In this document: in pieces, positions 1 to 16,435 of the stretch
How the letters are laid out: each line of letters starts with the position of its first letter
Position numbering within the stretch: position 1 is the stretch's first letter
IMG/VR virus record: IMGVR_UViG_2690315742_000009
Location: 1-16,435 of that record
Source: a virus
Taxonomy: Duplodnaviria; Heunggongvirae; Uroviricota; Caudoviricetes
Strand: one strand, 5' to 3'
Length of the DNA stretch: 16,435 nucleotides
Made by a program: the position numbers and the translations under genes
Notes under the pieces: generated by a model
What the model saw: the letters and a program-made list of their open reading frames with translations, nothing else
Told to the model about the DNA's origin: nothing
The model's database searches: none

Positions 1-1119
1 TCAAATAACCAACTTAACCCATTCCTGACCTCGAGTATCGTTATAGCGATCGGTGGTTGCCTGGACTTTATGTCCTAGTAATGTTTTTGTATCAATACCC
101 TGTGCACGGTACAGCCGTTCTGATAGAGAGCGTTGTTCATGAAATGTTGGCGGAGTTTTTCCTGCTGGTGGAATTATCCCAGCCAGATCCCGTGCTTTGG
201 CAAAGTAGTCGCTCAGGTTGTCTTTACTCATCGGCTTCGGTTGTTTCTGGTGCCGACTATGGATTAGATATGGACTTAATATTCTGTCTCGGCACCCATC
301 AATAACTTCTTTTAACGTTATCCCAATGGCATCACATCGTAGTGTAAGCGGTAACGCCAGACGCATTCCGGTTTTTCCCTGGGTGATATGCAAGTGTTCG
401 TTCCACACATCTGAAAAACGCATGTGGCAAATGTCATCACGGCGCTGACCAGTAACAATCGCAAGAAGCATTGCGTTACGGATAAAGTGTTTTTCAGGCG
501 TTGCATTGTAAATTTTTTGCCAGTCTTCCATGGTGAGCCTGGCTCTGGTTACTTTAGGGATCGGTTTACGGGTAGCCTCCGGAGGATTCCATCCAGGAGG
601 AACTTCCCCTGCATGCTGTGCTTCTTTATAAATATCAACCCATAATCCACGATTTACTCTCGCTGTGCTGACCATGTCTTTATCCAGCCACTCATCCAGT
701 ATTAATGCAAAGTCTCTTACTTCCAGTTCTTTCAATGGGTGGTTTCCCAGACGGGAAACCAGGTATGCAGCCATTCGGGTTTTTTCTTTGTGAGTTGTAG
801 CTGCAATATCTCCATTTTTCAGTCGCGTGTCCTGTATTTTCAGATATCGATCAACCCATGCCTTTAATCTGATACCCCGACGTTTTGTTGCTGACGGACT
901 TTCATCAATTTTGCGCATGAAATATTCAGCTTCTGCTGCAGCTATTCGCTGATTGGCTGTGGAAGCGATTTTTTCTGCCTTACCTTTGTCTGTTCCGAGT
1001 CCGTGAAATTTTCCAGTCACAGGATTTTTATACTGGTAGTAAACTCTGCCAGTTCTGCGATCAAACTTTTCGTAAAGACCGGCTACGTCAGTGCTGTTTT
1101 TTCGTGGCCTCGGTGACAT
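1..1119 (-). CDS. int: Phage-type tyrosine recombinase (integrase)
   Basis: 372-aa ORF, ATG at 1117-1119 with AGGAG about 12 nt upstream, TGA at 1-3. C-terminal half has the R...H-x-x-R...Y arrangement of tyrosine recombinases (TGQRRDD, HEQRS, TDRY). Excisionase-like gene lies immediately upstream, overlapping by about 30 nt. Confidence 0.85.
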   Translation of the reverse strand: MSPRPRKNSTDVAGLYEKFDRRTGRVYYQYKNPVTGKFHGLGTDKGKAEKIASTANQRIAAAEAEYFMRKIDESPSATKRRGIRLKAWVDRYLKIQDTRLKNGDIAATTHKEKTRMAAYLVSRLGNHPLKELEVRDFALILDEWLDKDMVSTARVNRGLWVDIYKEAQHAGEVPPGWNPPEATRKPIPKVTRARLTMEDWQKIYNATPEKHFIRNAMLLAIVTGQRRDDICHMRFSDVWNEHLHITQGKTGMRLALPLTLRCDAIGITLKEVIDGCRDRILSPYLIHSRHQKQPKPMSKDNLSDYFAKARDLAGIIPPAGKTPPTFHEQRSLSERLYRAQGIDTKTLLGHKVQATTDRYNDTRGQEWVKLVI

Positions 1120-1357
1120 GAGTTAAAATCTCCTTCAGTGCATCATCATCGCCAGTATGAATTTCCGGCGCAATTCCCGTTTCACCAGGCCCAACAAATA
1201 CTGCTCGGCGATCTATCAGCCAACGCCCACGAATTTTTTGTGGCCTTGGAACGATGTATCCTAGTTTTCCGTATTTCACCAGGGTAGTGTTTGTTATTGG
1301 GAGACTGAACCGTTTTGGTTTCCACTCGTCGAGCGTTATCAGGTACTGTTCGCTCAT
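1088..1357 (-). CDS. Excisionase-like small protein (DUF1233-type putative Xis)
   Basis: 89 aa from ATG at 1355-1357 with GGAG 8 nt upstream; the track's longer start is a GTG three codons earlier. Position directly upstream of and overlapping int is the classic xis position. Family assignment is from memory. Confidence 0.6.
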   Translation of the reverse strand: MSEQYLITLDEWKPKRFSLPITNTTLVKYGKLGYIVPRPQKIRGRWLIDRRAVFVGPGETGIAPEIHTGDDDALKEILTHVTEATKKQH

Positions 1358-1418
1358 GGCTATCACTCCGGAACGCGCCAGTTGCAGAATATCAACGACA
1401 ACTGGCGACGGTTGAACA

Positions 1419-3860
1419 TTAAAAATCAGCCTGACTCGGGATCAGTTTTTGCCAGATAACTGAAACGTATTTTGCCTGGTAACGAGCGTCATCAAGTGCA
1501 TTATGGCGCTCACCTTCGAATGGAATAGCCGTTCTGGCATCGAAGTCTATGGCTTTCCCCAGCTCAACGATTGTGCGTACATCGCGATCGTTGTAGTAAC
1601 GCCACGGGCAGGGGATCCCCTGCCGTTCGTATGAACGGCGCAAAATCGTGTTGTCGAAGTTGGCTCCATTTCCCCAGACCTGAACAAAAAATTCACCGGA
1701 GTTTTCGTCGATAAATTCCCGCAATTGTAACAGTGCATCATCTAACGGGATTTCATCGGTCATAATGGCAGATTGCGCTTCGCGTGATTGCTTAAGCCAC
1801 CATTTAATGGTGTCCCGATCAATGACTCCGCCAGCAGTTTCCAGATCGATAGTCTTACTAAATTCCGGTCCCATATCTCCGGTTTGCGGATCGAAAAATA
1901 TTGCACCTATTGAGATGATCGGGGCATCAGGATTTTTTCCCATGGTTTCAAGGTCGATCATTAGATGGTCACACGTCCTGCTGGTGGATGTGATTTCGTG
2001 ATGACCGTTCACCTTAATTGAGTGATCTGCCGTCTCGCCAGTTTTATTATCGCTGGCGTGATGCTGATTGCCGCCAGGGTTCTCCTTGTGTGGATGTTCA
2101 GCGCCTTCCATTTCCTCCGGATCATTTTCCTGAACTTCAACCTGATTCTCTTCATCGAATGTTTCCTGGTATGTTGCGTCGCCCATCACCGCGCCACAAT
2201 CAGGGCAGTTGCCGCCACCGCTCTGACCGCAGGCGGTGCAGACTTTTTCCGGTTCCTGTTGCGCTACTGGTTCGGATTGTTTCGTTTCTGGCTCGTTTTG
2301 TAACGCATTTGGGCTGTTTTGTTCCGCTTTTTGGTCGTTCCGTTCCGATTCATGCTGGTTCTGGTTCACAGAATCGCGAGTCTGGATCCCCTTGACCCAT
2401 TTCGGATCATTAGGGTCGCTAATCCCCTCAACAAATTCACCACGCGATACAGCAAGTAACTTATCGGCGTCAGGCTGGCTGATATTGGCTGCCTGCATAA
2501 TTTTGTTTACTTCGTCAGCGGTGACTTTTACTTGGTTAGCGGAACTCACCTGCGACTGAGCATCCAGCGACTGCGCGTTCTGGCCATGTTCAGTTGTATC
2601 CGGTTCCATTGTTTCAGTTGTTGCCTGTTCACCTGCCATTGCGTCAGATGGTTGTGGTTTTTCTTCTTCTGTTTCACGCTCAGTAACCACCTCGCGGTTA
2701 ATTTCTTCCAGGATATCTTTTTCCGGCGTATGCCGGGCAGCTGTGAGAGTTTCCTTGCTGGGGTTCTCGTGATCAGTTTCCGTCAAATAGGCGTTGATAT
2801 ACCCCTGAAGGCGTCCCGGGTAGTGATAAAATTCAGGGTGTGCGCTTCGGATAAGTGCAAAAATAGCGGCGCGGGAATAGTCCAGAATACCCGGGGTTGC
2901 ACGAAGTGCTGCGGACCATTCTTTGAACGGACTTTCTTTGTTCAGGACTACTTCTTTTGCGCGACGATAAACGCTGCCCGGAATTTCATAAATATTAAAA
3001 TCCATCGGAAGTGTGGCTGCTGCAATCTCCACATCCAGTGTGTCGAGGGTGTGTACTAAATTCGGATTGCGATCGGTTTTGTTCCCACCGCCAGCATTAG
3101 CACCGGAAGCCGTGCGGGTGATGCGTGAAACACGATTTCCTTTCATCCACTCTTTTGTCAGCAGACCCCGATCAGTGTAGTCAGCGTCCAGGTATGCTTC
3201 GAAAAAAGCAGTTATTAGTCCCAGGTCTGAATTACCAGGATTAGGGAAAACTTTGTCAGTGTCACGAACCAGTTTGTGGAGGTCGCGAATCTCCAGCGAG
3301 TCGAGCAGACTGGTTTTATGCGAAATAGCCAGGGCAGTAACAGCCGGTAGTTCTTCAGCCCGTGCAATGTGTAATGCCTGGAGTTCGTCGCGTGAAACGT
3401 GCGTTACTGGTTTTTCGCTGCCGTGTTGAGCAAGCCAACGAATGGGCAGTTCCTGACCGGAGACAGGCAGAAGCATGCTCTCCTCAATCTCAGTCATGTC
3501 TTCGCCGTTGATGTTGGTATTGTCAGTGCTGGCTGGTTTGTCCTGAACAGAGGGGGAAGGGCCGATAAATGTCATTGTGATGCCATCTTTCCCGCCTTTT
3601 TCATAGCGGTTGCAGAATTCAGTATCAAACACGCCTTCTGGCGGAAGGTCGTCAACAACGGGCAAATTGACGCGGACGGGTTTTTTAAAGTCGTCTTCAT
3701 CATAATCGTTGTCATCCATTGCGGTAATGCAGCGGGAGATTGCAACAGATAATTTTTTTGCTGTAGTCCAGTAAAAACCACCTTTAATTCCCAGGCGTTT
3801 TCTTACTTTGTCATTTTTTGCTTCGCAATATAGTGCAAATTCTTCTTTATCAGTGCTCAT
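1419..3860 (-). CDS. Exonuclease: RecE-like N-terminal region fused to a DEDDh (DnaQ-like) 3'-5' exonuclease domain
   Basis: 813-aa ORF, ATG at 3858-3860 with GAGG upstream. Residues about 110-600 closely resemble the non-catalytic N-terminal part of Rac RecE as I recall it (e.g. [71 protein letters not shown]). The C-terminal 200 aa carry DEDDh motifs (DLETMG; [12 protein letters not shown]; [13 protein letters not shown]) in place of the RecE nuclease domain. A long acidic low-complexity linker lies between. Confidence 0.8.
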
Positions 3861-3953
3861 TATTGGTAAACCTCATCACAGATTTAAGGGTGAACAAATC
3901 TCTGCCATTGCTGACATATAAGAATGAAACTGGATATTTATTACGGTGCTGTT

Positions 3954-4145
3954 TTAAAATCCTGCCGGGATTTCGTTATTATCCTGGTGAATAACTTTAT
4001 CGACCGGATAACAGTTGCCTGGAATTTTCTGTTCGGTTGCTGCTGCCATACATTCCTGCATTGTTCTGTGAACACTGACTGCAATATCAACTGGCTCTCC
4101 GGAAACAAGAAAAACCGTCAGAATAAGTGCAAATACTGGATTCAT
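3954..4145 (-). CDS. ydfD: YdfD-like small lysis protein (63 aa, N-terminal hydrophobic segment)
   Basis: ATG at 4143-4145 overlaps the dicB stop (ATGA). Protein MNPVFALILTVFLVSGEPVDIAVSVHRTMQECMAAATEQKIPGNCYPVDKVIHQDNNEIPAGF matches my memory of Qin YdfD in length and sequence. TAA at 3954-3956. Confidence 0.7.
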   Translation of the reverse strand: MNPVFALILTVFLVSGEPVDIAVSVHRTMQECMAAATEQKIPGNCYPVDKVIHQDNNEIPAGF

Positions 4146-4330
4146 TGTGCACATCCTTTTGGCATCAGACGTAAACGGGCCAGCATTGAAACAATGCATA
4201 CTTTATTTAATAACTCCCGTTCGTGTTTTCTTTTGTTAATGGCATCTTCAGTAAATACAGGATTACTGATAGTGACACCAATTTCAAAACAACCTTCAGA
4301 CGTATTAACGTTTGGTAATAACGTTTTCAT
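4142..4330 (-). CDS. dicB: Cell division inhibitor DicB (62 aa)
   Basis: ATG at 4328-4330 with GAGGG about 7 nt upstream; the track's GTG at 4435 is an upstream extension. Protein MKTLLPNVNTSEGCFEIGVTISNPVFTEDAINKRKHERELLNKVCIVSMLARLRLMPKGCAQ matches recalled DicB of the Qin dicBF operon. Lies immediately downstream of DicF. Confidence 0.75.
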   Translation of the reverse strand: MKTLLPNVNTSEGCFEIGVTISNPVFTEDAINKRKHERELLNKVCIVSMLARLRLMPKGCAQ

Positions 4331-4503
4331 TATCGCGCCCTCAACAATGAGTTTTGTGATGCGGTGCCTGGTGCCTCCAGGTGACGTTAACCAGTTAACA
4401 ATTAACGCCGGATACAGAGAATCCACCCATAACACTGTTTTTGGTTTTAACTGTTCCGCGTGCGCTTAGCCGCATTCACCGCATCACAAAATTCACTTTA
4501 AAA

Positions 4504-4556
4504 AGGGCGGCAGAGCAGTCACGGAGTAAAACTGATACCGCCAAACGTCACCAGAA
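4504..4556 (-). ncRNA. dicF: DicF small RNA (53 nt)
   Basis: Minus strand reads TTTCTGGTGACGTTTGGCGGTATCAGTTTTACTCCGTGACTGCTCTGCCGCCC followed by TTTT, which matches the 53-nt E. coli DicF sequence as I recall it. Contains a GC-rich terminator stem (GGCGG...CCGCC) and sits between a ydfC-like ORF and dicB as in the Qin operon. Confidence 0.8.
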
Positions 4557-4898
4557 AATTGATAACAGAGGGCGTTGCAGTGGGGTTGTCACTTAAGCGT
4601 ATGGTCAACCTGACAACCCGGTGTCCTCAACGGGGGAAGGAATAACCCCGCCATACTTACCGCCGCGCCATTTCGCGGATTGCCACAACCGGAAGCGCAC
4701 GGTCGACGAAAATTTAACGACAGGCTATCTATGAACCAGCTACCTCGCCGTGCGCTTTCGCGTTATGGTCTGACTTTTCAGGGAAATATCCTTTCAGTAA
4801 ACTGTCAGTGCCGGATGCTCACCCGTGTCCGGCGCACGCACTCCACCTCACCCGTGGAGAACTCCTTAATTACCAACCTTAGCTTCGTTGGTTAGCTA

Positions 4899-5117
4899 TT
4901 AACGCTGGTATGTAATCATTCTGGCAATGCTTAATGCCGCTGCTTTTTCCAGCCTGGTGATATCCTGCTCCAGAGCGGACAGATTTTCAGCCTGCTTAGC
5001 CCTGGCTTCATTGGCCCATTTCAGATCCTGCGCTGCATTAATTTTCTGGCGCATCCACTCATAAAGTTCATCATCGGTATAGTCTGGCGCGATGATGACG
5101 GGTTCTCGTTTCTGCAT
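4899..5117 (-). CDS. Small protein in ydfC position of the dicBF operon (72 aa)
   Basis: ATG at 5115-5117 preceded by a strong SD (AAGGAG, 7-nt spacer). Same length and operon position as Qin YdfC; sequence identity not verified. Confidence 0.6.
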   Translation of the reverse strand: MQKREPVIIAPDYTDDELYEWMRQKINAAQDLKWANEARAKQAENLSALEQDITRLEKAAALSIARMITYQR

Positions 5118-5188
5118 GTCGGCTCCTTGTGGTTAGCGTTGCCTGCTTTTAACCACGTCAGGCGAGGTGGTATCCTCTGAGGGGTCTG

Positions 5189-5545
5189 TTACTCGAGAGG
5201 AAATTGGTTATGAATACAATCAAGTTTTCTTGCCCAGAATGTGGTGGCGAAGTCTTTGACACATCCTTTAAGCCGCAGGGCTCTGACAGTTTCGCGGGAG
5301 CCATCTGCAAAAATTGTGGTCACCTTGTAACTGAAGATGAGTCCTCGCAGTTCGATGACGAAATCGTTGACAATATCTTCGGTGCACTCACCAGAGACTT
5401 TCTGAAATAAAGACGCATACCGCTTAGTTACCGCTCTGATAACTCTTACCTGTCCGGCAATGGCGCTGATGTCAATATAAAGCGCCATTGCTGCTTCTTT
5501 GCCGATCCCGTGATGCCTTCCATTCTGATGTTTGACTTCGCCCAC
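5189..5545 (-). CDS. Hypothetical protein (118 aa from GTG, or 99 aa from ATG at 5488); competing call with the plus-strand ORF 5210..5410
   Basis: Co-directional with the early-left operon. GTG at 5543-5545 preceded by AGAGGA (9 nt). Codon first-position G is about 44 percent in the non-overlapping part 5411-5545. Lies where ydfA/ydfB-type genes would be expected by synteny. It shares exact codon triplets in antisense with the plus-strand zinc-ribbon ORF, so one of the two is probably an artifact. Confidence 0.35.
   Translation of the reverse strand: MGEVKHQNGRHHGIGKEAAMALYIDISAIAGQVRVIRAVTKRYASLFQKVSGECTEDIVNDFVIELRGLIFSYKVTTIFADGSRETVRALRLKGCVKDFATTFWARKLDCIHNQFPLE
5210..5410 (+). CDS. 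Small acidic zinc-ribbon protein (66 aa); competing call with the minus-strand ORF 5189..5545
   Basis: ATG at 5210 with GAGAGG about 10 nt upstream. Two CxxCG knuckles 20 residues apart (CPECGG ... CKNCGH) form a canonical zinc-ribbon signature; acidic C-terminus. Opposite in orientation to the surrounding operon. Confidence 0.4.
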   Translation: MNTIKFSCPECGGEVFDTSFKPQGSDSFAGAICKNCGHLVTEDESSQFDDEIVDNIFGALTRDFLK

Positions 5546-5727
5546 TGAGAAATCCTCTGTTTCCCCTTAACGCCGGGGTAGCGGAACAAAAACCTGCTGC
5601 ATAGTTAAAGTTGAACCCTGCCGTCATGTTCTTACGCCTCGGGCTGGCTACTTAACCCCTGACCACTGCCTGGTAACTCGAAGTATTGCCCTGCATTCTG
5701 TGGGGCGGGGTGGGTTGGTATGTTGTT

Positions 5728-5756
5728 AAGGTAACAAGAGTTACCTTTAGAGTCAA
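5728..5756 (-). promoter_or_regulatory. pL-like early leftward promoter with overlapping repressor operator
   Basis: Minus strand reads TTGACT, 17-nt spacer, TACCTT. An 18-bp perfect palindrome AGGTAACAAGAGTTACCT (plus 5729-5746) overlaps the spacer and -10. Sits just downstream of the repressor gene terminator, facing the dicBF-exo-xis-int operon. Confidence 0.5.
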
Positions 5757-5786
5757 TACAATGTTGCAAAAGGTACATTTGAGGGC

Positions 5787-5811
5787 ATAAAAAACCCGCA
5801 ATGAATGCGGG
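5787..5811 (-). terminator. Rho-independent terminator after the repressor gene
   Basis: Minus strand CCCGCA-TTCAT-TGCGGG followed by TTTTTTAT; 6-bp GC-rich stem immediately after the repressor stop codon (5819-5821). Confidence 0.7.
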
Positions 5812-5818
5812 TTCTGAC

Positions 5819-6493
5819 TCAGTCTAAGTATTGATGTATTTGTGAAACTTTACCTTTAATGGTGTAACCACCATTCAGTTCGATGGGTTTGTAAAGCGGA
5901 TTCAGTGACAACAGATAGATGTTTGGTCCGTCAATCGCAACTTTTTTTAGTGTTACGTTTGGCGTTCCTTCCAATTGGATTAAGATTATTTTTCCCACCA
6001 GTTCTCTAATGTTACTTGAGCATGGTGTGATCAGCACGGTAGATCCGTCGGGGATGGTTGGGAGGCCGTTAGAGTTTGTCATCGCATCTCCCTCAACATG
6101 CAATAAAAAAGAGTTTTCAGCGGTTTTTGTCATGACATCAACCCAATTCTTAATACCAGGAATCTCGGTTACTGGACAACTCATATCCCAATAACCAGCC
6201 TGTTCCCACGTTAAAACGGGCAACCGGGCGATGTTGTCACTAATGTAAGGGTACTGATTCAGACGCAGATCATCGGTTTTATCGTGACAGTCCTTTCCAT
6301 AAAGAATCCATTCAGGAGATTTGGAAAGCAATTTTGACAGTAGATGCAAATTCTCACCGTCAGGTTTTGAAGAGCCATTTTCCCATTTTGTTACGGATAC
6401 ACGAGATATGCCGATTGCTTTCGCAACCTGCTGTTGGGTTAATCCAACGTCTTTTCGACGATTCCGAATACGTTCGCTGATAGTGTTTTTCAT
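5819..6493 (-). CDS. cI-like prophage repressor (N-terminal XRE-type HTH plus C-terminal S24/LexA-like peptidase domain)
   Basis: HTH signature LTQQQVAKAIGISRVSVTKWENG near the N-terminus and a LexA/cI-like C-terminal domain. Preferred start is ATG at 6491-6493 (224 aa, no SD, operator abutting, suggesting a leaderless transcript as for lambda cI). Alternative ATG at 6536; the track's TTG at 6592 would overlap the cro-like start. Confidence 0.85.
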   Translation of the reverse strand: MKNTISERIRNRRKDVGLTQQQVAKAIGISRVSVTKWENGSSKPDGENLHLLSKLLSKSPEWILYGKDCHDKTDDLRLNQYPYISDNIARLPVLTWEQAGYWDMSCPVTEIPGIKNWVDVMTKTAENSFLLHVEGDAMTNSNGLPTIPDGSTVLITPCSSNIRELVGKIILIQLEGTPNVTLKKVAIDGPNIYLLSLNPLYKPIELNGGYTIKGKVSQIHQYLD

Positions 6494-6509
6494 GTAACCA
6501 ATGTTACTA
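6492..6509. promoter_or_regulatory. Operator-like palindrome (ATGTAAC-CAAT-GTTACTA) at the repressor start; PRM-like region
   Basis: Third copy of GTAAC-N4-GTTAC, directly abutting the repressor ATG. A TAACAT -10-like hexamer lies 7 nt upstream of the ATG on the minus strand. Confidence 0.45.
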
Positions 6510-6528
6510 CCAAGTGATGTTGCTATGG

Positions 6529-6558
6529 TTGACATTGCTATGTAACTATTGTTACCCT
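6529..6558 (+). promoter_or_regulatory. pR-like early rightward promoter with overlapping operator
   Basis: TTGACA (6529-6534), 18-nt spacer, TACCCT (6553-6558). Palindrome GTAACTATTGTTAC (6542-6555) overlaps the spacer and -10, mirroring the pL-like architecture. SD AGGAG and the cro-like ATG follow at 6585. Confidence 0.5.
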
Positions 6559-6584
6559 CCCGCTCGAAATAACAGGAGAGTTTT

Positions 6585-6797
6585 ATGTTCAAAGATGATG
6601 TTCTGCGCTATTTCAAAAAAAAGCGACTAGTAGCTGAGGCTCTTGGAATTTCACATGTGGCTGTTGTGCGGTGGAAAGCAGTTATTCCCAAACTTCGCGC
6701 AATGGAACTGGATGAAATTACTAACGGTGAATTGAAATACAACCCAGAACTTTACAAGAAGCAGGATAGCACCTCGAACGAAGGAAAGAATGATTAA
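6585..6797 (+). CDS. Cro/DicC-like small HTH regulator (70 aa)
   Basis: Divergent from the repressor; AGGAG 7 nt upstream of ATG. Sequence pattern (LRYF...LVAEALGISHVAVVRWKA...RAMELDEITNGELKYNPELY) resembles DicC/YdaS-type Cro-like proteins from memory. Stop overlaps the next gene's start by 1 nt. Confidence 0.75.
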   Translation: MFKDDVLRYFKKKRLVAEALGISHVAVVRWKAVIPKLRAMELDEITNGELKYNPELYKKQDSTSNEGKND

Positions 6798-7222
6798 TGA
6801 AAATCAAGCATGAACACATCCGCATGGCGATGAATGCCTGGGCGCATCCGGACGGCGAAAAAGTACCGGCTGCGAAAATTACCAAAGCGTATTTCGAGCT
6901 GGGAATGACGTTCCCGGAACTGTATGACGACAGCCATCCGGAAGCCCTGGCTCGCAATACTCAGAAAATATTCCGCTGGGTGGAGAAAGACACCCCTGAT
7001 GCTGTTGAAAAAATTCAGGCGTTGTTACCAGCGATCGAAAAAGCAATGCCACCTCTGCTGGTGGCCCGAATGCGCAGCCACAGTTCAGCCTATTTTCGGG
7101 AGCTGGTGGAGATGCGGGAACGACTGGTGAGAGACGCTGATGATTTTGTCGCAGTGGCGATCGCTGGTTTCAATCAGATGAATCGTGGTGGTCCGGCGGG
7201 AAATGCCGTGGTGGTGCATTGA
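6797..7222 (+). CDS. cII-position regulator (YdaT-like, 141 aa)
   Basis: Translationally coupled to the cro-like gene (TAATG overlap). Sits between cro-like and replication genes, i.e. the cII position. N-terminus MKIKHEHI resembles Rac YdaT as I recall it; unverified. Confidence 0.55.
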   Translation: MKIKHEHIRMAMNAWAHPDGEKVPAAKITKAYFELGMTFPELYDDSHPEALARNTQKIFRWVEKDTPDAVEKIQALLPAIEKAMPPLLVARMRSHSSAYFRELVEMRERLVRDADDFVAVAIAGFNQMNRGGPAGNAVVVH

Positions 7223-7243
7223 TAACGTGTTCTGGGGGAGGGG

Positions 7244-8209
7244 ATGAAGCTCCTTTTTGCTGAACGTCCGCTGGTTATAAACACGCAGCTGGCGATGAAA
7301 ATTGGTCTGAACGAAGCCATCGTGTTGCAGCAGCTGCATTACTGGTTGAGAGATACCAGTTCCGGCATGGAATGTGATGGTGTTCGCTGGATTTATAACA
7401 CAACAGAACAATGGCTGGAACAGTTCCCGTTCTGGTCAGAGTCAACGTTAAAACGCGCATTTGCAAGTCTGAAAACGCTGGGGCTTTTGCGTTGCGAAAA
7501 GCTCAACAAATCAAAGCGTGATATGACTAATTTTTACACGATTAATTACGAGAGCGAGCTTTTAGATGGTGGCAAAGTGAACGAATCCATCAGGTCAAAA
7601 TGCGCCGCTCCATCAGGTCAAAATGACACGATGGAAGAGGTCAAAATGGCACGCTCCATTGGTTCAAAACGACCCAATGTCATCGGGTCAAAATGGCCTG
7701 ATGATCTTACAGAGAATACAACAGAGATTACTACAGAGAATAAAAAAACTTCTCGTCCGGAAGCTTCGCAACCGGACATGCAGACGGCTGAACAGGATTT
7801 TTTAAACCGACACCCTGACGCGGTTGTGTTCAGTGCGAAAAAACGCCAGTGGGGCAGCCAGGAAGATTTAGCGTGTGCGCAGTGGATCTGGGGACGAATC
7901 GTGAGTCTTTACGAGCAGGCTGCCAGCGATGATGGCGAAATCATGCGACCGAAAGAACCAAACTGGACTGCATGGGCCAATGATGTGCGCACAATGCGGA
8001 TGCTGGATGGCAGAACTCACAGACAAATTTGCGAAATGTTTGGTCGGGTACAGCGGGATCCATTCTGGGTAAAAAACGTCATGAGCCCGTCAAAGCTTCG
8101 CGAAAAATGGGATGAGCTGGTTATTCGTCTGGGGCGTTCGCCTGTACAGCGTTGCGTGAATCACATTTCTGAACCGGACACCGAAATTCCGCCGGGGTTC
8201 AGGGGGTAA
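7244..8209 (+). CDS. Replication initiator (lambda O-like replisome organizer) with internal origin
   Basis: 321-aa ORF directly upstream of the DnaC-like loader. Five 23-bp-spaced iterons and an AT-rich tract lie inside the coding region, as ori-lambda lies within O. GGAGG sits only about 2 nt from the ATG, so the start is uncertain. Confidence 0.7.
   Translation: MKLLFAERPLVINTQLAMKIGLNEAIVLQQLHYWLRDTSSGMECDGVRWIYNTTEQWLEQFPFWSESTLKRAFASLKTLGLLRCEKLNKSKRDMTNFYTINYESELLDGGKVNESIRSKCAAPSGQNDTMEEVKMARSIGSKRPNVIGSKWPDDLTENTTEITTENKKTSRPEASQPDMQTAEQDFLNRHPDAVVFSAKKRQWGSQEDLACAQWIWGRIVSLYEQAASDDGEIMRPKEPNWTAWANDVRTMRMLDGRTHRQICEMFGRVQRDPFWVKNVMSPSKLREKWDELVIRLGRSPVQRCVNHISEPDTEIPPGFRG
7587..7695. 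repeat. Iteron array: 5 direct repeats of about (CCATCA)GGTCAAAATG with exact 23-bp periodicity; putative replication origin
   Basis: TCAAAA cores at 7596, 7619, 7642, 7665 and 7688. First two copies are identical 16-mers (CCATCAGGTCAAAATG); the others are degenerate (GAGGTCAAAATG, TTGGTTCAAAACG, CGGGTCAAAATG). Confidence 0.7.
7709..7748. repeat. AT-rich tract with three phased ACAGAGA(A/T)TA repeats ending in A7; putative DNA-unwinding element of the origin
   Basis: TACAGAGAATA, ACAGAGATTA and TACAGAGAATAAAAAAA spaced about 11-12 bp apart (helical phasing) immediately downstream of the iterons. Confidence 0.55.
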
Positions 8210-8215
8210 CGGGCT

Positions 8216-8962
8216 ATGAAAAATATTGCGGCAGATGGTGTTCTTGAGCGTATCCGTAAGCTGGCCCCGCAGCATGTAACTGCGGCGTACCGGACAGTGG
8301 ACGAGTGGCGGGAGTGGCAGCTTGCAGAAGGGCGAAAACGTAGCGAGGAGATCAACCGCCAGAATCGCCAGTTACGGGTGGAAAAATTCCTGAATCGTTC
8401 CGGTATCCAGCCGTTGCACCAGAAATGTTCGTTTGCGAATTACCAGGTGCAGAACGACGGACAGCGTCATGCACTCAGCCAGGCGAAGTCCATTGCAGGC
8501 GAACTGATAACCGGGTGCACGAATTTTGTGTTCAGCGGTAAGCCGGGTACCGGAAAGAATCATCTGGCAGCAGCCATTGGCAACCATCTTCTGGCGAAAG
8601 GTCGCAGCGTGATTGTGGTGACGGTGGCGGATGTGATGCTGGCGTTACACGGCAACTACGACAACAAAAACTCAGGCGAAAAATTTTTGCAGGGGTTGTG
8701 TGAAGTTGACCTGCTTATCCTGGATGAAATCGGTATGCAGCGGGATACGCGTAACGAACAGGTCACACTGAACCAGATAGTCGATCGCAGAACGGCCTCG
8801 ATGCACAGCGTCGGGATGCTGACAAACCTGAACCACGCAGCGATGAATACGCTGCTTGGCGAACGCGTGATGGACCGCATGACCATGAACGGTGGTCGCT
8901 GGGTGAATTTTAACTGGGAGAGCTGGCGCCCGAATGTTGGTCAGCCAGGTATTGAAAAGTAA
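8216..8962 (+). CDS. DnaC-like replicative helicase loader (IstB-like AAA+ ATPase)
   Basis: Walker [16 protein letters not shown] and Walker [10 protein letters not shown]; 248 aa; immediately downstream of the O-like gene. Confidence 0.85.
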
Positions 8963-8982
8963 TTTTTACCGGGAGGAAATTT

Positions 8983-9726
8983 ATGGAGACTGTTTTTGAC
9001 GCACTGAAAGCGATGGGAAAAGCCACGTCGGTAGAGCTGGCTGCGCGACTTGATATCAGTCGTGAAGAAGTACTGAACGAGCTGTGGGAACTGAAAAAGG
9101 CTGGTTTTGTTGATAAAAGCGCGTACACCTGGCGTGTGGCTGATAACAACGTTCAGCAGGAACAGCCAGCGCCAGAAGAACAGCCGGAAGAAACCACCAC
9201 GGCGACAGTAGCGAAAATCTCAGAGTGCGATTTAACCGCGACGATTGAACAACGCGGACCACAAACGGCGGATGAACTGGCTACGCTGTTCGGTACAACA
9301 TCCCGCAAAGTGGCTTCAACGCTGGCAATGGCAATCAGCAAAGGTCGTCTGATTCGTGTTAATCAGAACGGTAAATTTCGTTACTGCATGCCGGGCGAGA
9401 ATTTACCAGCAGAGCCGAAAGCGGCATCGGTAGCGGAAACTGATGGTAAAGCCTTTCCTCAGCCTGCATGTGTTGCGTTACCAGTACAGGAAGCTGCAAC
9501 ACAGGAAGATATTAAAACAGAAACTGTGGCGGACATTGTGCAGCCGCTTGAGAAGCGAGTGGATAATCTGGTTCTGCCATCGCTGCGACAGGCAAACCGC
9601 GAACTGCGTCGGGCGAAAAGTGATATCAGGAAATGGGAGCGAGTCTGTGCCGCGCTGCGGGAGCTGAATAAATATCGCGATATTGTCGCCCAGCTTTGCC
9701 AGGAGGCAACCAGTGAGAAAAATTAA
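8983..9726 (+). CDS. Hypothetical protein with two winged-helix-like segments (DUF1627-like, from memory)
   Basis: GGGAGG 7 nt upstream of ATG. Acidic, Q/E/P-rich linker between two HTH-like stretches ([28 protein letters not shown]; [32 protein letters not shown]). Confidence 0.5.
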
Positions 9727-10282
9727 TTATCAGGCGCTACGTGAGATAGCAAAACAGGCAACACAAGGCGAATGGGTCGCATTTATTTCGCCGGGCAAAT
9801 ACGGCACGTACGCCGTGCACACGCCAGGAGATAATCATCACGGAGATATTGTCGACTGGCCTGGATTCGACGGACAGAAAAACGCAGAGAACAACGCTCG
9901 TTATATCGCAGCTTTCAACCCTGAAGTAGTGCAGGCGCTGCTGGATGAACGGGAAGCCCAAAGCAAACGCATTGCAGAACTGGAAGCTAATTTTGCGACG
10001 CTGGCAGTGGAGAATGTGGGGTTAAATAAATTCATTAAGGATGATTGCTTTATTTATACAAGCGATGACATCAGCCCACGCGATGCAAATGGATTCAAGC
10101 CTGAAACGCCAGCTACTGACGCTTTCCTGGTTGATATACAGGCGGTGGCGTTTAACGAGCTTCGCGCGGCGTTTGTCAGGCATGCAAAAGTTGCAGAACT
10201 GGATGATGCCGATACTGTAACGCTTAAGGAAGTGATGGATGCGCTGCTGCATTGTGTAGAACAGCTTCGCGCTCCAGAATAA
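9713..10282 (+). CDS. Ead/Ea22-like protein (189 aa from GTG)
   Basis: AGGAGG (9701-9706) 6 nt upstream of GTG at 9713; the track's TTG at 9683 is less likely. N-terminal motif [19 protein letters not shown] resembles the Ead/Ea22 family from memory. Overlaps the previous gene by 14 nt. Confidence 0.6.
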
Positions 10283-10377
10283 ATAAATTTATCACTGTAA
10301 ATAAAATTTAATCCTTAACCGGAGGGATTTCTACACCCTCAGAACAGCAGGAGGCCACCCGAAAGGGCGGTAGTGAA

Positions 10378-10560
10378 ATGCGAAAGTTCAAAGTAATTAT
10401 TGAAACTGGAATAGCTGGTGGAGATTTTGAGGATGTATTCGAAGTGGACGATGACGCAACACCTGATGAAATTCATGACGAAGCAAAAGAAATTTTCTTT
10501 AACTACTGCAATTACTCATATCACGAAATAAAAGACGAAGAGGAAGAACAAAATGGCTGA
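10378..10560 (+). CDS. Small highly acidic hypothetical protein (60 aa, 19 D/E against 5 K/R)
   Basis: ATG at 10378. An AGGAGG lies 24 nt upstream but is brought closer by a predicted GAAA-loop hairpin between SD and ATG. Stop overlaps the next ORF's start. Confidence 0.45.
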   Translation: MRKFKVIIETGIAGGDFEDVFEVDDDATPDEIHDEAKEIFFNYCNYSYHEIKDEEEEQNG

Positions 10561-10729
10561 TTTTGGTTCAACTAAATATAACGCCAGTTTTGAAGAATGG
10601 CATGAACTGTTAATGGACTATGCAGAGTTACGCGGTGGAAGTGCCGCCGATGCTGAAGCATGGCGTGATGACTATGAAGCAGGAAAAACTCCGGTCGAAG
10701 CATATTGTGATGAGTGGGGCTATGAATGA
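10553..10729 (+). CDS. Small acidic hypothetical protein (58 aa, 15 D/E against 4 K/R)
   Basis: Not in the supplied track (below 60 aa). ATG at 10553 with GAGGAAG upstream, overlapping the previous stop. Its TGA overlaps the next gene's ATG (ATGA). Sequence MADFGSTKYNASFEEWHELLMDYAELRGGSAADAEAWRDDYEAGKTPVEAYCDEWGYE. Confidence 0.45.
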   Translation: MADFGSTKYNASFEEWHELLMDYAELRGGSAADAEAWRDDYEAGKTPVEAYCDEWGYE

Positions 10730-11241
10730 GCGAGATTAATTATCAGGAAGGGCATGAAACGGCAGGGCAGGCAAAACCAGTTGCATGGCGATATCGCTAC
10801 GTGAAAAAAGGCGTTACGGACTTTCAGGAGAAGATGTGGGTTGGTGACTGGAAATATGTACCGACAAAAGAGGATTGCAACGACAGGCCGAGCTATGAGA
10901 TTCAGGCATTATTCACTACCCCGCCAGTCCCGGTGATATCAGAAGGACTGGTTAAAGCCGTGCGCTTTTATGAACAGGTAAAGCGTGAAAATCCGCCAGC
11001 CGAAACAGGAGCATGGAAAGACGCTGTTGACTGGGTGCTCAAAGAGGCCTGCTGTGCTGTCATTCTGGGTAAAGCCGACAATCCACTAGCATCCAGTAAT
11101 CAGGTTGGCGAATTAACAATGTGGGTTAAACGACTGGTCAGTCAACTGAAAAAAGCTAATCCAGACTGCAAATTACCGGAGATGGCGATGCATTACCTGA
11201 AACGAAATGGACTGATAAGCGTGGAGGATGTTTTACGATGA
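10726..11241 (+). CDS. Hypothetical protein (171 aa) with Ead/Ea22-like N-terminal motif
   Basis: ATG coupled to the upstream ORF (ATGA). N-terminus SEINYQEGHETAGQAKPVAW parallels the N-terminus of the 9713..10282 protein. Confidence 0.6.
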   Translation: MSEINYQEGHETAGQAKPVAWRYRYVKKGVTDFQEKMWVGDWKYVPTKEDCNDRPSYEIQALFTTPPVPVISEGLVKAVRFYEQVKRENPPAETGAWKDAVDWVLKEACCAVILGKADNPLASSNQVGELTMWVKRLVSQLKKANPDCKLPEMAMHYLKRNGLISVEDVLR

Positions 11242-11321
11242 CCTGGCCTGAGGCATTTACAACGGCAGGAATTGCAATGGCGGCGGCGCTGGTGGTGTAT
11301 TCGATTTGCCGCTGGGGATAA
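11238..11321 (+). CDS. Possible 27-aa hydrophobic peptide (MTWPEAFTTAGIAMAAALVVYSICRWG)
   Basis: ATG overlaps the stop of the 171-aa gene (ATGA); single predicted transmembrane-like stretch. Very short, so speculative. Confidence 0.25.
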   Translation: MTWPEAFTTAGIAMAAALVVYSICRWG

Positions 11322-11328
11322 AAACGGT

Positions 11329-11356
11329 TTGCGGGAAAAGGAGAGTTAAGTAGAAT
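11329..11356 (+). promoter_or_regulatory. Candidate promoter of the hok mRNA
   Basis: TTGCGG, 16-nt spacer, TAGAAT. The predicted start (about 11361-11365) coincides with a 5' element (GCGGGTGCTTGAGG, 11361-11374) that is complementary to the mRNA 3' end. Confidence 0.4.
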
Positions 11357-11475
11357 TGCAGCGGGTGCTTGAGGCTATCTGTCTCAGGCATGAACACCAA
11401 AAGGCAGATAGAGAAAAGCCCCAGTTAACATTACGCGTCCTGCAAGACGCTTAACATTAATCTGAGGCCATATCT

Positions 11476-11535
11476 ATGCGACACATAGAGATTAGCCTCT
11501 TACGGACCGAAAGGTCAAGGAGAAGCAGGCTATGA
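11476..11535 (+). CDS. Short upstream reading frame coupled to hok (mok-like, 19 codons)
   Basis: ATG at 11476; its TGA overlaps the hok ATG (ATGA). Analogous to mok-dependent translational coupling in hok/sok loci, but much shorter than classical mok. Confidence 0.3.
   Translation: MRHIEISLLRTERSRRSRL
11489..11518 (-). promoter_or_regulatory. Candidate promoter for a Sok-like antisense RNA
   Basis: Minus strand TTGACC (plus 11513-11518), 18-nt spacer, TAATCT (plus 11489-11494). Predicted antisense start near 11482, reading across the start of the upstream coupled frame. Confidence 0.4.
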
Positions 11536-11687
11536 AGCAGCAAAAGGCGATGTTAATCGCCCTGATCGTCATCTGTTTAACCGTCATAGTGACGGCACTG
11601 GTAACGAGGAAAGACCTCTGCGAGGTACGAATCCGAACCGGCCAGACGGAGGTCGCTGTCTTCACAGCTTACGAACCTGAGGAGTAA
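11532..11687 (+). CDS. hokD: Hok/Gef-family type I toxin (51 aa)
   Basis: AAGGAG SD. Protein MKQQKAMLIALIVICLTVIVTALVTRKDLCEVRIRTGQTEVAVFTAYEPEE has a single transmembrane helix plus a conserved Cys-containing periplasmic tail, and matches my memory of HokD (RelF). Confidence 0.85.
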   Translation: MKQQKAMLIALIVICLTVIVTALVTRKDLCEVRIRTGQTEVAVFTAYEPEE

Positions 11688-11755
11688 GAGACCAGGCGGG
11701 GGAGAAATCCCTCGCCACCTCTGATGTGTCAGGCATCCTCAACGCACCCGCACGT

Positions 11756-11783
11756 AACCCGCTTCGGCGGGTTTTGTTTTTTC
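11756..11783 (+). terminator. Rho-independent terminator of the hok transcript
   Basis: AACCCGC-TTCG-GCGGGTT (UUCG tetraloop, 7-bp stem) followed by TTGTTTTTT. Confidence 0.75.
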
Positions 11784-11854
11784 CTGGCATTCTGGTTTAC
11801 AATTCGCACGCCAGCCTGAACAACTGGCACCTGCTGCGCCAGCAGAGACAACCG

Positions 11855-12127
11855 ATGGCGCACAATACCAAATATCACAATTCTGATACCGACCTTGCCA
11901 GCAGGTGCGGGCTGTGTTCTCACGCATTCAAATATGACTGGTATCAGCACGATCCCTGCACTGAAGAACAGGCCGAATGGCTGATTCATAACTACCGCAG
12001 ACGTGGGTATGAGTTTAAGAAAGCCCTTAGCCTCGACTACCGTCACTGGATAATCTACGTCAGGCTCCCTTATTCCGAACGCCCGCCGCGTCCGTCCCGC
12101 ACATTCCAGCAACGCATCTGGAGGTAA
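11855..12127 (+). CDS. Small Cys/His-containing protein in the position of Qin rem (90 aa)
   Basis: ATG at 11855. The track's upstream start at 11726 would run through the hok terminator hairpin, so I truncated it. Contains CGLCSHAFKYDWYQHDPC. GGAGG near its 3' end serves the next gene. Confidence 0.5.
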   Translation: MAHNTKYHNSDTDLASRCGLCSHAFKYDWYQHDPCTEEQAEWLIHNYRRRGYEFKKALSLDYRHWIIYVRLPYSERPPRPSRTFQQRIWR

Positions 12128-12128
12128 T

Positions 12129-13184
12129 GTGAGGGTATTAGTGACTCCTGAAATTGCTCACCGTCTGGGGATTGTACTTTTCAGGCCCGGTCCTGATGCG
12201 ATGCCTTTGTTTATGCAGGGGCGTGTACTGGTCGAGCCGGAACCAAAAAGCATGCGCGGTCTGCCGTCCGGGGTCGTTCCTGCCGTTCGCCAGCCGCTGG
12301 CGGAAGACAAATCTCTGCTGCCATTTTTCAGCGATGAGCGGGTGATTCGTGCTGCCGGCGGCGCTGGTGCACTGTCTGACTGGCTACTGCGTCATGTCAA
12401 ATCCTGCCAGTGGCCTCATGGTGACTACCATCACAGTGAAACCGTCATACATCGTTACGGTACCGGCGCGATGGTGTTGTGCTGGCACTGCGACAACCAG
12501 CTGCGTGACCAGACCTCCGAATCACTGGAACATCTGGCTCAACAAAACCTGGCAGCATGGATGATTGACGTCATCGGTCACGCAGTAAGCGGTACGCAGG
12601 AGCGTGAATTATCTCTGGCTGAATTATCCTGGTGGGCAGTCCGCAATCAGGTGGCGGACGCGCTACCGGAAGCGGTATTACGTCGTTCGCTGGGGTTGCG
12701 TGCGGAAAAAATCCGCTCAATGTACCGTGAAAGCGACATCGTACCGGGAGAGCAGACCGCCACCAGCATACTGAAGCAGCGCACAAAAAATCTTGCGCCG
12801 CTGCCTCACGCCCACCAGCAAAACCCGCCACAGGAAAAGACGGTGGTCAGCATTGCTGTTGATCCGGAGTCACCGGCTCAGTATCTCCAGCGCCAGAAAC
12901 CACAACGGGAAGAGATGCCTGTATACACGCGCTGGGTAAAAACGCAGAAATGCATGACGTGCGGTAATCAGGCAGATGATCCGCATCACATCATTGGTCA
13001 TGGACTGGGAGGGATGGGAACAAAGGCTGATGATTTGTTTGTTATTCCGCTGTGCCGTAAATGTCATAACGAACTGCACGCCGGGGTAAAAGATTTTGAA
13101 GAAAAACACGGCAGCCAGCTGTTGTTGCTGATTCGTTTTTTAATGCACGCGAGAAATTCGGGTGTCCTGAAGTGGAAAGCATGA
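12129..13184 (+). CDS. DUF968-type protein with C-terminal HNH-like Cys/His motif (YdfU-like)
   Basis: GTG at 12129 with GGAGG 5 nt upstream. C-terminus CMTCGNQADDPHHIIGHGLGG...CRKCHNELH resembles an HNH/zinc-finger nuclease motif. Upstream of rusA, in the nin-region equivalent. Confidence 0.75.
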   Translation: MRVLVTPEIAHRLGIVLFRPGPDAMPLFMQGRVLVEPEPKSMRGLPSGVVPAVRQPLAEDKSLLPFFSDERVIRAAGGAGALSDWLLRHVKSCQWPHGDYHHSETVIHRYGTGAMVLCWHCDNQLRDQTSESLEHLAQQNLAAWMIDVIGHAVSGTQERELSLAELSWWAVRNQVADALPEAVLRRSLGLRAEKIRSMYRESDIVPGEQTATSILKQRTKNLAPLPHAHQQNPPQEKTVVSIAVDPESPAQYLQRQKPQREEMPVYTRWVKTQKCMTCGNQADDPHHIIGHGLGGMGTKADDLFVIPLCRKCHNELHAGVKDFEEKHGSQLLLLIRFLMHARNSGVLKWKA

Positions 13185-13550
13185 ATGACTGAACGCATAG
13201 AATTTGTTTTGCCTTACCCGCCGACGGTGAATACCTACTGGCGACGTCATGGCAATACGTATTTCATCTCGGAGGCCGGAAAGCGTTATCGCCATGATGT
13301 GGCGCTAATTGTTCGCCAGCAGCGGTTGAAATTAAACCTGTCCGGAAGGCTGACGATAAAGATTATTGCAGAGCCACCGGATAAGCGCCGTCGTGACCTG
13401 GACAATATCCTGAAAGCACCACTGGATGCGCTGACGCATGCCGGACTACTCATAGACGACGAGCAGTTTGATGAAATCAATATTGTGCGCGGTCAGCTCG
13501 TTCCTGGTGGGCGGCTGGGGATAAAAATCACAGAACTGGAGTGCGCATGA
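13185..13550 (+). CDS. rusA: RusA Holliday junction resolvase
   Basis: 121 aa. Conserved RusA signature (PPDKRRRDLDNILKAPLDALTHAGLLIDDEQF ... GGRLGIKITE) aligns with E. coli RusA as I recall it. ATG overlaps the upstream stop. Confidence 0.9.
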   Translation: MTERIEFVLPYPPTVNTYWRRHGNTYFISEAGKRYRHDVALIVRQQRLKLNLSGRLTIKIIAEPPDKRRRDLDNILKAPLDALTHAGLLIDDEQFDEINIVRGQLVPGGRLGIKITELECA

Positions 13551-14236
13551 ATAACCAGTATTTACAGTTTGTGCGTGAGCAGCTCATTATCGCCACCGCT
13601 GATTTGAGTGGGGCAACAAAAGGTCAGCTTGAAGCCTGGCAGGAGAATGCCATGTTTGATACAGGGCGTTACAGGCGTAAAAAAATCCGGTACCGAGATG
13701 AAGTGACTGGAAGAATGATAACGCGGGATAGTCCACCGATACCGGGAAAACAATCACTGGCGAAAGGCTCATCAATTGCTCTGGTAAGTCAGGTTGAGTT
13801 TTCGACATCATCATGGCGACGGGCAGTTCTGTCTCTTGAAGAACATCATAAAGCCTGGTTGTTGTGGTGTTACAGCGGGAGTATTTGTTGGGAATATCAG
13901 ATCGCGATAACACAGTGGGCGTGGAATGAATTTAATACTCAATCCGGTACCAGAAAAATTGCAGGGAAAACGCAGGAACGCCTGAAAAAATTAATCTGGC
14001 TGGCGGCGCAGGCATTAAAAGCAGAACTTTTTGGTGGGGAAGGTTATGAATACCAGGAGCTGGCATTACTGGCGGGAGTGACAACTAAAAACTGGTCCAA
14101 AACATTTACTCGTCACTGGGTTGCAATGAAACACATTTTTCACCGACTTGATAGTGAGGCTTTATTGTTTGTAATGAGAACACGTTCAAAACAAAAGGCG
14201 GCATTTTCAAAGCAAAGTGTTGCAAAAGTAGATTGA
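13547..14236 (+). CDS. Putative late-gene antiterminator (Q-like) by position; function unverified
   Basis: 229 aa from ATG at 13547 (GGAG 7 nt upstream, ATGA overlap with the rusA stop). Sits between rusA and a promoter/terminator pair followed by tRNAs and lysis genes, the canonical Q position. Confidence 0.45.
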   Translation: MNNQYLQFVREQLIIATADLSGATKGQLEAWQENAMFDTGRYRRKKIRYRDEVTGRMITRDSPPIPGKQSLAKGSSIALVSQVEFSTSSWRRAVLSLEEHHKAWLLWCYSGSICWEYQIAITQWAWNEFNTQSGTRKIAGKTQERLKKLIWLAAQALKAELFGGEGYEYQELALLAGVTTKNWSKTFTRHWVAMKHIFHRLDSEALLFVMRTRSKQKAAFSKQSVAKVD

Positions 14237-14248
14237 AAGGCATATATT
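14220..14248 (+). promoter_or_regulatory. Candidate late promoter (pR'-like) at the 3' end of the Q-like gene
   Basis: TTGCAA (14220-14225), 17-nt spacer, TATATT (14243-14248); the predicted transcript runs about 70-80 nt into the terminator at 14303-14326. Confidence 0.45.
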
Positions 14249-14302
14249 TCATGCAAATCTGATATTTTGCCGATTTTGTACGTGATGGCAAAAGCAAACA
14301 AA

Positions 14303-14326
14303 ACCCGCCCACAAGCGGGTTTTTTG
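14303..14326 (+). terminator. Rho-independent terminator (tR'-like)
   Basis: ACCCGC-CCACAA-GCGGGT followed by TTTTTTG. Confidence 0.7.
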
Positions 14327-14392
14327 TGCCACTTATCTCGGATAGACATGGTGAATGCGCTGGTGGAGGAGATAAGGGTGATTTTTGAATGC

Positions 14393-14421
14393 TTGCAACA
14401 TTGATTTCGTAACGTTATTAT
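14393..14421 (+). promoter_or_regulatory. Strong sigma70-type promoter of the tRNA array
   Basis: TTGCAA (14393-14398), 17-nt spacer, TATTAT (14416-14421), followed by a GC-rich discriminator (CCTGCGCCC) and the first tRNA 9 nt downstream. Confidence 0.55.
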
Positions 14422-14430
14422 CCTGCGCCC

Positions 14431-14506
14431 GGCCCTTTAGCTCAGTGGTGAGAGCGAGCGACTCATAATCGCCAGGTCGCTGGTTCAAATCCAGCAAGGG
14501 CCACCA
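14431..14506 (+). tRNA. tRNA with CAU anticodon (Ile2-lysidine type or elongator Met)
   Basis: Hand-folded cloverleaf: acceptor GGCCCTT/AAGGGCC, D-stem GCTC/GAGC, anticodon loop CTCATAA, T-loop TTCAAAT, encoded CCA. Close to E. coli ileX as recalled. Confidence 0.8.
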
Positions 14507-14507
14507 G

Positions 14508-14584
14508 CCGCCACTAGCTCATCAGGAAAGAGCGTCAACCCTTTAAGTTGAGTGTGCGAGGTTCGAGTCCCCGGTGGCGGTCCA
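14508..14584 (+). tRNA. tRNA-like gene with unusual anticodon loop CCTTTAA (nominal anticodon UUU, Lys-type; C at position 33)
   Basis: Cloverleaf folds: acceptor CCGCCAC/GTGGCGG, D-stem GCTC/GAGC, perfect anticodon stem TCAAC/GTTGA, T-loop TTCGAGT, encoded CCA. T-stem has one A-C mismatch and position 33 is C, not the near-universal U. Confidence 0.55.
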
Positions 14585-14586
14585 GT

Positions 14587-14662
<76 letters not shown>

Positions 14663-14665
14663 TAT

Positions 14666-14740
<75 letters not shown>

Positions 14741-14746
14741 GTTAGA

Positions 14747-14792
14747 GTCTTTCAGTCTGCGATGATGGGAAATCCCGGAGTGACTGAAAGAC
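14747..14792. repeat. Perfect 11-bp inverted repeat (GTCTTTCAGTC / GACTGAAAGAC) with 24-nt loop
   Basis: Starts 7 nt after the tRNA-Gly 3' end; the loop contains a GGGAAATCCC mini-hairpin; no clear U-tract. Confidence 0.6.
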
Positions 14793-14801
14793 GTTTAAGT
14801 T

Positions 14802-14870
14802 ATGAATGATCGCCTTTTTTTGCAAAATTGCTGTGCAGAAATACTAACCTTCGGGCAGGCGATCATTCAT
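14802..14870. repeat. Perfect 13-bp inverted repeat (ATGAATGATCGCC / GGCGATCATTCAT) with 43-nt structured loop
   Basis: Loop contains a CC-UUCG-GG tetraloop hairpin and a T7 tract; lies between the tRNA array and the lysis genes. Confidence 0.6.
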
Positions 14871-14950
14871 AAGCACTCTGCTTTTATTCCGATTAACTGT
14901 GGGTGTGGTTTGTTGGATAGAGTGCTTTCCTTTCTGTATATATCGTTTCG

Positions 14951-14973
14951 CCCGCTTTTGCGGTTTTTTCTTT
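14951..14973 (+). terminator. Weak terminator-like hairpin with long U-tract upstream of the holin gene
   Basis: CCCGC-TTTT-GCGG followed by TTTTTTCTTTT; preceded by a promoter-like TTGGAT-17/18-(G)TATAT(A) at 14913-14942. Confidence 0.4.
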
Positions 14974-15034
14974 TCAAATCCCTTTCATTTCTCAGTGTAA
15001 AACTACGCCATCCGTTATTTGCGGAGGTGAGGCT

Positions 15035-15250
15035 ATGAAATCCATGGACAAAATTTCAACGGGCATTGCCTACGGCACCTCCGCAGGCAGTGCTGGCTAC
15101 TGGTTTTTACAGTGGCTTGATCAGGTCAGTCCTTCACAGTGGGCTGCGATTGGTGTACTGGGGAGTCTGGTTCTGGGCTTCCTGACTTATCTGACAAATC
15201 TGTACTTCAAAATCAGAGAAGACAAGCGTAAGGCTGCACGGGGAGAGTAA
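15035..15250 (+). CDS. Class II holin, phage 21 S-type pinholin with dual-start motif
   Basis: GGAGGTGAGG SD. N-terminus MKSMDKI gives two in-frame starts (Met1, Met4) as in the S21 antiholin/holin pair; two transmembrane segments; basic C-terminus. Matches S21/EssQ-like sequence as recalled. Confidence 0.85.
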
Positions 15251-15254
15251 TTCA

Positions 15255-15605
15255 ATGACTCAAAACTATGAACTGATTGTGAAAGGAATCCGCAATTTTG
15301 AGAATAAAGTTACGGTAACTTTAGCGTTACGGGACAAAAAAGGCTTTGACGGTGAAATTTTTGACCTGGACATCTCGCTGGACCGTGTTGAAGGTGCCGC
15401 GCTGGAGTTTTATGAGGCAGCAGCCAGAAGGAGCATCAGACAGGTCTTCCTGGATGTTGCTGCCGGGTTATGTGAAGGGGATGAGCAGTCGCCGGAAAAG
15501 CGCCCCGTAATTTTAGATGCGCAGAATGTTTGGATAACCTACAAAGGAAAGCTACCAGGAAGAATTACTGGTTCTCTGAAGACTCCTCCGGAATCACAAC
15601 CTTAA
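15255..15605 (+). CDS. Hypothetical cytoplasmic protein (116 aa) between holin and endolysin
   Basis: GGGGAGAG SD 8 nt upstream of ATG, 4 nt after the holin stop. No transmembrane or signal sequence; no recognisable motif. Confidence 0.6.
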   Translation: MTQNYELIVKGIRNFENKVTVTLALRDKKGFDGEIFDLDISLDRVEGAALEFYEAAARRSIRQVFLDVAAGLCEGDEQSPEKRPVILDAQNVWITYKGKLPGRITGSLKTPPESQP

Positions 15606-15668
15606 GTCACTGACCGGAACAGATAAACCTGTCCGTGGGCAGAAACCGATAAATCCTGATAAATATCC

Positions 15669-16202
15669 ATGAACGCAAAAATCAGATACGGCCTGTCGGC
15701 TGCCGTTCTGGCACTGATTGCCGTCGGTGCGCCCGCGCCTGATATTCTCGACCAGTTTCTGGATGAAAAAGAAGGTAACCACACAACGGCATACCGCGAT
15801 GGGTCCGGCATCTGGACCATCTGTCGGGGTGCCACGATGGTGGATGGAAAACCCGTTTTTCCCGGTATGAAACTGTCGAAGGAAAAATGCGACCAGGTCA
15901 ACGCCATTGAGCGTGATAAGGCGCTGGCATGGGTGGAGCGCAATATTAAAGTACCACTGACCGAGCCACAAAAAGCCGGTATCGCGTCATTTTGTCCCTA
16001 TAACATTGGCCCCGGTAAGTGTTTTCCGTCGACGTTTTATAAGCGGCTGAATGCTGGTGATCGTAAAGGTGCATGCGAGGCGATTCGCTGGTGGATAAAA
16101 GATGGTGGGCGCGATTGCCGCATACGTTCAAATAACTGCTATGGACAGGTTATTCGTCGTGACCAGGAAAGCGCATTAGCCTGTTGGGGGATAGATCAGT
16201 GA
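15669..16202 (+). CDS. SAR-type endolysin (T4-lysozyme-like muramidase with N-terminal signal-anchor-release segment)
   Basis: N-terminal weakly hydrophobic Gly/Ala-rich segment ([17 protein letters not shown]) followed by an E...D...T catalytic arrangement ([20 protein letters not shown]); 177 aa, typical of phage 21 R-type SAR endolysins. Confidence 0.85.
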
Positions 16203-16435
16203 GCAGAGTCGCCGCGATTATTTATGCTCTGGTTATCTGCATCATCGTCTGCCTGTCGTGGGCGGTCAATCATTACCGTGATAACGCCATCGCCTACAAA
16301 GAACAGCGTGATAAAAAAGTCAGTGAGCTGAAGCTGGCGATCGCCACCATCGCTGACATGCAGCAGCGTCAGCGTGATGTTGCTGCGCTCGATGCAAAGT
16401 ACTCGAGAGAATTAGCCAATGCGCAAGCTGAAAAT
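16199..16435 (+). CDS. Rz-like i-spanin (N-terminal part; continues beyond the window)
   Basis: GTG at 16199 overlapping the endolysin stop. N-terminal transmembrane segment ([18 protein letters not shown]) followed by a charged, coiled-coil-like region. No stop within the window. Confidence 0.6.

Follow-up and report, generated by a model that had tools for sequence, protein, structure and literature searches.

The window analysed here, the whole stretch of 16,435 nt, is a piece of an E. coli lambdoid prophage that extends from the int stop codon into a truncated Rz gene. It contains about 27 intact genes, all of them open, and neither an IS element nor a pseudogene was found in it. The gene set comprises int, xis, an exonuclease gene, a ydfD-like gene, dicB, the DicF RNA, ydfC, a repressor gene with HTH and S24 domains, cro and ydaT, followed by genes for an O-like initiator, a DnaC-like loader, DUF1627 and Ea22 proteins, hok/sok, DUF968, RusA and Q, and lastly by four tRNA genes, an S21-type holin gene, a DUF1327 gene, a lysozyme gene and the partial Rz. 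We document below this gene content and order, the module boundaries and the distribution of the modules in the population.

The integrase (372 aa; 1-1119, minus strand) is a tyrosine recombinase of the lambda type that includes an arm-binding domain (Pfam Arm-DNA-bind_1 and Phage_integrase). It shares 47% amino acid identity with IntE of e14 and has no tblastn match to IntR or IntQ. In every relative examined that has this integrase, the gene adjoins potC. Because the window begins at the int stop codon, attL lies outside it. The 3' end of the excisionase gene (89 aa; 1088-1357, minus strand) overlaps the int start by 32 nt. Its Pfam Exc score of 23.2 bits lies just above the cutoff of 23, and the identical gene in the prophage of strain TUM9757 carries the PGAP label 'excisionase'.

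The adjacent exonuclease (813 aa; 1419-3860, minus strand) is chimeric. It resembles RecE in its N-terminal and middle portions, with a Pfam Exonuc_VIII match at aa 57-189 and 59% identity between aa 58-615 and RecE aa 50-591, and its C-terminal domain (Rv2179c-like, aa 632-803) is a 3'-5' exonuclease of the DEDDh type (DnaQ/Rv2179c-like), in which the DxE, D and HxxxxD motifs can be seen. Residues 270-812 are 71% identical to the exonuclease of the type found in phage Tritos and as YdfE, and residues 1-255 of the Tritos enzyme share 99% identity with what survives of ydfE in Qin. In a PDB sequence search the sole match was the exodeoxyribonuclease 8KEL, with no RecE nuclease chain, and a breakpoint lies inside the gene at 2530/2531. 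The region had been likened to recE of Rac. This holds for the non-catalytic part, but the RecE nuclease domain has been replaced by the Rv2179c-like DEDD domain, and recT is absent from the window, including the place after the exonuclease gene.

Also on the minus strand are genes for a YdfD-like small protein (63 aa; 3954-4145; Pfam DUF1482) and the cell-division inhibitor DicB (62 aa; 4142-4330; Pfam DicB, E=5e-40), the DicF small RNA (4505-4556; full-length Rfam RF00039 match of 76.7 bits, equal to that of K-12 Qin) and a YdfC homologue (72 aa; 4899-5117; phrog_1744). With tblastn amino acid identities to Qin of 97% for DicB, 89% for YdfD and 97% for YdfC, and with the Rfam match of DicF, the dicBF-ydfD module is indeed Qin-like, as proposed from the sequence. 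The ydfC start at 5117 is a recombination breakpoint at which 16 alignments stop. The following segment, 5118-5559, replaces ydfA and ydfB and contains a 99-aa gene (5189-5488, minus strand; phrog_21318, E=7e-66); it is absent from TUM9757 and Qin and present in the related loci L012, L020, L021 and L024-L026. The early-left operon may begin with a 48-aa ORF (5632-5778, minus strand), which is doubtful as a gene; it matches phrog_19140 over aa 19-48 and shows 96% identity over 27 aa to an unannotated Rac stretch between ydaG and racR.

The immunity repressor (238 aa; 5819-6535, minus strand; Pfam HTH_3 and Peptidase_S24) has a DicA-like HTH domain that is 57% identical to DicA, and its gene is directly followed by a hairpin and T-run resembling an intrinsic terminator (5785-5812, minus strand; GAACCCGCATTCATTGCGGGTTTTTT, read from the sequence). 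A palindrome search revealed three perfect copies of GTAAC-N4-GTTAC in the window, and five when one mismatch was allowed versus 0.28 expected. We infer that the perfect copies are operators, namely a candidate left operator (5731-5744) and two candidate right operators between the repressor gene and cro (6494-6507 and 6542-6555), 48 bp apart from centre to centre. The palindrome is present in 4 of 28 loci, which are exactly the carriers of this repressor with three copies each, and in 0 of the 24 others; it is also absent from Qin. Since the first right-operator copy falls within the annotated repressor N-terminus, the sequence argues for a start at Met15 (position 6493), as called in L020 and L026, which would shorten the protein to 224 aa.

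In the S24 domain, Ala151 (GCG, 6083-6085) occupies the position of the Ser nucleophile: a residue alignment with lambda CI (3BDN) paired VEGDAMT with VEGNSMT. The protein keeps the Ala113-Gly114 site and Lys197/198. The Ala allele is also found in four relatives, and an identical 69-mer marking it occurs in 681 of 5,426 complete E. coli genomes. The effect of substituting the nucleophile is known from LexA and lambda CI. Because the domain has Ala in place of this Ser, we predict that the prophage is SOS-blind and that lysogeny would not be released by RecA-stimulated self-cleavage; for the same reason, a mitomycin C induction test may mislead. A search for LexA boxes gave none in either the window or the entire TUM9757 prophage.

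On the opposite side of the right operators, the Cro-like regulator (70 aa; 6585-6797, plus strand) matches Pfam P22_Cro with 59.5 bits and shares 39% identity with DicC of Qin by tblastn. Its YdaS_toxin score of 18.6 bits falls below the Pfam cutoff of 30, and no tblastn match to Rac ydaS was obtained. The regulator in the CII position (141 aa; 6797-7222, plus strand; Pfam YdaT_toxin; phrog_163, 'CII-like transcriptional activator') is 33% identical to Rac YdaT. Thus, the proposed likeness of this gene pair to Rac ydaS/ydaT extends to the ydaT family, but not to cro, which is DicC/P22-Cro-like.

The plus strand continues with the O-like replication initiator (321 aa; 7244-8209; phrog_391, 'replication initiation O-like', E=1e-95), in which similarity to Rac is confined to the last 19 residues. 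The exact protein occurs in 397 collection blocks. One of the four matches listed, L030, carries the identical O-P module together with another integrase, site and rec arm. The helicase loader (248 aa; 8216-8962; Pfam IstB_IS21 and Bac_DnaA), a DnaC/IstB-like homologue of YdaV, is 81% identical to Rac YdaV, and the DUF1627 protein (247 aa; 8983-9726; Pfam DUF1627) shares 94% identity with the 151 aa that remain of Rac YdaW. An Ea22-like protein (189 aa; 9713-10282; Pfam Ead_Ea22) precedes a nin-like region of three plus-strand genes, encoding a DUF7167 protein (10378-10560; Pfam DUF7167), orf58 (58 aa; 10553-10729) and orf171 (171 aa; 10726-11241); phrog_519 and phrog_660 are matched among these small genes.

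Downstream lies a complete hok/sok type I toxin-antitoxin locus (11363-11783, plus strand; full-length Rfam RF01794 match, 106.7 bits; Pfam HOK_GEF), made up of the Rfam sok region (11363-11534), hok (11532-11687) and a terminator hairpin (11756-11783). Hok is 100% identical to K-12 HokD by tblastn, in agreement with its proposed Qin-likeness, whereas at the nucleotide level similarity to Qin starts only at 11518 and Qin has no sok match. The next gene (92 aa; 11849-12127, plus strand; phrog_1212) had been regarded as occupying the rem position. It is not rem, but is 75% identical to a Qin ORF between rem and ydfU; rem itself is absent, the 422 bp containing it in Qin being replaced by 56 bp. 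The DUF968/HNH-like protein (351 aa; 12129-13184, plus strand; Pfam DUF968 and HNHc_6) is Qin-like as suggested, with 76% tblastn identity to YdfU, and the RusA Holliday-junction resolvase (121 aa; 13185-13550, plus strand; Pfam RusA) is 41% identical to RusA of DLP12.

The Q antiterminator (229 aa; 13547-14236, plus strand; Pfam Phage_antiter_Q, E=2e-89) matches neither ydfT nor quuD, the Q homologues of K-12. An identical protein is listed in 1,513 collection blocks, and TUM9757 carries a different Q at this place. A candidate late promoter (TTGCAA-17-TATATT, 14220-14248, plus strand) from a promoter scan and a terminator hairpin with T-run read from the sequence (14300-14326, plus strand) may form a pR'/tR'-like unit (14220-14326). 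It should be noted that promoter-like sites in a consensus scan of the window were no commoner than in shuffles. Four tRNA genes (14431-14740, plus strand; ARAGORN and Rfam) have the anticodons CAU, UUU (Lys), UGU (Thr) and UCC (Gly), and the CAU tRNA is labelled 'tRNA-Ile' by PGAP in TUM9757.

All lysis genes are on the plus strand. The phage-21-type class II, pinholin-like holin (71 aa; 15035-15250; Pfam Phage_holin_2_1, E=1e-35) has possible starts at Met1 and Met4. Its likeness to Qin is real (82% identity to EssQ), but it is nearer to EssD of DLP12 (87%). The YdfR-family protein (116 aa; 15255-15605; Pfam DUF1327) has 80% identity to YdfR across 74 aa, and the endolysin (177 aa; 15669-16202; Pfam Phage_lysozyme, T4-lysozyme family), 94% identical to RrrQ, displays upon inspection a Gly/Ala-rich, hydrophobic, SAR-like N-terminus and an E-8-D-5-T triad. 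Only the first 79 codons of the Rz spanin gene (16199-16435; Pfam Phage_lysis; 79-80% identity to RzpD and RzpR) are present, and Rz1, which in relatives starts about 217 nt past the endolysin stop, would begin at the window edge or outside it. The lysis cassette, which had been called full, is cut by the window end. The related statement that the element differs from both K-12 relics by retaining int, xis, replication genes and this cassette is also inaccurate, since Rac has intR, xisR, ydaU and ydaV, and Qin has the essQ-ydfR-rrrQ-rzpQ/rzoQ lysis genes.

The sequence-only reading viewed the element as a mosaic of Rac-like and Qin-like modules. Nucleotide alignment and tblastn indeed revealed interleaved blocks, with Rac-like proteins (the RecE-like part of the exonuclease, YdaV, YdaW/DUF1627 and YdaT) alternating with Qin-like ones (DicB, YdfD, YdfC, Hok, DUF968, lysozyme and holin). 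However, whole-prophage alignment matched only 17.8% of the window DNA to Rac, 22.8% to Qin and 2.8% to DLP12 (39.8% combined), leaving 60% with no alignment to any of these relics. The DNA with no K-12 nucleotide match includes int-xis, the catalytic part of the exonuclease gene, the immunity genes, O, the Ea22-orf171 block, RusA, Q and the tRNAs. Direct recombination between Rac and Qin, or between intact ancestors of the two, would explain the interleaving of the RecE N-part, ydaV and ydaW with dicBF, hok, ydfU and rrrQ, yet it is effectively refuted by the relic-free majority and by the non-uniform identities of the K-12-like blocks, which range from 75% to 98% and hence reflect different histories. 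Moreover, int is e14-like, DLP12 is the closer relic for RusA and the holin, Q and O match 0 of the 4 K-12 relics compared, and dozens of further module combinations are found in the population. We consider such an origin highly improbable. Rac and Qin are decayed members of one lambdoid pool, and the likeness to them reflects shared ancestry in freely recombining modules.

The distribution in the population is consistent with this. Some match to the window occurs in 5,426 of 5,426 complete E. coli genomes, but at least 80% of it is covered in only one. The 22 related loci contain differing subsets at 82-99.9% identity, and none (0 of 22) matches the whole window at high identity. The best-matching locus changes by segment: L013 for 1-5117 (99.8%), L025 for 5118-5559 (98.5%), L031 for 5560-10380 (99.9%), L001 for 10381-11775 (99.5%), L025/L026 for 11757-14300 (about 97%) and L001 for 14301-16435 (97.6%). 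Breakpoints gather at gene ends (3856-3869, 5117, 6791, 7222, 11241, 11775, 13519 and 14741). The identical exonuclease protein always adjoins potC, yet with differing immunity, replication and Q modules, and exact matching of three proteins returned only differently assembled relatives. The element is better described as one ordinary lambdoid prophage from a large E. coli pool, whose members swap modules at gene or domain boundaries.

That the window might instead represent one well-characterised phage, with no mosaicism, has very little probability. Two GenBank records, vB_EcoS-640R1 and vB_EcoS-813R8, align to 64% of the window with 96% identity, but they appear in a study reported to concern prophages within the genomes of carbapenemase-producing clinical isolates rather than isolated virions (bioRxiv 10.1101/2022.06.29.498070). 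The isolated phages Tritos, mEp460_ev081, HannyBb and PhiR42_1 cover only 34-40%, and coverage of at least 80% was reached by 0 of 50,697 phage records.

The nearest relative is the TUM9757 prophage (93% coverage, 98.3% identity), a complete 40-kb element between potC and potB, the site also occupied by near-identical relatives of the window. It encodes terminase, portal, HK97-type protease and capsid, tail, J, Lom and tail-fibre proteins, followed by potB. Because all window genes are open and TUM9757 has this full head, tail and tail-fibre set, it is plausible that the element is an intact relative of the defective K-12 prophages. This idea is not new: Tritos of strain LF82, which has the Qin gene order, has been published as producing virions spontaneously and forming plaques. 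It is possible, though we consider it doubtful, that the present copy is grounded like Rac and Qin, kept for genes of benefit to the host (dicBF, hok/sok and the tRNAs), and makes no phage. The repressor lacking a self-cleavage nucleophile, the lack of a LexA-controlled antirepressor signature in TUM9757, the fact that no late genes of this element were seen, and the degradation of some relatives, such as L026 with its missing portal-to-capsid genes, point in this direction, as do the dicBF-carrying CP-933 prophages of O157, described as defective (PMC5069750). Yet the roughly 27 window genes are full length versus relatives, TUM9757 retains both junctions besides its structural set, and Tritos is productive even though it lacks an S24 domain altogether; therefore, an uncleavable repressor alone does not mean a dead phage.

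Altogether, the window very probably comprises the integration, early-left, immunity, replication, nin-like, Q and lysis regions of a mosaic temperate E. coli lambdoid prophage, which falls within the Rac/Qin/Tritos/mEp460 section of the pool. Int and Xis would mediate site-specific integration and excision, and the repressor and Cro would bind the three operators to govern both a leftward operon (small ORFs, ydfC, DicF, dicB, ydfD, exonuclease, xis and int) and a rightward one (cro, the CII-like YdaT, O-like initiator, DnaC-like loader, accessory genes, hok/sok, DUF968, RusA and Q). Q would antiterminate the late transcript across the terminator, the four tRNA genes and the phage-21-type lysis cassette, whose products would act as pinholin, SAR endolysin and spanin.

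Lastly, at least eight ATGA or TAATG gene junctions had been counted. Among credible genes there are only four, namely three ATGA junctions (dicB>ydfD, orf58>orf171 and rusA>Q) and one TAATG with a one-base overlap (cro>ydaT), or five with the GTGA of lys>Rz; an additional ATGA joins an unsupported ORF (14802-15038) to the holin gene. The number eight corresponds to overlaps of every kind (8 of 25 co-directional junctions), including the longer ones at xis/int (32 nt), DUF1627/ea22 (14 nt) and DUF7167/orf58 (8 nt). In compact phage and bacterial operons, overlap at about one third of co-directional junctions is usual, and translational coupling at those seen here is a reasonable but generic expectation.

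The window, 16,435 bp in length, comes from a lambdoid prophage of Escherichia coli. Its genes were mapped with an ORF list, the PGAP annotation of the closest relative (the prophage of E. coli strain TUM9757), Pfam, PHROGs, Rfam and ARAGORN. The ORF map, Pfam, PHROG and the PGAP annotation of this 98%-identical relative show an early region in the order found in lambdoid phages: int, xis and recombination genes, divergent repressor and cro genes, a gene at the CII position, replication genes, a nin-like region, Q and lysis genes. On the minus strand lie int (1-1119), xis (1088-1357), the gene for an exonuclease of 813 aa (1419-3860), a ydfD-like gene, dicB, ydfC, DicF (4505-4556), a 99-aa gene (5189-5488), a possible 48-aa ORF and the repressor gene (5819-6535). 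The plus strand carries cro, a YdaT/CII-like gene, genes for an O-like initiator and a DnaC-like loader, the DUF1627 and Ea22 genes, three small genes, sok/hok, a 92-aa gene, the DUF968 and RusA genes, Q, four tRNA genes, and genes for an S21-type holin, a DUF1327 protein, an endolysin and the first 79 codons of Rz. Every gene in the window is open and an IS element is absent. The early and lysis region seen here is ordinary and looks undamaged, and it belongs to a mosaic lambdoid prophage of a common kind. Its left edge is exactly the int stop codon and its right edge lies inside Rz, and therefore no att site or structural gene is visible. Scans of the window for promoter and terminator consensus sequences gave site numbers that were not above those of shuffles, and hairpins were retained only where they lie at gene ends.

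Some candidate genes were rejected. 'orf50' (5158-5310) and 'DUF1391' (5472-5627) have no Pfam match, and the 99-aa gene, which is called in relatives and matches phrog_21318, was preferred. An ORF of 78 codons at 14802-15038, joined by an ATGA overlap to the holin start, belongs to no Pfam or PHROG family, is called in no relative and is probably not a gene. The 99-aa gene, of unassigned function, lies in a segment of 442 bp (5118-5559) that substitutes for the ydfA and ydfB genes of Qin, of the Qin-like phage Tritos of strain LF82, and of TUM9757.

The only feature of this region that might repay experiment is its widespread S24 repressor without a catalytic nucleophile. When the repressor was aligned residue by residue with full-length lambda CI (PDB 3BDN), its VEGDAMT paired with VEGNSMT of lambda. 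Ala151 (codon GCG, 6083-6085, minus strand) thereby falls at the position of the catalytic Ser149 of lambda CI, and GDAM stands in place of the motif G-(D/N/E)-S-M. The repressor does keep QAG (Ala113-Gly114) and TLKKV (Lys197/198), which correspond to Ala111-Gly112 and Lys192 of lambda CI. The Ala151 allele is also found in TUM9757 and three other loci. A serine occupies the nucleophile position in 17 of 21 aligned homologue clusters: alanine is present in the clusters at 98%, 89% and 68% identity and serine in those at 87% and 66%, while 15 of the 16 more distant clusters have serine and one has no such motif altogether. An identical 69-nt stretch around the alanine codon was found in 681 of 5,426 complete E. 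coli genomes, about one in eight.

LexA or lambda CI no longer undergoes cleavage once its nucleophile is replaced, and on this basis it is predicted that the prophage is not induced by RecA-stimulated self-cleavage. Even an intact phage could in that case give a negative result with mitomycin C. It is possible, if somewhat doubtful, that the repressor is a naturally 'uninducible' lambda-CI-like protein which, taken with serine-containing homologues and with short repressors of the DicA type (132-139 aa) encoded at the same position, may mark a widespread evolutionary path of uncoupling from SOS, on which cleavable repressors become catalytically dead and are then truncated. If this path were real, induction, if any, would proceed by a RecA-independent signal. 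Neither the window nor the whole TUM9757 prophage contains a perfect LexA box (CTGT-N8-ACAG), and sites with one mismatch are below chance expectation; this search of the two sequences gave no evidence for a LexA-controlled antirepressor. A literature search for prophage S24 repressors that naturally lack the nucleophile returned nothing relevant, which is no evidence that they are unreported. A very common allele of this type bears on the inducibility that is predicted from annotations such as 'LexA family protein' or 'S24 peptidase', and also on the reading of induction screens with mitomycin C or ciprofloxacin.

The sequence GTAAC-N4-GTTAC is present in three perfect copies in the window (at 5731, 6494 and 6542), and with one mismatch allowed there are five matches against 0.28 expected. 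Three copies at equivalent positions were found in exactly 4 of 28 loci, namely those with this repressor; the motif is absent from the other 24 loci and from Qin. The three sites are taken to be candidate operators common to the left and right early control regions, and on this reading the element would be heteroimmune to Qin. Immunity of the Qin type was not found in the proteins either, the repressor HTH matching DicA at 57% and Cro matching DicC at 39%. The copy at 6494-6507 falls within the first 14 annotated repressor codons (6494-6535), and for this reason the repressor probably starts at Met15 (position 6493), which would give a protein of 224 aa and a control region of 91 bp. The Met15 start is called in two relatives.

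The sequence-only reading had described the window as a mosaic of Rac-like and Qin-like modules; its observation was confirmed in part and its interpretation supported in part. The window was compared with the K-12 relics Rac, Qin, DLP12 and e14. The Qin-like items and some of the Rac-like ones were confirmed, but only 39.8% of the window aligns by blastn to any of Rac (17.8%), Qin (22.8%) or DLP12 (2.8%). The integrase is e14-like (47% aa), RusA is DLP12-like (41% aa), and Q and O match nothing in any of the four relics, save for the last 19 residues of O. At the protein level, the proposed likeness of dicB, ydfD, hok, the DUF968 gene and the S21-type holin to Qin held: amino acid identities were 97% for DicB, 89% for the YdfD-like protein, 100% between Hok and HokD, 76% between the DUF968 protein and YdfU, and 82% between the holin and EssQ (87% with EssD of DLP12). 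The values for YdfC and for the endolysin with RrrQ were 97% and 94%. A ydfC-DicF-dicB-ydfD block of 1,249 bp at 96% DNA identity, with an Rfam match to DicF, is common to the window and Qin, and so are hokD, the 92-aa ORF, ydfU, the holin gene, ydfR and rrrQ. However, Qin has a DicA without an S24 domain, other operators, relBE, rem, cspB/F/I and a ydfT-type Q, it lacks a sok region and replication genes, and its int and exonuclease genes are interrupted by IS2. No match to ydfT, relBE, rem or the csp genes was found in the window. What had been read as the gene at the rem position is the 92-aa ORF that adjoins rem in Qin, where 422 bp containing rem correspond to 56 bp in the window.

With Rac the window shares the order repressor, cro-position gene, ydaT and replication genes, and likeness to the N-terminal and middle region of RecE; the amino acid identities were 81% for YdaV, 94% for YdaW and 33% for YdaT. 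The last value is a match at the family level only. The assignment of cro as ydaS-like did not hold: its nearest relative is Qin DicC (39% aa), it matches Pfam P22_Cro, and its YdaS_toxin score lies under the family cutoff. Rac has a true RecE PD-(D/E)XK nuclease domain and RecT, and it contains RalR/RalA, KilR, SieB, RacR, YdaS, IntR at ttcA and a DUF1376-type YdaU, all of which are absent from the window. RacR, YdaS and IntR, the immunity and integration features of Rac, had no match in the window, and the relatives of the window are integrated at potC/potB. The view that the element, unlike both relics, retains int, xis, replication genes and a full lysis cassette is partly wrong, as Rac has intR, xisR, ydaU and ydaV and Qin has a complete lysis cassette. 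The window, Rac and Qin belong to one lambdoid pool, the latter two in decayed form. Lambdoid prophages that combine Rac-like and Qin-like modules in mosaic fashion are plentiful in E. coli, and a further example adds little.

The exonuclease had been likened to RecE, and residues 58-615 indeed match RecE at 59% identity, with a Pfam Exonuc_VIII match at residues 57-189. However, its catalytic domain is not that of RecE, and recT is absent. The alignment ends at residue 615 (residue 591 of RecE), just ahead of the PD-(D/E)XK nuclease domain of RecE. No C-terminal 5'-3' domain of this type was found, and a PDB sequence search matched no RecE nuclease chain; its sole match was 8KEL, a DEDD-type exodeoxyribonuclease. 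Pfam places a Rv2179c-like 3'-5' exonuclease domain at residues 632-803, and the DEDDh motifs are present. Over residues 270-812 the protein shares 71% identity with the Tritos exonuclease, the first 255 residues of which match the ydfE fragment of K-12 at 99%; a recombination breakpoint lies within the gene at 2530/2531. Judged by its domain composition, the exonuclease is a chimera and not RecE, with a RecE-type N-terminus and a middle part and DEDDh C-terminus as in the YdfE/Tritos type. Neither tblastn nor Pfam detected RecT, and xis comes 61 nt after the exonuclease gene. Among the recombination modules of lambdoid phages, a survey published in 2025 distinguishes a 'Tritos' type that has a nuclease but no annealing protein, and it reports that DnaQ-like 3'-5' nucleases also occur in lambdoid Rec modules (PMC12315714). 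Annotation of the gene as exonuclease VIII or RecET would be inappropriate; a 3'-5' DEDDh nuclease without an annealing partner is predicted.

That the element might be an intact relative of the defective K-12 prophages is a sound idea, but one already documented, because the TUM9757 prophage is complete and Tritos has been published as a working Qin-like phage. No single well-characterised phage covers the window, there being no phage record with at least 80% coverage. The best 'phage' records, vB_EcoS-640R1 and related ones, cover 64% and belong to a study of prophages in clinical-isolate genomes (bioRxiv 10.1101/2022.06.29.498070). Isolated phages cover 34-40%. Tritos (OV696610, prophage 3 of AIEC LF82) is grouped with mEp460/Ev081-type phages. 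It shares with the window the succession of int, xis, a large exonuclease gene (DEDD C-terminus, no strand-annealing partner), ydfD, dicB, DicF, ydfC, repressor/cro, a YdaT-type gene, hokD, the DUF968 gene, Q, the S21-type holin gene, ydfR and the endolysin gene, and its gene order is that of Qin. However, only 34% of the window aligns with Tritos, at 92.5%, and Tritos has another integrase, a YdfE-type exonuclease N-terminus, another replication module and another Q, a short repressor of 139 aa from which the S24 domain is absent, and cold-shock genes of the Qin type. Tritos makes virions and formed plaques on MG1655; neither ciprofloxacin nor trimethoprim induced it (PMC9928086). Its Rec module has been classed as 'nuclease only' (PMC12315714).

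When 5,426 complete E. coli genomes were compared with the window by megablast, each matched some part of it, and TUM9757 alone matched at least 80% (93% coverage, 98.3% identity). Its prophage (NZ_CP128931.1, about 1,884,787-1,924,933) is roughly 40.4 kb long and sits between potC and potB. It shares with the window int, xis, the exonuclease gene, dicBF, the repressor including Ala151, cro, ydaT, O, P, the DUF1627 and Ea22 genes, hok, the DUF968 and RusA genes, the tRNAs and the lysis genes. It differs in having ydfA and ydfB in place of the 99-aa gene (5118-5559), an additional 130-aa gene after hok, a DUF968-RusA block that is only 91% identical, and its own shorter and different Q, which leaves 13520-14300 of the window unaligned. 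Its late genes encode terminase, portal, HK97-type protease and capsid, tail, tape-measure, J, Lom and tail-fibre proteins. The only link between its two junction regions is a 14-bp repeat, CACCTTCTTATTCA, a weak candidate for the att core.

The best match to the window, taken segment by segment across 22 related loci, switches repeatedly: it is L013 for 1-5117 (99.8%), L025 for 5118-5559 (98.5%), L031 for 5560-10380 (99.9%), L001 for 10381-11775 (99.5%), L025/L026 for 11757-14300 (about 97%) and again L001 for 14301-16435 (97.6%). The alignment ends cluster at gene boundaries, namely at the starts of the exonuclease gene and ydfC, at the junction of cro with ydaT, at the stops of ydaT and of the 171-aa gene (10726-11241), at the hok terminator, and where rusA and the tRNA cluster end. 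Such a distribution is classical for lambdoid phages. The exact exonuclease protein was found in 213 collection blocks, and the int-xis-exonuclease arm adjoins potC in all six places displayed, to the right of which the immunity, replication and Q modules vary. The exact Q protein (1,513 blocks) and the exact O protein (397 blocks) are each found with various neighbours; the prophages concerned include L030, which has a different integrase and an arm with a true RecT. The relatives recovered through these three exact proteins all had module combinations other than that of the window.

A hok/sok type I toxin-antitoxin system is present, with a Hok ORF (PF01848) and a full-length Rfam match to sok (RF01794). 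Similarity to K-12 Qin starts just 14 nt ahead of hok, and Qin has no sok match. The sok/mok regulatory region (11363-11534), intact in the window, is lacking from K-12 Qin, in which relBE directly adjoins hokD; the hokD locus is thus seen here in its undisturbed form. Losses of the K-12 relics become visible in this way, in the window as an intact hok/sok and in relatives such as Tritos as an uninterrupted YdfE-type exonuclease gene. The segment after the hok terminator (11775-11848) is a variable cargo slot: nothing occupies it in the window, rem does so in Qin, and TUM9757 and many relatives have a 130-aa gene there. The alignment ends at 11757-11775 number 34.

At least eight ATGA or TAATG overlaps had been counted in the window. 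As worded, this was too many, there being three ATGA junctions (dicB>ydfD, rusA>Q and, from the 58-aa gene at 10553-10729 into the 171-aa gene, orf58>orf171) and one TAATG junction (cro>ydaT), but the number eight is right for overlaps of any kind among the 25 co-directional junctions between credible genes. The remainder are a GTGA junction (lys>Rz) and the longer overlaps of xis/int (32 nt), DUF1627/ea22 (14 nt) and DUF7167/orf58 (8 nt). Four further junctions abut, with 0-6 nt between the genes. Such a density of overlaps is ordinary in phage operons.

Q had no match in a PDB sequence search. After Q, a promoter-like site is followed by a strong hairpin with a T-run at 14300-14326, which together may form a putative pR'/tR'-like unit. 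Between Q and the holin gene lie the four tRNA genes (14431-14740), with anticodons CAU, UUU, UGU and UCC; the CAU tRNA is called Met by ARAGORN, and its TUM9757 homologue is called tRNA-Ile by PGAP. Stx phages carry tRNAs and stx at the Q-holin position. The holin matches Pfam 'Bacteriophage P21 holin S' over its full length (PF04971, E=1e-35, positions 1-63 of 64) and shares with that of phage 21 a two-start MKSM motif in its N-terminus MKSMDK. The endolysin begins with a hydrophobic segment rich in Gly and Ala and contains an E-8-D-5-T triad, which by inspection are consistent with the SAR type. In contrast to phage 21, the DUF1327 gene (ydfR) separates holin and endolysin genes. The spanin genes are cut by the window end, Rz being partial and Rz1 outside.

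Variants were also observed among the related loci. In L026, which shares the repressor allele of the window, the genes from portal to head completion are gone (15912-16709), so that the terminase gene is directly followed by that for tail assembly protein T; some members of the group are therefore already degraded. L021 (GCA_046581045.1, CP165319.1; 15149-20690) has a small-terminase gene followed by a second integrase gene, two AlpA-like genes, and Bro-N, DUF4222 and DUF927 primase-like genes. The inserted genes occupy the expected position of the large terminase, and the insert looks like a satellite or P4-like element within the packaging region of the prophage. L029-L032 have the same immunity and replication module as the window, and at about 17560-19906 cargo after Q replaces the tRNA cluster, comprising a PemK-family toxin (L029-L031) or an ORF6N protein (L032) together with an N6/N4 DNA methyltransferase. 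Their lysis cassette differs, and its first gene is Phage_holin_8.

Follow-up and report, generated by a model that had tools for sequence, protein, structure and literature searches.

The early-left operon of this lambdoid prophage ends in a gene whose 813-residue product is a mosaic, in which the N-terminal scaffold of RecE is joined to a DEDDh head of the DexA/Rv2179c family at the place where RecE itself carries a PD-(D/E)XK nuclease. Given where its stand-alone homologues are encoded, the protein is best read as having a role in phage DNA metabolism. Our specific explanation, held tentatively and at a little under even probability, is that the protein may be an early-left exonuclease of a Qin/Tritos-type lambdoid prophage, trimming phage DNA ends and leaving strand exchange to the host. 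The window, by which we mean the whole 16,435-nucleotide stretch of viral DNA analysed (IMG/VR record IMGVR_UViG_2690315742_000009), carries the gene and its parts as follows.

1419..3860, minus strand: chimeric exonuclease gene, RecE N-terminal scaffold plus DEDDh head (ORF list and translation)
2721..3860, minus strand: N-terminal folded scaffold, aa 1-380, homologous to the RecE N-terminus
1986..2720, minus strand: acidic linker, aa 381-625, predicted disordered (pLDDT, D+E content, BLASTP)
2196..2240, minus strand: CxxC-x7-CxxC putative zinc ribbon within the linker, aa 541-555 (motif positions)
1443..1967, minus strand: DEDDh (DnaQ-like, PF16473) 3'-5' exonuclease domain, aa 632-806 (Pfam, AF2, Foldseek)
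1953-1955 and 1947-1949, minus strand: catalytic codons D636 and E638
1653-1655, 1503-1505 and 1488-1490, minus strand: catalytic codons D736, H786 and D791

The open reading frame begins with ATG, has GAGG about 10 nt 5' of its start codon, and is the final gene of its operon, with a constant position ahead of xis and int. BLASTP against K-12 RecE aligned residues 58-615 with RecE 50-591 at 331 identities in 565 positions (59%) and found zero similarity past RecE residue 591, so that the resemblance ends at the start of the RecE PD-(D/E)XK nuclease. Pfam recognises PF06630 (Exonuc_VIII) in the N-terminal region (E 1.7e-35). The NCBIfam equivalog for exodeoxyribonuclease VIII, NF007259, matches residues 1-615 over profile positions 1-602 of 877, and the score of 942.7 bits lies below the curated equivalog cut-off of 1269, so the protein fails the RecE equivalog test. 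PF12684, the PD-(D/E)XK-like head of K-12 RecE, was not found in the protein by Pfam, and the RecE C-terminus used as a tblastn query had no match in the window. The place that PF12684 occupies in RecE is taken by PF16473 (Rv2179c-like 3'-5' exoribonuclease), which matches aa 632-803 with E 1.1e-67 and 227.6 bits against a cut-off of 27, covering positions 2-177 of the 177 in the profile. The first-pass annotation, made from the letters of the DNA, had proposed a RecE-like N-terminal region with a DEDDh C-terminus in place of the RecE nuclease, and both halves of that proposal hold.

Between the scaffold and the head, the linker is common to RecE as far as RecE residue 591, and 22-24% of its residues are D or E. 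The CxxC..CxxC motif within it is also present in K-12 RecE by BLASTP, and the Pfam DZR match at this position is weak (E 0.096). We considered the motif as a conserved functional site and rejected it given that only 6-7 of 44 family representatives carry it, which makes it accessory.

The C-terminal domain contains the motifs D636-x-E638, D736 and H786-x4-D791. Motifs of this type had been put forward in the first-pass annotation, and an alignment of fusion and stand-alone homologues bears them out, with D636, E638, D736, H786 and D791 kept in 18-20 of 20 proteins; one representative, P0137, has lost two of its catalytic residues. In the AF2 model the DEDDh domain has pLDDT of mostly ~80-94, falling to ~58-69 over aa 671-700, while the N-terminal region shows a small alpha/beta domain (aa 1-100) and helical domains (aa 120-240 and 270-375), and pLDDT stays below 50 across most of aa 382-626. 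Fold searches with the N-terminal scaffold returned no informative match. With the model of the DEDDh domain, the top Foldseek matches were T4 DexA, RNase T and Orn, and the probability was 1.00 for these three and for a Cas2-DnaQ domain. The closest solved structure is T4 DexA (PDB 8kel/8ken; Foldseek E 2.6e-8 for 8kel, 22% identity, phmmer E 1.9e-6), which has the same DEDDh residues, its D7 and E9 aligning with the D-x-E of the head, but stands alone as a protein of 227 aa and has additional loops. M. tuberculosis Rv2179c, which gives PF16473 its name, is related through the family match and differs in being, per the Pfam description, a chromosomal single-domain exoribonuclease. Neither the phmmer matches in the PDB nor the top 50 Foldseek matches included a chain of Rv2179c, and a literature search on Rv2179c found no report of phage homologues. 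The head is under strong purifying selection, with dN/dS of 0.09-0.12 against 0.3-0.5 for the scaffold, and it is predicted to act as a 3'-5' exonuclease on DNA 3' ends.

The neighbouring genes place this exonuclease within a recognisable type of prophage.

1..1119, minus strand: integrase gene (int), prophage left end (ORF list, PGAP annotation)
1088..1366, minus strand: excisionase gene (xis), directly downstream of the exonuclease gene (ORF list, PGAP annotation of a near-identical prophage)
3954-4199, minus strand: ydfD-like DUF1482 gene (Pfam DUF1482)
about 4142-4330, minus strand: dicB (annotations)
4505-4556, minus strand: DicF sRNA (Rfam, 76.7 bits)
13185..13550, plus strand: RusA Holliday-junction resolvase gene, early-right operon (PHROG 34 E 2.7e-56, PGAP annotation)

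The attachment site adjoins potC in related genomes, and the window also encodes sok and four tRNAs. Rac RecE (b1350) resembles the window protein in its N-terminal ~600 aa, where the two agree at 59% of positions across 558 residues and share both the acidic linker and the CxxC..CxxC motif, and its gene likewise belongs to an early-left operon, close to xis and int. The two differ in that RecE has a PD-(D/E)XK 5'-3' double-strand exonuclease head (PF12684) where the window protein has DEDDh, and in that recT, ralR and rcbA come next after Rac recE, whereas the window gene directly precedes xis with no recT- or lar-like gene in between. The exonuclease of phage Tritos (OV696610, TRITO_27, 823 aa) has a DEDDh head that is 99% and a linker that is 76% identical to those of the window protein. 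Tritos and K-12 Qin both follow the order cI, ydfA/B/C, DicF, dicB, ydfD, exonuclease, xis, int, and in the window the ydfD-like gene, dicB and DicF (3954..4556) share the leftward operon of the exonuclease in this same order. In contrast, over its first ~260 aa the Tritos type shows essentially no relationship to the window protein (24-25% identity), which indicates that the N-terminus is itself modular. The Qin gene of K-12, ydfE, is a truncated pseudogene, cut by IS2E, in which only codons 1-256 of the Tritos type are left.

The DEDDh head also occurs as a protein of its own. The stand-alone DnaQ-like exonucleases of mEp235 (gp30) and epsilon34 share 58% identity with aa 631-806 and have the same catalytic residues. 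However, gp30 is a 182-aa single domain whose gene lies between those for SSB and Abc2 and adjoins Erf, in an Erf-SSB-Exo-Abc2 module, whereas the head in the window forms part of a fusion with the RecE scaffold and has no Erf, SSB or Abc2 partner. In a lytic Klebsiella phage the order is exonuclease, gp2.5-like SSB/annealase, stand-alone DEDDh homologue, DNA polymerase; several other stand-alone homologues sit in early regions where recombination genes could not be recognised. The homologues in the mEp235 module and in the Klebsiella phage indicate a family of phage DNA replication/recombination nucleases. Given that PF16473 is named after an exoribonuclease and that DEDDh enzymes often act on both RNA and DNA, it is these gene neighbourhoods that point to DNA as the substrate.

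The absence of an annealase partner and the direct succession of xis and int, both remarked on in the first-pass annotation, are confirmed. Pfam and PHROGs scans detected no annealase among the remaining ORFs of the window, and RecT, Bet, Erf, Gam, Abc2, lambda Exo and SSB used as tblastn queries had zero matches in it. A hidden annealase among the unannotated ORFs (171 aa, 133 aa, DUF1627 and O-like) was considered and ruled out by Pfam and PHROGs. The longer annotated contig of the near-identical prophage of TUM9757 is likewise without an annealase, and in a search where Rac loci served as positive controls, an annealase or anti-RecBCD gene was absent from 80/80 related IMG/VR loci. RusA is the sole recognisable recombination function in the window besides the exonuclease. 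As the PD-(D/E)XK head is absent and no RecT, Bet or Erf adjoins the gene, classical RecET recombination is excluded.

What the window has in abundance is Chi, with eleven octamers (GCTGGTGG) on both strands.

164..16094, both strands: all eleven Chi octamers
164, 1980, 7057, 7102, 10414, 11288, 14359 and 16087, plus strand: 8 Chi sites
12760, 12812 and 14501, minus strand: 3 Chi sites

The expected number is 0.55, and eleven was reached in 0 of 200 shuffles. The near-identical 22.8-kb prophage of TUM9757 has 14 Chi on the top strand and 4 on the bottom strand, and the 80 related loci together show an orientation bias of 195 to 12, while the Rac, lambda and mEp235 loci have no Chi. Zheng et al. 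2025 count DnaQ-like 3'-5' nucleases as components of lambdoid Rec modules and describe Chi-rich lambdoids without anti-RecBCD functions, among them a nuclease-only class (class B in their Table 1) with Tritos as prototype (PMC12315714). The window belongs with this class both in Chi, having 8 top-strand sites across its 16.4 kb, and in gene content, lacking RecT, Bet, Erf, SSB, Gam and Abc2 and having the Tritos gene order. Phage LLS, which has no Rec module, grows better with RecBCD, and the same was predicted for the remaining Chi-rich lambdoids (PMC12315714). Speaking against our explanation, Lovett 2011, as cited in that paper, is given as the source for the statement that homologous recombination is usually inhibited by 3'-5' exonucleases (PMC12315714). 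The Chi excess and RusA fit a phage that relies on host RecBCD-RecA for recombination; what connects the phage with RecBCD and Chi is correlated gene content, which does not show that the 813-aa protein itself acts in the RecBCD pathway.

In the explanation that we favour, the gene would stay silent until induction or infection and then be transcribed, together with dicB and ydfD, from the leftward promoter that the repressor controls. The head would then take nucleotides off DNA 3' ends and process intermediates of phage replication or recombination, for instance cutting back 3' tails or flaps so that RecBCD can act on the ends. No 3' tails would be produced for an annealase; strand exchange would be left to host RecBCD-Chi-RecA and the resolution of junctions to RusA. 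The N-terminal scaffold may be an autonomous module that delivers whichever nuclease head it bears to one common target.

It is conceivable, if unlikely, that the protein is instead a defence nuclease directed at superinfecting phages, attacking either 5hmC-containing T-even DNA in the manner of EcD/HREX or the 3' ends of RNA phages in the manner of TONDO, with the RecE region as an auxiliary part. Besides T4 DexA being the closest solved structure, this reading can point to an E. coli DexA homologue that digests T4 DNA and protects cells, in a family whose bacterial members are commonest in Escherichia (PMC12153337). A preprint further describes TONDO, ISG20-like DEDDh enzymes with variable auxiliary domains, some of them prophage-borne, that defend against MS2 and Qbeta; its candidates were limited to proteins of <500 aa (PMC13344964). 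However, the gene stands at the distal end of a repressor-controlled early-left operon, where genes are normally silent in the lysogen, and a minus-strand promoter-like site of its own was not found between the repressor gene and the exonuclease ORF, although this is a weak test. Stand-alone homologues, moreover, lie in the replication modules of lytic phages. The residue pattern of the HREX type was also considered and rejected, given mismatches at the D169 and D90 positions: A770 falls at DexA D169, proposed to recognise 5hmC, and D708 at DexA D90, a tetramer residue that is Ala in EcD according to its description, with residue equivalence uncertain in a MAFFT alignment at ~22% identity. The PADLOC defence models gave a lone, non-significant match (E 0.027). 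The first-pass annotation had suggested a role other than RecET recombination, naming end processing and anti-defence as examples; the exclusion of classical RecET stands and end processing is plausible, but no positive evidence for anti-defence was found.

A similarly low probability attaches to single-strand annealing of reversed polarity, in which the head would resect the 3' strand so that the 5' tails anneal spontaneously or with help from the host, joining linear phage DNA end to end independently of an annealase. There are precedents for recombination with 3'-5' exonucleases, as in vivo cloning in E. coli needs XthA and poxvirus recombination employs the 3'-5' exonuclease of the polymerase. 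The RecE N-terminal region, which both proteins have in common, specifically raises linear-linear recombination (Fu et al. 2012, as summarised in PMC11611040), and the stand-alone homologue in mEp235 adjoins Erf. In contrast, an annealase is nearby in 0 of the 80 loci, the Chi orientation bias points to RecBCD-RecA recombination, and DexA, RNase T and Orn are mostly single-strand or oligonucleotide exonucleases and not processive enzymes of double-strand resection.

It is quite improbable that RNA is the substrate, its 3' ends being trimmed or degraded by the head in the manner of Rv2179c and RNase T. The exoribonuclease name of the Pfam family and the presence of RNase T and oligoribonuclease among the best structural matches would agree with it, and DicF, sok and the tRNAs of the window, along with host transcripts, would supply potential substrates, such as phage tRNA precursors. 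Yet the head is joined to a scaffold that belongs to a DNA recombination nuclease, stand-alone homologues lie among DNA replication/recombination genes, and the exonuclease T4 DexA, the nearest relative with a solved structure, acts on DNA. Very improbable, too, is nucleotide scavenging, in which host DNA fragments would be reduced to mononucleotides during lytic growth. Lambdoid phages are not known to break down the host chromosome; a partner endonuclease for host DNA breakdown was not seen in the window by Pfam or PHROGs, and scavenging would not account for the attachment of a 600-aa RecE scaffold. In its favour, this is a classical role of T4 DexA, the nearest structure, for which the structure record and PMC12153337 give host DNA degradation.

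It is worth noting that the gene is an ordinary one and already catalogued, and much less remarkable than the first-pass annotation implied: the DEDDh segment was found in 4224 of 5426 complete E. coli genomes (78%), in 9042 copies and often several per genome, while Rac-type recE was found in 1743 of the 5426. A 100% identical protein is present on hundreds of E. coli contigs, where it is annotated PF06630+PF16473, and the gene is carried by the free phages Tritos, mEp460_ev081, Evi and HannyBb. A search for related genes outside E. coli returned 12 loci, nearly all of them from Escherichia or Shigella, and at the similarity level searched the fusion appears essentially confined to that lineage. 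The DEDDh version is frequently still labelled 'exodeoxyribonuclease VIII', which misleads on both polarity and fold. Nothing that we found demands a new mechanism. These numbers bear on whether the protein might be a relic without function, a chimera that arose by accident and drifts in defective prophages, which is barely credible: although K-12 Qin has only the truncated ydfE, ORFs are shortened in 4/76 related loci and P0137 lacks two catalytic residues, the ORF is intact (744-835 aa) in 72/76, head dN/dS is ~0.1, the carriers include viable phages, and the DEDDh-bearing scaffolds form 15 clusters at the 50% identity level besides the thousands of genomic copies. The data on selection and intact ORFs already go most of the way to refuting the relic reading.

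The wider interest of the protein lies in its scaffold. Among 80 long scaffold representatives, 22 have a PD-(D/E)XK head, 15 a DEDDh head and 43 neither; ten of those with neither were checked, and eight had no Pfam match and none a Pfam nuclease domain. As the scaffold is thus found with two heads of opposite polarity and with none, the region would work independently of the polarity of resection. The function of the N-terminal region is still obscure even in RecE itself (PMC11611040), where the role of these 600 aa is a decades-old puzzle, yet they make full-length RecE good at linear-linear recombination (PMC11611040). The natural combinations of scaffold and head are ready-made head-swap variants for experiments. 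A broader proposal, which we consider doubtful, is that the RecE N-terminal region may be an autonomous targeting module and the DEDDh version, taken in this proposal as the commonest RecE-like gene in E. coli, a phage accessory of the RecBCD pathway, and not a substitute for it, whose annealase-independent end processing would let host RecBCD use the DNA ends of Chi-rich lambdoid phages. Should the protein indeed aid the RecBCD- and Chi-dependent growth of lambdoid phages that have no annealase, a missing piece would be added to the model of Zheng et al. 2025.

The 813-aa product of the exonuclease gene is a RecE chimera in which the nuclease head has been swapped for one of opposite polarity with an intact DEDDh site. 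Residues 58-615 align with residues 50-591 of K-12 RecE at 59% identity, where the similarity ends (BLASTP), and only the first 602 of the 877 positions of the NCBI RecE equivalog model are matched, with a score under the cut-off. Beyond this breakpoint, RecE of K-12 (Rac prophage) has a PD-(D/E)XK-like nuclease domain (PF12684, aa 615-850), whereas the window protein has PF16473, 'Rv2179c-like 3'-5' exoribonuclease' (aa 632-803, E 1.1e-67, Pfam). The DEDDh residues D636, E638, D736, H786 and D791 are kept in 18-20 of 20 homologues, fusions and stand-alone proteins together. An AlphaFold2 model, with 44 homologues as input, is confident at aa 1-100, 120-380 and 632-806 and disordered over the acidic stretch at aa 381-626; the best solved matches to the head are T4 DexA, RNase T, oligoribonuclease and a Cas2-DnaQ domain, and fold searches with a confident model of aa 1-385 found no solved or viral relative. 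The first-pass annotation had proposed just such a RecE-like N-terminal region followed by a DEDDh domain instead of the RecE nuclease fold, and both halves of that proposal hold, as does the conservation of the catalytic residues on which it had staked its reading. We regard this identity and architecture as well supported.

The window spans, from int and xis through to the lysis genes, the left half of a lambdoid prophage of E. coli. An annotated prophage in strain TUM9757, beside potC, is 98% identical to it. The features concerned are as follows.

1419-3860, minus strand: RecE-N::DEDDh exonuclease gene (ORF call, 813 aa)
directly downstream of the exonuclease gene: xis, then int (ORF list and TUM9757 prophage annotation)
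4505-4556, minus strand: DicF sRNA, between ydfC and dicB (Rfam, 76.7 bits)
11363-11687, plus strand: hok/sok type I toxin-antitoxin locus (sok RNA, Rfam 106.7 bits)
12129-13184, plus strand: DUF968 protein, 351 aa, with HNH-type nuclease signature PF16784 (PHROG 96, 'HNH endonuclease')
in the window: RusA resolvase gene (PHROGs scan)
14431-14740, plus strand: four tRNA genes, downstream of the Q antiterminator gene

The placement of DicF between ydfC and dicB is common to the window, the K-12 prophage Qin and Escherichia phage Tritos, and given this arrangement the dicB operon has the exonuclease as its distal gene. Elsewhere in the window, the sok RNA overlaps the start of a hokD-like ORF (51 aa, 11532-11687), and the DUF968/HNH gene, directly upstream of rusA, is a second nuclease of the early-right operon. 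The tRNA cluster reads Met or Ile (anticodon CAT; Met by ARAGORN, its orthologue Ile by PGAP), Lys-TTT, Thr-TGT and Gly-TCC.

No annealase accompanies the exonuclease. When the other window ORFs were scanned with Pfam and PHROGs, none matched the RecT, Redbeta, Erf, Sak or Sak4 families. As tblastn queries, RecT, Bet, Erf, SSB, Gam, Abc2, lambda Exo and the RecE head had no match in the window or in 80 IMG/VR loci with a head at least 96% identical (flanks of up to 8 kb each side, contig permitting); in Rac loci, the positive controls, RecE and RecT were both detected. Diverged copies in other E. coli prophages keep the order kil or dicB, exonuclease, xis, int. The earlier claims of a missing annealase and of a gene lying directly before xis and int are thus confirmed, the former in the window and in 80/80 related loci; each refuting condition that the first-pass annotation had named came out in favour of its observation.

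The scaffold behaves as a shuffled module. Searched in full with HMMER, 1.84 billion cluster representatives yielded only 265 relatives of aa 1-615; among the 80 of at least 450 aa, 22 carry a RecE-type PD-(D/E)XK head, 15 a DEDDh head and 43 neither. Ten of these 43 were checked: eight lack any Pfam match and a ninth matches PF06630 alone, at its N-terminus, which is reminiscent of the nuclease-less 'RecE-2' proteins mentioned by Zheng et al. 2025 (PMC12315714). The tenth (P0124, 703 aa) joins RecE N-terminal residues 1-528 straight to a RecT domain (PF03837, E 1e-42) without a nuclease head; it may have arisen by a natural deletion, or the fusion may be an artefact of gene calling. The extreme N-terminus is exchangeable too: Tritos-type and window proteins are 99% identical in the head and only 24-25% over the first ~260 aa. 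The Qin pseudogene ydfE (b1577; 6079-6999 of locus L104), cut by IS2E, can now be identified as the first 256 codons of the Tritos-type exonuclease (99% identical). One E. coli and one Shigella locus (L011 and L012, 10001-12982) encode a homologue of the RecE N-terminal region that is 79% identical to RecE over 457 aa and in which neither a RecE nor a DEDDh head is detectable; ~1.3 kb downstream lies a segment resembling lambda Gam (81% over 96 aa).

The gene is maintained, functional and very ordinary in E. coli prophages, as its prevalence, intact ORFs and dN/dS indicate. Among 5426 complete E. coli genomes, DNA for the DEDDh head was found at 9042 places in 4224 genomes (up to 8 per genome), the Rac-type recE head at 1835 places in 1743, and recT at 1922 places in 1810. 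The exact window protein occurs on hundreds of contigs, with the precomputed Pfam architecture PF06630+PF16473. Upstream sequence is complete in 76 of the related loci, and in 72 of these the ORF is intact at 744-835 aa (823-aa form 47 times, 813-aa form 12 times). The head is under purifying selection (dN/dS 0.09-0.12; scaffold plus linker 0.3-0.5), and a functionless relic is refuted by these selection and ORF data. One DEDDh-bearing fusion cluster (752-aa representative P0137) has Lys for the catalytic Glu and Ala for the second Asp, and its lineage may be catalytically dead. A 22.9-kb contig labelled 'MAG: Veillonella parvula' (L006, JAGZPX010000007.1) carries the E. coli prophage gene at ~93-100% protein identity, most likely as a binning contaminant.

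Stand-alone homologues of the head (~180-190 aa) occur within the Erf-SSB-Exo-Abc2 recombination module of the lambdoid phage mEp235, in CPS-53-like early regions, among the early genes of a P2-like Klebsiella phage, where a DNA adenine methylase gene follows two genes downstream, and between a gp2.5-like SSB/annealase and DNA polymerase in a lytic Klebsiella phage. DnaQ-like 3'-5' nucleases are one of four nuclease types listed in lambdoid Rec modules, with sporadic copies near int (Zheng et al. 2025, PMC12315714). Because of these neighbourhoods and that listing, the head family is part of the gene sets for phage DNA replication and recombination, which argues for DNA 3' ends as its probable substrate despite the 'exoribonuclease' name.

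Eleven Chi octamers (GCTGGTGG) lie in the window (164-16094) against 0.55 expected, ~20x over shuffled sequence; 8/11 are on the plus strand, the orientation active for RecBCD coming from the right-hand cos end, and the orientation bias over 80 related loci is 195 to 12. No Chi site occurs in the Rac, lambda and mEp235 loci compared, all of which have Rec modules. This matches the published pattern: lambdoids without anti-RecBCD accumulate oriented Chi sites, and phage LLS, with no Rec module, demonstrably grows better when RecBCD is present, as is predicted for the remaining members (PMC12315714). That scheme takes Tritos as prototype of a small class that has a nuclease but neither an annealase nor an anti-RecBCD gene; the Tritos exonuclease (TRITO_27) is the same gene in the same order as in the window (cI, ydfABC, DicF, dicB, ydfD, exonuclease, xis, int).

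We tentatively favour end processing alongside RecBCD, a role that may well prove wrong. The exonuclease would be made after induction, its scaffold would direct the head to some partner or structure, and the head would take nucleotides off DNA 3' ends, processing ends or flaps of phage intermediates, with strand exchange left to host RecBCD-RecA. A defence nuclease, on the model of the E. coli DexA homologue EcD ('HREX'; PMC12153337) or of the ISG20-like anti-RNA-phage TONDO exonucleases (PMC13344964), is doubtful: the operon position speaks against it, as do the lack of a promoter-like site of its own (a weak test), proposed 5hmC-recognition residues left unmatched in a low-identity DexA alignment, and no significant PADLOC match. 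Single-strand annealing with reversed polarity, without an annealase, is possible but unsupported, and we consider it improbable. RNA trimming, suggested by the name of the family and by its RNase T-like fold, earns still less credence, as the gene neighbourhoods do not point there, and nucleotide scavenging as in T4 is most unlikely for a temperate lambdoid phage.

Protein databases already catalogue the RecE-N::DEDDh exonuclease; most E. coli genomes contain its gene, which described phages also carry and which fits a published class. The label 'exodeoxyribonuclease VIII' is misleading for such genes, and their natural head swaps offer a route to studying the RecE N-terminal region, which has long been unexplained.

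Follow-up and report, generated by a model that had tools for sequence, protein, structure and literature searches.

The dicF-dicB-ydfD cassette of a Rac/Qin-like lambdoid prophage and its predicted control by an S24 repressor with alanine in place of the nucleophile serine

The cassette formed by DicF, DicB and YdfD, that is, a small RNA and two small proteins, halts division of the host cell. DicB resembles Kil of bacteriophage lambda, in that each is a small division inhibitor encoded within a pL-type operon and expressed upon derepression; the two nevertheless differ in their mode of action, with Kil acting on FtsZ via ZipA and DicB acting via MinC, and they share no sequence relationship. 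To our knowledge, lambda does not encode a DicF-like small RNA.

The operon was defined in the Qin prophage of Escherichia coli K-12, where it is transcribed from dicBp, a promoter resembling lambda pL, and lacks an internal promoter (PMC10448788). The 53-nt DicF of K-12 is processed out of the polycistronic RNA by RNases III and E, and Qin, which is repressed by DicA, is not induced by mitomycin C (PMC10448788). Several lambdoid prophages carry dicBF, with multiple copies having been published for O157:H7 and other EHEC (PMC5069750; PMC10448788), and it was stated in 2016 that DicB and DicF were found in no sequenced phage (PMC5069750).

The copy described here lies in a 16,435-nt viral sequence (IMGVR_UViG_2690315742_000009), which is referred to as the window and whose two ends are the stop codon of int and the lysozyme gene of the lysis cassette. 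A ydfC-dicF-dicB-ydfD block was located at 3954-5117 on the minus strand, with 96.4% DNA identity to the dicBF operon of K-12 Qin. In the order of transcription, its parts are:

4899-5117, minus strand: ydfC, 72 aa, orthologous to K-12 b1573 and annotated as ydfC in homologous loci
4558-4898, minus strand: ydfC-dicF spacer, 341 nt, 97.4% identical to K-12
4505-4557, minus strand: dicF, 53 nt, by Rfam RF00039 and identity to K-12 b1574
4331-4504, minus strand: dicF-dicB spacer, 97.1% identical to K-12
4142-4330, minus strand: dicB, 62-aa cell-division inhibitor, by PF05358, NF049927 and identity to K-12
3954-4145, minus strand: ydfD (DUF1482), 63 aa, by PF07358 and identity to K-12

The small RNA matched Rfam RF00039 at 4505-4556 over all 52 positions of the model (76.7 bits, gathering score 48, E=9e-16), and all 53 bases of K-12 dicF (b1574), including those that pair with ftsZ, were identical to 4505-4557. 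Its 3' end forms a terminator-like hairpin (GGCGG...CCGCC) followed by UUUUU, with a folding energy of -15.9 kcal/mol, whilst the fold of a 200-nt DicF precursor was unremarkable (z=-2.1). DicB matched PF05358 over its full length (E=5e-40, 135.4 bits against a cut-off of 27) as well as NCBIfam NF049927 (134.3 bits, cut-off 100), and was identical to K-12 DicB at 60 of 62 residues, the two substitutions being conservative (Q36H and I44V); given this near-identity, it would be expected to inhibit division in the same MinC-dependent manner. YdfD, whose start and the stop codon of dicB overlap within ATGA (4142-4145), matched PF07358 (E=4e-25, 87.9 bits against a cut-off of 25) and shared 56 of 63 residues with its K-12 counterpart, the coding DNA being 91.7% identical. 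YdfC, which occupies the same position upstream of dicF as K-12 YdfC (b1573) and is identical to it at 70 of 72 residues, had no match in Pfam or NCBIfam, its family being without a profile model; the gene is preceded by an AAGGAG Shine-Dalgarno sequence 6 nt before the ATG. These Rfam, Pfam/NCBIfam and K-12 alignments bear out the first-pass annotation, which had listed DicF, DicB, YdfD and a ydfC-sized gene with a strong Shine-Dalgarno sequence on the minus strand, although its coordinates for dicF (4504-4556) were one base off. Judged at the level of sequence, the identification of all four parts is of database grade and not a product of chance.

The non-coding parts of the module were 97-100% identical to K-12. 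Among five prophages, column identity was approximately 99% in the ydfC-dicF spacer and 99% across the non-coding bases between ydfC and dicB (n=568), which exceeds the 91.7% identity to K-12 of the ydfD coding sequence. Such conservation of the spacers is consistent with processing of DicF by RNases III and E, as occurs in K-12 (PMC10448788), and by analogy DicF would be released in the same way at the present locus, where the precursor region is 97.4% identical. The conservation could also be read as a sign that DicF has its own promoter within the ydfC-dicF spacer and is made in the lysogen whatever the state of the prophage switch; the 341-nt spacer is better conserved than the adjacent coding DNA, implying some function, and DicF accumulates in stationary-phase K-12 (PMC10448788). 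We consider this highly improbable, as primer extension and Northern blotting in K-12 detected no additional promoter within the operon (PMC10448788), a consensus scan of 4558-5117 returned no minus-strand promoter, and structures for RNase III and RNase E processing would account for the conservation of the spacer. A sub-threshold Rfam match to STnc100 was obtained within the dicF-dicB spacer at 4353-4493 (38.8 bits, gathering score 47); apart from this, a permissive Rfam search of 3800-6900 returned only a chance Trp_leader match on the repressor terminator.

The genes and sites surrounding the module were identified as follows:

1-1119, minus strand: lambda-type integrase gene (int), PF09003 and PF00589, at the end of the leftward operon
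1088-1366, minus strand: xis, PF07825, at the end of the leftward operon
1419-3860, minus strand: gene for an 813-aa protein with a RecE N-terminal region and an Rv2179c-like 3'-5' exonuclease domain (PF06630, PF16473)
5210-5410, plus strand: ECs_2282-family CxxC zinc-binding gene, 66 aa (NF047912, 57.3 bits against a cut-off of 37)
5560-5715, minus strand: early-left transcript leader, 156 nt, common to prophages of different immunity types
5756-5728, minus strand: candidate pL/dicBp-like promoter, TTGACT-17-TACCTT, by sequence and comparative position
5789-5813, minus strand: intrinsic terminator of the repressor transcript, AACCCGCATTCATTGCGGGTTTTTT, directly upstream of the pL-like promoter
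5819-6535, minus strand: CI-like repressor with HTH_3 and Peptidase_S24 domains (Pfam), 238 aa from ATG 6535 or 224 aa from ATG 6493
6494-6555, between repressor and cro: oR region with two perfect operators, GTAACCAATGTTAC at 6494-6507 and GTAACTATTGTTAC at 6542-6555
6585-6797, plus strand: cro-like gene (P22_Cro family; PF14549, E=2.8e-16), divergent from the repressor

The module is thereby placed as had been proposed at first, between an S24 repressor (5819-6493/6535, minus strand) and the exonuclease, xis and int genes (1-3860, minus strand). The locus shares with Qin (K-12 ydfABC-dicF-dicB-ydfDE, dicBp/DicA) its gene order, an identical DicF, the ATGA overlap of dicB and ydfD, and a promoter of the build TTGAC(C/T)-17-TAnnnT with an operator inside the spacer. 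It differs in that K-12 has ydfA-ydfB where the window has a 442-bp segment with the opposite-strand ECs_2282 zinc-ribbon gene, in that DicA is a 135-aa, HTH-only protein whereas the repressor here comprises 224 or 238 aa with both HTH and S24 domains, and in that exonuclease, xis and int are pseudogenes in K-12 but intact in the window. The 813-aa exonuclease gene, for instance, corresponds in intact form to ydfE, a K-12 pseudogene that holds the same position; family NF007259 covers only residues 1-615 of the 813-aa protein.

Searches with the 1164-bp block yielded matches in 4756 of 5426 complete E. coli genomes, with coverage of at least 80% in 2687 of the genomes searched, and the block was found at a median of two and up to ten places per genome. 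Sixty phage records also matched, six of them over the full length, and in the complete genome sequence of Tritos a misc_RNA is already annotated as 'DicF antisense sRNA, inhibits ftsZ'. The cassette lies between the immunity region and the exonuclease, xis and int genes both in these phages and in the HS4 and TUM9757 prophages; it is the same cassette in the same position in the CP-933/Sp prophages of O157:H7 and in phages Tritos, vB_EcoS-813R8, PhiR42_1 and PPompW. The 2016 statement on phages has since been overtaken by newer phage records, and the cassette is already known and very common, in its present genomic context too. An implied contrast in the first-pass annotation, between this prophage and the defective, DicA-controlled prophage of K-12, is likewise not new, given that dicBF is on record in large lambdoid prophages and in phages. 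The cassette itself adds nothing new, as dicF, dicB and ydfD are textbook prophage genes.

Given the defective state of Qin, where the operon was defined, and the absence of ydfA-ydfB at the present locus, it might be supposed that the cassette has lost its function and is decaying, or that it is an artefact of assembly or annotation. We regard this as scarcely conceivable: none of the three ORFs is disrupted, dicF does not differ from that of K-12, the exonuclease, xis and int genes are intact, unlike those of K-12, and the same gene arrangement recurs in hundreds of genomes.

The candidate promoter of the leftward operon consists of TTGACT (5756-5751) and TACCTT (5733-5728), separated by 17 nt, and the palindromic operator GTAACTCTTGTTAC at 5744-5731 is situated in this spacer and overlaps the -10 hexamer. 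Perfect copies of GTAAC-N4-GTTAC occur only three times in the 16.4-kb window (5731-5744, 6494-6507 and 6542-6555), against approximately 0.02 copies expected from base frequencies; when up to two mismatches were permitted, 12 matches were found compared with a mean of 4.4 in shuffled sequences. All three positions are kept in five other genomes, including one 83%-identical relative in which the spacer of oL differs and the half-sites are retained. The -10 hexamer is weak (three of six positions), and the promoter was not flagged by a generic promoter and terminator scan of 3700-6900, which returned sites in roughly the number expected by chance and no minus-strand promoter or terminator consensus between 4117 and 5727, an interval in which it also missed the DicF hairpin. 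As the scan had picked up neither the hairpin nor the pL candidate, the promoter was assessed by its position in relatives. The promoters of 813R8 (TTGACC-17-TAAACT) and Tritos (TTTACA-17-CATTAT) occupy the same position as the candidate with respect to the leader they share with the window, and K-12 dicBp (TTGACC-17-TAATCT), upstream of ydfA, has the same TTGAC-17-TAnnnT build. The dicBp start derived from the transcript lengths in PMC10448788 could not be reconciled with coordinates, and those values were not used. We accept 5756-5728 as a pL/dicBp-like promoter predicted to be under the control of the S24 repressor, in agreement with the pL-like promoter and early-left operon that had been suggested initially. 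Upstream of it, a 36-nt stretch around the repressor terminator folds at -15.1 kcal/mol.

A mosaic boundary follows directly after the promoter. Homology to Tritos and 813R8, which represent other immunity types, is absent from approximately 6791 to 5716 and begins just downstream of the promoter, at 5715 and 5712, respectively, which delimits an immunity-specific segment extending from the end of cro to just past the repressor gene. From 6900 to 5560 the window is 100% identical to TUM9757, and the last 28 nt of the leader match the K-12 sequence upstream of ydfA. The 442-bp segment at 5118-5559, bearing the ECs_2282-family gene, replaces ydfA-ydfB and differs from both K-12 and TUM9757, as delimited by blastn junctions; the same arrangement of the ECs_2282 gene is annotated in strain HS4. 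From the ydfC start onward, conservation relative to K-12 and TUM9757 is found throughout. On this comparison of sequences with its relatives, the region appears as a classic lambdoid mosaic. The opposite-strand gene at 5210-5410 could lower the share of transcripts from the promoter that reach ydfC. ORF and Pfam analyses of the interval from the promoter to ydfC revealed no N-like ORF; we know of no recognised N in Qin or Rac-type elements either.

The repressor gene lies outside 3954-5117, and the variant it encodes is the one item at this locus that we consider worth follow-up. Its product contains an N-terminal HTH domain (PF01381, E=2.5e-16) and a full-length C-terminal Peptidase_S24 domain (PF00717, E=1.3e-16), and aligns along its length to lambda CI (PDB 3bdn). 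Of the two possible starts, the 224-aa form from ATG 6493 is more likely than the 238-aa form, since this ATG adjoins an operator, and the mRNA would then be almost leaderless, as it is for lambda cI. The scissile Ala-Gly bond is kept at residues 112-113 (PVLTWEQAGYW, lambda PVFSHVQAGMF) and is conserved in close homologues, as is the catalytic lysine (TLKK, lambda FTFKK), with K197 and K198 invariant in the homologue alignment. The nucleophile serine, Ser149 of lambda CI, is replaced by Ala151, encoded by GCG (VEGDAMT, lambda VEGNSMT), such that the G-x-S-M motif is absent.

The GCG codon was also present in five other genomes, the carriers of alanine including HS4 and three further sampled E. 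coli with the same immunity region, and TUM9757, whose repressor gene is 100% identical to that of the window. Three clusters at 90% identity, drawn from E. coli, E. albertii and Salmonella, had alanine at this position in all members sampled, and a single one of these sequences was present on at least 1000 contigs. As the residue is fixed in all sampled close homologues, it is not a sequencing slip. The immunity region of this repressor was detected in 702 of the 5426 complete E. coli genomes (approximately 13%), ST131 strains included. Serine is retained in one E. coli cluster of 87% identity and throughout the more distant relatives, and is encoded by TCA in an O178:H19 strain, the one Ser-type copy read at the DNA level. 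In the C-terminal domain, this serine-bearing cluster is closer to the window (92.6% identity) than is the alanine-bearing Salmonella cluster (74.8%), which indicates that the change between serine and alanine arose more than once or reverted. HS4 and TUM9757 thus carry the same repressor as the window, whereas the immunity of Tritos is of another type, its CI being a 139-aa, HTH-only protein, and 813R8 differs in possessing an S24 CI with the serine present (ESDSMS).

The first-pass annotation had expected expression of the module to be coupled to SOS and prophage induction through the pL-like promoter. According to this explanation, the S24 repressor would cleave itself upon RecA activation, as in lambda, and SOS would directly switch on the pL operon including DicF and DicB. 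The full-length Peptidase_S24 domain, the lambda-like context of the Ala-Gly bond and the conserved lysine all speak for it, but a Ser-Lys dyad together with an Ala-Gly bond defines the self-cleaving S24 repressors (PMC8565304), and the serine of the dyad is missing here and from every close homologue sampled. The replacement makes direct RecA-stimulated self-cleavage unlikely. In work attributed to Slilaty and Little in 1987, the equivalent substitutions LexA S119A and lambda CI S149A reportedly abolished self-cleavage. The 50,697 phage records searched contained no repressor more than 43% identical to that of the window, an absence of isolated phages that is weak evidence against SOS induction, as serine-bearing relatives are equally absent from these records. 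Matches to the LexA box (CTGT-N8-ACAG, up to one mismatch) numbered three in the window against 5.1 expected, none of them in a promoter context, and thus gave no indication of a LexA-controlled antirepressor. Taken together, the lambda-like SOS explanation seems unlikely to us, and the proposed coupling is not supported by these comparisons. No antirepressor gene was identified in the window. A 92-aa ORF upstream of ydfU (11849-12127), which occupies the place of rem in Qin and was considered as a candidate for the Qin antirepressor Rem, had no BLASTP alignment to it and no NCBIfam match. Derepression would probably be brought about by an antirepressor supplied from elsewhere or by stochastic switching, as in Qin.

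We are thus fairly confident that the locus holds a dicBF cassette of the standard lambdoid kind, situated within the early-left operon of a lambdoid prophage of Rac/Qin-like type, and that its trigger is probably not RecA-stimulated self-cleavage. The DNA itself shows which four parts are present and in what order, the overlap of dicB and ydfD, the operators and terminator, and where the mosaic segments meet; the way such a copy might operate can be outlined from near-identity to K-12 and from published work. In a lysogen, the CI-like repressor would hold the operon off by binding its GTAAC-N4-GTTAC sites in oR and in the pL/dicBp-like promoter. Once the repressor is removed, a leftward transcript would begin with the conserved leader, run antisense across the zinc-ribbon gene and then enter ydfC; part of the transcripts would end at the DicF terminator hairpin, and part would continue into dicB-ydfD, the exonuclease gene, xis and int. 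Trimming by RNases III and E, on the model of K-12, would yield the 53-nt DicF. Near-identity to the K-12 counterparts suggests that DicF, with Hfq, would repress ftsZ, xylR and pykA, and that YdfD would be able to lyse cells (PMC10448788, PMC5069750, PMC6832061). On the same grounds, DicB with MinC would be expected to block Z-ring assembly and the ManYZ-dependent entry of phage DNA. Within the phage life cycle, the module may act as a functional counterpart of lambda kil.

The present repressor resembles GfoR and GtgR of the Gifsy prophages, DicA and RacR in its predicted insensitivity to RecA-stimulated self-cleavage (PMC3121763; PMC10448788). Those repressors, however, lack the whole S24 domain, whereas the present one keeps the domain, the Ala-Gly bond and the lysine and has lost the nucleophile alone. 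A literature search returned nothing specific on natural prophage S24 repressors with a serine-to-alanine replacement. Retention of Ala-Gly and lysine in a protein devoid of the serine could mean that cleavage continues, for example in trans. We judge the chances to be evenly balanced that this is a naturally nucleophile-dead S24 repressor, with Ala-Gly and lysine kept, which has been maintained in E. coli, E. albertii and Salmonella and which uncouples its prophages from direct RecA induction. If so, a large and common class of prophages that look to be of the LexA family, those of ST131 included, would be uncoupled in this way and would rely on an antirepressor, on trans-cleavage by a serine-bearing relative or on stochastic switching, and the control of DicF and DicB in such strains would be similar to that in Qin. 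Neither a prophage nor its DicF/DicB cargo can be called SOS-inducible on the strength of an S24 or 'LexA family' label alone, and for studies on the timing of DicF and DicB expression in clinical lineages, ST131 for example, it matters which type of repressor guards each copy.

The first-pass annotation had described an apparently complete prophage, a reading that the window, ending within the lysis cassette, does not support. The closest relative of the window, with 98.3% identity over 93% of its length, is the TUM9757 prophage, an intact-looking element of approximately 40 kb between potC and potB with a full set of head and tail genes. In the related prophage of HS4, the terminase gene is interrupted by an IS element.

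The immunity and replication region is Rac-like rather than lambda-like, since a YdaT-family gene (PF06254) occupies the position of cII and the cro gene is of the P22_Cro/YdaS type. The features of this region and of the early-left operon are as follows.

1419-3860, minus strand: early-left gene for an 813-aa fusion of the RecE N-terminus and an Rv2179c-like exonuclease
4331-4898, minus strand: non-coding stretch from ydfC to dicB
5210-5410, plus strand (opposite to the early-left operon): ECs_2282-family CxxC zinc-binding gene, 66 aa
5560-5715, minus strand: 156-nt leader, directly 3' of the predicted pL-like promoter
5819-6535, minus strand: CI-like S24 repressor gene, with an Ala codon (GCG) at 6083-6085
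6797-7222, plus strand: YdaT-family gene

This Ala codon falls at the catalytic Ser position of the repressor, whilst the other self-cleavage features of S24 repressors, namely the Ala-Gly site and Lys, are retained. The substitution was found to be fixed among the sampled close repressor homologues, which derived from E. coli, E. albertii and Salmonella, and the Ser is kept in a cluster of repressors of 87% identity. The immunity region itself is carried by 702 of the 5426 complete E. coli genomes.

The leader is approximately 97% conserved in Tritos and 813R8, dicBF-carrying phages with unrelated immunity types. It is not spanned by any conserved ORF and may possibly harbour a nut-like or processing element. 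Between the leader and ydfC, a 442-bp segment (5118-5559) stands in place of ydfA-ydfB and includes the ECs_2282-family gene, which, being encoded on the opposite strand, would be crossed antisense by early-left transcription. Just 3' of this gene, at 5457-5491, lies a perfect inverted repeat of 11 bp that could represent the gene's terminator.

When five prophages that differ in immunity type were compared, the non-coding stretch displayed a column identity of 99%. It is more conserved than the adjoining ydfD coding sequence, which is 91.7% identical to that of K-12. Within it, the dicF-dicB spacer (4353-4493) matched STnc100, a Salmonella sRNA family in Rfam, at a score below threshold (38.8 bits versus 47; E=3e-6).

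The 813-aa early-left protein combines the N-terminal ~600 residues of RecE (exonuclease VIII) with a C-terminal Rv2179c-like DEDD 3'-5' exonuclease domain, the latter replacing the nuclease domain of RecE. Its gene is intact, whereas the K-12 counterpart, ydfE, is a pseudogene; no RecT/Bet-like partner gene adjoins it.

Elsewhere, a hok/sok type I toxin-antitoxin locus was observed at 11363-11687 (plus strand), its sok RNA scoring 106.7 bits in Rfam. The ORF of this locus and a feature further downstream are:

11532-11687, plus strand: HokD-like ORF of 51 aa, following the sok RNA
14431-14737, plus strand: four tandem tRNA genes, between the Q antiterminator and holin genes

The homologous tRNA loci in the related prophages of E. 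coli HS4 and TUM9757 are annotated as Ile, Lys, Thr and Gly. Stx phages likewise carry tRNAs at the Q-holin position, together with stx, although no toxin gene is present there in the window.

Follow-up and report, generated by a model that had tools for sequence, protein, structure and literature searches.

On balance, the exchangeable cassette described here appears to hold two genuine protein genes that use the same triplets in opposite directions. The stretch of DNA that was analysed (16,435 nucleotides, here called the window) represents the early region of an E. coli prophage that is lambda-like and of the DicB type. The plus-strand ORF of the pair, which encodes a putative zinc ribbon, is certainly a gene. 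The minus-strand ORF that runs across it is probably also a gene. Purifying selection is observed in the plus frame inside the zinc-ribbon ORF and in the minus frame immediately outside the overlap, and the evidence for constraint on the minus protein inside the overlap is only moderate. Whether bacteria and phages have protein genes that overlap completely in antisense is a contested matter, since for most candidates the evidence is expression data from one strain only. The support presented here is comparative, and it consists of eight diverged lineages in which the codon phase switches at the gene boundary and of synonymous rates in one frame that follow the amino acids of the other.

The sequence-only reading of this region had placed two long ORFs on the same triplets, and the sequence bears this out. 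Positions 5210 and 5543 both equal 2 modulo 3, so the triplets of the two ORFs are identical (Table 1). Position 1 of a plus codon is position 3 of the minus codon, and position 2 is common to both frames. The approximately 70 minus codons that follow the first 26, counted from ATG 5488, are the exact antisense of the zinc-ribbon gene. The plus ORF is taken here from ATG 5210 rather than from TTG 5204, at which the ORF listing opens it. Upstream of the minus ORF, a perfect palindrome of the form GGTAAC-N4-GTTACC (GGTAACAAGAGTTACC) at 5730-5745 is operator-like (candidate OL), and GTAAC-N4-GTTAC is found twice more in the repressor-cro interval (6493-6508 and 6541-6556). Together, these copies suggest that the leftward early promoter pL lies upstream of the minus ORF, which would make the minus ORF the first of the leftward operon. 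This placement of pL is tentative because motifs of the GTAAC-N4-GTTAC type total seven matches against 4.4 expected by shuffling, which is not above expectation.

Table 1. Features of the window that frame the overlapping ORF pair, in order of position.
Feature	Position	Strand	Remarks
Integrase	1-1119	-	
Large exonuclease	1419-3860	-	
DUF1482 and DicB	3954-4435	-	
DicF RNA	4505-4556	-	
ydfC, next gene of the leftward operon	4899-5117	-	PHROG 1744; RefSeq ydfC
Extended -10-like motif, putative promoter	5168-5176	+	TGGTATCCT; about 33 nt before the zinc-ribbon ATG
Exchangeable cassette with both ORFs	5177-5559		383 bp
Overlapping ORF pair	5189-5545	both	
Minus ORF	5189-5545	-	GTG 5545, stop 5189-5191, 118 aa
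Minus ORF, conserved core	5189-5488	-	99 aa, from ATG 5488
Shine-Dalgarno of the zinc-ribbon gene	5196-5201	+	AGAGGA, 8 nt before the ATG
Plus ORF (zinc-ribbon gene)	5210-5410	+	ATG 5210, stop 5408-5410, 66 aa
Minus ORF, non-overlapping N-terminal 26 codons	5411-5488	-	
13-bp hairpin, then CTTCTTTGCC; putative terminator of the zinc-ribbon gene	5455-5493	+	45 nt after the zinc-ribbon stop
Minus ORF, optional 19-codon N-terminal extension	5489-5545	-	GTG 5545; E. coli group only
Shine-Dalgarno of the minus ORF	5553-5557	-	GAGGA, 7 nt before GTG 5545
Repressor (HTH_3 plus Peptidase_S24)	5819-6535	-	Pfam; RefSeq LexA family protein
Cro	6585-6797	+	
YdaT-like protein	6797-7222	+	
Replication genes	from 7244	+	

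The plus protein is small and acidic and carries the two CxxCG knuckles that had been read from the sequence, CPECG (residues 8-12) and CKNCG (residues 33-37), with 20 residues between them. It reaches 57.3 bits against the NCBIfam model NF047912 (ECs_2282 family; cutoff 37) over profile positions 1-56 of 60 and matches PHROG 4852 (E=1e-9). The RefSeq CDS is WP_001092153.1, and the ORF is so annotated in hundreds of RefSeq E. coli genomes. As a putative C4 zinc ribbon, it has a weak likeness to generic zinc ribbons. The AlphaFold model is of low confidence (pLDDT 58.6), and a sequence search of the PDB gave only a non-significant alignment to the TFIIE-alpha zinc ribbon (E=0.22). The score against the Lar family of restriction alleviation proteins (TIGR03655) was 15.7 bits, below the cutoff of 39.6. 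Among the PADLOC defence profiles, the best match of the zinc-ribbon protein was PDC-M14A (E=0.0019, 16.5 bits; not significant), and the minus protein had none.

The sequence-only reading had proposed that the plus ORF be judged by its Cys pairs and by the frame in which wobble changes fall, and both checks turned out in its favour. C8, C11, C33 and C36 are unchanged in every true homolog, including those with only about 45% identity. At three of these residues the codon alternates synonymously between TGC and TGT. The motifs SDSFAGA and CGH.VTEDE likewise show no or almost no variation. Counted by parsimony, changes at plus codon positions 1, 2 and 3 number 22/11/87 in the E. coli group and 55/20/107 in codons 3-49 of all haplotypes. 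By the Nei-Gojobori method, pN/pS in the plus frame is 0.10-0.39 (0.10-0.17 for E. coli pairs), and for E. coli pairs the minus frame inside the overlap gives 0.8-1.8. An OLGenie-style estimate of dNN/dSN in the plus frame is 0.24 (CI 0.16-0.34).

Is the minus ORF the only real gene and the zinc-ribbon ORF its shadow? The minus ORF is the longer of the two, is co-directional with the operon and has been called by several GenBank phage records and by PHROGs. Moreover, nonsense alleles are found in the zinc-ribbon ORF (E14* and E44*, in many prophages, in the E. coli group only) and none in the minus ORF. Such a reading has to contend with a wobble pattern and pN/pS values that favour the plus frame throughout the overlap, with a family match above the NCBIfam cutoff, and with a Shine-Dalgarno sequence that is conserved. 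It also has to contend with the first base of the Cys codons, which is a four-fold site in the minus frame and is nevertheless unchanged in all lineages. Furthermore, homologous zinc ribbons occur without any antisense ORF; a distant relative (CPHCG...ECGHVVTEDE) is found as the N-terminal part of an SNF2-type phage protein (helicase) of 530 aa. The reading of the zinc-ribbon ORF as an artefact is thus contradicted, and we consider it very improbable that the minus ORF alone is real.

The zinc-ribbon gene appears to be equipped with expression signals of its own. AGGA or AAGGAGG is found at the matching distance before its ATG in seven of seven aligned lineages, and the Shine-Dalgarno sequence that had been noted in the window is present. 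Further upstream, GTGGTATYYT is kept in six of seven lineages, with GGTATATCCT in the seventh, at 33-37 nt before the ATG. The promoter scan did not call this motif at 5168-5176. Its sole hit, at 5193-5220, was rejected as the promoter of the zinc-ribbon gene as it overlaps the ATG. Downstream of the gene, a hairpin sits within the 5' end of the minus ORF. Its folding energy is -23.1 kcal/mol on the plus strand and -19.4 kcal/mol on the minus strand, and in 9 of 12 sequences one of its pairs is a plus-strand G.U, the counterpart of which on the minus strand is A.C. RNAalifold gave eight pairs, one of them compensatory (UA 5 / CG 5). The hairpin is found in most lineages and is lost in L203, and T runs stand behind it in several relatives, with a tract that varies. 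The terminator scan did not call it because the loop is 13 nt long. The hairpin would fit the terminator of a short plus-strand transcript, and both promoter and terminator are put forward here as candidate motifs. With its own ribosome-binding site, the conserved -10-like motif and the hairpin downstream, the zinc-ribbon gene looks like an independently transcribed accessory gene.

The hairpin and the conserved non-coding flanks could also point to a different unit of conservation, namely an element that acts as RNA or DNA (an antisense RNA, for example, or an early-leader terminator), with neither protein of any importance. This reading is contradicted by a strong three-base periodicity in two different frames, and it does not account for amino-acid motifs that are kept at 45-60% identity while the DNA diverges. 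Rfam gave no match within 5100-5830, and the conserved 160-nt leader showed no unusual fold. Of all the readings weighed here, this one is judged the least probable, to the point of being barely credible.

The comparison drew on 58 distinct haplotypes from eight lineages, which were collected by protein searches and contig look-ups. The lineages are the E. coli group, Citrobacter/Klebsiella (L087, L088, L101-104), C. freundii (L089-91, L139), K. michiganensis (L092), Enterobacter (L093/94, L126-144), L203, L225/226 and L227. Identity of the zinc-ribbon protein to that of the window falls to about 45%, and both ORFs are intact in every lineage except for the E14* and E44* alleles of the E. coli group. 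In scans of viral contigs, the window's own protein returned near-identical copies only, and divergent queries reached further relatives. A scan of genome contigs with the zinc-ribbon alignment gave only two unrelated short matches. The cassette was found in 937 of 5426 complete E. coli genomes (~17%), O157 and other EHEC included. The flank was found in 4064 genomes, so some related prophages are without the cassette. In strain 503440, the ydfA-ydfB cassette replaces the pair between the same conserved flanks, in keeping with the earlier expectation of ydfA/ydfB-like genes in this slot.

Wherever the pair was found, the minus ORF points the same way as the early operon around it. This is the pL-side operon in the E. 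coli group, L089-94, L101-103, L225 and L227, and in L087, L088 and L104 it is the pR-side operon, where the pair follows cro. With this constant orientation on either side, the pair moves as a unit with fixed polarity. The locus is common and easily manipulated. Because natural and designable mutations stop one frame while being silent or mild in the other, dual coding can be tested here directly. The natural GAA>TAA at zinc-ribbon codon 14 ends the zinc-ribbon protein and turns Phe into Leu in the minus frame, whereas TCT>TCA at Ser25 or CTT>CTA at Leu39 would leave the zinc-ribbon protein unaltered and put a stop into the minus frame.

The minus ORF carries a coding signature of its own where it leaves the zinc-ribbon gene. 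Its residues 20-118 match PHROG 21318 over profile positions 1-99 of 99 (E=1.4e-65), and it is an annotated CDS in several GenBank phage records. RefSeq lists it (WP_001240336.1) where the zinc-ribbon ORF is broken by E14* (GAA>TAA), as in O26 RM8426. Which protein is listed depends on which frame is intact, and thus two protein families stand for one stretch of DNA in public annotation. This exposes an annotation conflict in which RefSeq, GenBank phage records and PHROGs list either of two proteins for the same DNA. The stop codon of the zinc-ribbon gene marks the exact point at which periodicity passes to the minus frame. Across the 26 codons of 5411-5488 the changes number 96/44/54 (p=8e-6); the minus wobble position is the most changed and position 2 the least. 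The counts by phase are 61/30/30 in the non-E. coli lineages and 29/11/19 in the E. coli group. No such periodicity is seen further upstream, before the minus start. Over the same 26 codons, minus-frame pN/pS is 0.14-0.6, with weak constraint in the E. coli group (0.4-0.5). The N-terminal peptide, including the motif L.VDASAVAGQTRIVEAVTKRYLPL, is kept in all eight lineages, also in those with about 30% identity, and replacements in it are conservative.

An ATG and a Shine-Dalgarno sequence, the latter read from the sequences, stand at or near the homologous minus start in most lineages. In the window, the Shine-Dalgarno sequence reported before the GTG is indeed there, and G occupies the first position in 20 of the 45 codons of the non-overlapping part, which agrees with the bias described earlier. 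The 19-codon extension is open in four 118-aa relatives of the E. coli group, one of which has ATG in place of GTG. Its periodicity (31/18/30) is not significant, and it is absent from the other lineages. The sequence-only reading had called for a homology search of both translations. The search placed the plus protein in NF047912 and the minus protein in PHROG 21318. The minus protein had no relatives outside the pair among 1.84 billion representatives. The minus protein matched no Pfam or NCBIfam family and no fold, and Foldseek gave no significant match for either model. The AlphaFold model of the minus protein (pLDDT 70) consists of three helices, a beta hairpin and a helix.

Does the minus protein matter inside the overlap? 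The main rival to two genuine genes holds that only the zinc-ribbon gene makes a functional protein. Under this reading, what matters of the minus ORF is its start and the first 26 codons; the 70-codon antisense tail would be tolerated as a shadow that codon chance, for the most part, keeps open. Translation of the minus ORF would then serve, for instance, to keep ribosomes on the mRNA and to avoid polarity on ydfC-dicF-dicB. We regard this reading as rather unlikely. It draws on several observations that have to be set against the pattern of change within the overlap. The minus protein lacks both relatives outside the pair and a fold match, and in the E. coli group it diverges fast, being 70-81% identical where the zinc-ribbon protein is 89-91% identical. 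The moderately confident structure prediction over the overlapped part of the minus protein speaks against a tolerated shadow.

A same-triplet antisense frame tends to lack stops, giving shadow ORFs, and the argument to this effect in the sequence-only reading is sound. Given the zinc-ribbon protein and phage codon usage, the probability that the antisense frame of the window sequence is open is about 0.1, so an open frame in one sequence is not beyond chance. Openness exceeds chance only because it persists in the relatives. Per lineage, this probability is 0.02-0.2, which is not vanishing and suits a tolerated tail. The minus frame is uninterrupted in 58 of 58 haplotypes from the eight lineages, down to about 45% identity. 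Its stop lies from seven codons before to two codons into the zinc-ribbon ORF in all eight, and this closeness to the zinc-ribbon start (within seven codons) speaks against a shadow. So does the absence of TCA, TTA and CTA from the 45 distinct Ser and Leu codon states in zinc-ribbon codons 3-66. In phage-wide usage, these triplets account for 24% of the Ser and 21% of the Leu codons. The resulting P=8e-6 is overstated because each distinct Ser or Leu codon was taken as an independent draw. A tree-aware test of stop avoidance gave p ~0.03, which is weak and leaves room for the shadow.

The wobble positions also speak against a tolerated tail. At 23 two-fold zinc-ribbon codons with a conserved residue, wobble changes rise with the mildness of the change that they cause in the minus frame (rho 0.75, p=4e-5; permutation p=6e-5). 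The mean number of changes is 4.9 at I/V or L/L sites and 1.9 at K/E, A/T, V/M or F/L sites; synonymous sites with a mild minus-frame effect thus change 2.6 times more often. The control, 655 two-fold codons in ordinary genes of these phages, has no such bias (ratio 0.64). The trend has the same direction in both subsets (p=0.017 and 0.09).

The overall substitution pattern inside the overlap is dominated by the plus frame. The crude minus-frame omega is about 1, as a tolerated tail would have it, although this parsimony value overstates omega because multi-base codon changes are counted as non-synonymous. An OLGenie-style dNN/dNS for the minus frame is 0.46 (CI 0.34-0.61). This is significant against 1, but it is downgraded because the non-functional antisense frame of ordinary genes from these phages gives a null of 0.70 (CI 0.52-0.98), with which it overlaps. 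These data do not support the earlier suggestion that one of the two ORFs is likely an artefact: the plus frame is constrained, and the coding signal of the minus frame is present outside the overlap and suggestive inside it.

If the cassette holds two genes, how did they arise and how might they be used? The zinc-ribbon gene is probably the older member of the pair. It is the more strongly constrained of the two and has relatives at greater depth, whereas none are found for the minus protein, for which reason the minus frame is most likely a younger frame that arose by overprinting. An origin by overprinting is also suggested by the minus ORF itself, as it starts outside the zinc-ribbon gene and reads through its antisense strand. 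In a lysogen, the repressor would hold pL and pR off, leaving only the zinc-ribbon gene expressible. Upon induction, early transcription would cross the zinc-ribbon gene in antisense and the minus protein would be made. This early transcription may oppose expression of the zinc-ribbon gene by transcriptional interference or RNA pairing, which would tie the two products to opposite states of the phage life cycle. Tentatively, the cassette might therefore be pictured as a self-contained life-cycle switch, in which the zinc-ribbon protein is made from its own promoter in the lysogen, the minus protein is made only when the early promoter fires, and the full antisense overlap enforces mutual exclusion. 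Among enterobacterial prophages, the unit would be transferred whole between leftward and rightward early operons. We offer this picture as a possibility that is at present more doubtful than probable.

Each of the two proteins already stands in the databases separately, and a treatment of the two as one locus was not found. The plus ORF is a member of the ECs_2282 family (NF047912), with its 66 aa and two CxxC knuckles; the family entry names a putative zinc-binding protein only, and the retrieved annotations are without mention of an ORF on the opposite strand. PHROG 21318 / WP_001240336.1, whose whole 99-position profile the minus ORF matches, is treated as an ordinary hypothetical protein, whereas here it is the exact antisense of an ECs_2282 gene and an orphan confined to the pair. 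A literature search by locus tag, accession and family id returned no paper on either protein. A paper on a toxin-antitoxin system of CP-933P covers neighbouring genes and not the locus of the ORF pair.

Shadow ORFs have the same geometry as the present pair, and their stop-poor tendency applies to it too. However, a shadow ORF is expected to be without selection of its own and to be broken in relatives, whereas the minus ORF has a 26-codon coding extension and never breaks. The marks of a shadow ORF, no coding signature and breakage in relatives, fit neither ORF. The ydfA-ydfB cassette of Qin-type prophages occupies the same slot, with the repressor upstream and ydfC/dicF/dicB downstream. It differs from the pair in being made up of two small co-directional genes, with no sequence similarity and without an antisense zinc-ribbon ORF.

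A further parallel to the zinc-ribbon gene is sieB of the K-12 prophage Rac, which lies within the leftward early region on the opposite strand. In an Enterobacter relative, sieB stands directly upstream of the zinc-ribbon gene on the same strand. Like sieB and similar accessory genes that are expressed in lysogens ('morons'), the zinc-ribbon gene is carried by only part of the related prophages. The two are not similar in sequence, and sieB of K-12 Rac overlaps the convergent ydaF by four bases only, whereas the zinc-ribbon gene lies wholly inside the opposite ORF. Like sieB in Rac, the zinc-ribbon gene runs opposite to the early operon; it is probably an accessory gene with expression of its own, and we infer that it is expressed in lysogens. 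A genuinely antisense gene inside the pL operon had been called unusual. With sieB on the opposite strand in K-12 Rac and in Enterobacter, and with the plus ORF annotated in RefSeq, it is less so.

Published antisense ORFs of EHEC reportedly have few or no relatives elsewhere, as appears to be the case with the present embedded ORF. They include ano/ECs2385 (PMC5960689) and three more in EDL933 (PMC9927249). According to the abstracts, these cases are based on RNA-seq and ribosome profiling of a single strain, and one is in frame -3. As described there, they share with the present pair a protein ORF embedded antisense in another gene, in the same kind of organism. The support for the present pair, by contrast, is comparative (eight lineages), its two ORFs use the same triplets, and constraint is stronger on the shorter, embedded gene.

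The zinc-ribbon gene (Zn gene; ORF 5210-5410, plus strand) carries nonsense alleles in related prophages. At codon 14 (5249-5251), GAA is replaced by TAA in relatives such as the compared sequences L211 and L228, a change that reads as Phe to Leu in the same-triplet minus ORF (5189-5545) and occurs on at least three haplotype backgrounds. This allele was confirmed in O26 RM8426. Records from O111, O145 and O55:H7 carry the same "hypothetical protein" annotation as O26 RM8426 and may share the allele. A second nonsense allele, E44*, leaves the minus-frame amino acid unchanged. Where the Zn gene carries a nonsense allele, the RefSeq annotation switches to the minus ORF.

In an OLGenie-style analysis, the same-triplet antisense frame of ordinary single-coding genes (exo, ydaT, DUF1482 and others in the window) was shown to have a dNN/dNS of about 0.70 (CI 0.52-0.98). 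The null value is about 0.70 and not 1, and therefore a ratio below 1 in such a frame is by itself no evidence of a gene.

Both flanks of the exchangeable cassette (5177-5559) that carries the two ORFs have counterparts elsewhere. The query hit 4064 of the 5426 complete E. coli genomes, most of them through 88-98% identical matches to the unannotated stretch between the cassette and the leftward operator/promoter. Its K-12 counterpart lies in Rac, with racR on one side and small pL-side genes on the other. An Rfam search with this stretch returned no match, and its predicted fold was nothing unusual. On the other flank, the 37-bp element, which includes a GCCTG...CAGGC hairpin and the -10-like TGGTATCCT, is found at 100% identity in prophages without the cassette. 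In Citrobacter, Klebsiella and Enterobacter relatives, a closely similar version precedes the Zn ATG.

The three GTAAC-N4-GTTAC palindromes are likely repressor operators; the motif's total did not exceed shuffle expectation. No Pfam family matched the 181-aa ORF, which probably represents an ordinary shadow ORF.

Features of the window and of related sequences
Feature	Sequence	Position	Strand	Remark
37-bp element	window	5140-5176		TGCCTGCTTTTAACCACGTCAGGCGAGGTGGTATCCT
~160-bp stretch	window	5560-5722		no annotation
Palindrome	window	5730-5745		left
Palindrome	window	6493-6508		repressor-cro interval
Palindrome	window	6541-6556		repressor-cro interval
181-aa ORF	window	3924-4469	+	antisense to dicB and DUF1482 gene
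DicF RNA	window	4505-4556	-	
sok-type antitoxin RNA	window	11363-11534	+	
Four-tRNA cluster	window	14431-14740	+	Met, Lys, Thr, Gly
SNF2-type phage protein	L125	1483-3075		530 aa
Minus ORF, Enterobacter	L094	4094-4474		N-terminus longer by 32 residues
paaR2-paaA2-parE2-type or HigB-type modules	L097; L095	1602-2509; 2057-2721		precede cassette

The SNF2-type protein begins with a zinc ribbon similar to the Zn protein (CPHCG...ECGHVVTEDE), and its gene has no long antisense ORF. In Enterobacter relatives, the N-terminal extension of the minus ORF includes CKSCG, and the usual start position is without an ATG. In some E. coli relatives, a toxin-antitoxin module precedes the cassette in place of a classical repressor, an arrangement comparable to that of CP-933P (PMC8630535).

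Follow-up and report, generated by a model that had tools for sequence, protein, structure and literature searches.

The DNA analyzed here, a window of 16,435 bases (the whole stretch under study), comes from an E. coli lambdoid prophage in which a 1.08-kb immunity cassette (5713..6791), consisting of pL/OL, a terminator, the repressor gene, OR and cro, forms a mosaic unit. The borders of this unit are apparent from the comparison with phage vB_EcoS-640R1, which is homologous to the window at 4108-5712 (98.6%) and 6792-7222 (95.4%), with nothing in between, and carries a different immunity region of the DicA/DicC type; all operators and promoters fall inside the swapped segment. A megablast search against 50,697 phage records matched the flanks only, the cassette DNA being absent, so that its relatives were reached through protein searches; in complete E. 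coli genomes, the cassette is found at a coverage of at least 80% in 702 of 5,426. The repressor gene (5819..6493, minus strand) encodes a 224-aa protein of the cI/P22-c2 kind with HTH_3 (Pfam, 2e-16) and Peptidase_S24 (9.6e-17) domains, the closest solved relatives of which are lambda cI and the N-terminal domain of P22 c2. The cro gene (6585..6797, plus strand; 70 aa) belongs to the P22_Cro family (PF14549, 2.8e-16, above the gathering score) and has a Shine-Dalgarno sequence, AGGAG, at 6574-6578. The leftward operon served by pL reads ydfA-ydfB-ydfC-dicF-dicB-exo-xis-int.

To the right of cro lies ydaT, the product of which matches the solved YdaT of CP-933P (PDB 8BT1, E = 2.9e-82). A probable site for this CII-equivalent protein, ATGATT-N6-AATCAA (6790..6807), is located at the cro stop and ydaT start, just outside the cassette, and differs by one mismatch from TTGATT-N6-AATCAA, the YdaT site that in CP-933P is found at the end of ydaS (PMC9986795). 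The window thus combines a YdaT protein with a site at the end of cro, in the location described for CP-933P (PMC9986795), and this site would probably mark a pRE-type establishment promoter region.

The first-pass annotation of this DNA reported three copies of the palindrome GTAAC-N4-GTTAC, and the exact pattern (GTAACNNNNGTTAC) indeed has three matches, at 5731-5744, 6494-6507 and 6542-6555, and no more in the full window, against 0.01 expected from shuffled versions of it, none of 200 shuffles having yielded three. A weight matrix constructed from the relatives' OR1 and OR3 sequences, with the window left out, ranks these three palindromes first to third at 22.2, 21.2 and 15.9 bits, the next match scoring 8.3. 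When up to two mismatches are allowed, the window contains 12 matches (4.4 expected), among which the three exact sites are the only intergenic ones; the one-mismatch matches at 3394 and 9371 are intragenic and were regarded as chance occurrences.

The leftmost palindrome, OL1 (5731..5744; GTAAC-AAGA-GTTAC, GTAACAAGAGTTAC; 15.9 bits), lies in the spacer of the predicted pL promoter, between the -35 hexamer TTGACT (5751..5756) and the -10 hexamer TACCTT (5728..5733; both on the minus strand, 17 nt apart), and overlaps the latter. It had been described as a perfect 18-bp palindrome; the extended site at 5729-5746 in fact consists of 7-bp inverted arms, AGGTAAC/GTTACCT, around the non-palindromic spacer AAGA. 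Upstream of the pL -35 hexamer is a weak second site, OL2 (5763..5776; on the repressor strand, GTACC-TTTT-GCAAC), which deviates from the consensus at 3 positions and is the fifth-best matrix match in the window (6.0 bits). The relatives have OL1 as GTAAC-N4-G(G/T)TAC, with a TTGAC -35 located 6 nt upstream, and OL2 as GTAAC-N4-G(G/T)(A/T)AC in the interval from the terminator to the -35 hexamer; the conserved order 3' of the repressor gene is terminator, OL2, TTGAC, 6 nt, OL1 and TAC(A/C)TT, the last at the position of the window's pL -10. The search for this pattern required TTGAC, and the unbiased evidence for the -35 hexamer, present at the same offset in the relatives, comes from a separate view of the loci. 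The centers of OL2 and OL1 are 32 bp apart in the window and 32-35 bp apart among the relatives, a variation that weakens a model of strict helical-phase cooperativity.

The repressor transcript ends at an intrinsic terminator (5789..5813, minus strand; stem AACCCGCA/UGCGGGUU followed by a U-run) that was missed by a consensus scan and confirmed by folding: the hairpin has a predicted energy of -16.7 kcal/mol (z = -3.95; none of 200 shuffles equally stable), and the relatives have an equivalent hairpin and T-run. On the other side of pL, the leader (5625-5722, minus strand) gave no Rfam match better than E = 0.85 and no unusual structure (fold z-score -0.08), and the idea that it is a structured or antiterminator RNA was dropped on these results.

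The other two exact palindromes lie between the divergent genes. OR1 (6542..6555; GTAAC-TATT-GTTAC, GTAACTATTGTTAC; the top matrix score, 22.2 bits) sits in the spacer of the predicted pR promoter (-35 TTGACA, 6529..6534; -10 TACCCT, 6553..6558; plus strand, 18-nt spacer) and overlaps its -10 hexamer. All relatives keep GTAAC-N4-G(G/T)TAC here, and their pR consists of TTGCTA, 1 nt downstream of the window position, and TACCTT, with a 17-nt spacer. The earlier proposal that an operator sits between the -35 and -10 hexamers of both the leftward and the rightward promoter is in agreement with this layout, in which the operator occupies the spacer and shares 3 nt with the -10 hexamer. OR3 (6494..6507; GTAAC-ATTG-GTTAC on the repressor strand, GTAACCAATGTTAC) abuts the repressor ATG (6493-6491, minus strand) and contains the candidate -10 hexamer of pRM, TAACAT (6501..6506, minus strand), 7 nt before the A of the start codon; at the same fixed spacing, this hexamer is kept as TAAC(A/C)T in the aligned GTAAC-type relatives and as TAGGAT in mEp390. 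No recognizable -35 hexamer was found for the candidate pRM. All three -10 hexamers match TATAAT at 3 of 6 positions, those of pL and pR having the form TAnnnT; this is below the threshold of the consensus sigma-70 scan, which for that reason reported no promoter in 5400-6900, and the promoter assignments therefore rest on position and conservation.

A third site in this region, OR2 (6519..6532; read on the repressor strand, TCAAC-CATA-GCAAC), shares bases with the pR -35 hexamer; it was assigned by position, being unrecognizable by sequence alone (-8.0 bits, rank 94 in the weight-matrix scan; each half-site matches the consensus at 3 of 5 positions). With OR2 and OL2, both of which are weak and had been overlooked previously, the number of sites probably comes to five.

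So should such a degenerate sequence be considered an operator at all? It occupies the same place in 25 loci, with 9 nt separating it from OR1 and 11 nt from OR3, and the complete layout, OR1(14)-9-OR2(14)-11-OR3(14)-ATG, is identical in these loci, one of them with a 3-nt offset, which come from Salmonella, Yersinia, Arsenophonus, Erwinia, Buttiauxella, Kluyvera, Edwardsiella and Klebsiella, among others. The resulting center-to-center spacings of 23 and 25 bp, shared by the window and all relatives, are compatible with pairwise cooperative binding. In a set of 26 loci from more than 10 genera, with repressors 43-89% identical and with phages ZF40, AH07 and Klebsiella phi6.3 included, the majority fraction is 0.98 in the half-site columns of OR1 and OR3 and 0.90 in those of OR2, compared to 0.49-0.62 in the gaps. 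Conceivably, OR could work with OR1 and OR3 only, 48 bp apart, with OR2 decayed and unbound, in which case there would be two independent repressions, and neither cooperativity nor activation would involve OR2. The poor score of OR2 in the window is what such an arrangement would predict, as is the better preservation of its right half in closer relatives (GTGAC, GTAAC, GGTAC), but it leaves unexplained why position and spacing are fixed in all relatives, with the half-site columns 90% conserved. Part of the degeneracy, moreover, is explained by the constraint that the pR -35 TTGACA imposes on the left half of OR2, and a weak middle operator that depends on cooperative filling is the usual case in lambda and P22. 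Decay of OR2 thus appears rather unlikely, albeit well within the range of serious alternatives, and we retain a three-site OR.

A different objection concerns the conservation of the OR3 site, which could reflect protein coding (the peptide N-I-G-Y) if the repressor started at the ATG at 6535 and comprised 238 aa, so that the start would neither abut an operator nor be leaderless. This is the model chosen by RefSeq, the PGAP annotation placing the gene at 5819-6535, and many database homologs are called with an N-terminal extension that aligns at 'NIGYMK'; whether the ATG abuts the operator, as the first-pass annotation stated, hence depends on the start codon chosen. The codon evidence from the 26 loci points the other way. 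An ATG at codon -14 is present in just 7 of them, 12 have an in-frame TAG in its place, and in 14 an upstream stop is reached without any ATG in frame, whereas an ATG matching 6493 is found in 24 (L002 has its ATG two codons upstream and L019 one codon downstream), the corresponding Met being nearly invariant in the protein alignment. Within the 14-mer, the third positions of the AAC, GGT and TAC codons never vary, and the non-synonymous change GGT->AGT is common, which is opposite to what coding constraint would produce. The motif is found again in the non-coding OL and OR1, and the protein that starts at 6493 aligns residue for residue with the N-terminal domain of P22 c2. We therefore rejected the RefSeq extension as a real part of the protein; a start at 6535 is highly improbable, and the ATG at 6493, abutting an operator, as had been proposed, is the favored start on sequence grounds. 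The exact GTAAC-N4-GTTAC is present at OR3 in all 20 loci fetched from genome_contigs and abuts the ATG in 18 of these, with a 3-nt offset in L019. With a TAACAT hexamer 7 nt before the ATG, in a predicted promoter that lacks a -35 hexamer, and no AGGAG-type Shine-Dalgarno sequence, the position of pRM makes a leaderless repressor mRNA starting at 6493 plausible.

Which protein would bind these sites? The recognition helix of the repressor is S30-R-V-S-V-T-K-W-E38, and its R-V-S-V-T-K-W-E is invariant in 18 of 18 aligned homologs that are 44-89% identical overall. That of Cro, ISHVAVVRW, resembles the repressor's ISRVSVTKW, and in those relatives in which the cro start is correctly called, the helix reads SH(P/V)AV(C/V/S)RW and is accompanied by a GGAG-containing Shine-Dalgarno sequence. 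Phage mEp390, the repressor of which is 42% identical to that of the window, keeps the same 14-9-14-11-14-ATG geometry, and both its helix (NRVTVTGWE) and its half-sites (GTAGG/GTAAG...CCTAC/CTTAC) are changed. The helix being invariant where GTAAC is kept and both being changed in mEp390, specificity tracks the recognition helix. This co-variation runs counter to the notion that another regulator, such as YdaT, a host factor or Cro alone, rather than the cI-like repressor, binds the palindromes. The similarity of the Cro helix lends this notion some appeal because Cro must bind somewhere in OR; still, the sites move together with both genes, repressor and cro, as part of a swapped cassette in hosts of many genera, and the YdaT site, TTGATT-N6-AATCAA (PMC9986795), is different and has its near-perfect copy elsewhere, at 6790-6807, so that we deem exclusive binding by another factor very unlikely. 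Although arms of just 5 bp might occur by accident in AT-rich stretches between genes, the possibility that the palindromes are fortuitous matches or hairpin/terminator structures without a regulatory role is negligible in view of the shuffling results, the conservation of position and sequence across genera next to freely varying flanking spacers, and the weakness of a 5-bp stem with a 4-nt loop as a terminator, the true terminator being a separate hairpin.

The sites are accordingly real and non-random, and they are conserved in position, spacing and half-site, in co-variation with the recognition helix. Their earlier identification as operators of the adjacent cI-like repressor is supported by the gene content, the footprint in the 26 loci and the co-variation in mEp390. 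The further claim that GTAAC defines the immunity specificity of this phage was overstated; the half-site is not a property of this phage in particular, since half-site and helix are common to repressors just 43-50% identical from many genera.

The scenario that accommodates these findings in the simplest fashion, and which we regard as very probable, is that a lysogeny switch of the P22 type, located on the 1.08-kb cassette of an E. coli lambdoid prophage, uses the palindromes as its operators. Dimers of the 224-aa repressor would recognize GTAAC half-sites via the helix SRVSVTKWE, each site comprising a 14-bp core and up to 18 bp with the flanks. OR1 in the pR promoter, where it takes up the spacer and -10, and a weak OR2 located 23 bp off at the pR -35 would jointly silence cro-ydaT-replication transcription, and OR1's counterpart on the left, OL1 in the pL spacer and -10, would shut down the leftward operon from ydfA to int together with OL2, a weak site upstream of the -35. 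OR3, 25 bp beyond OR2, would cover the -10 and the start point of the repressor's own promoter, which probably yields a leaderless mRNA beginning at AUG 6493; with OR3 in this place, the repressor would autoregulate negatively, and the P22_Cro-family protein, with its similar helix, would bind the same sites and turn the repressor off via OR3. With a transcription start at 6493, the center of OR2 falls near -32.5 and not at about -42, as that of lambda OR2 does, so lambda-style activation of pRM from OR2 is not simply transferable. Binding, the order of occupancy, cooperativity, any activation of pRM and the leaderless start are what we infer from this arrangement.

Among the known systems, P22 provides the closest parallel. 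Its c2 repressor is homologous to that of the window over the full length (36% identity, tblastn), the N-terminal domains aligning residue for residue when the latter is read from 6493, and the window Cro is in the same Pfam family, P22_Cro. P22 and phage 21, the operators of which are characterized, have three of them, like the window, between divergent repressor and cro genes, with centers 23 and 25 bp apart and OR3 adjacent to the repressor ATG, and the P22 operators likewise are palindromes with a 4-bp central spacer. The P22 repressor makes no contact with this spacer, and the same may be supposed for the window. In the annotation of phage 21, a second operator cluster lies past a terminator downstream of the repressor gene, as it does here. 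The differences are in the specifics: the half-site is of the (A/T)TTAAG type in P22 versus GTAAC in the window, with the helices SNVAISQ and SRVSVTK, respectively; the center of OR3 is 9 nt before the ATG in P22 and 7 nt in the window; and phage 21 is annotated with three OL sites, whereas the window has two recognizable ones that flank the -35 hexamer, 32 bp apart. In P22 and phage 21, furthermore, the downstream partner is a lambda-type CII/C1 rather than YdaT, pL drives an N/gene 24 antiterminator rather than ydfABC-dicF-dicB, and the window allele has Ala in place of the catalytic Ser. Activation from OR2 of P22 is reportedly treated by Poteete and Ptashne in work of 1980 and 1982.

The logic of the switch is also that of lambda, with divergent cI-like repressor and cro genes (the window S24 domain matches the lambda cI C-terminal domain at E = 2e-14), a tripartite OR that overlaps pR and pRM, an OL that overlaps pL, and a repressor gene without a Shine-Dalgarno sequence, the -10 hexamer of which is set for a start at the AUG; the lambda cI mRNA made from pRM is leaderless. 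The sequence and length of the lambda operators are unlike those of the window, and lambda Cro is of a different fold family than P22_Cro, which is all-alpha. OR3 and OR2 of the window are some 10-12 bp nearer to the repressor start than in lambda, and the OL-OR distance is about 0.8 kb, compared to about 2.4 kb. Neither an N gene nor nut sites of the lambda kind were found in the window.

The cryptic prophage CP-933P of E. coli O157:H7, with its PaaR2, YdaS and YdaT, resembles the window in a different respect, namely, the right-hand neighbor YdaT, the YdaT-type inverted repeat at the end of the cro-like gene, and the intergenic region of about 90-97 bp between the repressor and cro-like genes. 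The paaR2 repressor mRNA is leaderless by 5' RACE (PMC8630535), so that an E. coli prophage with a ydaT gene is already known to have a repressor gene of this leaderless kind. PaaR2, which is encoded in a toxin-antitoxin operon, and YdaS, the counterpart of Cro, are, however, of other families than those of the window. Four 18-bp repeats with the consensus GTTTAGTAA serve as operators in CP-933P (PMC8630535), and the window cassette can hence be viewed as another immunity module inserted into a shared YdaT backbone.

Close counterparts in operator sequence are Pectobacterium ZF40, Pantoea AH07 and Klebsiella ST101-KPC2phi6.3, all with GTAAC-N4-G(G/T)TAC sites and the order OR1-OR2-OR3-ATG and OL2/-35/OL1 of the window. 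The helix SRVSVTKWE is the same in AH07 and ST101-KPC2phi6.3, and reads SRVTITKWE in ZF40; these repressors are just 42-43% identical to that of the window. The searchable literature on ZF40 deals with the Aca2/anti-CRISPR system and yielded no operator study. More generally, the searchable literature, in which the older P22 work is thinly covered, contained nothing relevant on the half-site or the operator 14-mers, nor any binding or transcription-start data for the cassette or any GTAAC-type relative.

One feature sets the window repressor apart from the ZF40/AH07/phi6.3 type, in which the catalytic Ser is kept wherever it was checked in the wider homolog set. The window has Ala137 at this position (codon 6083-6085), VEGDAMT against VEGNSMT with Ser149 in lambda cI; the protein still has the Lys (LKK) and the QAG motif, and the Ser-Lys dyad is thus incomplete. 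With Ala in place of the catalytic Ser, the protein is not a standard SOS-cleavable cI and is probably in a non-cleavable state. Ala at 137 is shared by the homologs P0001, P0002, P0004 and P0005, of which P0001, with 499 member sequences, is the commonest E. coli database cluster of close homologs, and more distant homologs retain Ser, with the exception of one degenerate sequence, P0022. No LexA box with up to one mismatch occurs in the window beyond chance, so there is no evidence within it for a LexA-controlled antirepressor.

The switch, then, is an uncharacterized member of a textbook kind, with no new mechanism, and leaves the understanding of how such switches work unchanged. In practical terms, the analysis corrects a RefSeq model that extends the repressor gene over its own operators, and the operators, the start codon and the probable non-cleavable state help predict homo-immune prophages and select orthogonal repressor/operator pairs for use in synthetic circuits. 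The P22, mEp390 and GTAAC types, as three specificities on one scaffold, form a natural specificity series. A broader and distinctly tentative reading is that the GTAAC-type switches make up a single immunity group of Enterobacterales, and that in E. coli, where the window allele and the P0001 cluster have Ala137, the loss of the catalytic serine produced a locked repressor or an antirepressor-dependent mode of induction. If this is true, the helix, the half-site and the 23/25-bp geometry would have been frozen while the repressors diverged to about 43% identity, and cross-immunity would be expected between phages of different genera (ZF40, AH07, Klebsiella and E. coli prophages). Given that the cassette controls a leftward operon with the cell-division inhibitors DicF and DicB, an SOS-inducible switch would, with the loss of this serine, have turned into a device for the permanent silencing of dicF/dicB, a step in the domestication of the prophage.

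The 16,435-base window has three exact copies of GTAAC-N4-GTTAC, at 5731-5744 (predicted operator OL1), 6494-6507 (OR3) and 6542-6555 (OR1), with a chance expectation of 0.01 matches on average and no instance of three matches in 200 dinucleotide-preserving shuffles (0/200). The first-pass annotation gave the coordinates and sequences of these palindromes correctly, and our search of the whole window yielded no further exact copies; its description of 5729-5746 as an 18-bp perfect palindrome is wrong, however, because the 7-bp arms AGGTAAC and GTTACCT flank a non-palindromic AAGA. With two mismatches allowed, 12 matches are found against 4.4 expected, the additions being exclusively intragenic and appearing at about the chance rate. 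Copies with one mismatch lie at 9371-9384 (GTAAATTTCGTTAC, within a DUF1627 gene) and at 3394-3407 (GAAACGTGCGTTAC, within the exonuclease gene); their number is consistent with chance, and they may still represent weak secondary sites. A weight matrix derived from OR1 and OR3 of relatives only ranks the three sites first to third (22.2, 21.2 and 15.9 bits) and places OL2 (5763-5776) fifth, at 6.0 bits, so that the window probably contains five operators. The remaining one, OR2 (6519-6532), ranks 94th at -8.0 bits, is unrecognisable by sequence, and is putatively assigned through positional homology as the sole basis.

The adjacent repressor (5819-6493, minus strand) contains HTH_3 and Peptidase_S24 domains, and its nearest solved structures are full-length lambda cI and the N-terminal domain of P22 c2. 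A protein search detected homologues down to ~44% identity, with the recognition helix R-V-S-V-T-K-W-E invariant in 18 of 18. We compared 20 genomic loci from Yersinia, Arsenophonus, Chania, Buttiauxella, Mangrovibacter, Kluyvera, Edwardsiella, Erwinia, Rahnella, Phytobacter, Kosakonia, Pseudescherichia, Klebsiella and others, with closer relatives added, and all share one layout on the repressor strand, namely OR1, 9 nt, OR2, 11 nt, OR3 and the repressor ATG, except for one locus that is shifted by 3 nt. On this strand, OR1 of the relatives reads GTAAC-N4-G(G/T)TAC, OR3 reads GTAAC-ATT(G/A)-GTTAC, and OR2 consists of a weaker left half and a GTTAC-like right half. Among 26 non-redundant loci, with phages ZF40, AH07 and Klebsiella phi6.3 represented, the majority base reaches a fraction of 0.98 in the half-site columns of OR1 and OR3 and 0.90 in OR2, against 0.62 in the gaps and 0.49 in that of 11 nt. 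Beyond the repressor stop codon, the relatives follow the order seen in the window: a hairpin terminator (-16.7 kcal/mol, z = -3.95 in the window), OL2, TTGAC, 6 nt, OL1 and a -10 hexamer composed of the final three operator bases plus (A/C)TT; the OL2-OL1 spacing varies among relatives from 32 to 35 bp.

Two Salmonella relatives (L022 and L023) carry a 204-aa ORF without a Pfam match 3' of the repressor gene (3466-4080 in L022); in the window and in most relatives, OL instead follows the stop codon within about 130 nt, and the ORF may be a moron that takes the place of lambda rexAB. A pL leader segment (5629-5657, minus strand; GGTTAAGTAGCCAGCCCGAGGCGTAAGAA), directly 5' of the ydfA ATG, recurs downstream of OL1 in two distantly related loci (L024 and L002), and many other relatives have CATCAACAGCGAACAGGCAGGACGCC in common instead; the leader has no Rfam match, and the stability of its predicted fold is unremarkable (z = -0.08).

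Co-variation and CHARACTERISED relatives were examined by comparison with phage mEp390 and with P22 and phage 21. The mEp390 repressor is 42% identical to that of the window and has the helix NRVTVTGWE; its locus (about 480-600 and 1290-1350) retains the 14-9-14-11-14-ATG geometry along with an OL pair, and the half-sites at OR1-3 and OL are GTAGG/GTAAG...CCTAC/CTTAC. Given that helix and half-sites are both altered on a retained geometry, the two co-vary on a fixed scaffold. The sites exist and are non-random, and their position, spacing and half-sites are conserved and co-vary with the recognition helix. Of the computational evidence that the palindromes serve as operators of the window repressor, as originally proposed, this co-variation is the strongest, and together with the conserved layout in 26 loci it supports that assignment. 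P22 and phage 21, the operators of which have been characterised, encode repressors 36% identical to that of the window, and the fetched sequences have the arrangement OR1(18)-5-OR2(18)-7-OR3(18)-ATG, that is, the same 23- and 25-bp centre spacings, with OR3 abutting the c2 start. Phage mEp390 is a natural specificity variant of the same scaffold which, with P22, brings the number of specificities to three. The divergent cro gene (6585-6797, plus strand) belongs to the P22_Cro family; the Cro helix ISHVAVVRW resembles the repressor helix ISRVSVTKW, and its core motif SH(P/V)AV(C/V/S)RW is kept in relatives.

The RefSeq/PGAP annotation places the repressor start at the ATG at 6535 (WP_000103683.1, 238 aa), adding the stretch 6494-6535 on the minus strand, so that the annotated gene covers OR3 and OR2 and enters the pR -35 hexamer (6529-6534). 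Many database homologues carry similar N-terminal extensions, in which 'NIGYMK' aligns. Four observations lead us to reject the extension as a real protein segment. First, the ATG at codon -14 is present in only 7 of the 26 loci, 12 have an in-frame TAG there, and 14 have no upstream ATG before a stop. Second, the protein alignment shows almost no variation at the Met at 6493, with a matching ATG in 24 of the 26 loci and a nearby ATG in the other two. Third, when OR3 is read as codons, AAC, GGT and TAC show no change at synonymous positions and the non-synonymous change GGT to AGT is frequent. Fourth, a protein that begins at 6493 lines up at its N-terminus, residue for residue, with the N-terminal domain of P22 c2. 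These observations indicate operator DNA read as protein, which also accounts for the 'NIGY' conserved in many database entries, and the N-terminal extension looks like a systematic error of annotation.

With the start at 6493, the leaderless transcript suggested earlier is plausible, as a prediction. The mRNA of lambda cI is leaderless. Within OR3, TAACAT (6506 to 6501) is represented by TAAC(A/C)T in aligned GTAAC-type relatives, fixed 7 nt 5' of the A of the ATG, and by TAGGAT at the same place in mEp390; this is the arrangement predicted for a leaderless repressor mRNA. The cro genes of relatives, where the start is correctly called, have a GGAG-containing Shine-Dalgarno sequence and the repressor genes have none. 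The candidate pRM lacks a recognisable -35 hexamer, and a consensus promoter scan of 5400-6900 returned no promoter at all. The paaR2 mRNA of the CP-933P prophage has been shown experimentally to be leaderless (PMC8630535).

In the proposed switch, repressor bound at OR1, over the spacer and -10 hexamer of pR, and at OR2, over its -35 hexamer, would block rightward expression of cro, ydaT and the replication genes, and binding at OL1 and OL2 would block pL and keep ydfABC-dicF-dicB-exo-xis-int silent. OR3 covers the candidate pRM -10 hexamer and predicted start point and could mediate both negative autoregulation of the repressor and its shut-off by Cro. Pairwise cooperativity is suggested by the 23/25-bp spacing and by the C-terminal domain, which resembles that of lambda cI. 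If the transcript starts at 6493, OR2 is centred near -32.5, a position similar to that in P22, whereas lambda OR2 is centred at about -42; lambda therefore offers no guide to whether, or in what way, OR2 activates pRM. During establishment, the repressor is probably supplied from a pRE-like leftward promoter activated by YdaT, the product of the gene next after cro (domain search), which matches the solved YdaT of CP-933P (PDB 8BT1) with E = 3e-82. An inverted repeat at the cro stop/ydaT start (6790-6807; ATGATTaatgaaAATCAA), probably the region of this pRE-type promoter, differs by one mismatch from TTGATT-N6-AATCAA, the site footprinted at the same location for CP-933P YdaT (PMC9986795).

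The region 5650-6800 is 100% identical to the chromosome of E. coli TUM9757, where it lies in a lambdoid prophage adjoining potC with the order int, xis, exonuclease, dicB, ydfC, ydfB, ydfA, 'LexA family protein', 'Cro/CI family regulator' and YdaT, followed by O- and P-like replication genes, hokD, RusA, Q, tRNAs and lysis genes. The OL-controlled pL operon, comprising ydfC/ydfB/ydfA (4899-5627), DicF (4505-4556, minus strand; Rfam, 76.7 bits) and dicB (about 4260-4448), is the Qin-type ydfA-ydfB-ydfC-dicF-dicB cell-division-inhibitor operon, joined here to a non-DicA immunity cassette. The Q-like antiterminator is followed by ordinary lambdoid prophage cargo, namely a sok antisense RNA with hokD (11363-11534) and four clustered tRNA genes (14431-14737); Rfam detected the sok RNA and the tRNAs. 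The immunity region is present at >=80% coverage in 702 of 5,426 complete E. coli genomes and, at the DNA level, is absent from 50,697 phage records, in which matches are limited to its flanks. Homology to phage vB_EcoS-640R1, in which the immunity region is of the DicA/DicC type, breaks off at 5712 and resumes at 6792; 5713-6791 is therefore an exchangeable immunity cassette enclosing all the OR and OL sites.

The switch would work in the same way as those of P22 and lambda and shares every sequence-testable property of that kind except the catalytic dyad. The window repressor departs from the S24 self-cleaving family in that its Ser-Lys dyad is incomplete: where lambda cI has its nucleophile Ser149 (VEGNSMT), this protein has Ala137 (VEGDAMT; codon GCG, 6083-6085), although it retains the Lys and the Gln-Ala-Gly cleavage motif. 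The E. coli homologue cluster P0001 (499 member sequences) likewise has Ala, as do P0002, P0004 and the Salmonella homologue P0005; Ser is kept in P0003, P0006 and distant relatives, the degenerate Arsenophonus sequence P0022 being the exception. By analogy with lambda cI S149A, a non-cleaving repressor, the Ala137 protein should not cleave itself, and the prophage would therefore either fail to respond to SOS induction or depend on an antirepressor. A search of the window gave no LexA box.

We found no mention of GTAAC-type operators in the literature searched, and this specificity is a new, apparently uncharacterised one within the known P22/lambda kind. The proposal that the GTAAC half-site defines the immunity specificity of this phage stands insofar as the half-site tracks the recognition helix, as in mEp390, but the half-site is not restricted to this phage and is common to repressors 43-50% identical in many genera, including those of the isolated phages ZF40, AH07 and Klebsiella phi6.3. 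Because the half-site is shared so widely, cross-immunity is predicted among phages with these GTAAC-type repressors.

Follow-up and report, generated by a model that had tools for sequence, protein, structure and literature searches.

A probable lambda-type replication origin within the initiator gene of a lambdoid Escherichia coli prophage, and its conserved 12-nucleotide repeat

In phage lambda, O dimers bound to inverted-repeat iterons open the 40 bp of A+T-rich DNA beside them, and the origin is activated by transcription (PMC5043065). In the Stx phages 933W and P27, gene O contains a lambda-type origin whose iterons number six. Of these, the distal ones are weakly bound yet needed, and binding of O to single-stranded DNA of the AT-rich region has been described (PMC7466680). 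In plasmids, the iterons are found outside the rep gene and are direct repeats to which monomers bind (PMC5043065).

We analyzed a stretch of 16,435 nt (the window) that contains the early region of a lambdoid E. coli prophage. We think it very likely that the prophage has its replication origin in its own initiator gene, within the part that codes for the linker, and that this origin is built and used like ori-lambda. The lambda-type class very probably gains one more member here, which is ordinary except for a conserved 12-mer. This 12-mer is the interesting part of the origin. The prophage may be defective, with an origin that is intact but unused. The features are listed in Table 1.

Table 1. 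Features of the initiator gene, the putative origin, and the adjoining loader gene (positions in the window)
Feature	Position	Strand	Basis
Initiator gene, 321 aa, "O-like"	7244-8209	+	ORF list, PHROG 391, BLASTP to lambda O, AlphaFold
Winged-helix N-domain coding region (~aa 10-108)	7271-7567	+	AlphaFold
Predicted recognition helix, aa 66-78 (Ser67 codon 7442-7444)	7439-7477	+	AlphaFold
Iteron 0, degenerate, core TGGCAAAGTGAAC	7565-7587	+	In 23-nt register; read from sequence
Iterons 1-5 (putative binding site for N-domain dimer)	7588-7610, 7611-7633, 7634-7656, 7657-7679, 7681-7703	+	Repeat finder, shuffle controls, relatives, covariation
GATC (Dam site)	7703-7706	.	Junction of last iteron and first 12-mer
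Three tandem 12-nt units ACAGAGAATACA, ACAGAGATTACT, ACAGAGAATAAA, then A7 (putative DNA unwinding element)	7709-7748	+	Sequence, stability, conservation, codon usage
Inverted repeat GTCCGG-AAGCTTCGCAA-CCGGAC (11-nt spacer)	7755-7777	.	Sequence, stem survey
C-domain coding region (~aa 181-297)	7784-8134	+	Homology to lambda O C-terminal half; AlphaFold
DnaT-like tail, 21 residues, VQRCVNHISEPDTEIPPGFRG	8144-8206	+	NCBIfam DnaT model, PDB chains
DnaC-like helicase-loader gene	8216-8962	+	Pfam IstB_IS21/Bac_DnaA; NCBIfam PRK12377 E 3e-146

Like ori-lambda, the putative origin has palindromic iterons 20 to 24 nt apart; ~40 bp of purine-rich DNA of low stability come next, and after them an inverted repeat. 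The putative origin also lies in the part of the gene that encodes the segment linking a DNA-binding N-domain to a loader-recruiting C-domain, and the C-domains are homologous. The last iteron and the AT-rich part map to roughly the position in the protein where lambda has its annotated iterons 3-4 and A+T region. The first-pass annotation had compared the locus with the ori-lambda arrangement inside the initiator gene, and the comparison held on these points. However, there are five or six iterons here and four in lambda, and the iteron core is GGTCAAAATGACC here and TCCCTCAAAACGAGGGA in lambda. The N-domain is an unclassified winged helix, the loader is a DnaC-type AAA+ protein and not lambda P, and the initiator carries a DnaT-like tail. 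The 12-nt repeat is precise here, whereas in lambda only degenerate traces of it are seen (CAAAAGA twice, GAAAAGA, and CAGAGAA). Six iterons are also found in 933W and P27, and their weak distal iterons parallel the degenerate distal copy here, but O, P, and the iterons are of the lambda type in those phages. Another Stx-phage initiator, Stx2_14040, has only the 12-mer stretch in common with the window. It has its own 23-nt-phased iterons, and its N-domain is no more than remotely related (hhalign probability 43%, E 2.5e-4).

Plasmid iteron origins of the F, R6K, RK2, and pPS10 type also have initiator-binding repeats that adjoin an A+T-rich unwinding element, but the repeats here are palindromic and inside the gene. 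On these grounds, and because there was no Rep_3 Pfam match, we rejected a Rep_3-type plasmid origin. The oriL of the Bacillus phage SPP1 lies within gene 38. Replication that depends on oriL has reportedly been reconstituted in vitro (PMC5737612). Gene 38 encodes an origin-binding protein, the replisome organizer G38P; it has purine-rich repeats in mid-gene, and loader and helicase genes follow it. However, these are 11-nt repeats of the GACACGAAAAA type, the helicase is SPP1's own DnaB-type protein, and gene 38 has no ACAGAGAnTAC units above chance. Because of the different repeats and the lack of such units, the 12-mer could not be tied to the experimentally studied oriL. The DnaA-trios and 13-mers of bacterial chromosomal origins offer a possible analogy for the 12-mers, being short, phased, sequence-specific repeats in an unwinding region beside the double-strand sites of an initiator. 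However, their sequence is different, and their period is 3 or 13 nt instead of 12. There was no exact DnaA box (TTWTNCACA) in the window, and the boxes with one mismatch (40 versus 35 expected in the window) were not clustered at the origin. With DnaA boxes at chance level, we rejected a DnaA-dependent origin.

The initiator consists of an N-terminal winged helix, a disordered linker, a lambda-O-like C-domain, and a tail that resembles the C terminus of DnaT. It matches PHROG 391 ("replication initiation O-like," E 1e-95), and its RefSeq name in E. coli TUM9757 is "phage O protein family." In most records the gene is entered as "hypothetical protein." BLASTP aligned aa 147-294 with lambda O 135-270 (148 residues, 36% identity, E 6e-28). 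In lambda, it is the C-terminal half of O that recruits the helicase loader. A model of the C-domain alone gave no fold match in a Foldseek search of the PDB (best E 1.0). The AlphaFold model of the full initiator is of moderate quality (mean pLDDT 62). In its N-domain (pLDDT 74-89), helices span residues 54-60 and 66-78, and strands 82-85/97-100 form a beta wing. Foldseek with the full model returned generic winged-helix regulators only (best E 0.05); for the N-domain, we can therefore claim no more than the fold class. The initiator matched no Pfam family even at E 10, including the PF04492 Phage_rep_O profile, which lambda O matched at 5.7e-36 in the same search. The hhalign probability for the N-domain against the N-domain of lambda O was 0.04%. 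The lambda analogy therefore rests on architecture, and the label "O-like," which the gene had been given at first, fits the C-terminal half but not the N-domain, which falls outside the lambda O family.

The last residues of the initiator are nearly identical to the C-terminal tail of the host primosomal protein DnaT. They match positions 160-179 of the NCBIfam DnaT model (E 0.004). Searched by sequence against the PDB, the initiator hit only the DnaT tail, with aa 301-321 (chains 2ru8, 6aep, and 9zbt), and the NCBIfam search found nothing beyond this 20-residue tail. The RAST-type name "Primosomal protein I" in the mEp460 records would make the initiator the primosomal DnaT itself. We rejected this identity because only the last 20 residues match, and the score is 16.8 against a cut-off of 201. 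The preprimosome paper states no role for the extreme C-terminal tail of DnaT.

The iteron repeats are real and far beyond chance. A repeat finder returned five 23-nt copies with 74-100% identity to the reference copy, and none of 300 dinucleotide-preserving shuffles of positions 7531-7900 gave five copies. The longest run phased at 22-24 nt had 5 copies, versus a maximum of 2 in the 300 shuffles. The exact 10-mer GGTCAAAATG occurs four times, always inside the iteron stretch and nowhere else in the window. The five copies had been described as spaced by exactly 23 bp; the number stands, but the spacing is 23, 23, 23, and 24 nt. Each iteron is an imperfect palindrome, CATCnGGTCA-AAA-TGaCCnGATG, centered on the core. 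The degenerate iteron 0 is a good copy (GAGGTCAAAGTGA) in mEp460_4F5 and in Klebsiella and Citrobacter relatives. Neither this sixth copy nor the palindromic structure had been noted in the first-pass annotation. The same iteron core is translated as IRSKC, SGQND, EVKMA, IGSKR, and IGSKW, because the 23-nt period is no multiple of 3 and the array falls in three reading frames. Therefore, the repeat belongs to the DNA and not to the protein.

The iterons are followed by three ACAGAGA units, which start at 7709, 7721, and 7733, and by the A7 run (7742-7748). The first reading had given the three units and the terminal A7 correctly, but with a spacing of about 11 bp. The period is exactly 12 nt, which is out of phase with the 10.5-bp helix, so the proposed helical phasing does not apply. 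Each unit is four codons long, and the three encode TENT, TEIT, and TENK. Positions 7704-7748 (73% A+T) are the least stable 45-mer of the initiator gene, and only 17/16390 windows of the whole window are less stable (top 0.1%).

All of these repeats lie in the DNA that encodes the linker between the two folded domains, as the first-pass annotation had proposed. The AlphaFold model assigns the linker to aa 109-178 (nt 7568-7777; pLDDT ~30), and this segment aligns with the iteron-bearing part of lambda O. We then compared polymorphism in 52 distinct close relatives. In the folded domains, 54/107 and 58/104 third codon positions were polymorphic, and 5-14 of ~105 at each of positions 1 and 2. 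In the origin, the polymorphism was spread evenly over the codon positions: third-position polymorphism fell from 112/211 in the domains to 13/55 (p = 1.2e-4), while that at positions 1 and 2 rose from 39/420 to 20/108 (p = 0.01). The depressed third-position variation bears out the earlier claim that DNA and protein constraints are superimposed here.

The architecture is conserved far beyond close relatives. Most of 80 genome loci that encode the N-domain at 45-99% identity have an array phased at 22-24 nt directly after it. Such loci were found in Enterobacterales, Pseudomonas, Acinetobacter, Comamonas, Staphylococcus, Limosilactobacillus, Bacillus, and Nocardioides. The palindromic cores vary by lineage (GGTCAAAATGACC, GGGCAAATTGCCC, GGACAATTTGTCC, GATCAAAATGATC, and TATCAAAATGATA). 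Loss of the repeats where the initiator is kept had been named as evidence against an origin; instead, they persist down to ~50% N-domain identity and covary with the protein. Among the genome loci, whose half-site classes were curated by hand, residue 67 and the third base of the half-site are paired as Ser with T (13/13), Asp with G (13/13, and also locus L131), and Lys with A (5/5), with single cases of Arg with A (L150) and His with C (L159). No other N-domain column has mutual information with the half-site as high as that of residue 67 (1.48 bits), and the pairings recur in different N-domain backbones. An automated repeat with IMG/VR loci, which were retrieved by DNA pattern and not by initiator protein, gave Ser with T in 25/25, Asp with G in 9/9, and Lys with A in 2/2. 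The window itself has Ser67 and the half-site GGTCA. The covariation is thus without exception in two data sets, and it suggests that each initiator is specific for the iterons in its own gene.

The consensus of the 12-mers is ACAGAGAnTACW, and in 58/58 intact genome loci that carry them they are in one frame and always encode T-E-x-T. We surveyed the codons of 139 units in 48 distinct arrays. The Thr codon was ACA in 104 cases and never ACC, ACG, or ACT (background use of ACA, 22%), and the Glu codon was GAG in 120 cases and never GAA (background, 48%). Codon 3 was AnT (ATT 44, AAT 41, ACT 36, and AGT 4), against ATC 0, AAC 1, and ACC 1. Synonymous sites are therefore fixed, and the amino-acid-changing site is free. 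Judging from this codon use, ACAGAGAnTACW is under DNA-level selection in phage initiator genes, with hosts among the Proteobacteria, the Firmicutes, and the Actinobacteria.

A 51-nt query found the 12-mer stretch in initiator genes of Acinetobacter, Staphylococcus, Bacillus, Erwinia, Burkholderia, Vibrio, and Xanthomonas phages. It is invariant between initiators with unrelated iterons, as with Stx2_14040, and the C-domains of the initiators that carry it fall into four types or more (lambda-O-like, Phg_2220_C, DnaB_2, and the DnaT DNA-binding domain). A single C-domain fold that reads the 12-mers has no sequence support, as hhalign shows no similarity of the C-domain in the window to those of the other initiators with 12-mers (DnaT DNA-binding domain, Phg_2220_C, and DnaB_2). 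Bacillus plasmids of 8.4 kb have the iterons, the 12-mers, and the inverted repeat but no reading frame for an initiator, and the homology of this cassette to the initiator gene of phage PM1 ends at both cassette edges. In these respects, the module acts as a unit of DNA. In the pBSG3 plasmids, only one ORF of at least 40 aa is listed over the cassette, and it translates the 12-mers in a different frame (LQRLLQRL). We searched the literature for the motif string and for accounts of origins of this type and obtained nothing relevant; sequences printed in figures lie outside such searches.

We see about an even chance that the AT-rich element is a sequence-specific origin element and not a generic, easily melted stretch. 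In this scenario, tandem ACAGAGAnTACW would be conserved beside lineage-specific iterons, across several N-domain types and C-domain families and three bacterial phyla (Proteobacteria, Firmicutes, and Actinobacteria), and would be mobile onto plasmids as an origin-only cassette. Such an element implies a common reader: either the winged-helix initiators share a surface with which they read the opened strand, or the reader is a host replication protein that occurs universally. The 12-mers would then have a role like that of the DnaA-trios in chromosomal origins.

The array could instead be an autoregulatory operator only, with which the initiator tunes the replication operon while the origin lies elsewhere. 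Plasmid Rep proteins repress their own genes through iteron binding and are a precedent, and the residue 67 covariation points to binding by the encoded protein but not to the purpose of that binding. However, the iterons are always followed directly by the least stable stretch and an inverted repeat, which would be superfluous for a transcriptional roadblock. The three-part cassette also occurs on Bacillus plasmids with no gene to regulate, and both the layout and its place in the protein match ori-lambda, whose function has been shown experimentally. We therefore consider an operator alone improbable, and autoregulation may be an extra function beside that of origin. The centromeres of plasmids and phages can also consist of phased repeats to which helix-turn-helix proteins bind, which would be a precedent for a partition or packaging site in place of an origin. 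Such a site is very improbable here: the encoded initiator has a lambda O C-domain and adjoins a DnaC-like loader, no ParA- or ParB-like gene was found among the early-region proteins scanned against Pfam, and the annotated relatives are named replication initiators.

Two further explanations deny the repeats, or the 12-mers, a part in initiation. The repeats might be a by-product of a low-complexity protein linker (a TTEN-type peptide repeat) with no DNA function, as the predicted disorder of the linker and the invariable T-E-x-T frame would allow. The frame test could not separate this explanation from an origin, because the frame is constant in initiator genes. However, the 23-nt iterons are read in three frames, and codon usage and the plasmid cassette exclude a peptide repeat, with synonymous sites fixed in the 12-mers and another frame used in pBSG3; we regard it as highly unlikely. 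The 12-mer might also be kept mainly as a homology patch, a recombination linker for swapping origin-specific N-modules and loader-specific C-modules. Similarity between relatives does break exactly at the 12-mers. Klebsiella phages share the N-half and the origin up to the 12-mers but have a Phg_2220_C C-domain, Stx phages share only the 40-nt 12-mer stretch, and the variety of C-domains behind it also fits. However, positions 3, 5, and 7 are invariant and position 8 is free across phyla that have no chance of direct exchange (Staphylococcus, Nocardioides, and Escherichia). Exchange would also leave unexplained the fixed place beside the iterons and the retention in an origin-only plasmid cassette. 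We judge a homology patch unlikely as the main function; if the 12-mers do serve as a recombination junction, this more probably follows from their functional conservation.

For the origin, we propose the following mechanism. Dimers of the N-terminal winged helix would bind the five or six palindromic iterons (7565-7703), and residue 67, at the start of the recognition helix, would read the third base of each half-site. On supercoiled DNA, the nucleoprotein complex would open the 12-mers and the A7 run (7709-7748), and the inverted repeat would bound the opened region. Transcription from the early rightward promoter may run through the origin DNA. This step is drawn purely by analogy, because a simple scan of 6400-9000 gave no promoter-like site. 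The C-terminal half of the initiator, that is, the homologue of the lambda O C-domain with the DnaT-like tail, would bring in host DnaB. Delivery of DnaB would be through the adjacent phage DnaC-like loader, or through host DnaC in relatives without the loader gene.

The DnaC-like loader is the probable partner of the initiator. It matches the DnaC model PRK07952 with E 9e-94, below that model's curated cut-off, and its gene was found in only 23/83 related loci (tblastn; ~860 nt of downstream flank each). The gene order is that of a lambdoid early region: CI-like repressor, Cro, cII/YdaT-like, initiator, and DnaC-like loader. A scan for RNA families gave no match.

As an origin, the stretch is one more lambdoid replicon of local value, and it annotates a gene whose product is mostly left without a name. 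The residue-67 rule (Ser-T, Asp-G, and Lys/Arg-A) would let origin specificity be predicted from sequence, and therefore also replicon incompatibility between co-resident prophages. The 12-nt motif marks putative origins in many temperate phages that infect unrelated hosts. It could be used to search for phage origins, and it raises the question of its reader. The origin-only cassettes of the Bacillus plasmids suggest decoys that soak up phage initiator, or plasmids that hitch-hike on phage replication.

The inverted repeat 3′ of the A7 run was missing from the first-pass annotation. It corresponds to the palindrome that ori-lambda has 3′ of its A+T-rich region. Of 62 distinct relatives, 50 have a stem of at least 5 bp after the 12-mers; among shuffled controls, the share is 33%. 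The GATC at the iteron/12-mer junction is absent in the Pantoea, Pseudomonas, and Firmicute versions compared and is conserved in enterobacterial relatives only.

The feature is very probably a lambda-type replication origin, in a family of initiators whose DNA-binding domain is unclassified in Pfam. The first-pass annotation had placed an ori-lambda-like origin inside the O-like gene; this was right in substance. What the present analysis adds is a one-residue recognition rule and a conserved 12-nt motif. The window matches a chromosomal prophage of E. coli TUM9757 at 100% identity, and 47 complete E. coli genomes contain similar modules that cover at least 80% of a 2.5-kb query. A lambdoid early region surrounds the origin-bearing gene, which holds the iterons, the 12-mers, and an inverted repeat in their entirety. 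Genes of this initiator family are mostly annotated as hypothetical. The RecE-like gene encodes an 813-aa protein with an exonuclease VIII (RecE) segment at residues 57 to 189 and a C-terminal Rv2179c-like 3'-5' exoribonuclease domain at residues 632 to 803.

Genes and origin elements, in window coordinates
Feature	Position	Strand	Remark
RecE-like gene	1419-3860	minus	
CI-like repressor	5819-6592	minus	
Cro	6585-6797		
cII/YdaT-like gene	6797-7222		
Initiator gene, 321 aa	7244-8209		PHROGs 'replication initiation O-like', E 1e-95
Sixth iteron, in register	7565-7587		degenerate in window, good copy in relatives
Iterons 1 to 5, 23-nt copies	starts 7588, 7611, 7634, 7657, 7681		
12-mers, ACAGAGA	starts 7709, 7721, 7733		
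A7 run	7742-7748		continues third 12-mer unit
Inverted repeat	7755-7777		GTCCGG-11 nt-CCGGAC
DnaC-like AAA+ loader	8216-8962		

A repeat finder returned the five phased repeats described in the first-pass annotation, but they are spaced by 23, 23, 23, and 24 nt and not by 23 throughout. The three ACAGAGA repeats ending in A7 are also present, with a period of exactly 12 nt rather than about 11. The repeats as a whole are thus confirmed, with these small corrections and with two additions, the sixth copy and the inverted repeat. Every iteron is an imperfect palindrome, CATCnGGTCA-AAA-TGaCCnGATG. The exact 10-mer GGTCAAAATG has 4 copies in the 16.4-kb window, all within the iteron stretch. None of 300 dinucleotide-preserving shuffles of the surrounding 370 nt gave five copies, and their longest run phased at 22 to 24 nt was 2. 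DnaA boxes were sought and none was found above chance; no RNA families were found, and a simple scan of 6400-9000 found no promoter-like sites. A GATC at 7703-7706 lies exactly where the last iteron meets the first 12-mer. All aligned enterobacterial relatives have it, and one of them, a Klebsiella phage, carries a Dam methylase gene directly 3' of the initiator gene; the Pantoea, Pseudomonas, and Firmicute versions lack it.

In an AlphaFold model of the initiator (24-row alignment, mean pLDDT 62), the N-domain is folded (residues 10 to 108, pLDDT 74 to 89) and has the helix-helix-wing order of a winged helix, with the recognition helix at 66 to 78. The C-domain is helical (residues 181 to 297). 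Residues 109 to 178 between them are disordered (pLDDT about 30) and correspond to nt 7568-7777, which takes in iterons, 12-mers, and inverted repeat alike. The origin thus coincides with the predicted interdomain linker, as first proposed. Foldseek against the PDB matched the N-domain only to generic winged-helix regulators (best E 0.05) and found no match for the C-domain. The C-terminal half shows homology to lambda O (residues 135 to 270; 36% identity, E 6e-28). Because this alignment begins at the last iteron, the origin occupies about the same protein position as the annotated iterons of lambda. However, the N-domain matched no Pfam family at E 10, whereas lambda O in the same search matched PF04492 at 5.7e-36, and hhalign found no similarity between the two N-domains. 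Membership of the N-domain in the lambda O family is therefore ruled out, and the label 'O-like' is valid only for the architecture and the C-half. The final 21 residues (8144-8206), VQRCVNHISEPDTEIPPGFRG, are nearly identical to the last 20 of host DnaT (SEPDxxIPPGFRG), which the rest of the protein does not resemble; this explains the label 'Primosomal protein I' in some phage records. The resemblance suggests that the initiator docks on the same partner as host DnaT. A paper on the preprimosome assigns no role to the DnaT C-terminal tail.

We then compared 78 close relatives (52 distinct sequences, 90 to 98% identical). Polymorphic columns at codon positions 1, 2, and 3 numbered 6/107, 5/107, and 54/107 in the N-domain and 14/103, 14/103, and 58/104 in the C-domain, compared with 8/39, 10/38, and 10/39 in iterons 1 to 5 and 0/15, 2/16, and 3/16 in the 12-mer stretch. 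Third-position variation is lower in the origin (13/55 versus 112/211 in the domains, p = 1.2e-4), and positions 1 and 2 together vary more there (p = 0.01). This is the signature of constrained DNA under a weakly constrained peptide, and it bears out the superimposed DNA and protein constraints that had been suggested.

The strongest evidence that the N-domain binds the iterons, as far as sequences can tell, is a covariation. We scanned one genome per species and collected 80 loci encoding the N-domain at 45 to 99% identity, from Enterobacterales, Pseudomonas, Acinetobacter, Psychrobacter, Comamonas, Bacillus, Staphylococcus, lactobacilli, clostridia, and actinobacteria. Most have an array spaced at 22 to 24 nt that starts within a few dozen nt of the N-domain end. 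The cores are lineage-specific palindromes, NNxCA-www-TGxNN; the architecture is preserved while the sequence changes. Loci were classed by the third half-site base, and mutual information was computed with every N-domain column. The top column (1.48 bits) was residue 67, which is second in the predicted recognition helix (FPFWSE-S-TLKR). Ser occurs with GGTCA (13/13), Asp with G(G/T)GCA (13/13, plus one TnGCA locus), and Lys with GGACA (5/5); Arg with CGACA and His with GGCCA are single cases, and Met, Pro, and Ala occur with (T/G)ATCA. The same pairings are found in different N-domain backbones. Near-identical Pantoea-type N-domains have Lys with GGACA or Asp with GGGCA, and distant 'LLINE'-type N-domains again pair Ser with T, Lys with A, and Asp with G. 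Because these half-site classes were hand-curated, we repeated the test automatically on IMG/VR loci fetched by DNA pattern and not by this protein, and obtained Ser-T in 25/25, Asp-G in 9/9, and Lys-A in 2/2. The covariation is not an overlap artifact, since over 120 nt separate the residue 67 codon (7442-7444) from the iterons downstream of it. The second-best column, residue 111, is translated iteron.

The 12-mer element at 7704-7748 is 73% A+T and is the least stable 45-mer of the initiator gene; across the 16.4 kb, lower stability is found in only 17 of 16,390 windows. Such low stability is compatible with an unwinding element. At 7709-7748 the stretch also carries a specific motif. When mEp460 variants, the Klebsiella phage, and Stx2_14040 are aligned, only the three dotted positions of GATCTTACAGAGAATACAACAGAGA.TACT.CAGAGA.TA vary, and Stx2_14040 shares this segment even though its iterons are unrelated to those of the window. 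Two to five phased units, always encoding T-E-x-T, occur in 59 of the 80 genome loci. The consensus is A-C-A-G-A-G-A-n-T-A-C-W. We counted codons in 139 units from 48 distinct arrays, with the rest of the same genes as background. The Thr codon is ACA in 104 units and ACC, ACG, or ACT in 0 (background ACA, 22% of Thr), and the Glu codon is GAG in 120 and GAA in 0 (background 48%). The third codon is ATT 44, AAT 41, ACT 36, and AGT 4 times, versus ATC 0, AAC 1, and ACC 1; the fourth is AC(A/T) 98 times, versus ACG 1 and ACC 0. Synonymous bases are thus fixed while the amino acid-changing middle base is free, a pattern that shows selection at the DNA level. The number of 12-mers differs by whole units among close relatives: the window has three (7709-7744), loci L011 and L088 have four, and L097 has five, the extra unit of L011 being ACAGAGAATACA.

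The motif is widespread. Scanning IMG/VR for the exact pattern of two units yielded at least 120 stretches; in most of 80 loci examined from these, the 12-mers lie at about residues 135 to 200 of ORFs of 250 to 370 aa. In our reading, the N-domains of these ORFs are of several types with a common 'hhhxQhxYW' signature. The C-domains of 12-mer-bearing initiators are lambda-O-like, Phg_2220_C, DnaB_2, DnaT DNA-binding domain, or unclassified. Since the 12-mers are independent of the C-domain family, this distribution points to the shared winged-helix initiators or a universal host protein as the candidate reader. A 51-nt BLAST query matched 12-mers within initiator genes, at 84 to 92% identity, in phages that infect Acinetobacter, Staphylococcus, Bacillus, Erwinia, Burkholderia, Vibrio, and Xanthomonas. 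Three or four units come directly after lineage-specific repeats in Staphylococcus phage 37, Acinetobacter phage IME-AB2, and Bacillus phage PM1. Lambda has only a degenerate version, with an inverted repeat, GTCAGAG...CTCTGAC, at the equivalent place. Gene 38 of phage SPP1, which encodes its origin-binding protein, has purine-rich 11-nt repeats in the corresponding middle part of the gene (about 2939-2995 of locus L290). Two copies of GACACGAAAAA lie between ACAGAGAAAC and GACACAGAAAC; they are similar in style to the 12-nt motif but distinct from it. We found no description of the 12-nt motif in the literature, where sequences printed in figures are not text-searchable.

The same query also matched small, rolling-circle 8.4-kb plasmids of Bacillus velezensis/amyloliquefaciens (BLAST matches H110 to H116). 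The cassette in pBSG3 (L291, NC_014104) lies at about 735-885, upstream of the rep gene that the plasmid itself encodes, and is made up of CCTACAGGGAAAGA iterons, three ACAGAGATTACT units, and an inverted repeat, GCGCAAAAACACGCGC. Its homology to the PM1 initiator gene covers the origin part, starting with the first iteron and reaching about 20 nt beyond the inverted repeat, and is lost on both sides. The plasmid table, which is incomplete, lists no gene there, and the only listed ORF of at least 40 aa over the cassette translates the 12-mers in a different frame. The cassette has thus retained its iterons, 12-mers, and inverted repeat as a unit without the protein, and the ends of the homology mark the limits of the functional unit. 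It may act as a decoy by titrating the phage initiator, or give the plasmid a route to replication or transduction during infection. Among 62 distinct relatives, 50 have a stem of at least 5 bp within 60 nt downstream of the last 12-mer, versus 33% of shuffled controls, and many of these inverted repeats form one family, GTCnGGTTGC-nnn-GCAACCnGAC.

The 12-mer stretch is exactly where initiator genes stop resembling one another. Klebsiella phage ST147-VIM1phi7.2 (L003, 1944-2858) shares the N-half and origin with the window but has a Phg_2220_C C-domain, and Stx2_14040 (L004, 1054-1947) has nothing in common with it but the 40-nt 12-mer segment. A module-exchange junction thus falls on the motif. 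A recombination patch would account for this junction, but it leaves the position-specific conservation across phyla unexplained, and we consider it very unlikely. That the iteron array is purely an autoregulatory operator is very unlikely, since neither the attached unwinding element nor the plasmid cassette would then be explained. It is hardly credible that the repeats are a by-product of a peptide repeat: a 23-nt period cannot encode one, a single iteron core is translated five ways (IRSKC, SGQND, EVKMA, IGSKR, and IGSKW), and the codon usage excludes it as well. A centromere-like site is just as improbable, because neither the protein nor the neighboring genes fit.

For the lambda-type origin, we infer iteron binding, 12-mer opening, and helicase loading by analogy with lambda and Stx phages (PMC5043065; PMC7466680). 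N-domain dimers would fill the iterons, and the nucleoprotein complex would open the 12-mer stretch on supercoiled, transcribed DNA. The initiator C-half with its DnaT-like tail would then recruit DnaB via the DnaC-like loader. By tblastn of about 860 nt of downstream flank, a DnaC-like gene is detectable in only 23 of 83 related loci (L001, L002, L003, and L006 to L085), and in mEp460 none adjoins the initiator gene. Relatives with no such gene would have to use the host loader, so one type of initiator and origin seems able to rely on a loader from the phage or from the host. The loader position is occupied by LygF in mEp460_ev081, by a 162-aa protein of unknown function in mEp460_4F5, and by the Dam methylase in the Klebsiella phage.

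Four metagenome bins among the relatives, labeled Veillonella, Bacillota, Collinsella, and Micrarchaeota (L088, L089, L136, and L160), are probably binning contamination, and such taxon labels are therefore unfit for a host-range argument. The first three encode an E. coli-type N-domain at 96 to 97% identity, and the fourth has a bacterial-type initiator with GGACA iterons. In a Shigella flexneri chromosome (L154), the initiator gene is frameshifted; read from the matched start, it is open for 70 codons only. Its iterons and 12-mers are intact, the latter out of frame with a stop, and the locus looks like a decaying prophage in which the origin DNA has been kept.

Follow-up and report, generated by a model that had tools for sequence, protein, structure and literature searches.

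Known DNA mimics are elongated helical dimers or multi-domain rods: Ocr (T7 gp0.3) is an elongated all-helical dimer whose carboxylates trace the backbone of bent B-DNA, and ArdA has a three-domain fold of ~165 amino acids. In T7 Gp2, an inhibitor of RNA polymerase, a seven-residue negatively charged strip is required for inhibition, and R56 and R58 on the third strand bind the beta' jaw (PMC3778932). The small proteins encoded by the lambda exo-xis region (Orf60a, Orf63, Orf61, Ea8.5 and Ea22), whose functions are poorly understood, have been reported to influence lysogenisation and induction (PMC8614690). Two adjacent small genes, here called ORF1 and ORF2, lie on a 16,435-nt stretch of viral DNA (IMG/VR record IMGVR_UViG_2690315742_000009, hereafter the window) and were originally predicted to encode translationally coupled, highly acidic proteins that are candidate DNA mimics or other anti-defence factors.

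The coordinates (10378–10729, + strand), lengths (60 and 58 amino acids) and translations given for the two ORFs in the original prediction are correct, and its charge counts were reproduced by script. ORF1 contains 19 D/E against 5 K/R (net charge -14, pI 4.06, -0.23 per residue) and ORF2 contains 15 D/E against 4 K/R (net charge -11, pI 4.08, -0.19 per residue). No other of the 23 products encoded in the window is nearly as acidic, the closest carrying a net charge of -0.07 per residue. The EEEE stretch that had been described as the C-terminal tail of ORF1 does lie near the C-terminus, but it is followed by QNG and is thus not terminal. A DNA mimic cannot be told from another kind of small protein binder by high acidity alone.

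In both protein families, the acidity is conserved. The net charge lies between -11 and -18 in all 23 diverse members of the ORF1 family (DUF7167) that were compared, an acidic tail being usual among them, and between -4 and -15 in 31 of 31 members of the ORF2 family. Furthermore, ORF1 and ORF2 are genuine genes under strong purifying selection: using the unique intact alleles out of 32 ungapped relatives, we obtained a dN/dS (Nei-Gojobori) of 0.07 for ORF1 (16 alleles) and 0.095 for ORF2 (17 alleles).

The window represents an E. coli lambda-like prophage of the Qin/Rac type. It starts with an integrase, the excisionase region and a large exonuclease, followed by the DicF RNA and a ydfABC-like region; repressor/cro, YdaT and the O- and P-type replication genes come next, and behind these lie a DUF1627 gene, an Ea22-like gene, ORF1, ORF2 and ORF3. 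The remainder of the window consists of hok/sok, DUF968, RusA, Q, four tRNAs, a holin and a lysozyme gene. The pair thus has the O/P replication genes upstream and the Q antiterminator downstream of it, with Ea22-like genes flanking it, and this gene order therefore assigns it to the non-essential, variable replication-to-Q stretch (Table 1). This location is an accessory stretch and not a takeover region of the T7 style.

Table 1. Features of the two-gene cassette and its borders (positions within the window)
Feature	Position	Strand	Basis
Upstream Ead/Ea22-like gene, left border of the cassette	9683..10282	+	Pfam Ead_Ea22, E 2.8e-24
Conserved 95-nt leader, from the upstream Ea22-like gene to ORF1	10283..10377	+	Direct sequence reading
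ORF1, 60 aa, ATG start, Pfam DUF7167 / PHROG 1997	10378..10560	+	Pfam and PHROG profile match
GAGGA, Shine-Dalgarno-like element for ORF2	10540..10544	+	Read from sequence; putative function
ORF2, 58 aa, PHROG 519	10553..10729	+	phrog_519, E 1.3e-22, residues 1–58
ORF3, 171 aa, mosaic, PHROG 660, variable right border of the cassette	10726..11241	+	phrog_660, E 2e-73

Since HicAB, ParE, Doc or kinase/phosphatase cargo occupies the same prophage position in other E. coli strains, this position is an accessory hotspot. The gene upstream of the cassette differs among relatives, and ORF3 is mosaic: residues 1–28, 1–100, 1–115 or the complete 1–171 are common to relatives, some of which have no ORF3 at all. 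The N-terminus of ORF3 (MSEINYQ) resembles that of lambda Ea22, although weakly (E 0.1). Amid these changing neighbours, the leader, ORF1 and ORF2 form a constant core. The same pair is found in the Stx phage ArgO145, where it is part of a leftward operon, in the exo-xis stretch that leads from the recombination genes to int, and is again adjoined by Ea22-like genes. Between the upstream Ea22-like gene and ORF1 of the window, no promoter or terminator signal above chance was detected. We expect ORF1 and ORF2 to be expressed as genes of the early rightward operon.

The leader, which co-travels with the pair in E. coli genomes, contains a strong Shine-Dalgarno sequence (AGGAGG, 10349–10354), followed by a GNRA hairpin (CCACCC-GAAA-GGGCGG, 10355–10370) according to RNA fold prediction and by 7 nt that separate the hairpin from the ATG of ORF1. 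Among 80 related loci, the commonest allele of the hairpin has a perfect CCGCCC/GGGCGG stem, and a compensatory CCACCC/GGGTGG stem is present in four. ORF1 and ORF2 overlap by 8 nt (ATGGCTGA, 10553–10560), and ORF2 and ORF3 by 4 nt (ATGA, 10726–10729). The geometry fits a translational coupling of ORF2 to ORF1, as a GAGGA element is located 8 nt upstream of the ORF2 start codon at 10553, within the EEEE codons of ORF1.

Neither protein had been thought to have an assignable motif. This proved correct for ORF2 as far as Pfam and NCBIfam are concerned, in which no family matched; however, ORF1 is assigned to Pfam DUF7167 (PF23768) with 54.9 bits (cutoff 24.4; E 9.2e-15), its residues 2–53 aligning with model positions 1–60, and to PHROG 1997 (E 8e-31), and its relatives in RefSeq are annotated as 'DUF7167 family protein' (WP_001224685.1). 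AF2, supplied with 18 sequences, predicts a beta(2–9)-beta(16–23)-alpha(29–39)-beta(45–51) fold for ORF1 (pLDDT 77.7), behind which the acidic tail, DEEEEQNG, is modelled at lower confidence; the negative charges are laid out on an acidic face of the helix, in a DDD loop and in this tail. Residues I8, E9, T10, E22, I32, A36, F40 and C44 show no or almost no variation among DUF7167 members from E. coli, Klebsiella, Enterococcus and Pseudomonas phages, and ORF1 conforms to the family pattern of a stand-alone protein of ~55–62 amino acids with IET...FEV-DDAT-EEI...A...F-N-C and an acidic C-terminus. A search with the DUF7167 profile yielded 163 clusters. All 120 matches listed were short stand-alone proteins (36–99 amino acids) carrying no other precomputed Pfam domain, and there are thus no domain fusions among these listed matches.

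DUF7167 proteins, which are typically ~57 amino acids long, occur in phages of Gram-negative and Gram-positive hosts. We found them in prophages of E. coli, Klebsiella, Citrobacter, Yersinia and Serratia. Plasmids nearly lack them (15 records). In Klebsiella Guernseyvirinae, the DUF7167 gene is located directly upstream of, and overlaps the start of, a gene for a 454-amino-acid exonuclease, similar to the arrangement in T7, in which gene 5.9 precedes gene 6; a Gp2.5-like SSB is also among the neighbours in Klebsiella phages. In Enterococcus Herelleviridae, the DUF7167 gene directly follows an annotated exonuclease, and in P22-like prophages the order is Arf-Erf-SSB-x-Dam-DUF7167-theta-x-xis-int, theta being a homologue of the pol III theta subunit. 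In 150-kb phages of E. coli and Pseudomonas, it lies within a TerC/SprT/TelA/.../TerF/TerD cluster. When one genome per species was scanned with a pattern, only seven loci were recovered, some of them in Firmicute prophages; the genes near the latter are presumably VRR-NUC and helicase genes, as judged from unscanned ORF translations read by eye. We therefore rejected the idea of a constant functional neighbour of DUF7167, the context being an exonuclease, Erf/SSB/Dam/theta, a Ter cluster or VRR-NUC/helicase.

ORF2 is related to a RefSeq 'hypothetical protein' (WP_000753054.1), and a homologue is labelled 'DUF5419' in one phage record, a label that a Pfam scan did not confirm. The AF2 prediction for ORF2 is a three-helix bundle (13–27, 34–42 and 47–55; pLDDT 70.9), in which the three helices are predicted to be amphipathic with acidic outer faces. 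Residues W16, L20, W37, Y41, G44 and P47 are conserved in the family, the consensus of which is FEEW...L...A...G.S..D..AWR.DY.AG.TP..A..DEW. When the ORF2 profile was compared to 1.84 billion cluster representatives, only 67 matched at E<=1e-3, nearly all of them stand-alone proteins of 50–65 amino acids. The PHROG 519 family includes Vi01_151c of Salmonella phage Vi01 and WP_000753050.1 of IncI2 plasmids, which both match the same profile region as ORF2.

We consider the distribution of the ORF2 family to be the most informative result of this analysis. The family is present in 216 phage records, which comprise lambdoid and Stx phages and many Salmonella, Klebsiella and Dickeya phages of ~150–160 kb, and on 560 plasmids, of which 516 are conjugative. 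In phage Vi01 (Ackermannviridae), the gene follows that for the major capsid protein. The copy on IncI2 plasmids is 89% identical to ORF2 and is embedded in the order CaiF/GrlA-type regulator - DUF1187 - ORF2-like - SPFH - NfeD - type IV secretion genes, the ATGGCTGA overlap with the upstream gene being retained. It heads the transfer operon and is ~15 kb away from the mobC/relaxase region, with replication and maintenance genes in between, so that a placement of this homologue in the leading region is unsupported. On a Klebsiella MOBH megaplasmid, a member of the family belongs to a long one-directional array of small uncharacterised genes, including DUF957, and on an Aeromonas plasmid it is likewise part of a long array of small uncharacterised genes. 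The DUF1187 gene that precedes the IncI2 homologue was considered as a diverged DUF7167 gene; this was rejected, given an hhalign probability of 0.1% and assignment to a different PHROG. An interpretation of the first 75 positions of the phrog_519 profile as DUF1187 was found to be wrong, and a single 127-amino-acid 'fusion' of DUF1187 and ORF2 is apparently due to a frameshift.

Within E. coli, the cassette is widespread: the 352-nt pair is present at a coverage of at least 80% in 1750 of the 5426 complete genomes (approximately one third), and the copy in APEC O1 is 100% identical, that in ATCC 25922 93.8%. ORF2 is located directly 3' of ORF1 in all of 80 close relatives on viral contigs. 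Nevertheless, the two are not obligate partners outside the enterobacterial lambdoids, as the lists of matches to the two families overlap little in host and type of element, and none of the four distant DUF7167 loci that we checked has an ORF2-like gene nearby. Moreover, the ORF1 family was not found in the phage groups that have ORF2 alone. This, together with the near absence of DUF7167 from plasmids, shows that the two families are independent of each other and are linked only in enterobacterial lambdoid phages.

Searches of Pfam, NCBIfam and PADLOC revealed no enzymatic or DNA-binding domain in ORF1 or ORF2, and no homology to a characterised non-defence family, the finding that had been named as a refutation of an anti-defence role, came to light. 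Neither family shows sequence kinship to solved structures, whether single sequences or family profiles are used, and no convincing fold match to Ocr, ArdA, T7 Gp2, the lambda exo-xis proteins or any solved structure was obtained. A match to the insertion domain of AnkX was dismissed as noise (16 bits compared to a cutoff of 27; PDB E 0.45–1.4). In the literature searched, we found no mention of DUF7167, DUF1187, the WP accessions or the peptide strings, and no experimental data on either protein.

We tentatively suggest, with somewhat less than even confidence, that ORF1 and ORF2 are acidic proteins that stoichiometrically bind or inhibit a nucleic-acid-binding protein of the host or of a rival element. 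The two are separately evolved small accessory proteins that have become fixed as a putatively coupled two-gene cassette in enterobacterial lambdoid prophages. The cassette occupies the Ea22-flanked variable part of an early operon, which follows the replication genes in the window and which, in some Stx phages, is the exo-xis portion of the pL operon; from this early-operon location, it should be made on infection or induction and not from the repressed prophage. Each product, predicted to be one small globular domain with a conserved and very high negative charge and lacking signatures of catalysis, metal binding or DNA binding, may bind stoichiometrically to a positively charged surface that otherwise engages nucleic acid, and binding would block or redirect the target in the manner of T7 Gp2 with its negatively charged strip. 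The targets of ORF1 and ORF2 are probably different, since most other elements have one family without the other, and the wide distribution of both argues for a general host target over a phage-specific step.

The original idea of a classical DNA mimic, whose acidic surface would imitate the phosphate backbone and fill the DNA groove of a defence enzyme that targets DNA, for instance a restriction or RecBCD-like enzyme, is a reasonable guess that our findings neither support nor refute, but as a specific claim it appears unlikely to us. The extreme and conserved charge density would suit it, as would the accessory hotspot, the presence of the ORF2 family on conjugative plasmids and in both temperate and virulent phages, the array of small genes around the homologue on the Klebsiella megaplasmid, and the DUF7167-exonuclease overlap of Guernseyvirinae with its parallel to T7 genes 5.9 and 6. 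However, a Pfam scan (E<=1) matched neither protein to the Ocr or ArdA family, no solved structure is related to them in sequence, and PADLOC, which models defence systems and has anti-defence proteins outside its scope, gave no match, so that neither resembles a known defence component. Structure prediction, which had been proposed as a check, speaks against the idea as well: AF2 returned compact domains of 58–60 amino acids, and not elongated dimers that trace DNA as Ocr does or multi-domain rods. A text look-up, as opposed to a sequence comparison, in 10 supplementary files accompanying EVADES, a catalogue of 268 anti-defence entries, retrieved neither 'DUF7167' nor 'PF23768', and the peptide strings of ORF1 and ORF2 are absent from the supplements of a large accessory-gene screen. 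The IncI2 homologue, finally, lies far from the relaxase region; its position behind a CaiF/GrlA-type regulator, where the transfer operon starts, hints at regulation over counter-defence. The reading of the pair as spurious ORFs or a toxin-antitoxin unit, for which one could invoke the very small size and overlap of the genes and the toxin-antitoxin modules found at the same locus in other strains, is essentially excluded: selection is strong, all alleles examined are intact, homologues are found in different phyla of phages, each family occurs on its own outside the enterobacterial lambdoids, and the products, acidic in both cases, have neither a toxin-like domain nor a DNA-binding antitoxin domain according to Pfam and PADLOC.

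The regulatory hint from the IncI2 position also speaks against the binder reading, as do the exonuclease, Erf/SSB/Dam/theta or VRR-NUC/helicase neighbours of DUF7167, which would suit a function in DNA metabolism of the element itself just as well. ORF1 and ORF2 would then be accessory subunits or modulators of replication or recombination, for example an acidic partner of a phage exonuclease, of an annealing protein or SSB, or of a replisome component, and the position of the pair behind the O/P genes of the window would agree with this. The exonuclease and Gp2.5-like SSB of the Klebsiella phages, the exonuclease in Enterococcus and the Arf-Erf-SSB-Dam and theta genes of P22-like prophages are such neighbours, in addition to the Erf-like or VRR-NUC and SNF2-type helicase genes that we believe, from reading translations by eye, to adjoin DUF7167 in other prophages. 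Yet these neighbours vary by lineage, with none constant and with a Ter-like cluster in the 150-kb phages; early replication modules also keep unrelated small accessory genes; and the ORF2 family is found behind the capsid gene of Vi01 and at the start of a plasmid transfer operon, all of which makes us regard such a role as improbable. We are more doubtful still about developmental or transcriptional modulators, which would tilt the decision between lysis and lysogeny like the lambda exo-xis proteins (Orf60a, Orf63, Orf61, Orf73, Ea22) or regulate plasmid transfer. The pair does lie amid Ea22-like genes, in ArgO145 even within the exo-xis stretch, whose small proteins are those reported to affect lysogenisation and induction (PMC8614690); on IncI2 plasmids, a CaiF/GrlA-family regulator precedes the homologue where the transfer operon begins; and a weak structural resemblance of ORF1 to the RNA polymerase inhibitor Gp2 would be in line with such a function. 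On the other hand, there is no sequence similarity to the lambda exo-xis proteins, the two invariant arginines of Gp2 have no counterpart in ORF1, and both families also occur in phages that are strictly virulent and take no decision on lysogeny.

To return to stoichiometric acidic binders, a more far-reaching version can be formulated, in which the ORF2 family would be a pan-mobile-element establishment factor, an acidic three-helix protein of 55 amino acids with which lambdoid prophages, Ackermannviridae and conjugative plasmids neutralise one widespread host DNA-binding defence or nucleoid protein, and DUF7167 would be an unrelated Gp2-like inhibitor whose negative strip plugs a DNA channel, in phages of both Gram-negative and Gram-positive hosts. 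The cassette would then be a two-inhibitor counter-defence unit in a third of E. coli genomes; we judge this version to be quite improbable.

Both genes have already been catalogued (Pfam DUF7167/PHROG 1997 and PHROG 519) and annotated thousands of times, and the objects themselves are therefore not new. What is new is the recognition of the fixed cassette, the independence of the two families, their family-wide acidity, their predicted folds, and the range of the ORF2 family across phages and conjugative plasmids. If either protein inhibits a host defence or a core DNA-binding protein, this would matter, given that about one third of complete E. coli genomes carry the cassette. Further reasons are that DUF7167 extends to Enterococcus and Pseudomonas phages, and the ORF2 family to hundreds of conjugative plasmids, including the IncI2 backbone. 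A study of IncI2 plasmids describes them as the commonest vector for the colistin-resistance gene mcr-1 (PMC8053102); with respect to the locus considered here, that study covers only the regulator neighbouring the ORF2 homologue. One small protein common to phages and plasmids would point to a shared barrier to DNA entry. At present, the value of ORF1 and ORF2 is that of well-defined and cheap candidates of 58–60 amino acids for an inhibitor screen, among very many conserved small uncharacterised proteins, and not that of a discovery.

Compared to the systems described at the outset, ORF1 and ORF2 share with Ocr and ArdA a similar negative charge density and carriage on mobile elements. They differ from Ocr in that neither is predicted to take the form of an elongated all-helical dimer with carboxylates following bent B-DNA, and from ArdA in being single-domain proteins about a third of its length. 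With the lambda exo-xis proteins they have in common a similar size, Ea22-like neighbours and location in an early operon; however, Orf60a and Orf61 are basic while ORF1 and ORF2 are strongly acidic. BLASTP comparison of ORF1 and ORF2 to the six lambda products yielded no match below E 0.2, and kinship to Orf60a (DUF1317), Orf63 (DUF1382), Orf61 or Ea8.5 was rejected accordingly. The structural resemblance of ORF1 to T7 Gp2 is weak, and no homology is detectable in sequence (hhalign probability 0.2%; pairwise BLASTP E 0.2). The third strand of ORF1 reads NYSYHEI, and no basic residue is conserved there in 23 DUF7167 members, in contrast to the arginine pair of Gp2. Given this and the low probability, ORF1 is not a member of the Gp2 family, and we rejected it as a homologue or functional orthologue. 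By family, ORF1 is an ordinary member of DUF7167/PHROG 1997, with the same length, invariant residues and acidic tail, and ORF2 shares the W-L-W-Y-G-P core of PHROG 519. By mechanism, T7 Gp2 is the best available analogy for how an ORF1-like protein could work.

The presence of a DicF RNA together with a complete hok/sok locus confirms that the prophage is Qin-like. The same window carries four tRNA genes, the first of which, called Met-CAT by ARAGORN, is annotated as tRNA-Ile in a RefSeq relative; this label probably reflects a CAT anticodon that is read as Ile once lysidine-modified.

Features located in the prophage, with scores or remarks where available
Feature	Position	Strand	Remarks
DicF antisense RNA	4505-4556	-	76.7 bits
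ORF1 Shine-Dalgarno (SD) sequence AGGAGG, strong	10349-10354	+	23 nt 5' of ATG
GNRA-loop hairpin	10355-10370	+	placed exactly between SD and ATG of ORF1
hok/sok type I toxin-antitoxin locus, complete	11363-11687	+	sok 106.7 bits; hok ORF 11532-11687
Four tRNA genes	14431-14740		between Q and holin; ARAGORN: Met-CAT, Lys-TTT, Thr-TGT, Gly-TCC

Despite their tight linkage, the two acidic genes differ in base composition (G+C of 36% for ORF1, 10378-10560, and 45% for ORF2, with 48–49% in the two flanking genes), which suggests that they also differ in origin. The downstream gene, ORF3 (10726-11241; 171 aa, PHROG 660), encodes a mosaic protein for which relatives show recombination break-points past residue ~28, 100 or 115. 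Since its N-terminus (MSEINYQ) is Ea22-like, the ORF1-ORF2 pair is bracketed by Ea22-like genes on both sides, and these may serve as recombination handles.

At the junction (10538-10560), the GAGGA ribosome-binding site of ORF2 comes from GAA GAG GAA GAA, the codons for the EEEE of ORF1, and the end of ORF1 (NG, then stop) is set by the ORF2 start, ATGGCTGA. An identical 8-nt overlap is retained upstream of the ORF2 homologue in IncI2 plasmids (L095 8793-9177), where the overlapping 5' gene is DUF1187, which is unrelated to ORF1.

Homologues of each gene were also seen in other elements. In phages of E. coli and Pseudomonas with genomes of ~150 kb (phiWec190, PsgM04F and metagenomic relatives; L090 1-8174, L093, L008, L104), the gene for DUF7167, the family of ORF1, lies within a phage-borne tellurite-resistance-like cluster, where TerC, SprT-like and TelA genes are accompanied by several small unknowns and by vWA-TerF-like and TerD genes. 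An ORF2 homologue is found, along with DUF957, DUF262, DUF4942 and DUF6012, in a ~30-kb stretch of the Klebsiella plasmid pRJA166a (151-181 kb; L106 11000-41000). This stretch of some 40 hypothetical genes, mostly small and mostly in one direction, is located between the mobI-traI-traD genes and repB, and could represent an island of accessory or anti-defence genes.

On E. coli O157:H7 chromosomes (hits H171-H174), some 84 nt of the leader of ORF1 (10295-10378) also occur alone, 93% identical, in intergenic DNA that bears no annotation. Because this part of the leader is present there without ORF1, we suggest that it is a shared boundary at which modules are exchanged. Most relatives have a perfect CCGCCC/GGGCGG stem in the leader hairpin, and four loci have a compensatory CCACCC/GGGTGG stem. 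Judged from sequence, the hairpin looks like a means by which the far-off SD would be drawn near the start codon. Such an arrangement is present in T4 genes 38 and 25.

What the first reader, a model, noticed from the sequence alone, without database searches (positions are those of the whole stretch)
11329..11785. Complete hok-type type I toxin locus with predicted long-range 5'-3' pairing and antisense promoter
The locus has a promoter (TTGCGG-16-TAGAAT), a long structured leader, a short upstream frame whose stop overlaps the hok ATG (ATGA), the Hok toxin ORF and a strong terminator. The predicted mRNA 5' end (GCGGGTGCTTGAGG, 11361-11374) is complementary with one bulge to CCTCAACGCACCCGC at the 3' end (11737-11751), the classic arrangement that keeps full-length hok mRNA inactive. 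A minus-strand promoter (TTGACC-18-TAATCT) would drive a Sok-like antisense RNA across the start of the upstream frame. K-12 hokD, by contrast, lies directly downstream of relBE without its own regulatory region.
Basis: partly seen in the sequence, partly recalled or inferred. Interest (0 to 1): 0.5.

Follow-up and report, generated by a model that had tools for sequence, protein, structure and literature searches.

The report
Intact prophage hok/sok toxin-antitoxin locus

Summary
Window 11329-11785 carries:
- a Hok/Gef toxin ORF (11532-11687; Pfam E 1e-23; identical to K-12 HokD);
- a leader matching the Rfam hok/sok model (106.7 bits, threshold 59);
- a 19-codon mok-like frame whose UGA overlaps the hok AUG;
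- an intrinsic terminator;
- a 14-bp, one-bulge pairing between the mRNA 5' end (11361-11374) and 11737-11751.

The 5'-3' pairing dominates the predicted fold (probability about 1.0). All 37 distinct homologous loci from five genera keep it, with compensatory changes. In silico removal of the 3' end makes the alternative active fold accessible, as in plasmid R1.

The antisense promoter lies where homologues have theirs, and where the Sp5 sokW promoter would align. A general promoter scan flagged neither promoter.

K-12 hokD does lack the whole upstream region.

The locus is not new. At least 80% of it is found in 3909 of 5426 complete E. coli genomes, and Sp5 hokW-sokW (92% identical) is a proven type I system.

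The one mildly notable detail is the short AUGA-terminated mok, a minority but widespread allele.

Expression and toxicity of this particular copy are inferred, not shown.

The parts
11329..11334 (+). Proposed hok -35 hexamer TTGCGG. It is weak (3 of 6) and not conserved.
   Evidence: Sequence. Not flagged by the scan. The upstream sequence differs between lineages.
11351..11356 (+). hok promoter -10 hexamer TAGAAT.
   Evidence: Nearly every homologue listed has a TAnnnT hexamer exactly 4 nt upstream of the conserved 5' motif (one has GAAAAT), although the sequence further upstream is unrelated between lineages.
11361..11783 (+). Predicted full-length mok-hok mRNA, from the start near 11361-11363 to the terminator U-tract.
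   Evidence: The Rfam RF01794 match begins at 11363. Fold energy -178.7 kcal/mol, z = -8.3. Terminator. The transcript ends are inferred, not mapped.
11361..11374 (+). tac element: the 5' end, which pairs with fbi in the full-length mRNA, with ucb after 3' processing, or with the segment just downstream (metastable hairpin).
   Evidence: Conserved in 37 homologues.
11375..11411 (+). 5' stem-loop of the leader, present in both conformers.
   Evidence: The RNAalifold pairs 15-22 with 44-51 include some two-sided changes.
11416..11424 (+). ucb / anti-Shine-Dalgarno box (AAGCCCCAG). It pairs with the mok SD in the full-length mRNA and with tac in the truncated form.
   Evidence: P(mok SD paired with ucb) = 1.0 in the full-length fold. 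Consensus pairs 59-63 with 103-107, including AU:26 and GC:11 at one pair. The Rfam consensus shows the tac/ucb stem.
11410..11484 (-). Predicted Sok-like antisense RNA of about 70 nt. Its 5' tail covers the mok start codon, followed by a long hairpin and a UUUUCUCU tail.
   Evidence: Fold -31.7 kcal/mol, z = -5.2. Sp5 sokW shares 71 nt of complementarity with the hokW 5' UTR (PMC8621323). The ends are inferred.
11489..11518 (-). Sok promoter: -35 TTGACC (11518-11513), 18-nt spacer, -10 TAATCT (11494-11489).
   Evidence: The same position holds TTGACC or TTGCCT, a 17-18 nt spacer and TAATCT/TAACCT-type hexamers in the 37 homologues. Below the scan threshold.
11464..11467 (+). mok Shine-Dalgarno GAGG, 8 nt upstream of the mok ATG.
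   Evidence: Sequence. Invariant columns G104-G107. Paired to ucb in the full-length fold.
11476..11535 (+). mok-like leader frame of 19 codons. Its UGA stop overlaps the hok AUG (AUGA).
   Evidence: Frame comparison across homologues. The identical 76-nt allele falls in the >=99% identity band in 783 E. coli records.
11494..11503 (+). dcb region (AGCCUCUUAC). It forms the 3' arm of the hairpin holding the mok SD and AUG in the active conformer, and lies opposite the Sok -10.
   Evidence: Rfam consensus hairpin. Invariant columns. Assignment by analogy with R1 (PMC9841398).
11517..11522 (+). hok Shine-Dalgarno AAGGAG, 9 nt upstream of the hok ATG.
   Evidence: Sequence. Conserved.
11532..11687 (+). 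hok toxin ORF, 51 aa, with a single transmembrane helix.
   Evidence: Pfam HOK_GEF E 1.2e-23. Sequence identical to that of L003, which is annotated HokD WP_000813254.1, the same accession as K-12-type hokD.
11665..11679 (+). Small hairpin CAG-CUUACGAAC-CUG presenting UACG (Tyr47 codon TAC, 11670-11672). It resembles the TadA A-to-I editing sites reported in hok mRNAs.
   Evidence: Pairs 311-325 (CG:22, UA:14) and 312-324 (GC:22, AU:13). TACGAA is invariant. The literature statement is quoted. Editing of this copy is not shown.
11695..11716 (+). GC-rich 3'-UTR hairpin. It may act as a stop for 3' exonucleolytic trimming (inference).
   Evidence: Consensus pairs 344-351 with 363-370.
11737..11751 (+). 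fbi element, complementary to the mRNA 5' end.
11756..11783 (+). Intrinsic terminator: 7-bp stem with UUCG loop, then a T-run.

Best explanation
The region is an intact hok/sok-type type I toxin-antitoxin cassette of the hokD/hokW subgroup. It sits in the nin region of a lambdoid prophage, between the replication genes and DUF968-RusA-Q.

Proposed mechanism, by homology with plasmid R1 hok/sok and Sp5 hokW-sokW:
1. A roughly 420-nt mok-hok mRNA starts near 11361-11363 and ends at the terminator.
2. In the full-length mRNA the 5' tac element (11361-11374) is clamped to the 3' fbi element (11737-11751). This leaves the upstream box (11416-11424) free to sequester the mok Shine-Dalgarno, so the RNA is neither translated nor bound by the antisense RNA.
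3. Slow 3' trimming removes fbi. tac can then pair with the upstream box, and the mok ribosome-binding site is released.
4. A roughly 70-nt unstable antisense RNA, made from the minus-strand promoter at 11518-11489, pairs across the mok start and triggers RNase III cleavage.
5. If the antisense RNA decays (prophage loss or induction), ribosomes translate the 19-codon mok frame and terminate at the UGA overlapping the hok AUG. They then initiate hok, whose 51-aa membrane peptide depolarises the inner membrane.

Shown here: presence and conservation of all sequence and structure elements. Inferred: transcription, processing, antisense control, toxicity and biological role.
For: - Toxin. Pfam HOK_GEF E 1.2e-23. 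The protein is identical to K-12 HokD.
- Leader. Rfam RF01794 full-length match at 11363-11534, 106.7 bits against a gathering score of 59.
- Full-length fold. The minimum-free-energy fold pairs nt 1-14 with 11737-11751, z = -8.3. P(tac-fbi) is about 1.0 and P(mok SD paired with ucb) = 1.0.
- Switch. Forcing tac/ucb costs +17.6 kcal/mol in the full-length RNA but only +0.3 after removing the last 47 nt. tac/ucb is the minimum-free-energy fold of the isolated leader.
- Conservation of the 5'-3' duplex. All 37 distinct homologues from Escherichia, Kluyvera, Photorhabdus, Pantoea and Citrobacter keep a 12-14 bp duplex.
- Covariation. RNAalifold recovers the pairing independently, with UA:24, CG:11, UG:1 and CA:1 at one pair. 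In that register 83% of cells are paired, against 34-55% when the 3' side is slid by 1-3 columns, and 0 of 500 shuffles reach the observed covariation score.
- hok promoter. The -10 lies at a fixed 4-nt distance from the conserved 5' motif in nearly all homologues.
- Antisense RNA. Promoter hexamers are conserved in position. The predicted RNA folds at -31.7 kcal/mol, z = -5.2, with a U-tail.
- Relatives. Sp5 hokW-sokW is 92% identical and is experimentally a type I system with an RNase III- and Hfq-dependent antisense RNA (PMC8621323).
- mok. In R1, mok translation only up to the hok initiation region is needed (PMC9841398). This is what the 19-codon frame provides.
Against: - Both promoters score only 8 of 12 against the sigma-70 consensus and were not flagged by the scan.
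- The minimum-free-energy fold of the 3'-truncated RNA is the local 5' hairpin rather than tac/ucb. tac/ucb has about 13% of the ensemble.
- The mok frame is the minority short form: 4 of 37 homologues. It could reduce coupling.
- Chromosomal hok loci tested by others did not mediate post-segregational killing (as summarised in the bioRxiv paper 10.1101/2025.08.07.668861).
- No expression or toxicity data exist for this copy.
Confidence: 0.9

Rival explanations
1. The locus has the full hok/sok sequence anatomy but is functionally silent: a tolerated relic, as has been reported for several chromosomal hok loci. Possible reasons are weak promoters, or a short mok frame that couples poorly to hok.
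For: - Promoters score 8 of 12 and are not flagged.
- Short mok occurs in only 4 of 37 homologues.
- The literature reports that chromosomal hokA, hokB and hokC did not mediate post-segregational killing.
- A decayed copy with an intact ORF exists (L006).
Against: - No disabling mutation is visible in any element.
- The exact 76-nt mok-region allele falls in the >=99% identity band in 783 E. coli records. That argues against a recent lesion.
- The 92%-identical Sp5 locus is active.
Confidence: 0.2
2. The cassette's role is not prophage maintenance. It acts as a lysis and release helper during induction, as shown for Sp5 hokW-sokW. Rightward early transcription reading through the nin region would interfere with the convergent antisense promoter and deplete the antisense RNA. 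This is a rival about function only, not about identity.
For: - In Sp5, sokW RNA disappears and HokW appears after mitomycin C in a RecA-dependent way, and phage release halves without the locus.
- The window locus lies in sense orientation between the replication genes and Q. The scan found no intrinsic terminator in the roughly 230 nt upstream that were scanned (from 11100).
Against: The Sp5 locus lies elsewhere in its prophage, beyond the large orf71 near the end of the record, so the trigger may differ. There are no data for this prophage.
Confidence: 0.35
3. The 5'-3' complementarity is a chance match with no role.
For: Taken alone, the duplex is matched or beaten by 5 of 2000 shuffles of the rest of the mRNA. 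That is only moderately rare for a GC-rich 16-mer.
Against: The pairing is kept in all 37 distinct homologues across five genera, with compensatory U-A to C-G and G-C to A-U changes. It dominates the ensemble.
Confidence: 0.01

Closest known systems
hokW-sokW of Stx2 prophage Sp5 / VT2-Sakai (and 933W-type phages)
   Same: - 92% nucleotide identity over window 11320-11759.
- Same tac sequence, leader layout, fbi sequence and antisense promoter position.
- Carried by a lambdoid prophage.
[quoted passage not shown]
   Different: - In Sp5 the mok frame starts 57 nt upstream and is an in-frame 70-codon N-terminal extension of Hok. Here it starts 56 nt upstream and stops at the hok AUG after 19 codons.
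- The antisense promoter is TTGCCT-17-TAACCT in Sp5 and TTGACC-18-TAATCT here.
- The Sok 5' target segment differs in sequence.
- The Hok C-terminus differs (VDYESEK in Sp5, TAYEPEE here).
- The Sp5 copy has no obvious terminator hairpin right after fbi.
- It lies at a different place in the prophage.
hok/sok (parB) of plasmid R1
   Same: Same architecture and same predicted logic: tac/fbi clamp, ucb sequestering the mok SD, tac/ucb in the processed RNA, metastable 5' hairpin, a mok start overlapped by the antisense RNA, and 19 mok codons before the hok start.
   Different: - The protein is only distantly similar: HokW is 44% identical to R1 Hok.
- R1 mok is 70 codons and overlaps hok; here it ends at the hok AUG.
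- R1 is on a plasmid; this copy is in a prophage.
- R1 sequence was not fetched or aligned here.
hokD (relF) of E. coli K-12 Qin prophage
   Same: Identical 51-aa protein (WP_000813254.1). The region from 14 nt upstream of the ATG through fbi and the terminator is 98.5% identical (window 11518-11781). The downstream neighbourhood also contains a DUF968 gene.
   Different: K-12 has relB-relE immediately upstream. It lacks the hok promoter, tac, ucb, the mok SD and start, the Sok -10 and the Sok RNA body. The window copy is the complete form.
hokC/gef-mokC-sokC type chromosomal loci
   Same: Same leader family with the same tac motif GCGGGTGCTTGAGGC and an fbi complement. Some alleles (E. ruysiae, E. 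whittamii) have the same 19-codon AUGA-terminated mok.
   Different: The leader is about 20 nt shorter (shorter Sok hairpin). Hok is about 82% identical. The fbi pairing uses G-U and lacks the two outer pairs. These loci are at a fixed chromosomal site rather than in a prophage.

Membership tests
[quoted passage not shown] | Small Hok/Gef-family membrane toxin ORF | tested here: met
   Pfam PF01848 HOK_GEF, E 1.2e-23, 82.9 bits against a cut-off of 22.
[quoted passage not shown] | Leader homologous in sequence and structure to the hok mRNA 5' UTR | tested here: met
   Rfam RF01794: all model positions 1-157 matched at 11363-11534 (+), 106.7 bits against a gathering score of 59. The model, although named sok, matches the hok-sense strand and ends on the hok AUG.
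[quoted passage not shown] | Long-range tac/fbi pairing of the mRNA 5' and 3' ends | tested here: met
   Minimum-free-energy fold and ensemble. Duplex -27.3 kcal/mol, matched by 5 of 2000 shuffles. Kept in 37 of 37 homologues with compensatory changes.
[quoted passage not shown] | Upstream box sequesters the mok SD in the full-length RNA; the tac/ucb alternative becomes available when fbi is removed | tested here: met
   P(SD paired with ucb) = 1.0. tac/ucb costs +17.6 kcal/mol in the full-length RNA, +0.3 in the truncated RNA, and is the minimum-free-energy fold of the isolated leader. There is covariation in the ucb/SD stem. This is thermodynamic prediction only; the truncated minimum-free-energy fold is the local hairpin.
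[quoted passage not shown] | mok leader frame with its own SD, starting inside the antisense target and translated at least to the hok initiation region | tested here: met
   GAGG, 8 nt, ATG 11476; 19 codons ending in AUGA at the hok start. A start codon is found at the equivalent position in 36 of 37 homologues.
[quoted passage not shown] | cis-encoded antisense gene: promoter opposite the dcb / hok SD region, with a hairpin and U-tail | tested here: met
   TTGACC-18-TAATCT lies at the position conserved in the homologues. Predicted RNA folds at -31.7 kcal/mol, z = -5.2, with a UUUUCUCU tail. Caveats: the promoter matches 8 of 12 and is not flagged by the scan, and its conservation is confounded with hok mRNA structure on the other strand.
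[quoted passage not shown] | The antisense RNA is actually made, is unstable, and represses via RNase III | not testable with these tools
   Shown only for the 92%-identical Sp5 locus (PMC8621323).
[quoted passage not shown] | Slow 3' processing of the full-length mRNA to the active form | not testable with these tools
   Established for R1 (PMC9841398). Here only the energetic consequence was modelled.
[quoted passage not shown] | Toxicity of the peptide | not testable with these tools
   The protein is identical to K-12 HokD. HokW, which differs mainly at the C-terminus, arrests growth.
K-12-type hokD remnant (relBE-hokD) | The toxin gene directly follows relE, with no promoter, leader or antisense gene of its own | tested here: not met
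   The window has the full 171-nt leader. K-12-type homology starts only at 11518.
hokW-sokW (Sp5/933W) allele | 70-codon mokW in frame with hokW | tested here: not met
   The window mok starts 56 nt upstream of hok, not 57, and has 19 codons. Otherwise the loci are 92% identical.

The most novel reading that the evidence does not exclude
The 19-codon mok that terminates on the hok start codon (AUGA) may be a functional termination-reinitiation variant rather than a lesion. It occurs in two separate hok lineages (hokD type here; hokC type in E. ruysiae and E. whittamii). Across the family, mok occurs in all three possible registers relative to hok: in-frame extension, +1 overlap and short AUGA. 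That would be a natural demonstration that only ribosome delivery to the hok start matters, not the Mok peptide. It agrees with published mutagenesis, so it would refine the model rather than change it.
Probability: 0.55. Interest if true: 0.2.

Novelty: already known. Interest (0 to 1): 0.1.

Why it matters
There is little new here. The result confirms that lambdoid prophages carry the complete form of the module that survives in E. coli K-12 only as the truncated relBE-hokD remnant. It also shows that this copy keeps every regulatory RNA element of the R1 paradigm.

It is useful for annotation: the mok frame, the Sok RNA, tac/fbi and a possible TadA editing hairpin are not annotated in RefSeq records, which list only hokD.

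It is also a reminder that a cell often carries several such loci. Among E. coli genomes that have any match, the median is 2 places and the maximum is 10. The variable Sok target segments of these loci probably keep them insulated from each other.

Tried and rejected
- Promoter scan. The generic sigma-70 scan over 11100-12000 found no promoter on either strand. I therefore did not use hexamer quality as evidence and relied on positional conservation.
- Truncated fold. Folding the 3'-truncated mRNA did not give the textbook tac/ucb stem as the minimum-free-energy structure. It gave the local 5' hairpin. Constrained folding showed that the two are within 0.3 kcal/mol. I report the switch as becoming accessible, not as predicted outright.
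- Alignment register. Column-wise pair counting under-counts the distal half of tac/fbi, because Photorhabdus-type loci lack the bulge and are shifted by one column. Per-sequence duplex folding resolved this.
- Cognate against non-cognate pairs. Cognate 5'/3' duplex energies differ only slightly from non-cognate ones (-23.4 against -21.8 kcal/mol), because few variants exist. I did not use this as evidence.
- Source of the window. A 3.9-kb query is at most about 95% identical to any complete E. coli genome, so the source strain was not identified.
- Chance complementarity: rejected on the comparative data.
- R1. I did not fetch R1 itself; the comparison rests on Rfam and on the literature.

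Full report
**What is in the sequence**

- hok promoter: TTGCGG at 11329-11334, 16 nt, TAGAAT at 11351-11356.
- 5' element: GCGGGTGCTTGAGG at 11361-11374.
- Upstream frame: a Shine-Dalgarno GAGG at 11464-11467 lies 8 nt before an ATG at 11476. This opens a 19-codon frame (MRHIEISLLRTERSRRSRL) whose TGA (11533-11535) overlaps the ATG of the next ORF as ATGA.
- Toxin ORF: 11532-11687 encodes 51 aa. It is a Hok/Gef protein (Pfam PF01848, E 1.2e-23). The same sequence in locus L003 is annotated HokD WP_000813254.1, the accession also used for K-12-type hokD.
- 3' element and terminator: CCTCAACGCACCCGC at 11737-11751, then a stem at 11756-11773 with a T-run, which the scan found.
- Minus-strand promoter: TTGACC (11518-11513), 18 nt, TAATCT (11494-11489).

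**Is it more than chance?**
- The Rfam model RF01794 matches 11363-11534 on the plus strand over its full length, with 106.7 bits against a gathering score of 59. The model is named sok, but it matches the hok-sense strand and ends on the hok AUG. It therefore recognises the hok leader, which is the Sok target.
- The predicted 421-nt mRNA folds at -178.7 kcal/mol, against -126.3 ± 6.3 for shuffles (z = -8.3). Its minimum-free-energy structure pairs nt 1-14 with 11737-11751.
- The 5' 16-mer finds its best partner in the mRNA exactly there (-27.3 kcal/mol), and 5 of 2000 dinucleotide shuffles do as well. On its own this is only moderately rare; the comparative data are what settle it.

**Comparative evidence**

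A scan of one genome per species returned 53 loci encoding relatives of this Hok. After removing truncated, decayed and duplicate copies, 37 distinct loci remained. They come from Escherichia, Shigella, Kluyvera, Photorhabdus, Pantoea, Citrobacter and related enterobacteria, and align from the 5' motif to beyond the 3' element (alignment A1).
- Every one of the 37 can form a 12-14 bp 5'-3' duplex, with energies of -18.5 to -30.5 kcal/mol.
- RNAalifold, given no hint, places the 5'-3' helix in the consensus structure. At one pair the counts are U-A 24, C-G 11, U-G 1 and C-A 1.
The covariation score is 0.183 against 0.066-0.113, and 0 of 500 shuffles reach it.
- The unpaired cells in the distal half are a register effect. 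Photorhabdus-type loci lack the bulged C and are shifted by one column, yet they pair perfectly when folded one by one.
- GAGG-to-GAGA and GAGG-to-GAAG changes at the 5' end are matched by CCUC-to-UCUC and CCUC-to-CUUC changes at the 3' end.

**The conformational switch**

In the full-length RNA, the ensemble probability that tac pairs with fbi is about 1.0. The mok Shine-Dalgarno is paired with the upstream box at 11416-11424 with probability 1.0. The stem joining that box to the Shine-Dalgarno region shows covariation (A-U 26 / G-C 11, and G-C 22 / A-U 14).

Forcing the alternative tac/upstream-box stem, which is the one drawn in the Rfam consensus, costs +17.6 kcal/mol in the full-length RNA. 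It costs only +0.3 kcal/mol once the last 47 nt are removed, and it is the minimum-free-energy structure of the isolated leader.

The minimum-free-energy fold of the truncated RNA is instead a local hairpin, in which tac pairs with the segment just downstream. This corresponds to the metastable co-transcriptional hairpin described for R1.

These three partners of tac, and the roles of fbi, ucb and dcb, are the published R1 model (PMC9841398).

**Promoters**

The sigma-70 scan flagged neither promoter. Each matches only 8 of 12 consensus positions.
- hok promoter. Nearly every homologue listed has a TAnnnT hexamer exactly 4 nt upstream of the conserved G(C)GGG 5' motif (one has GAAAAT), although the sequence further upstream, including the -35, is unrelated between lineages. 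This supports a transcript start at 11361-11363.
- Antisense promoter. TTGACC or TTGCCT, a 17-18 nt spacer and a TAATCT/TAACCT-type hexamer occupy the same columns in the homologues. This conservation cannot be separated from the conserved hok mRNA structure on the other strand.
- Experimental support from a relative. In the 92%-identical Sp5 locus, mutations introduced into the sokW promoter sequence (around its -10 element) abolished protection, and sokW RNA was seen on Northern blots. The paper's text as read here gives no promoter sequence, so the positional equivalence to my hexamers is inferred.
- Predicted antisense RNA. The RNA at 11484 to 11410 folds into a short 5' region covering the mok start, a long hairpin and a UUUUCUCU tail (-31.7 kcal/mol, z = -5.2). 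The terminator scan did not flag it, presumably because the stem is interrupted. Its length of about 70 nt fits the 71-nt overlap reported for sokW.

**The mok frame**

Among the 37 loci the mok start is at a fixed place, but its register relative to hok varies.
- In 25 loci it lies 57 nt upstream, giving an in-frame N-terminal extension of Hok. Sp5 mokW and the hokC type belong here.
- In 7 loci it lies 58 nt upstream, giving a +1 frame that overlaps most of hok.
- In 4 loci it lies 56 nt upstream, giving the 19-codon frame that stops at AUGA. These are the window, a 98%-identical E. coli copy (L003), and hokC-type loci of E. ruysiae and E. whittamii.
- One locus has no ATG there.

The window's exact 76-nt allele falls in the >=99% identity band in 783 E. 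coli records, so it is not a private frameshift. [quoted passage not shown] The short frame is therefore expected to work, by termination-reinitiation. This is inference.

**Context and the K-12 contrast**

The window is a lambdoid prophage. In order it contains a RecE-like exonuclease, DicF RNA, a CI-type repressor, YdaT, a DnaC-like loader and DUF1627. The hok locus follows, then DUF968, RusA, antiterminator Q, four tRNA genes, a P21-type holin and a lysozyme.

The hok locus lies in the nin region in the same orientation as the rightward operon. The scan found no terminator in the roughly 230 nt upstream that it covered, from 11100.

In K-12-type genomes, homology to the window begins only at 11518, 14 nt before the hokD ATG and directly after relB-relE. 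K-12 hokD therefore keeps fbi and the terminator.

**How common it is, and what is already known**

At least 80% of the 471-nt query is found in 3909 of 5426 complete E. coli genomes. Genomes that have any match carry a median of 2 places and at most 10. Among phage records, 74 cover at least 80% of the query.

RefSeq annotates only hokD at these sites. Phage records variously call it gef homolog, MokW, host killer protein or RelF.

The Sp5 hokW-sokW locus is 92% identical over 11320-11759. [quoted passage not shown] After RecA-dependent induction, sokW RNA disappears and HokW appears; deleting the locus delays growth arrest and halves phage release (PMC8621323). A recent survey finds hok genes enriched in prophages (bioRxiv 10.1101/2025.08.07.668861).

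**Verdict**

The locus is an intact member of a well-known family, not a new thing.

Still inferred for this copy: transcription from the two weak promoters, 3' processing, antisense control, toxicity, and whether its role is prophage retention, lysis help on induction, or nothing measurable.

Noticed in passing
window 11665-11679 (+): Inside hok, a small hairpin CAG-CUUACGAAC-CUG presents UACG, with the Tyr47 codon TAC at 11670-11672. TACGAA is invariant in all 37 homologues, and the two outer stem pairs covary (CG:22/UA:14 and GC:22/AU:13). This looks like the TadA A-to-I editing substrate reported for hok mRNAs (Tyr to Cys). Editing of this copy is not shown.
   Followed up: partly
window 11238-11321 (+): A 27-codon hydrophobic ORF (MTWPEAFTTAGIAMAAALVVYSICRWG). 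Its ATG overlaps the TGA of the upstream 171-aa ORF (ATGA). It stays open, with mostly conservative changes, in four other loci including Sp5. It may be an unannotated small membrane protein just upstream of the hok promoter. RefSeq annotates nothing between the upstream pseudogene and hokD in a 98%-identical locus.
   Followed up: partly
window 11497-11503 with 11684-11690 (+): RNAalifold predicts a second long-range helix between CUCUUAC (just 3' of the mok-start hairpin, opposite the Sok promoter spacer) and GUAAGAG, which spans the hok stop codon. All seven pairs are essentially invariant in the 37 loci, so covariation neither supports nor contradicts it.
   Followed up: no
window 4505-4556 (-): DicF antisense sRNA: full-length Rfam match, 76.7 bits. 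This marks the prophage as Qin/dic-like in its immunity region.
   Followed up: no
window 14431-14740 (+): A cluster of four tRNA genes between Q and the holin. ARAGORN calls them Met(cat), Lys(ttt), Thr(tgt) and Gly(tcc). The second scores much lower in Rfam (44.4 bits). A related E. coli prophage has Ile and Arg tRNAs at this place instead.
   Followed up: no
window 11363-11534 (+): The Rfam family RF01794, named 'sok antitoxin', matches the hok-sense strand and ends on the hok AUG. It models the hok leader rather than the antisense RNA. Annotations derived from it may therefore put 'sok' on the wrong strand, at about twice its true length.
   Followed up: partly
L028 (Kluyvera sp. CHPC 1.2972), upstream of hok at 1001: The K-12-type junction, in which a relE 3' end is fused to a leaderless hokD, also occurs in a Kluyvera genome with near-identical upstream sequence. 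This suggests the remnant arrangement itself has moved horizontally.
   Followed up: no
L018, L023; phage record PP818812.1: Hok loci 96-100% identical to the E. coli type appear on tiny contigs assigned to Acinetobacter idrijaensis (275 bp) and Xanthomonas pisi (431 bp), and in an 'Actinobacillus phage' record. Assembly contamination or mislabelling seems likely.
   Followed up: no
L006 (E. coli ECMA0423), upstream of hok at 1001: A copy with a Hok ORF 100% identical to the window's, but with a leader that has lost the tac motif and carries several indels. It is an example of regulatory decay with the toxin ORF preserved.
   Followed up: no
alignment A1, columns 108-133 (window about 11468-11487): The segment around the mok start, which is the target of the Sok 5' tail, is the most variable part of the leader among homologues, while its flanks are nearly invariant. 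This would fit selection against cross-talk between the several hok loci in one genome. Not tested.
   Followed up: no

Follow-up and report, generated by a model that had tools for sequence, protein, structure and literature searches.

Two inverted repeats that follow a tRNA array in the stretch of virus DNA analysed here (the window, all 16,435 nt of it, from IMG/VR record IMGVR_UViG_2690315742_000009) are, on good evidence, parts of a conserved and modular three-hairpin RNA structure on the plus strand, and it is likewise well supported that this structure is the 3' trailer of a prophage tRNA array. The hairpins, HP1, HP2 and HP3, make up a module of ~190 nt (Table 1), and the element that carries the trailer is a lambdoid, phage-21/Qin-like prophage, in whose late-gene leader it lies between Q/pR'/tR' and the lysis cassette. 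The three-hairpin RNA has no match among described RNA families, with no RefSeq feature and no Rfam family. Lambdoid E. coli prophages are among the most studied of genetic elements, and the stretch from Q to the lysis genes is known to house toxins and regulatory sRNAs; what we define here is another unit in that stretch, supported by covariation, unannotated, and carried by ~1 in 10 complete E. coli genomes (540 of 5426) as well as by several other Enterobacteriaceae. It moreover accompanies the tRNA arrays of phages, and whether such arrays serve codon supply or escape from anticodon nucleases is actively debated. Whichever account of its role proves right, the element provides a concrete construct with defined stems, loops and natural variants.

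Table 1. The three-hairpin element, its parts and its surroundings in the window.
Feature	Position	Strand	Basis or remark
Q gene, PF06323	13541-14236		Pfam match
pR'-like late promoter, TTGCAA-17-TATATT, end of Q gene	14220..14248	+	promoter scan; context, outside element
Short pR' leader RNA ending in tR' hairpin (~14300-14326)	14252..14326	+	inverted repeat, terminator scan; context
Sigma-70 promoter-like site, TTGCAA-17-TATTAT, GC-rich discriminator	14393..14421	+	promoter scan; 9 nt upstream of tRNA-Met
tRNA array Met(CAU)-Lys(UUU)-Thr(UGU)-Gly(UCC)	14431..14740	+	ARAGORN, Rfam tRNA matches
HP1	14747..14792	+	repeat finder, fold, covariation
HP1 stem, 11 bp perfect, GTCTTTCAGTC / GACTGAAAGAC	14747-14757 / 14782-14792	+	
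HP1 interior GC/GU pairs	14759-60 / 14780-81	+	
HP1 apical hairpin, GGG-AAAU-CCC	14767-76	+	
HP2	14800..14872	+	repeat finder, fold, covariation
HP2 outer stem, 16 bp perfect, TTATGAATGATCGCCT / AGGCGATCATTCATAA	14800-14815 / 14857-14872	+	
HP2 inner helix, UUUUUGC / GCAGAAA	14817-23 / 14835-41	+	
HP2 conserved segment UUUUGCAAAAUUGCUGUG	14818-14835	+	5' strand of inner helix plus its loop
HP2 tetraloop hairpin, CC-UUCG-GG	14848-14855	+	
HP3	14873..14925	+	repeat finder, fold, covariation
HP3 basal stem, GCACUCU / AGAGUGC	14873-79 / 14919-25	+	
HP3 apical helix, CCGAUUAAC / GUUUGUUGG	14889-97 / 14908-16	+	
HP3 3' strand GGUUUGUUGG	14907-16	+	nearly invariant across family
Weak intrinsic-terminator-like site, CCGC-UUUU-GCGG then UUUUUUCUUUU	14950..14974	+	sequence, fold
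Holin S (P21 type), first lysis-cassette gene	15035..15250	+	PF04971, E = 1.4e-35

The initial annotation had described, between tRNA-Gly (14666-14740) and the lysis cassette, an 11-bp perfect stem with 24 nt between its arms and a 13-bp perfect stem with a 43-nt loop (14802-14870) that contains a UUCG tetraloop hairpin, neither followed by a U-tract. The location and the tetraloop hairpin are as described, the first repeat is found both by reading the sequence and by a repeat finder, and reading and terminator scan agree that no U-tract follows either stem; the second repeat is real, but the 13 bp are only the inner part of a 16-bp perfect stem with 41 nt between its arms. That earlier reading overlooked the third hairpin, the terminator downstream and the promoter upstream of the tRNA array. 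In the window HP3 is followed by UUUCCUUUC, and none of the three hairpins there combines a stem with the direct U-tract of an intrinsic terminator; a true U-run after HP3 occurs only in loci L193 and L195. Folding, which had been proposed as a check, gives -54 kcal/mol for the 160 nt of 14741-14900, far more stable than shuffled sequences (z = -4.56; none of 200 shuffles reaches this stability), and -78.6 kcal/mol (z = -5.26 against shuffles) for the 235 nt of 14741-14975. The claim that stems of this length are unlikely by chance holds for HP2, whose 16 bp are matched in length by no other perfect inverted repeat across the 16.4 kb of the window, but not for the 11-bp stem, the length of which is near chance on its own since another, unrelated 11-bp perfect repeat lies at 5457-5491 (we estimate that ~0.5 would be expected per window). 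The HP1 stem is thus validated through conservation and not through length.

That conservation takes the form of maintained pairing. All three stems keep 90-96% of their cells paired, with four double-change pairs each, against only 28-52% in slid-register controls: for HP1 (32 sequences) the figure is 96.5%, for the HP2 outer stem 93.4% and for the HP3 basal stem 90.5%, while the HP2 inner helix reaches 98.8% with many G-U pairs. Compensatory changes, the absence of which had been named as grounds for doubting the pairing, are therefore found in both of the repeats first noticed and in the third stem as well, although the independent events are modest in number, because most double changes divide two main clades. 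Non-Watson–Crick cells comprise 291 G-U (G-T in the DNA) and 88 A-C, and since the former so outnumber the latter we conclude that the folded molecule is plus-strand RNA and not a DNA palindrome; several one-sided changes (A-U to G-U, U-G to C-G) preserve pairing as RNA on the plus strand only, and the arms covary instead of staying fixed, in place of the symmetric half-sites expected of a palindromic protein site. The initial annotation had left processing sites, a small structured RNA and protein-binding palindromes side by side; an RNA structure is supported and the palindrome is disfavoured. A convergent minus-strand sRNA of the kind reported by Tree et al. 2014 was considered and rejected, as no minus-strand U-tract follows any hairpin and the ratio of G-U to A-C favours the plus strand.

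Conservation peaks in unpaired segments, with GGUUUGUUGG in HP3 foremost, and is lower in the stems, the HP1-HP2 linker and the spacer after HP3; in the HP3 apical helix variation is confined to the 5' strand, by way of A-U/G-U and U-G/C-G changes. Two loop segments of HP1, CUGCGAUGAUGGG and CCCGGAGUGAC, are conserved too, and their conservation is unbiased because the HP1 loop never served as a search seed. Judged from sequence, the position right after the last tRNA is as compatible with a processing site as with a small structured RNA, and the strong conservation of unpaired segments would fit the small structured RNA better.

Relatives of the element are widespread. The E. coli copies are mostly >95% identical, phage HK639 has a homologue at 75% identity, and further homologues occur in prophages of Shigella, Citrobacter, Enterobacter and Phytobacter. 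One E. coli genome, NZ_CP095820, has a copy 100% identical to that of the window, and carriers include ST131, APEC and Shigella strains. Nearly everywhere, the element comes directly after the last tRNA of the array and upstream of the lysis genes, its first hairpin (HP1 or HP2) beginning 0-6 nt after the CCA of that tRNA (Gly, Met or Arg; in the window HP1 starts 6 nt past the CCA of tRNA-Gly), and where tRNA-Met is last in the array, HP1 follows tRNA-Met. From the tRNA end to the end of HP3 there are 182-183 nt where HP1 is present and 125-127 nt where it is missing, a spacing that is constant in >100 loci. The hairpins behave as independent modules. They are found in different combinations and orders, with abrupt changes of flank at their junctions, and always point the way of late transcription. 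What lies downstream is always the lysis cassette, in some loci with a moron before it, and the loci between them represent at least three families of holin and two of the antiterminator Q. In L004, L039, L078 and L195 the element persists where unrelated sequence replaces the tRNA array, and solitary HP3 loci, which lack tRNAs, have HP3 directly after tR' or after a gene, most of them without a close downstream terminator (L156 has one). The stand-alone HP3 type has no match in the phage collection or among complete E. coli genomes, and was found only in IMG/VR contigs and one Enterobacter genome. Deletions or a replaced HP2 loop are seen in L188, L193, L197 and L145. The late regions of the K-12 prophages Qin and DLP12 lack the element, their likeness to the window being limited to tR' terminators.

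What surrounds the trailer suggests a transcription unit. The site upstream of tRNA-Met is a putative promoter of a tRNA-plus-trailer operon, in which tRNAs and hairpins would be transcribed as one; its hexamers (TTGCR-17-TAT(C/T)AT) and spacing are kept in lineages with diverged flanks, while HK639 has no separate tRNA promoter. The second tRNA of the array is hypervariable. An intrinsic terminator lies 15-40 nt past HP3 in most lineages: that of the window has a 4-bp stem, under the 5-bp threshold of the scan tool, relatives have a stronger stem at this position (GCCCGC...GCGGGC) or unrelated strong terminators, in HK639 a terminator is annotated at the corresponding spot, and lineages of the L040 and L004 types have no obvious terminator past HP3. 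An internal promoter in the HP2 loop (TTGCAA-16-TACTAA) was rejected: the T of position 6 is missing from its -10, and the promoter scan is silent there. The only ORF across the element (14802-15038) is a 'hypothetical protein' in two phage records, ON470580 and ON470583; its frame is not conserved, it has no Pfam match, and the T-run at 14815-14821 inside it varies by single bases, from 6 to 9 T, among near-identical copies, from which, together with the missing Pfam match, we conclude that the element is non-coding. The loops likewise carry 1-2-nt indels among copies. Within the window, GGUUUGUUGG, the HP2 loop and the HP1 loop have no near-complement besides the motif's own site, and duplex scans returned only promiscuous G-U-rich pairings (with the tRNA-Met T-arm, for example), which we judge uninformative.

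Our tentative preference, held at rather less than even confidence, is that the trailer gives rise to a stable non-coding RNA that acts through its conserved exposed segments on a protein or RNA partner. In the lysogen, the conserved sigma-70 promoter would drive the four tRNAs and the trailer, with transcription stopping at the terminator before the holin gene, and in lytic growth the same RNA would be made within the Q-antiterminated late transcript. Maturation of tRNA-Gly by an endonucleolytic cut just 3' of the CCA would then free the trailer as a separate RNA of ~190-235 nt, closed at once at its 5' end by HP1 (or by HP2 in relatives without HP1) and ending 3' in a hairpin or terminator, so that it should be stable. 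Contacts with the partner may be made by the HP1 loop (CUGCGAUGAUGGG / CCCGGAGUGAC), the HP2 loop (UUGCAAAAUUGCUGUG) and the HP3 strand GGUUUGUUGG, in a manner that might by analogy resemble the 3'ETS(leuZ) sponge or the T4 tRNA-cluster 'species 1/2' RNAs. If this is true, the element founds a new family of prophage ncRNAs and is the second case in nature of a tRNA-operon trailer that has a function. Against it stand the weak terminator of the window, the lineages with no obvious terminator past HP3, the lack of a tRNA promoter in HK639 and a search of the window that turned up no conserved complementary site as a target; apart from the terminator, typical features of Hfq-dependent sRNAs are missing. 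An unlikely variant is an unrecognised family of prophage 'moron' RNAs, made constitutively in lysogens from the tRNA-type promoter and directed in trans against the host or rival phages, where the G/U-rich strand GGUUUGUUGG might pair with C/A-rich sites or might serve, alongside the hypervariable second tRNA, as a decoy or regulator for RNA-targeting nucleases. If true, this would make array and trailer a combined RNA-based cassette for host manipulation or counter-defence in ~10% of complete E. coli genomes.

The main rival to a trailer-derived ncRNA, somewhat unlikely in our view, is a cis-acting processing and stability module with no function in trans, whose hairpins would set the cut in the precursor, cap the 5'-monophosphate end of the downstream lysis/late mRNA (in Q-antiterminated transcripts) against 5'-end-dependent RNase E and keep 3' exonucleases from reaching the tRNAs; if so, it would reveal a way for phages to shield late mRNA from the cuts that come with tRNA excision. 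E. coli mRNAs are stabilised by 5'-terminal stem-loops, and excision of a tRNA leaves a 5'-monophosphate on the downstream fragment, which speaks for such a module, as do the constant placing of the first hairpin just past the CCA whichever hairpin and tRNA are involved, the covariation of the stems, their unvarying orientation, and terminators past HP3 that are not universal. That tRNA-less phages have HP3 alone where the late leader begins also counts in its favour, and is easier to square with an element acting in cis in that leader than with a trailer sRNA. Generic protective hairpins, however, need no conserved loops, and here it is the loops and the HP3 3' strand that are most conserved while the stems drift and compensate; three hairpins in a row plus a terminator exceed what end protection needs, and the element persists in the four loci that have lost the array. 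Distinctly improbable is a cis-regulatory leader of the lysis cassette (a riboregulator or attenuator), with a host or phage factor on the conserved loops or GGUUUGUUGG tuning downstream termination, RNase cleavage or translation. The invariable place upstream of the lysis genes, across those holin and Q families, suits a leader, and the HP3 apical helix, with one strand invariant and its partner variable, resembles a sequestered recognition site; GG|UUU is similar to the RNase E motif RN|WUU (a putative site), and HP3 with its direct U-run in L193 and L195 is terminator-like. Set against this, Q-modified RNA polymerase ignores terminators, which would leave an attenuator relevant only to transcripts that are not antiterminated; the distance to the holin start and the intervening sequence are not conserved, no alternative (switching) pairing was found, and neither a recognised ligand- or protein-binding motif nor an Rfam entry points to a leader.

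Two further explanations would do away with an RNA function altogether. A functionless, decaying remnant carried along by the tRNA array, be it of a pseudo-tRNA, a dead moron or a small ORF, is very unlikely: the near-identity of most E. coli copies does imply that much of the apparent conservation reflects recent common descent, and the annotated hypothetical ORF and the loci with deletions or a replaced HP2 loop have the look of decay, but covariation, and loops more conserved than linker or spacer, are seen between lineages only ~75% identical, the ORF is broken by the T-run polymorphism and has no Pfam match, and alignment to the four tRNAs gives nothing significant (p = 0.04-0.99 per pair, 12 tests). 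HP1 as a degenerate tRNA-Gly copy was rejected on the same alignments (best local alignment p = 0.09; tRNA-Lys p = 0.04, not significant among 12 tests), and neither ARAGORN nor the Rfam tRNA model finds a tRNA or pseudo-tRNA in 14741-14930. We give least credence to a feature at the level of DNA, whether protein-binding palindromes or conserved 'linker' sequences that aid recombination between mosaic phage modules. Hairpins at abrupt flank junctions, in varied combinations and orders, are what recombination joints in mosaic lambdoid genomes would look like, and the repeat finder reports a palindrome, TTTTGCAAAA, within HP2; the compensatory changes, with one-sided changes tolerated only as plus-strand G-U, argue the other way, for a dimeric protein site would keep half-site sequence and not complementarity, and linkers would not covary.

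Known RNAs offer instructive parallels to a trailer-derived ncRNA and, so far, no relatives. A search of Rfam 15, which the initial annotation had proposed for 14741-14900 (run here as cmscan on 14200-15100, permissive filters, up to E = 10), matched nothing inside 14741-14975, only the four tRNAs and, at tR' in the pR' leader, weak IsrJ/IsrK matches below the gathering score; the families checked include AgvB RF02702, AsxR RF02703, STnc100 RF02076, Esr41 RF02676, IsrJ/IsrK, GcvB and tRNA. In the relatives L001, L212, L227 and L061, tRNA and STnc100 were found beside the element and no family on it, the sole overlap among relatives being at its 3' end, where L001 3130-3210 matches istR below threshold, with 26 bits where the gathering score is 45. 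The conserved motifs, searched as text strings in the literature, returned unrelated papers only, and the HK639 literature had nothing on this region. Kinship with PasA, PasC and PasD2 was rejected after profiles of the three hairpins (nhmmer) and the window and HK639 versions (blastn), run against the stretches of EPEC E2348/69 that hold these genes at their published coordinates (NC_011601 738500-745000 and 1288500-1292500), found no match on any of the three; the EPEC sRNA candidate beside a pseudo-tRNA-Gly (E2348C_ncR36-2757 IGR) is unrelated in sequence, and a relation to GcvB, prompted by a shared 10-mer (GGUCUGCGAU) and the G/U-rich HP3, was dropped at local alignment p = 0.12-0.31.

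Some parallels come from other tRNA operons. The 3' external transcribed spacer sRNA of the glyW-cysT-leuZ operon, 3'ETS-leuZ, reportedly acts as a sponge (work of Lalaouna et al. in 2015). Like it, the element lies directly 3' of the last tRNA of its operon on the same strand, and would share co-transcription with the tRNAs, release by tRNA 3' processing and an end at the operon terminator; the two have no sequence relation, 3'ETS-leuZ being a short single-stranded sponge site plus terminator, whereas the element is prophage-borne, ~190-235 nt and built of three long covarying hairpins. Phage T4 has, in its tRNA cluster, the 'species 1 and 2' RNAs (rnaC, rnaD), structured and stable non-tRNA RNAs that are matured from the tRNA precursor and whose function is not known. 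These resemble the element as structured non-tRNA RNAs encoded with a phage tRNA cluster (stability and maturation being predicted for ours); they sit inside the cluster of a virulent myovirus, whereas ours always follows the last tRNA of a temperate lambdoid phage. The sRNAs in rrn operon trailers are a case related to 3'ETS-leuZ (PMC8144298).

Hfq-bound prophage sRNAs are known from the same genomic niche (Tree et al. 2014, PMC4104026; Pearl Mizrahi et al. 2021, PMC8550237). AgvB/AsxR and PasA/PasC are prophage regulatory RNAs that share the 'moron' site downstream of pR', beside the holin/lysozyme operon, but at 51-85 nt, convergent to late transcription and with one terminator hairpin and a variable seed, they differ from the element, which is on the late-transcript strand, three times longer and without sequence or covariance-model match to them. 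The put antiterminator RNAs (~70 nt, two stem-loops, just downstream of early promoters, causing terminator read-through; PMC9378689) of HK022 and HK639 are, like the element, cis-encoded phage RNAs with adjacent stem-loops between promoter and terminators, and HK639 carries both kinds; the element, with its three hairpins over ~190 nt and its place beyond tR' in the late leader, has a different architecture from a put RNA, and read-through from a constitutive tRNA promoter here would switch on lysis genes in the lysogen. A single place in the HK639 genome is similar to the element, and at blastn sensitivity the put site is no relative. STnc100/PasD (RF02076; EcOnc13 in EHEC) is, similarly, a prophage sRNA (~170-200 nt) in the Q/pR'-lysis niche, on the same strand and with an intrinsic terminator, but the element has no RF02076 match and no nhmmer or blastn similarity to PasD2, and STnc100 is absent from the window. 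In HK639, STnc100 lies immediately downstream of the element's terminator, so that the two stand in tandem, each with a terminator of its own.

Comparison across genomes shows that the three hairpins 3′ of the tRNA array Met-Lys-Thr-Gly form a conserved, modular plus-strand RNA structure, which constitutes the 3′ trailer of this array within the late leader. The window itself is a lambdoid, phage-21/Qin-like prophage, and its gene order is set out in the table together with the other features discussed here. The terminator that closes the element is missing one G that its close relatives have (GCGG here, GCGGG there), which weakens it to a 4-bp stem, and it is still more degraded in L221 and L223, which are E. 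coli and Shigella copies.

Features of the window, listed by position, with two other repeats last
Feature	Position	Strand	Detail
YdfU/DUF968, RusA			5′ of Q, first in the gene order
Q	13541-14236		PF06323
pR′-like promoter	14220-14248
pR′-tR′ leader RNA	14252-14325		short
tR′ hairpin	about 14300-14326
Chi site	14359-14366		GCTGGTGG
Promoter-like site	14393-14421		TTGCAA-17-TATTAT, GC-rich discriminator; promoter scan
Four tRNAs	14431-14740		Met-Lys-Thr-Gly
Second tRNA (Lys)	14508-14584		44 bits
HP1 stem	14747-14757 / 14782-14792	+	11 bp, 24-nt loop; sequence reading, repeat finder
HP2 outer stem	14800-14815 / 14857-14872	+	16 bp, 41 nt between arms
Only ORF of the element region	14802-15038
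UUCG hairpin in HP2	14848-14855	+	CC-UUCG-GG
HP3 basal stem	14873-79 / 14919-25	+	GCACUCU / AGAGUGC; repeat finder, fold
HP3 apical helix	14889-97 / 14908-16	+	repeat finder, fold
Weak terminator	14950-14974		three hairpins lie between tRNA-Gly and this site
P21-type holin	15035-15250		then YdfR, lysozyme
Second 11-bp inverted repeat	5457-5491		perfect
Longest imperfect inverted repeat	4348-4366 / 4477-4495		19 nt, 95% complementary, 110 nt between arms

The initial annotation had described two perfect inverted repeats, neither followed by a U-tract, and this description largely holds: the 11-bp stem is exactly as reported, the UUCG hairpin lies inside the second repeat, and no U-tract follows either stem on reading the sequence. 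The second repeat is real but longer than thought, the reported 13 bp being the inner part of the outer stem of HP2. The 16-bp repeat is the longest perfect one in the whole window. The view that such stems exceed chance would not hold for the 11-bp stem alone, because a second perfect repeat of this length lies elsewhere in the window; it is conservation across related loci that validates the HP1 stem. Folding of the 160-nt stretch gives -54 kcal/mol (z = -4.56), a value equalled by none of 200 shuffles. Directly 3′ of HP2, the repeat finder and a longer fold reveal a previously unreported hairpin, HP3. This longer fold, which runs from the 3′ end of tRNA-Gly through the small terminator-like hairpin (235 nt; -78.6 kcal/mol, z = -5.26), consists of exactly HP1, HP2, HP3 and that last hairpin.

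When non-identical copies of each hairpin were aligned and their paired cells counted, compensatory changes were found in both of the stems first reported and also in HP3. Pairing is kept in 96.5% of cells in the HP1 helix (32 sequences; four double-change pairs, for example U-A/C-G, C-G/U-A and A-U/G-U/G-C), in 93.4% in the HP2 outer stem (35 sequences; four double-change pairs), which RNAalifold also recovered independently, in 98.8% in the HP2 inner helix UUUUUGC / GYRRAAA (one double-change pair, a U-A to U-G to C-G series) and in 90.5% in the HP3 basal stem (43 sequences; four double-change pairs, with up to three pair types). The apical helix of HP3 has an invariant 3′ strand, and its 5′ strand varies, mostly remaining pairable through A-U/G-U and U-G/C-G. 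As a control, sliding the 3′ partners by 1-3 columns lowers pairing to 28-52% in all three alignments. Most of the double changes split the window-type clade from the HK639-type clade, the two main ones, so that independent events are modest in number and shuffle controls overstate significance. Over all helices together there are 291 G-U cells vs 88 A-C cells. Selection therefore acts on the structure of RNA from the plus strand, on which the tRNAs and lysis genes also lie, rather than on duplex DNA or on a transcript of the minus strand. Among the options first proposed (a processing site, a small RNA or a DNA palindrome), covariation thus favours an RNA structure, and the G-U excess speaks against the palindrome.

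When the whole element was aligned at 95% non-redundancy, conservation of about 90-100% was seen in four segments that are unpaired or half-paired, namely CUGCGAUGAUGGG and CCCGGAGUGAC in HP1, UUUUGCAAAAUUGCUGUG in HP2 and GGUUUGUUGG in HP3, unlike the HP1-HP2 linker and the post-HP3 spacer, which diverge freely. The HP1 loop was not among the search seeds; the HP2 and HP3 motifs are subject to seed bias, and each can be checked on loci found with the other seed. On such loci GGUUUGUUGG still hardly varies (about 60 unique sequences contain 3 variants), and the HP2 loop is more tolerant, with substitutions, deletions and two replacements. That loops are more conserved than stems suggests that these segments may contact protein or RNA sequence-specifically. 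A protein-coding gene was considered and rejected: the only ORF is without a Pfam match, and single-base changes in T-run length among near-identical copies break its frame. The region is non-coding.

The 294 nt 3′ of tRNA-Gly are present in 540 of 5426 complete E. coli genomes, always chromosomal and in no case annotated. The element also occurs in four near-identical phage records and, at a single place with 75% identity, in phage HK639, and two pattern scans of IMG/VR, with seeds from different parts of the element, returned >150 loci. A scan of one genome per species returned true copies from E. coli, Shigella flexneri, Citrobacter sedlakii, Phytobacter ursingii and Enterobacter quasihormaechei and from no other species. 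The element is absent from Qin and DLP12 of K-12.

Profile searches of 232 sequences found HP1-HP2-HP3 at 115 loci, HP2-HP3 at 30, HP3 alone at 14 and HP1-HP2 at 4, with HP3...HP1, HP3...HP1-HP2 and HP3...HP1-HP2-HP3 at one each; the hairpins are therefore separable modules, and their orientation is identical in every arrangement. In nearly all tRNA-bearing loci the element adjoins the last tRNA, the distance from tRNA end to HP3 end being 182-183 nt where HP1 is present and 125-127 nt where it is missing, and where tRNA-Met is last, HP1 comes next. Most lineages have a terminator 15-40 nt 3′ of HP3, in HK639 an annotated one, and some have none. Stand-alone HP3, from non-E. coli hosts, has a longer basal stem, stands directly after pR′-tR′ or after a gene, and precedes a moron and a lambda-S-type holin. 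In three non-E. coli phages (L149 12595-12902, L212 978-2478 and L170 5574-6783), a lone HP3 right after the late promoter region is followed 0.2-1.3 kb on, behind tRNA-Met, by HP1, either by itself or joined by HP2 or by HP2 plus another HP3. The modules are thus open to duplication and reordering inside a single late leader. Two Q families (PF06323, PF06530) and three holin families (PF04971, PF16931, PF05106) occur alongside the element, which is thus not bound to a single antiterminator or lysis system.

The array may not depend on the late promoter alone. Across many loci, TTGCR-17-TAT(C/T)AT hexamers and a GC-rich discriminator are kept 8-9 nt 5′ of tRNA-Met, the first tRNA (9 nt in the window), often with a TG before the -10 of this putative sigma-70 promoter. 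Because these persist where the flanks are otherwise unalignable, we argue for a dedicated promoter for tRNAs and trailer, and its features suggest a stringent type that could be active in lysogens without need for Q.

In HK639 (L001, to which the coordinates here refer), a truncated tRNA-Gly(UCC), of which only the 3′ half from anticodon loop to CCA is left, is fused 5′ of HP1 (about 2943-2992), and an intact tRNA-Asn stands upstream of it, directly after tR′. STnc100 (RF02076) follows directly 3′ of the element's terminator (3254-3459), the two in tandem with a terminator each, and another non-coding stretch, about 150 nt long and likewise delimited by a terminator (3456-3640), precedes the holin. 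L061, a related locus, has two STnc100 copies adjacent to the element (6582-6704 and 6905-7118, minus strand). The late leader is thus a tandem array of terminator-bounded non-coding units.

The Rfam search proposed at the outset found no family on the element in Rfam 15, with AgvB, AsxR, STnc100, Esr41 and IsrJ/K all among the models, and PasA, PasC and PasD2 at their published coordinates show no similarity to it. AgvB/AsxR and PasA/C are short and convergently transcribed, whereas the element is long and shares the strand of late transcription. Kinship with GcvB was rejected: the HK639-type HP1 sequence GGUCUGCGAU is a 10-nt identity with stem-loop 2 of E. coli gcvB, with a shuffle p of 0.12 and no wider similarity. 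The closest analogues in principle are the 3′ETS(leuZ) trailer sRNA and the stable RNAs of the T4 tRNA cluster, and like the former the element lies 3′ of the last tRNA. The put RNAs measure about 70 nt, consist of two stem-loops and follow early promoters (PMC9378689), and HK639 has a single place that resembles the element. Were the element to act like put, lysis genes would be driven from a constitutive promoter. No earlier description of the element was found in Rfam 15, RefSeq annotation or the searchable literature, and it is best classed with prophage late-leader or tRNA-trailer ncRNAs.

As to what it does, we tentatively favour a stable ncRNA derived from the trailer. The tRNA promoter would make trailer RNA in the lysogen and pR′ would do so under Q during lytic growth, 3′ maturation of tRNA-Gly would split it from the tRNAs, and the product, of about 190-235 nt, would be expected to persist, being closed by a hairpin right at the 5′ end and by a hairpin or terminator at the 3′ end. 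This model draws support from the niche, since Hfq-bound prophage sRNAs map between pR′ and lysis genes (PMC4104026, PMC8550237, bioRxiv 10.64898/2026.05.13.724894), and from the tandem with STnc100 in HK639. The main rival, which we consider somewhat unlikely, is a purely cis role, in which the element sets the cut after the last tRNA and protects the downstream late mRNA from RNase E by capping its 5′ end; this role would account for the constant abutment on tRNAs and for tRNA-less HP3 copies, but leaves the conserved loops unexplained. A cis-regulatory leader bound by a factor is improbable, a neutral remnant more so in a region with compensatory changes, and a DNA-level site, given the G-U excess, the least probable of all. 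Whichever applies, the evidence, purely comparative as it is, defines a widespread, cleanly delimited and unannotated family in a heavily studied genomic niche.

Several smaller observations concern the neighbourhood. The second tRNA is hypervariable among otherwise similar prophages in which Met, Thr and Gly are constant, being Lys(UUU), Arg(UCU), Phe(AAA/GAA), Leu(UAA/CAG), Ile(UAU), Ser(UGA) or a suppressor-like tRNA with a UUA anticodon; some have odd anticodon loops and no name from ARAGORN, and tRNA-Lys of the window is the lowest-scoring tRNA of its array. For the pR′-tR′ leader RNA, matches to IsrJ and IsrK of Salmonella stay below threshold (24.5 and 22.7 bits); its HK639 equivalent reaches 34.6 bits, where the gathering score is 37. 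IsrJ and IsrK probably represent the short pR′ transcripts made by Gifsy-type prophages. Between tR′ and the tRNA promoter lies a Chi site, and the octamer recurs at the equivalent place in four related loci (L010, L015, L105 and L106) despite otherwise different sequence.
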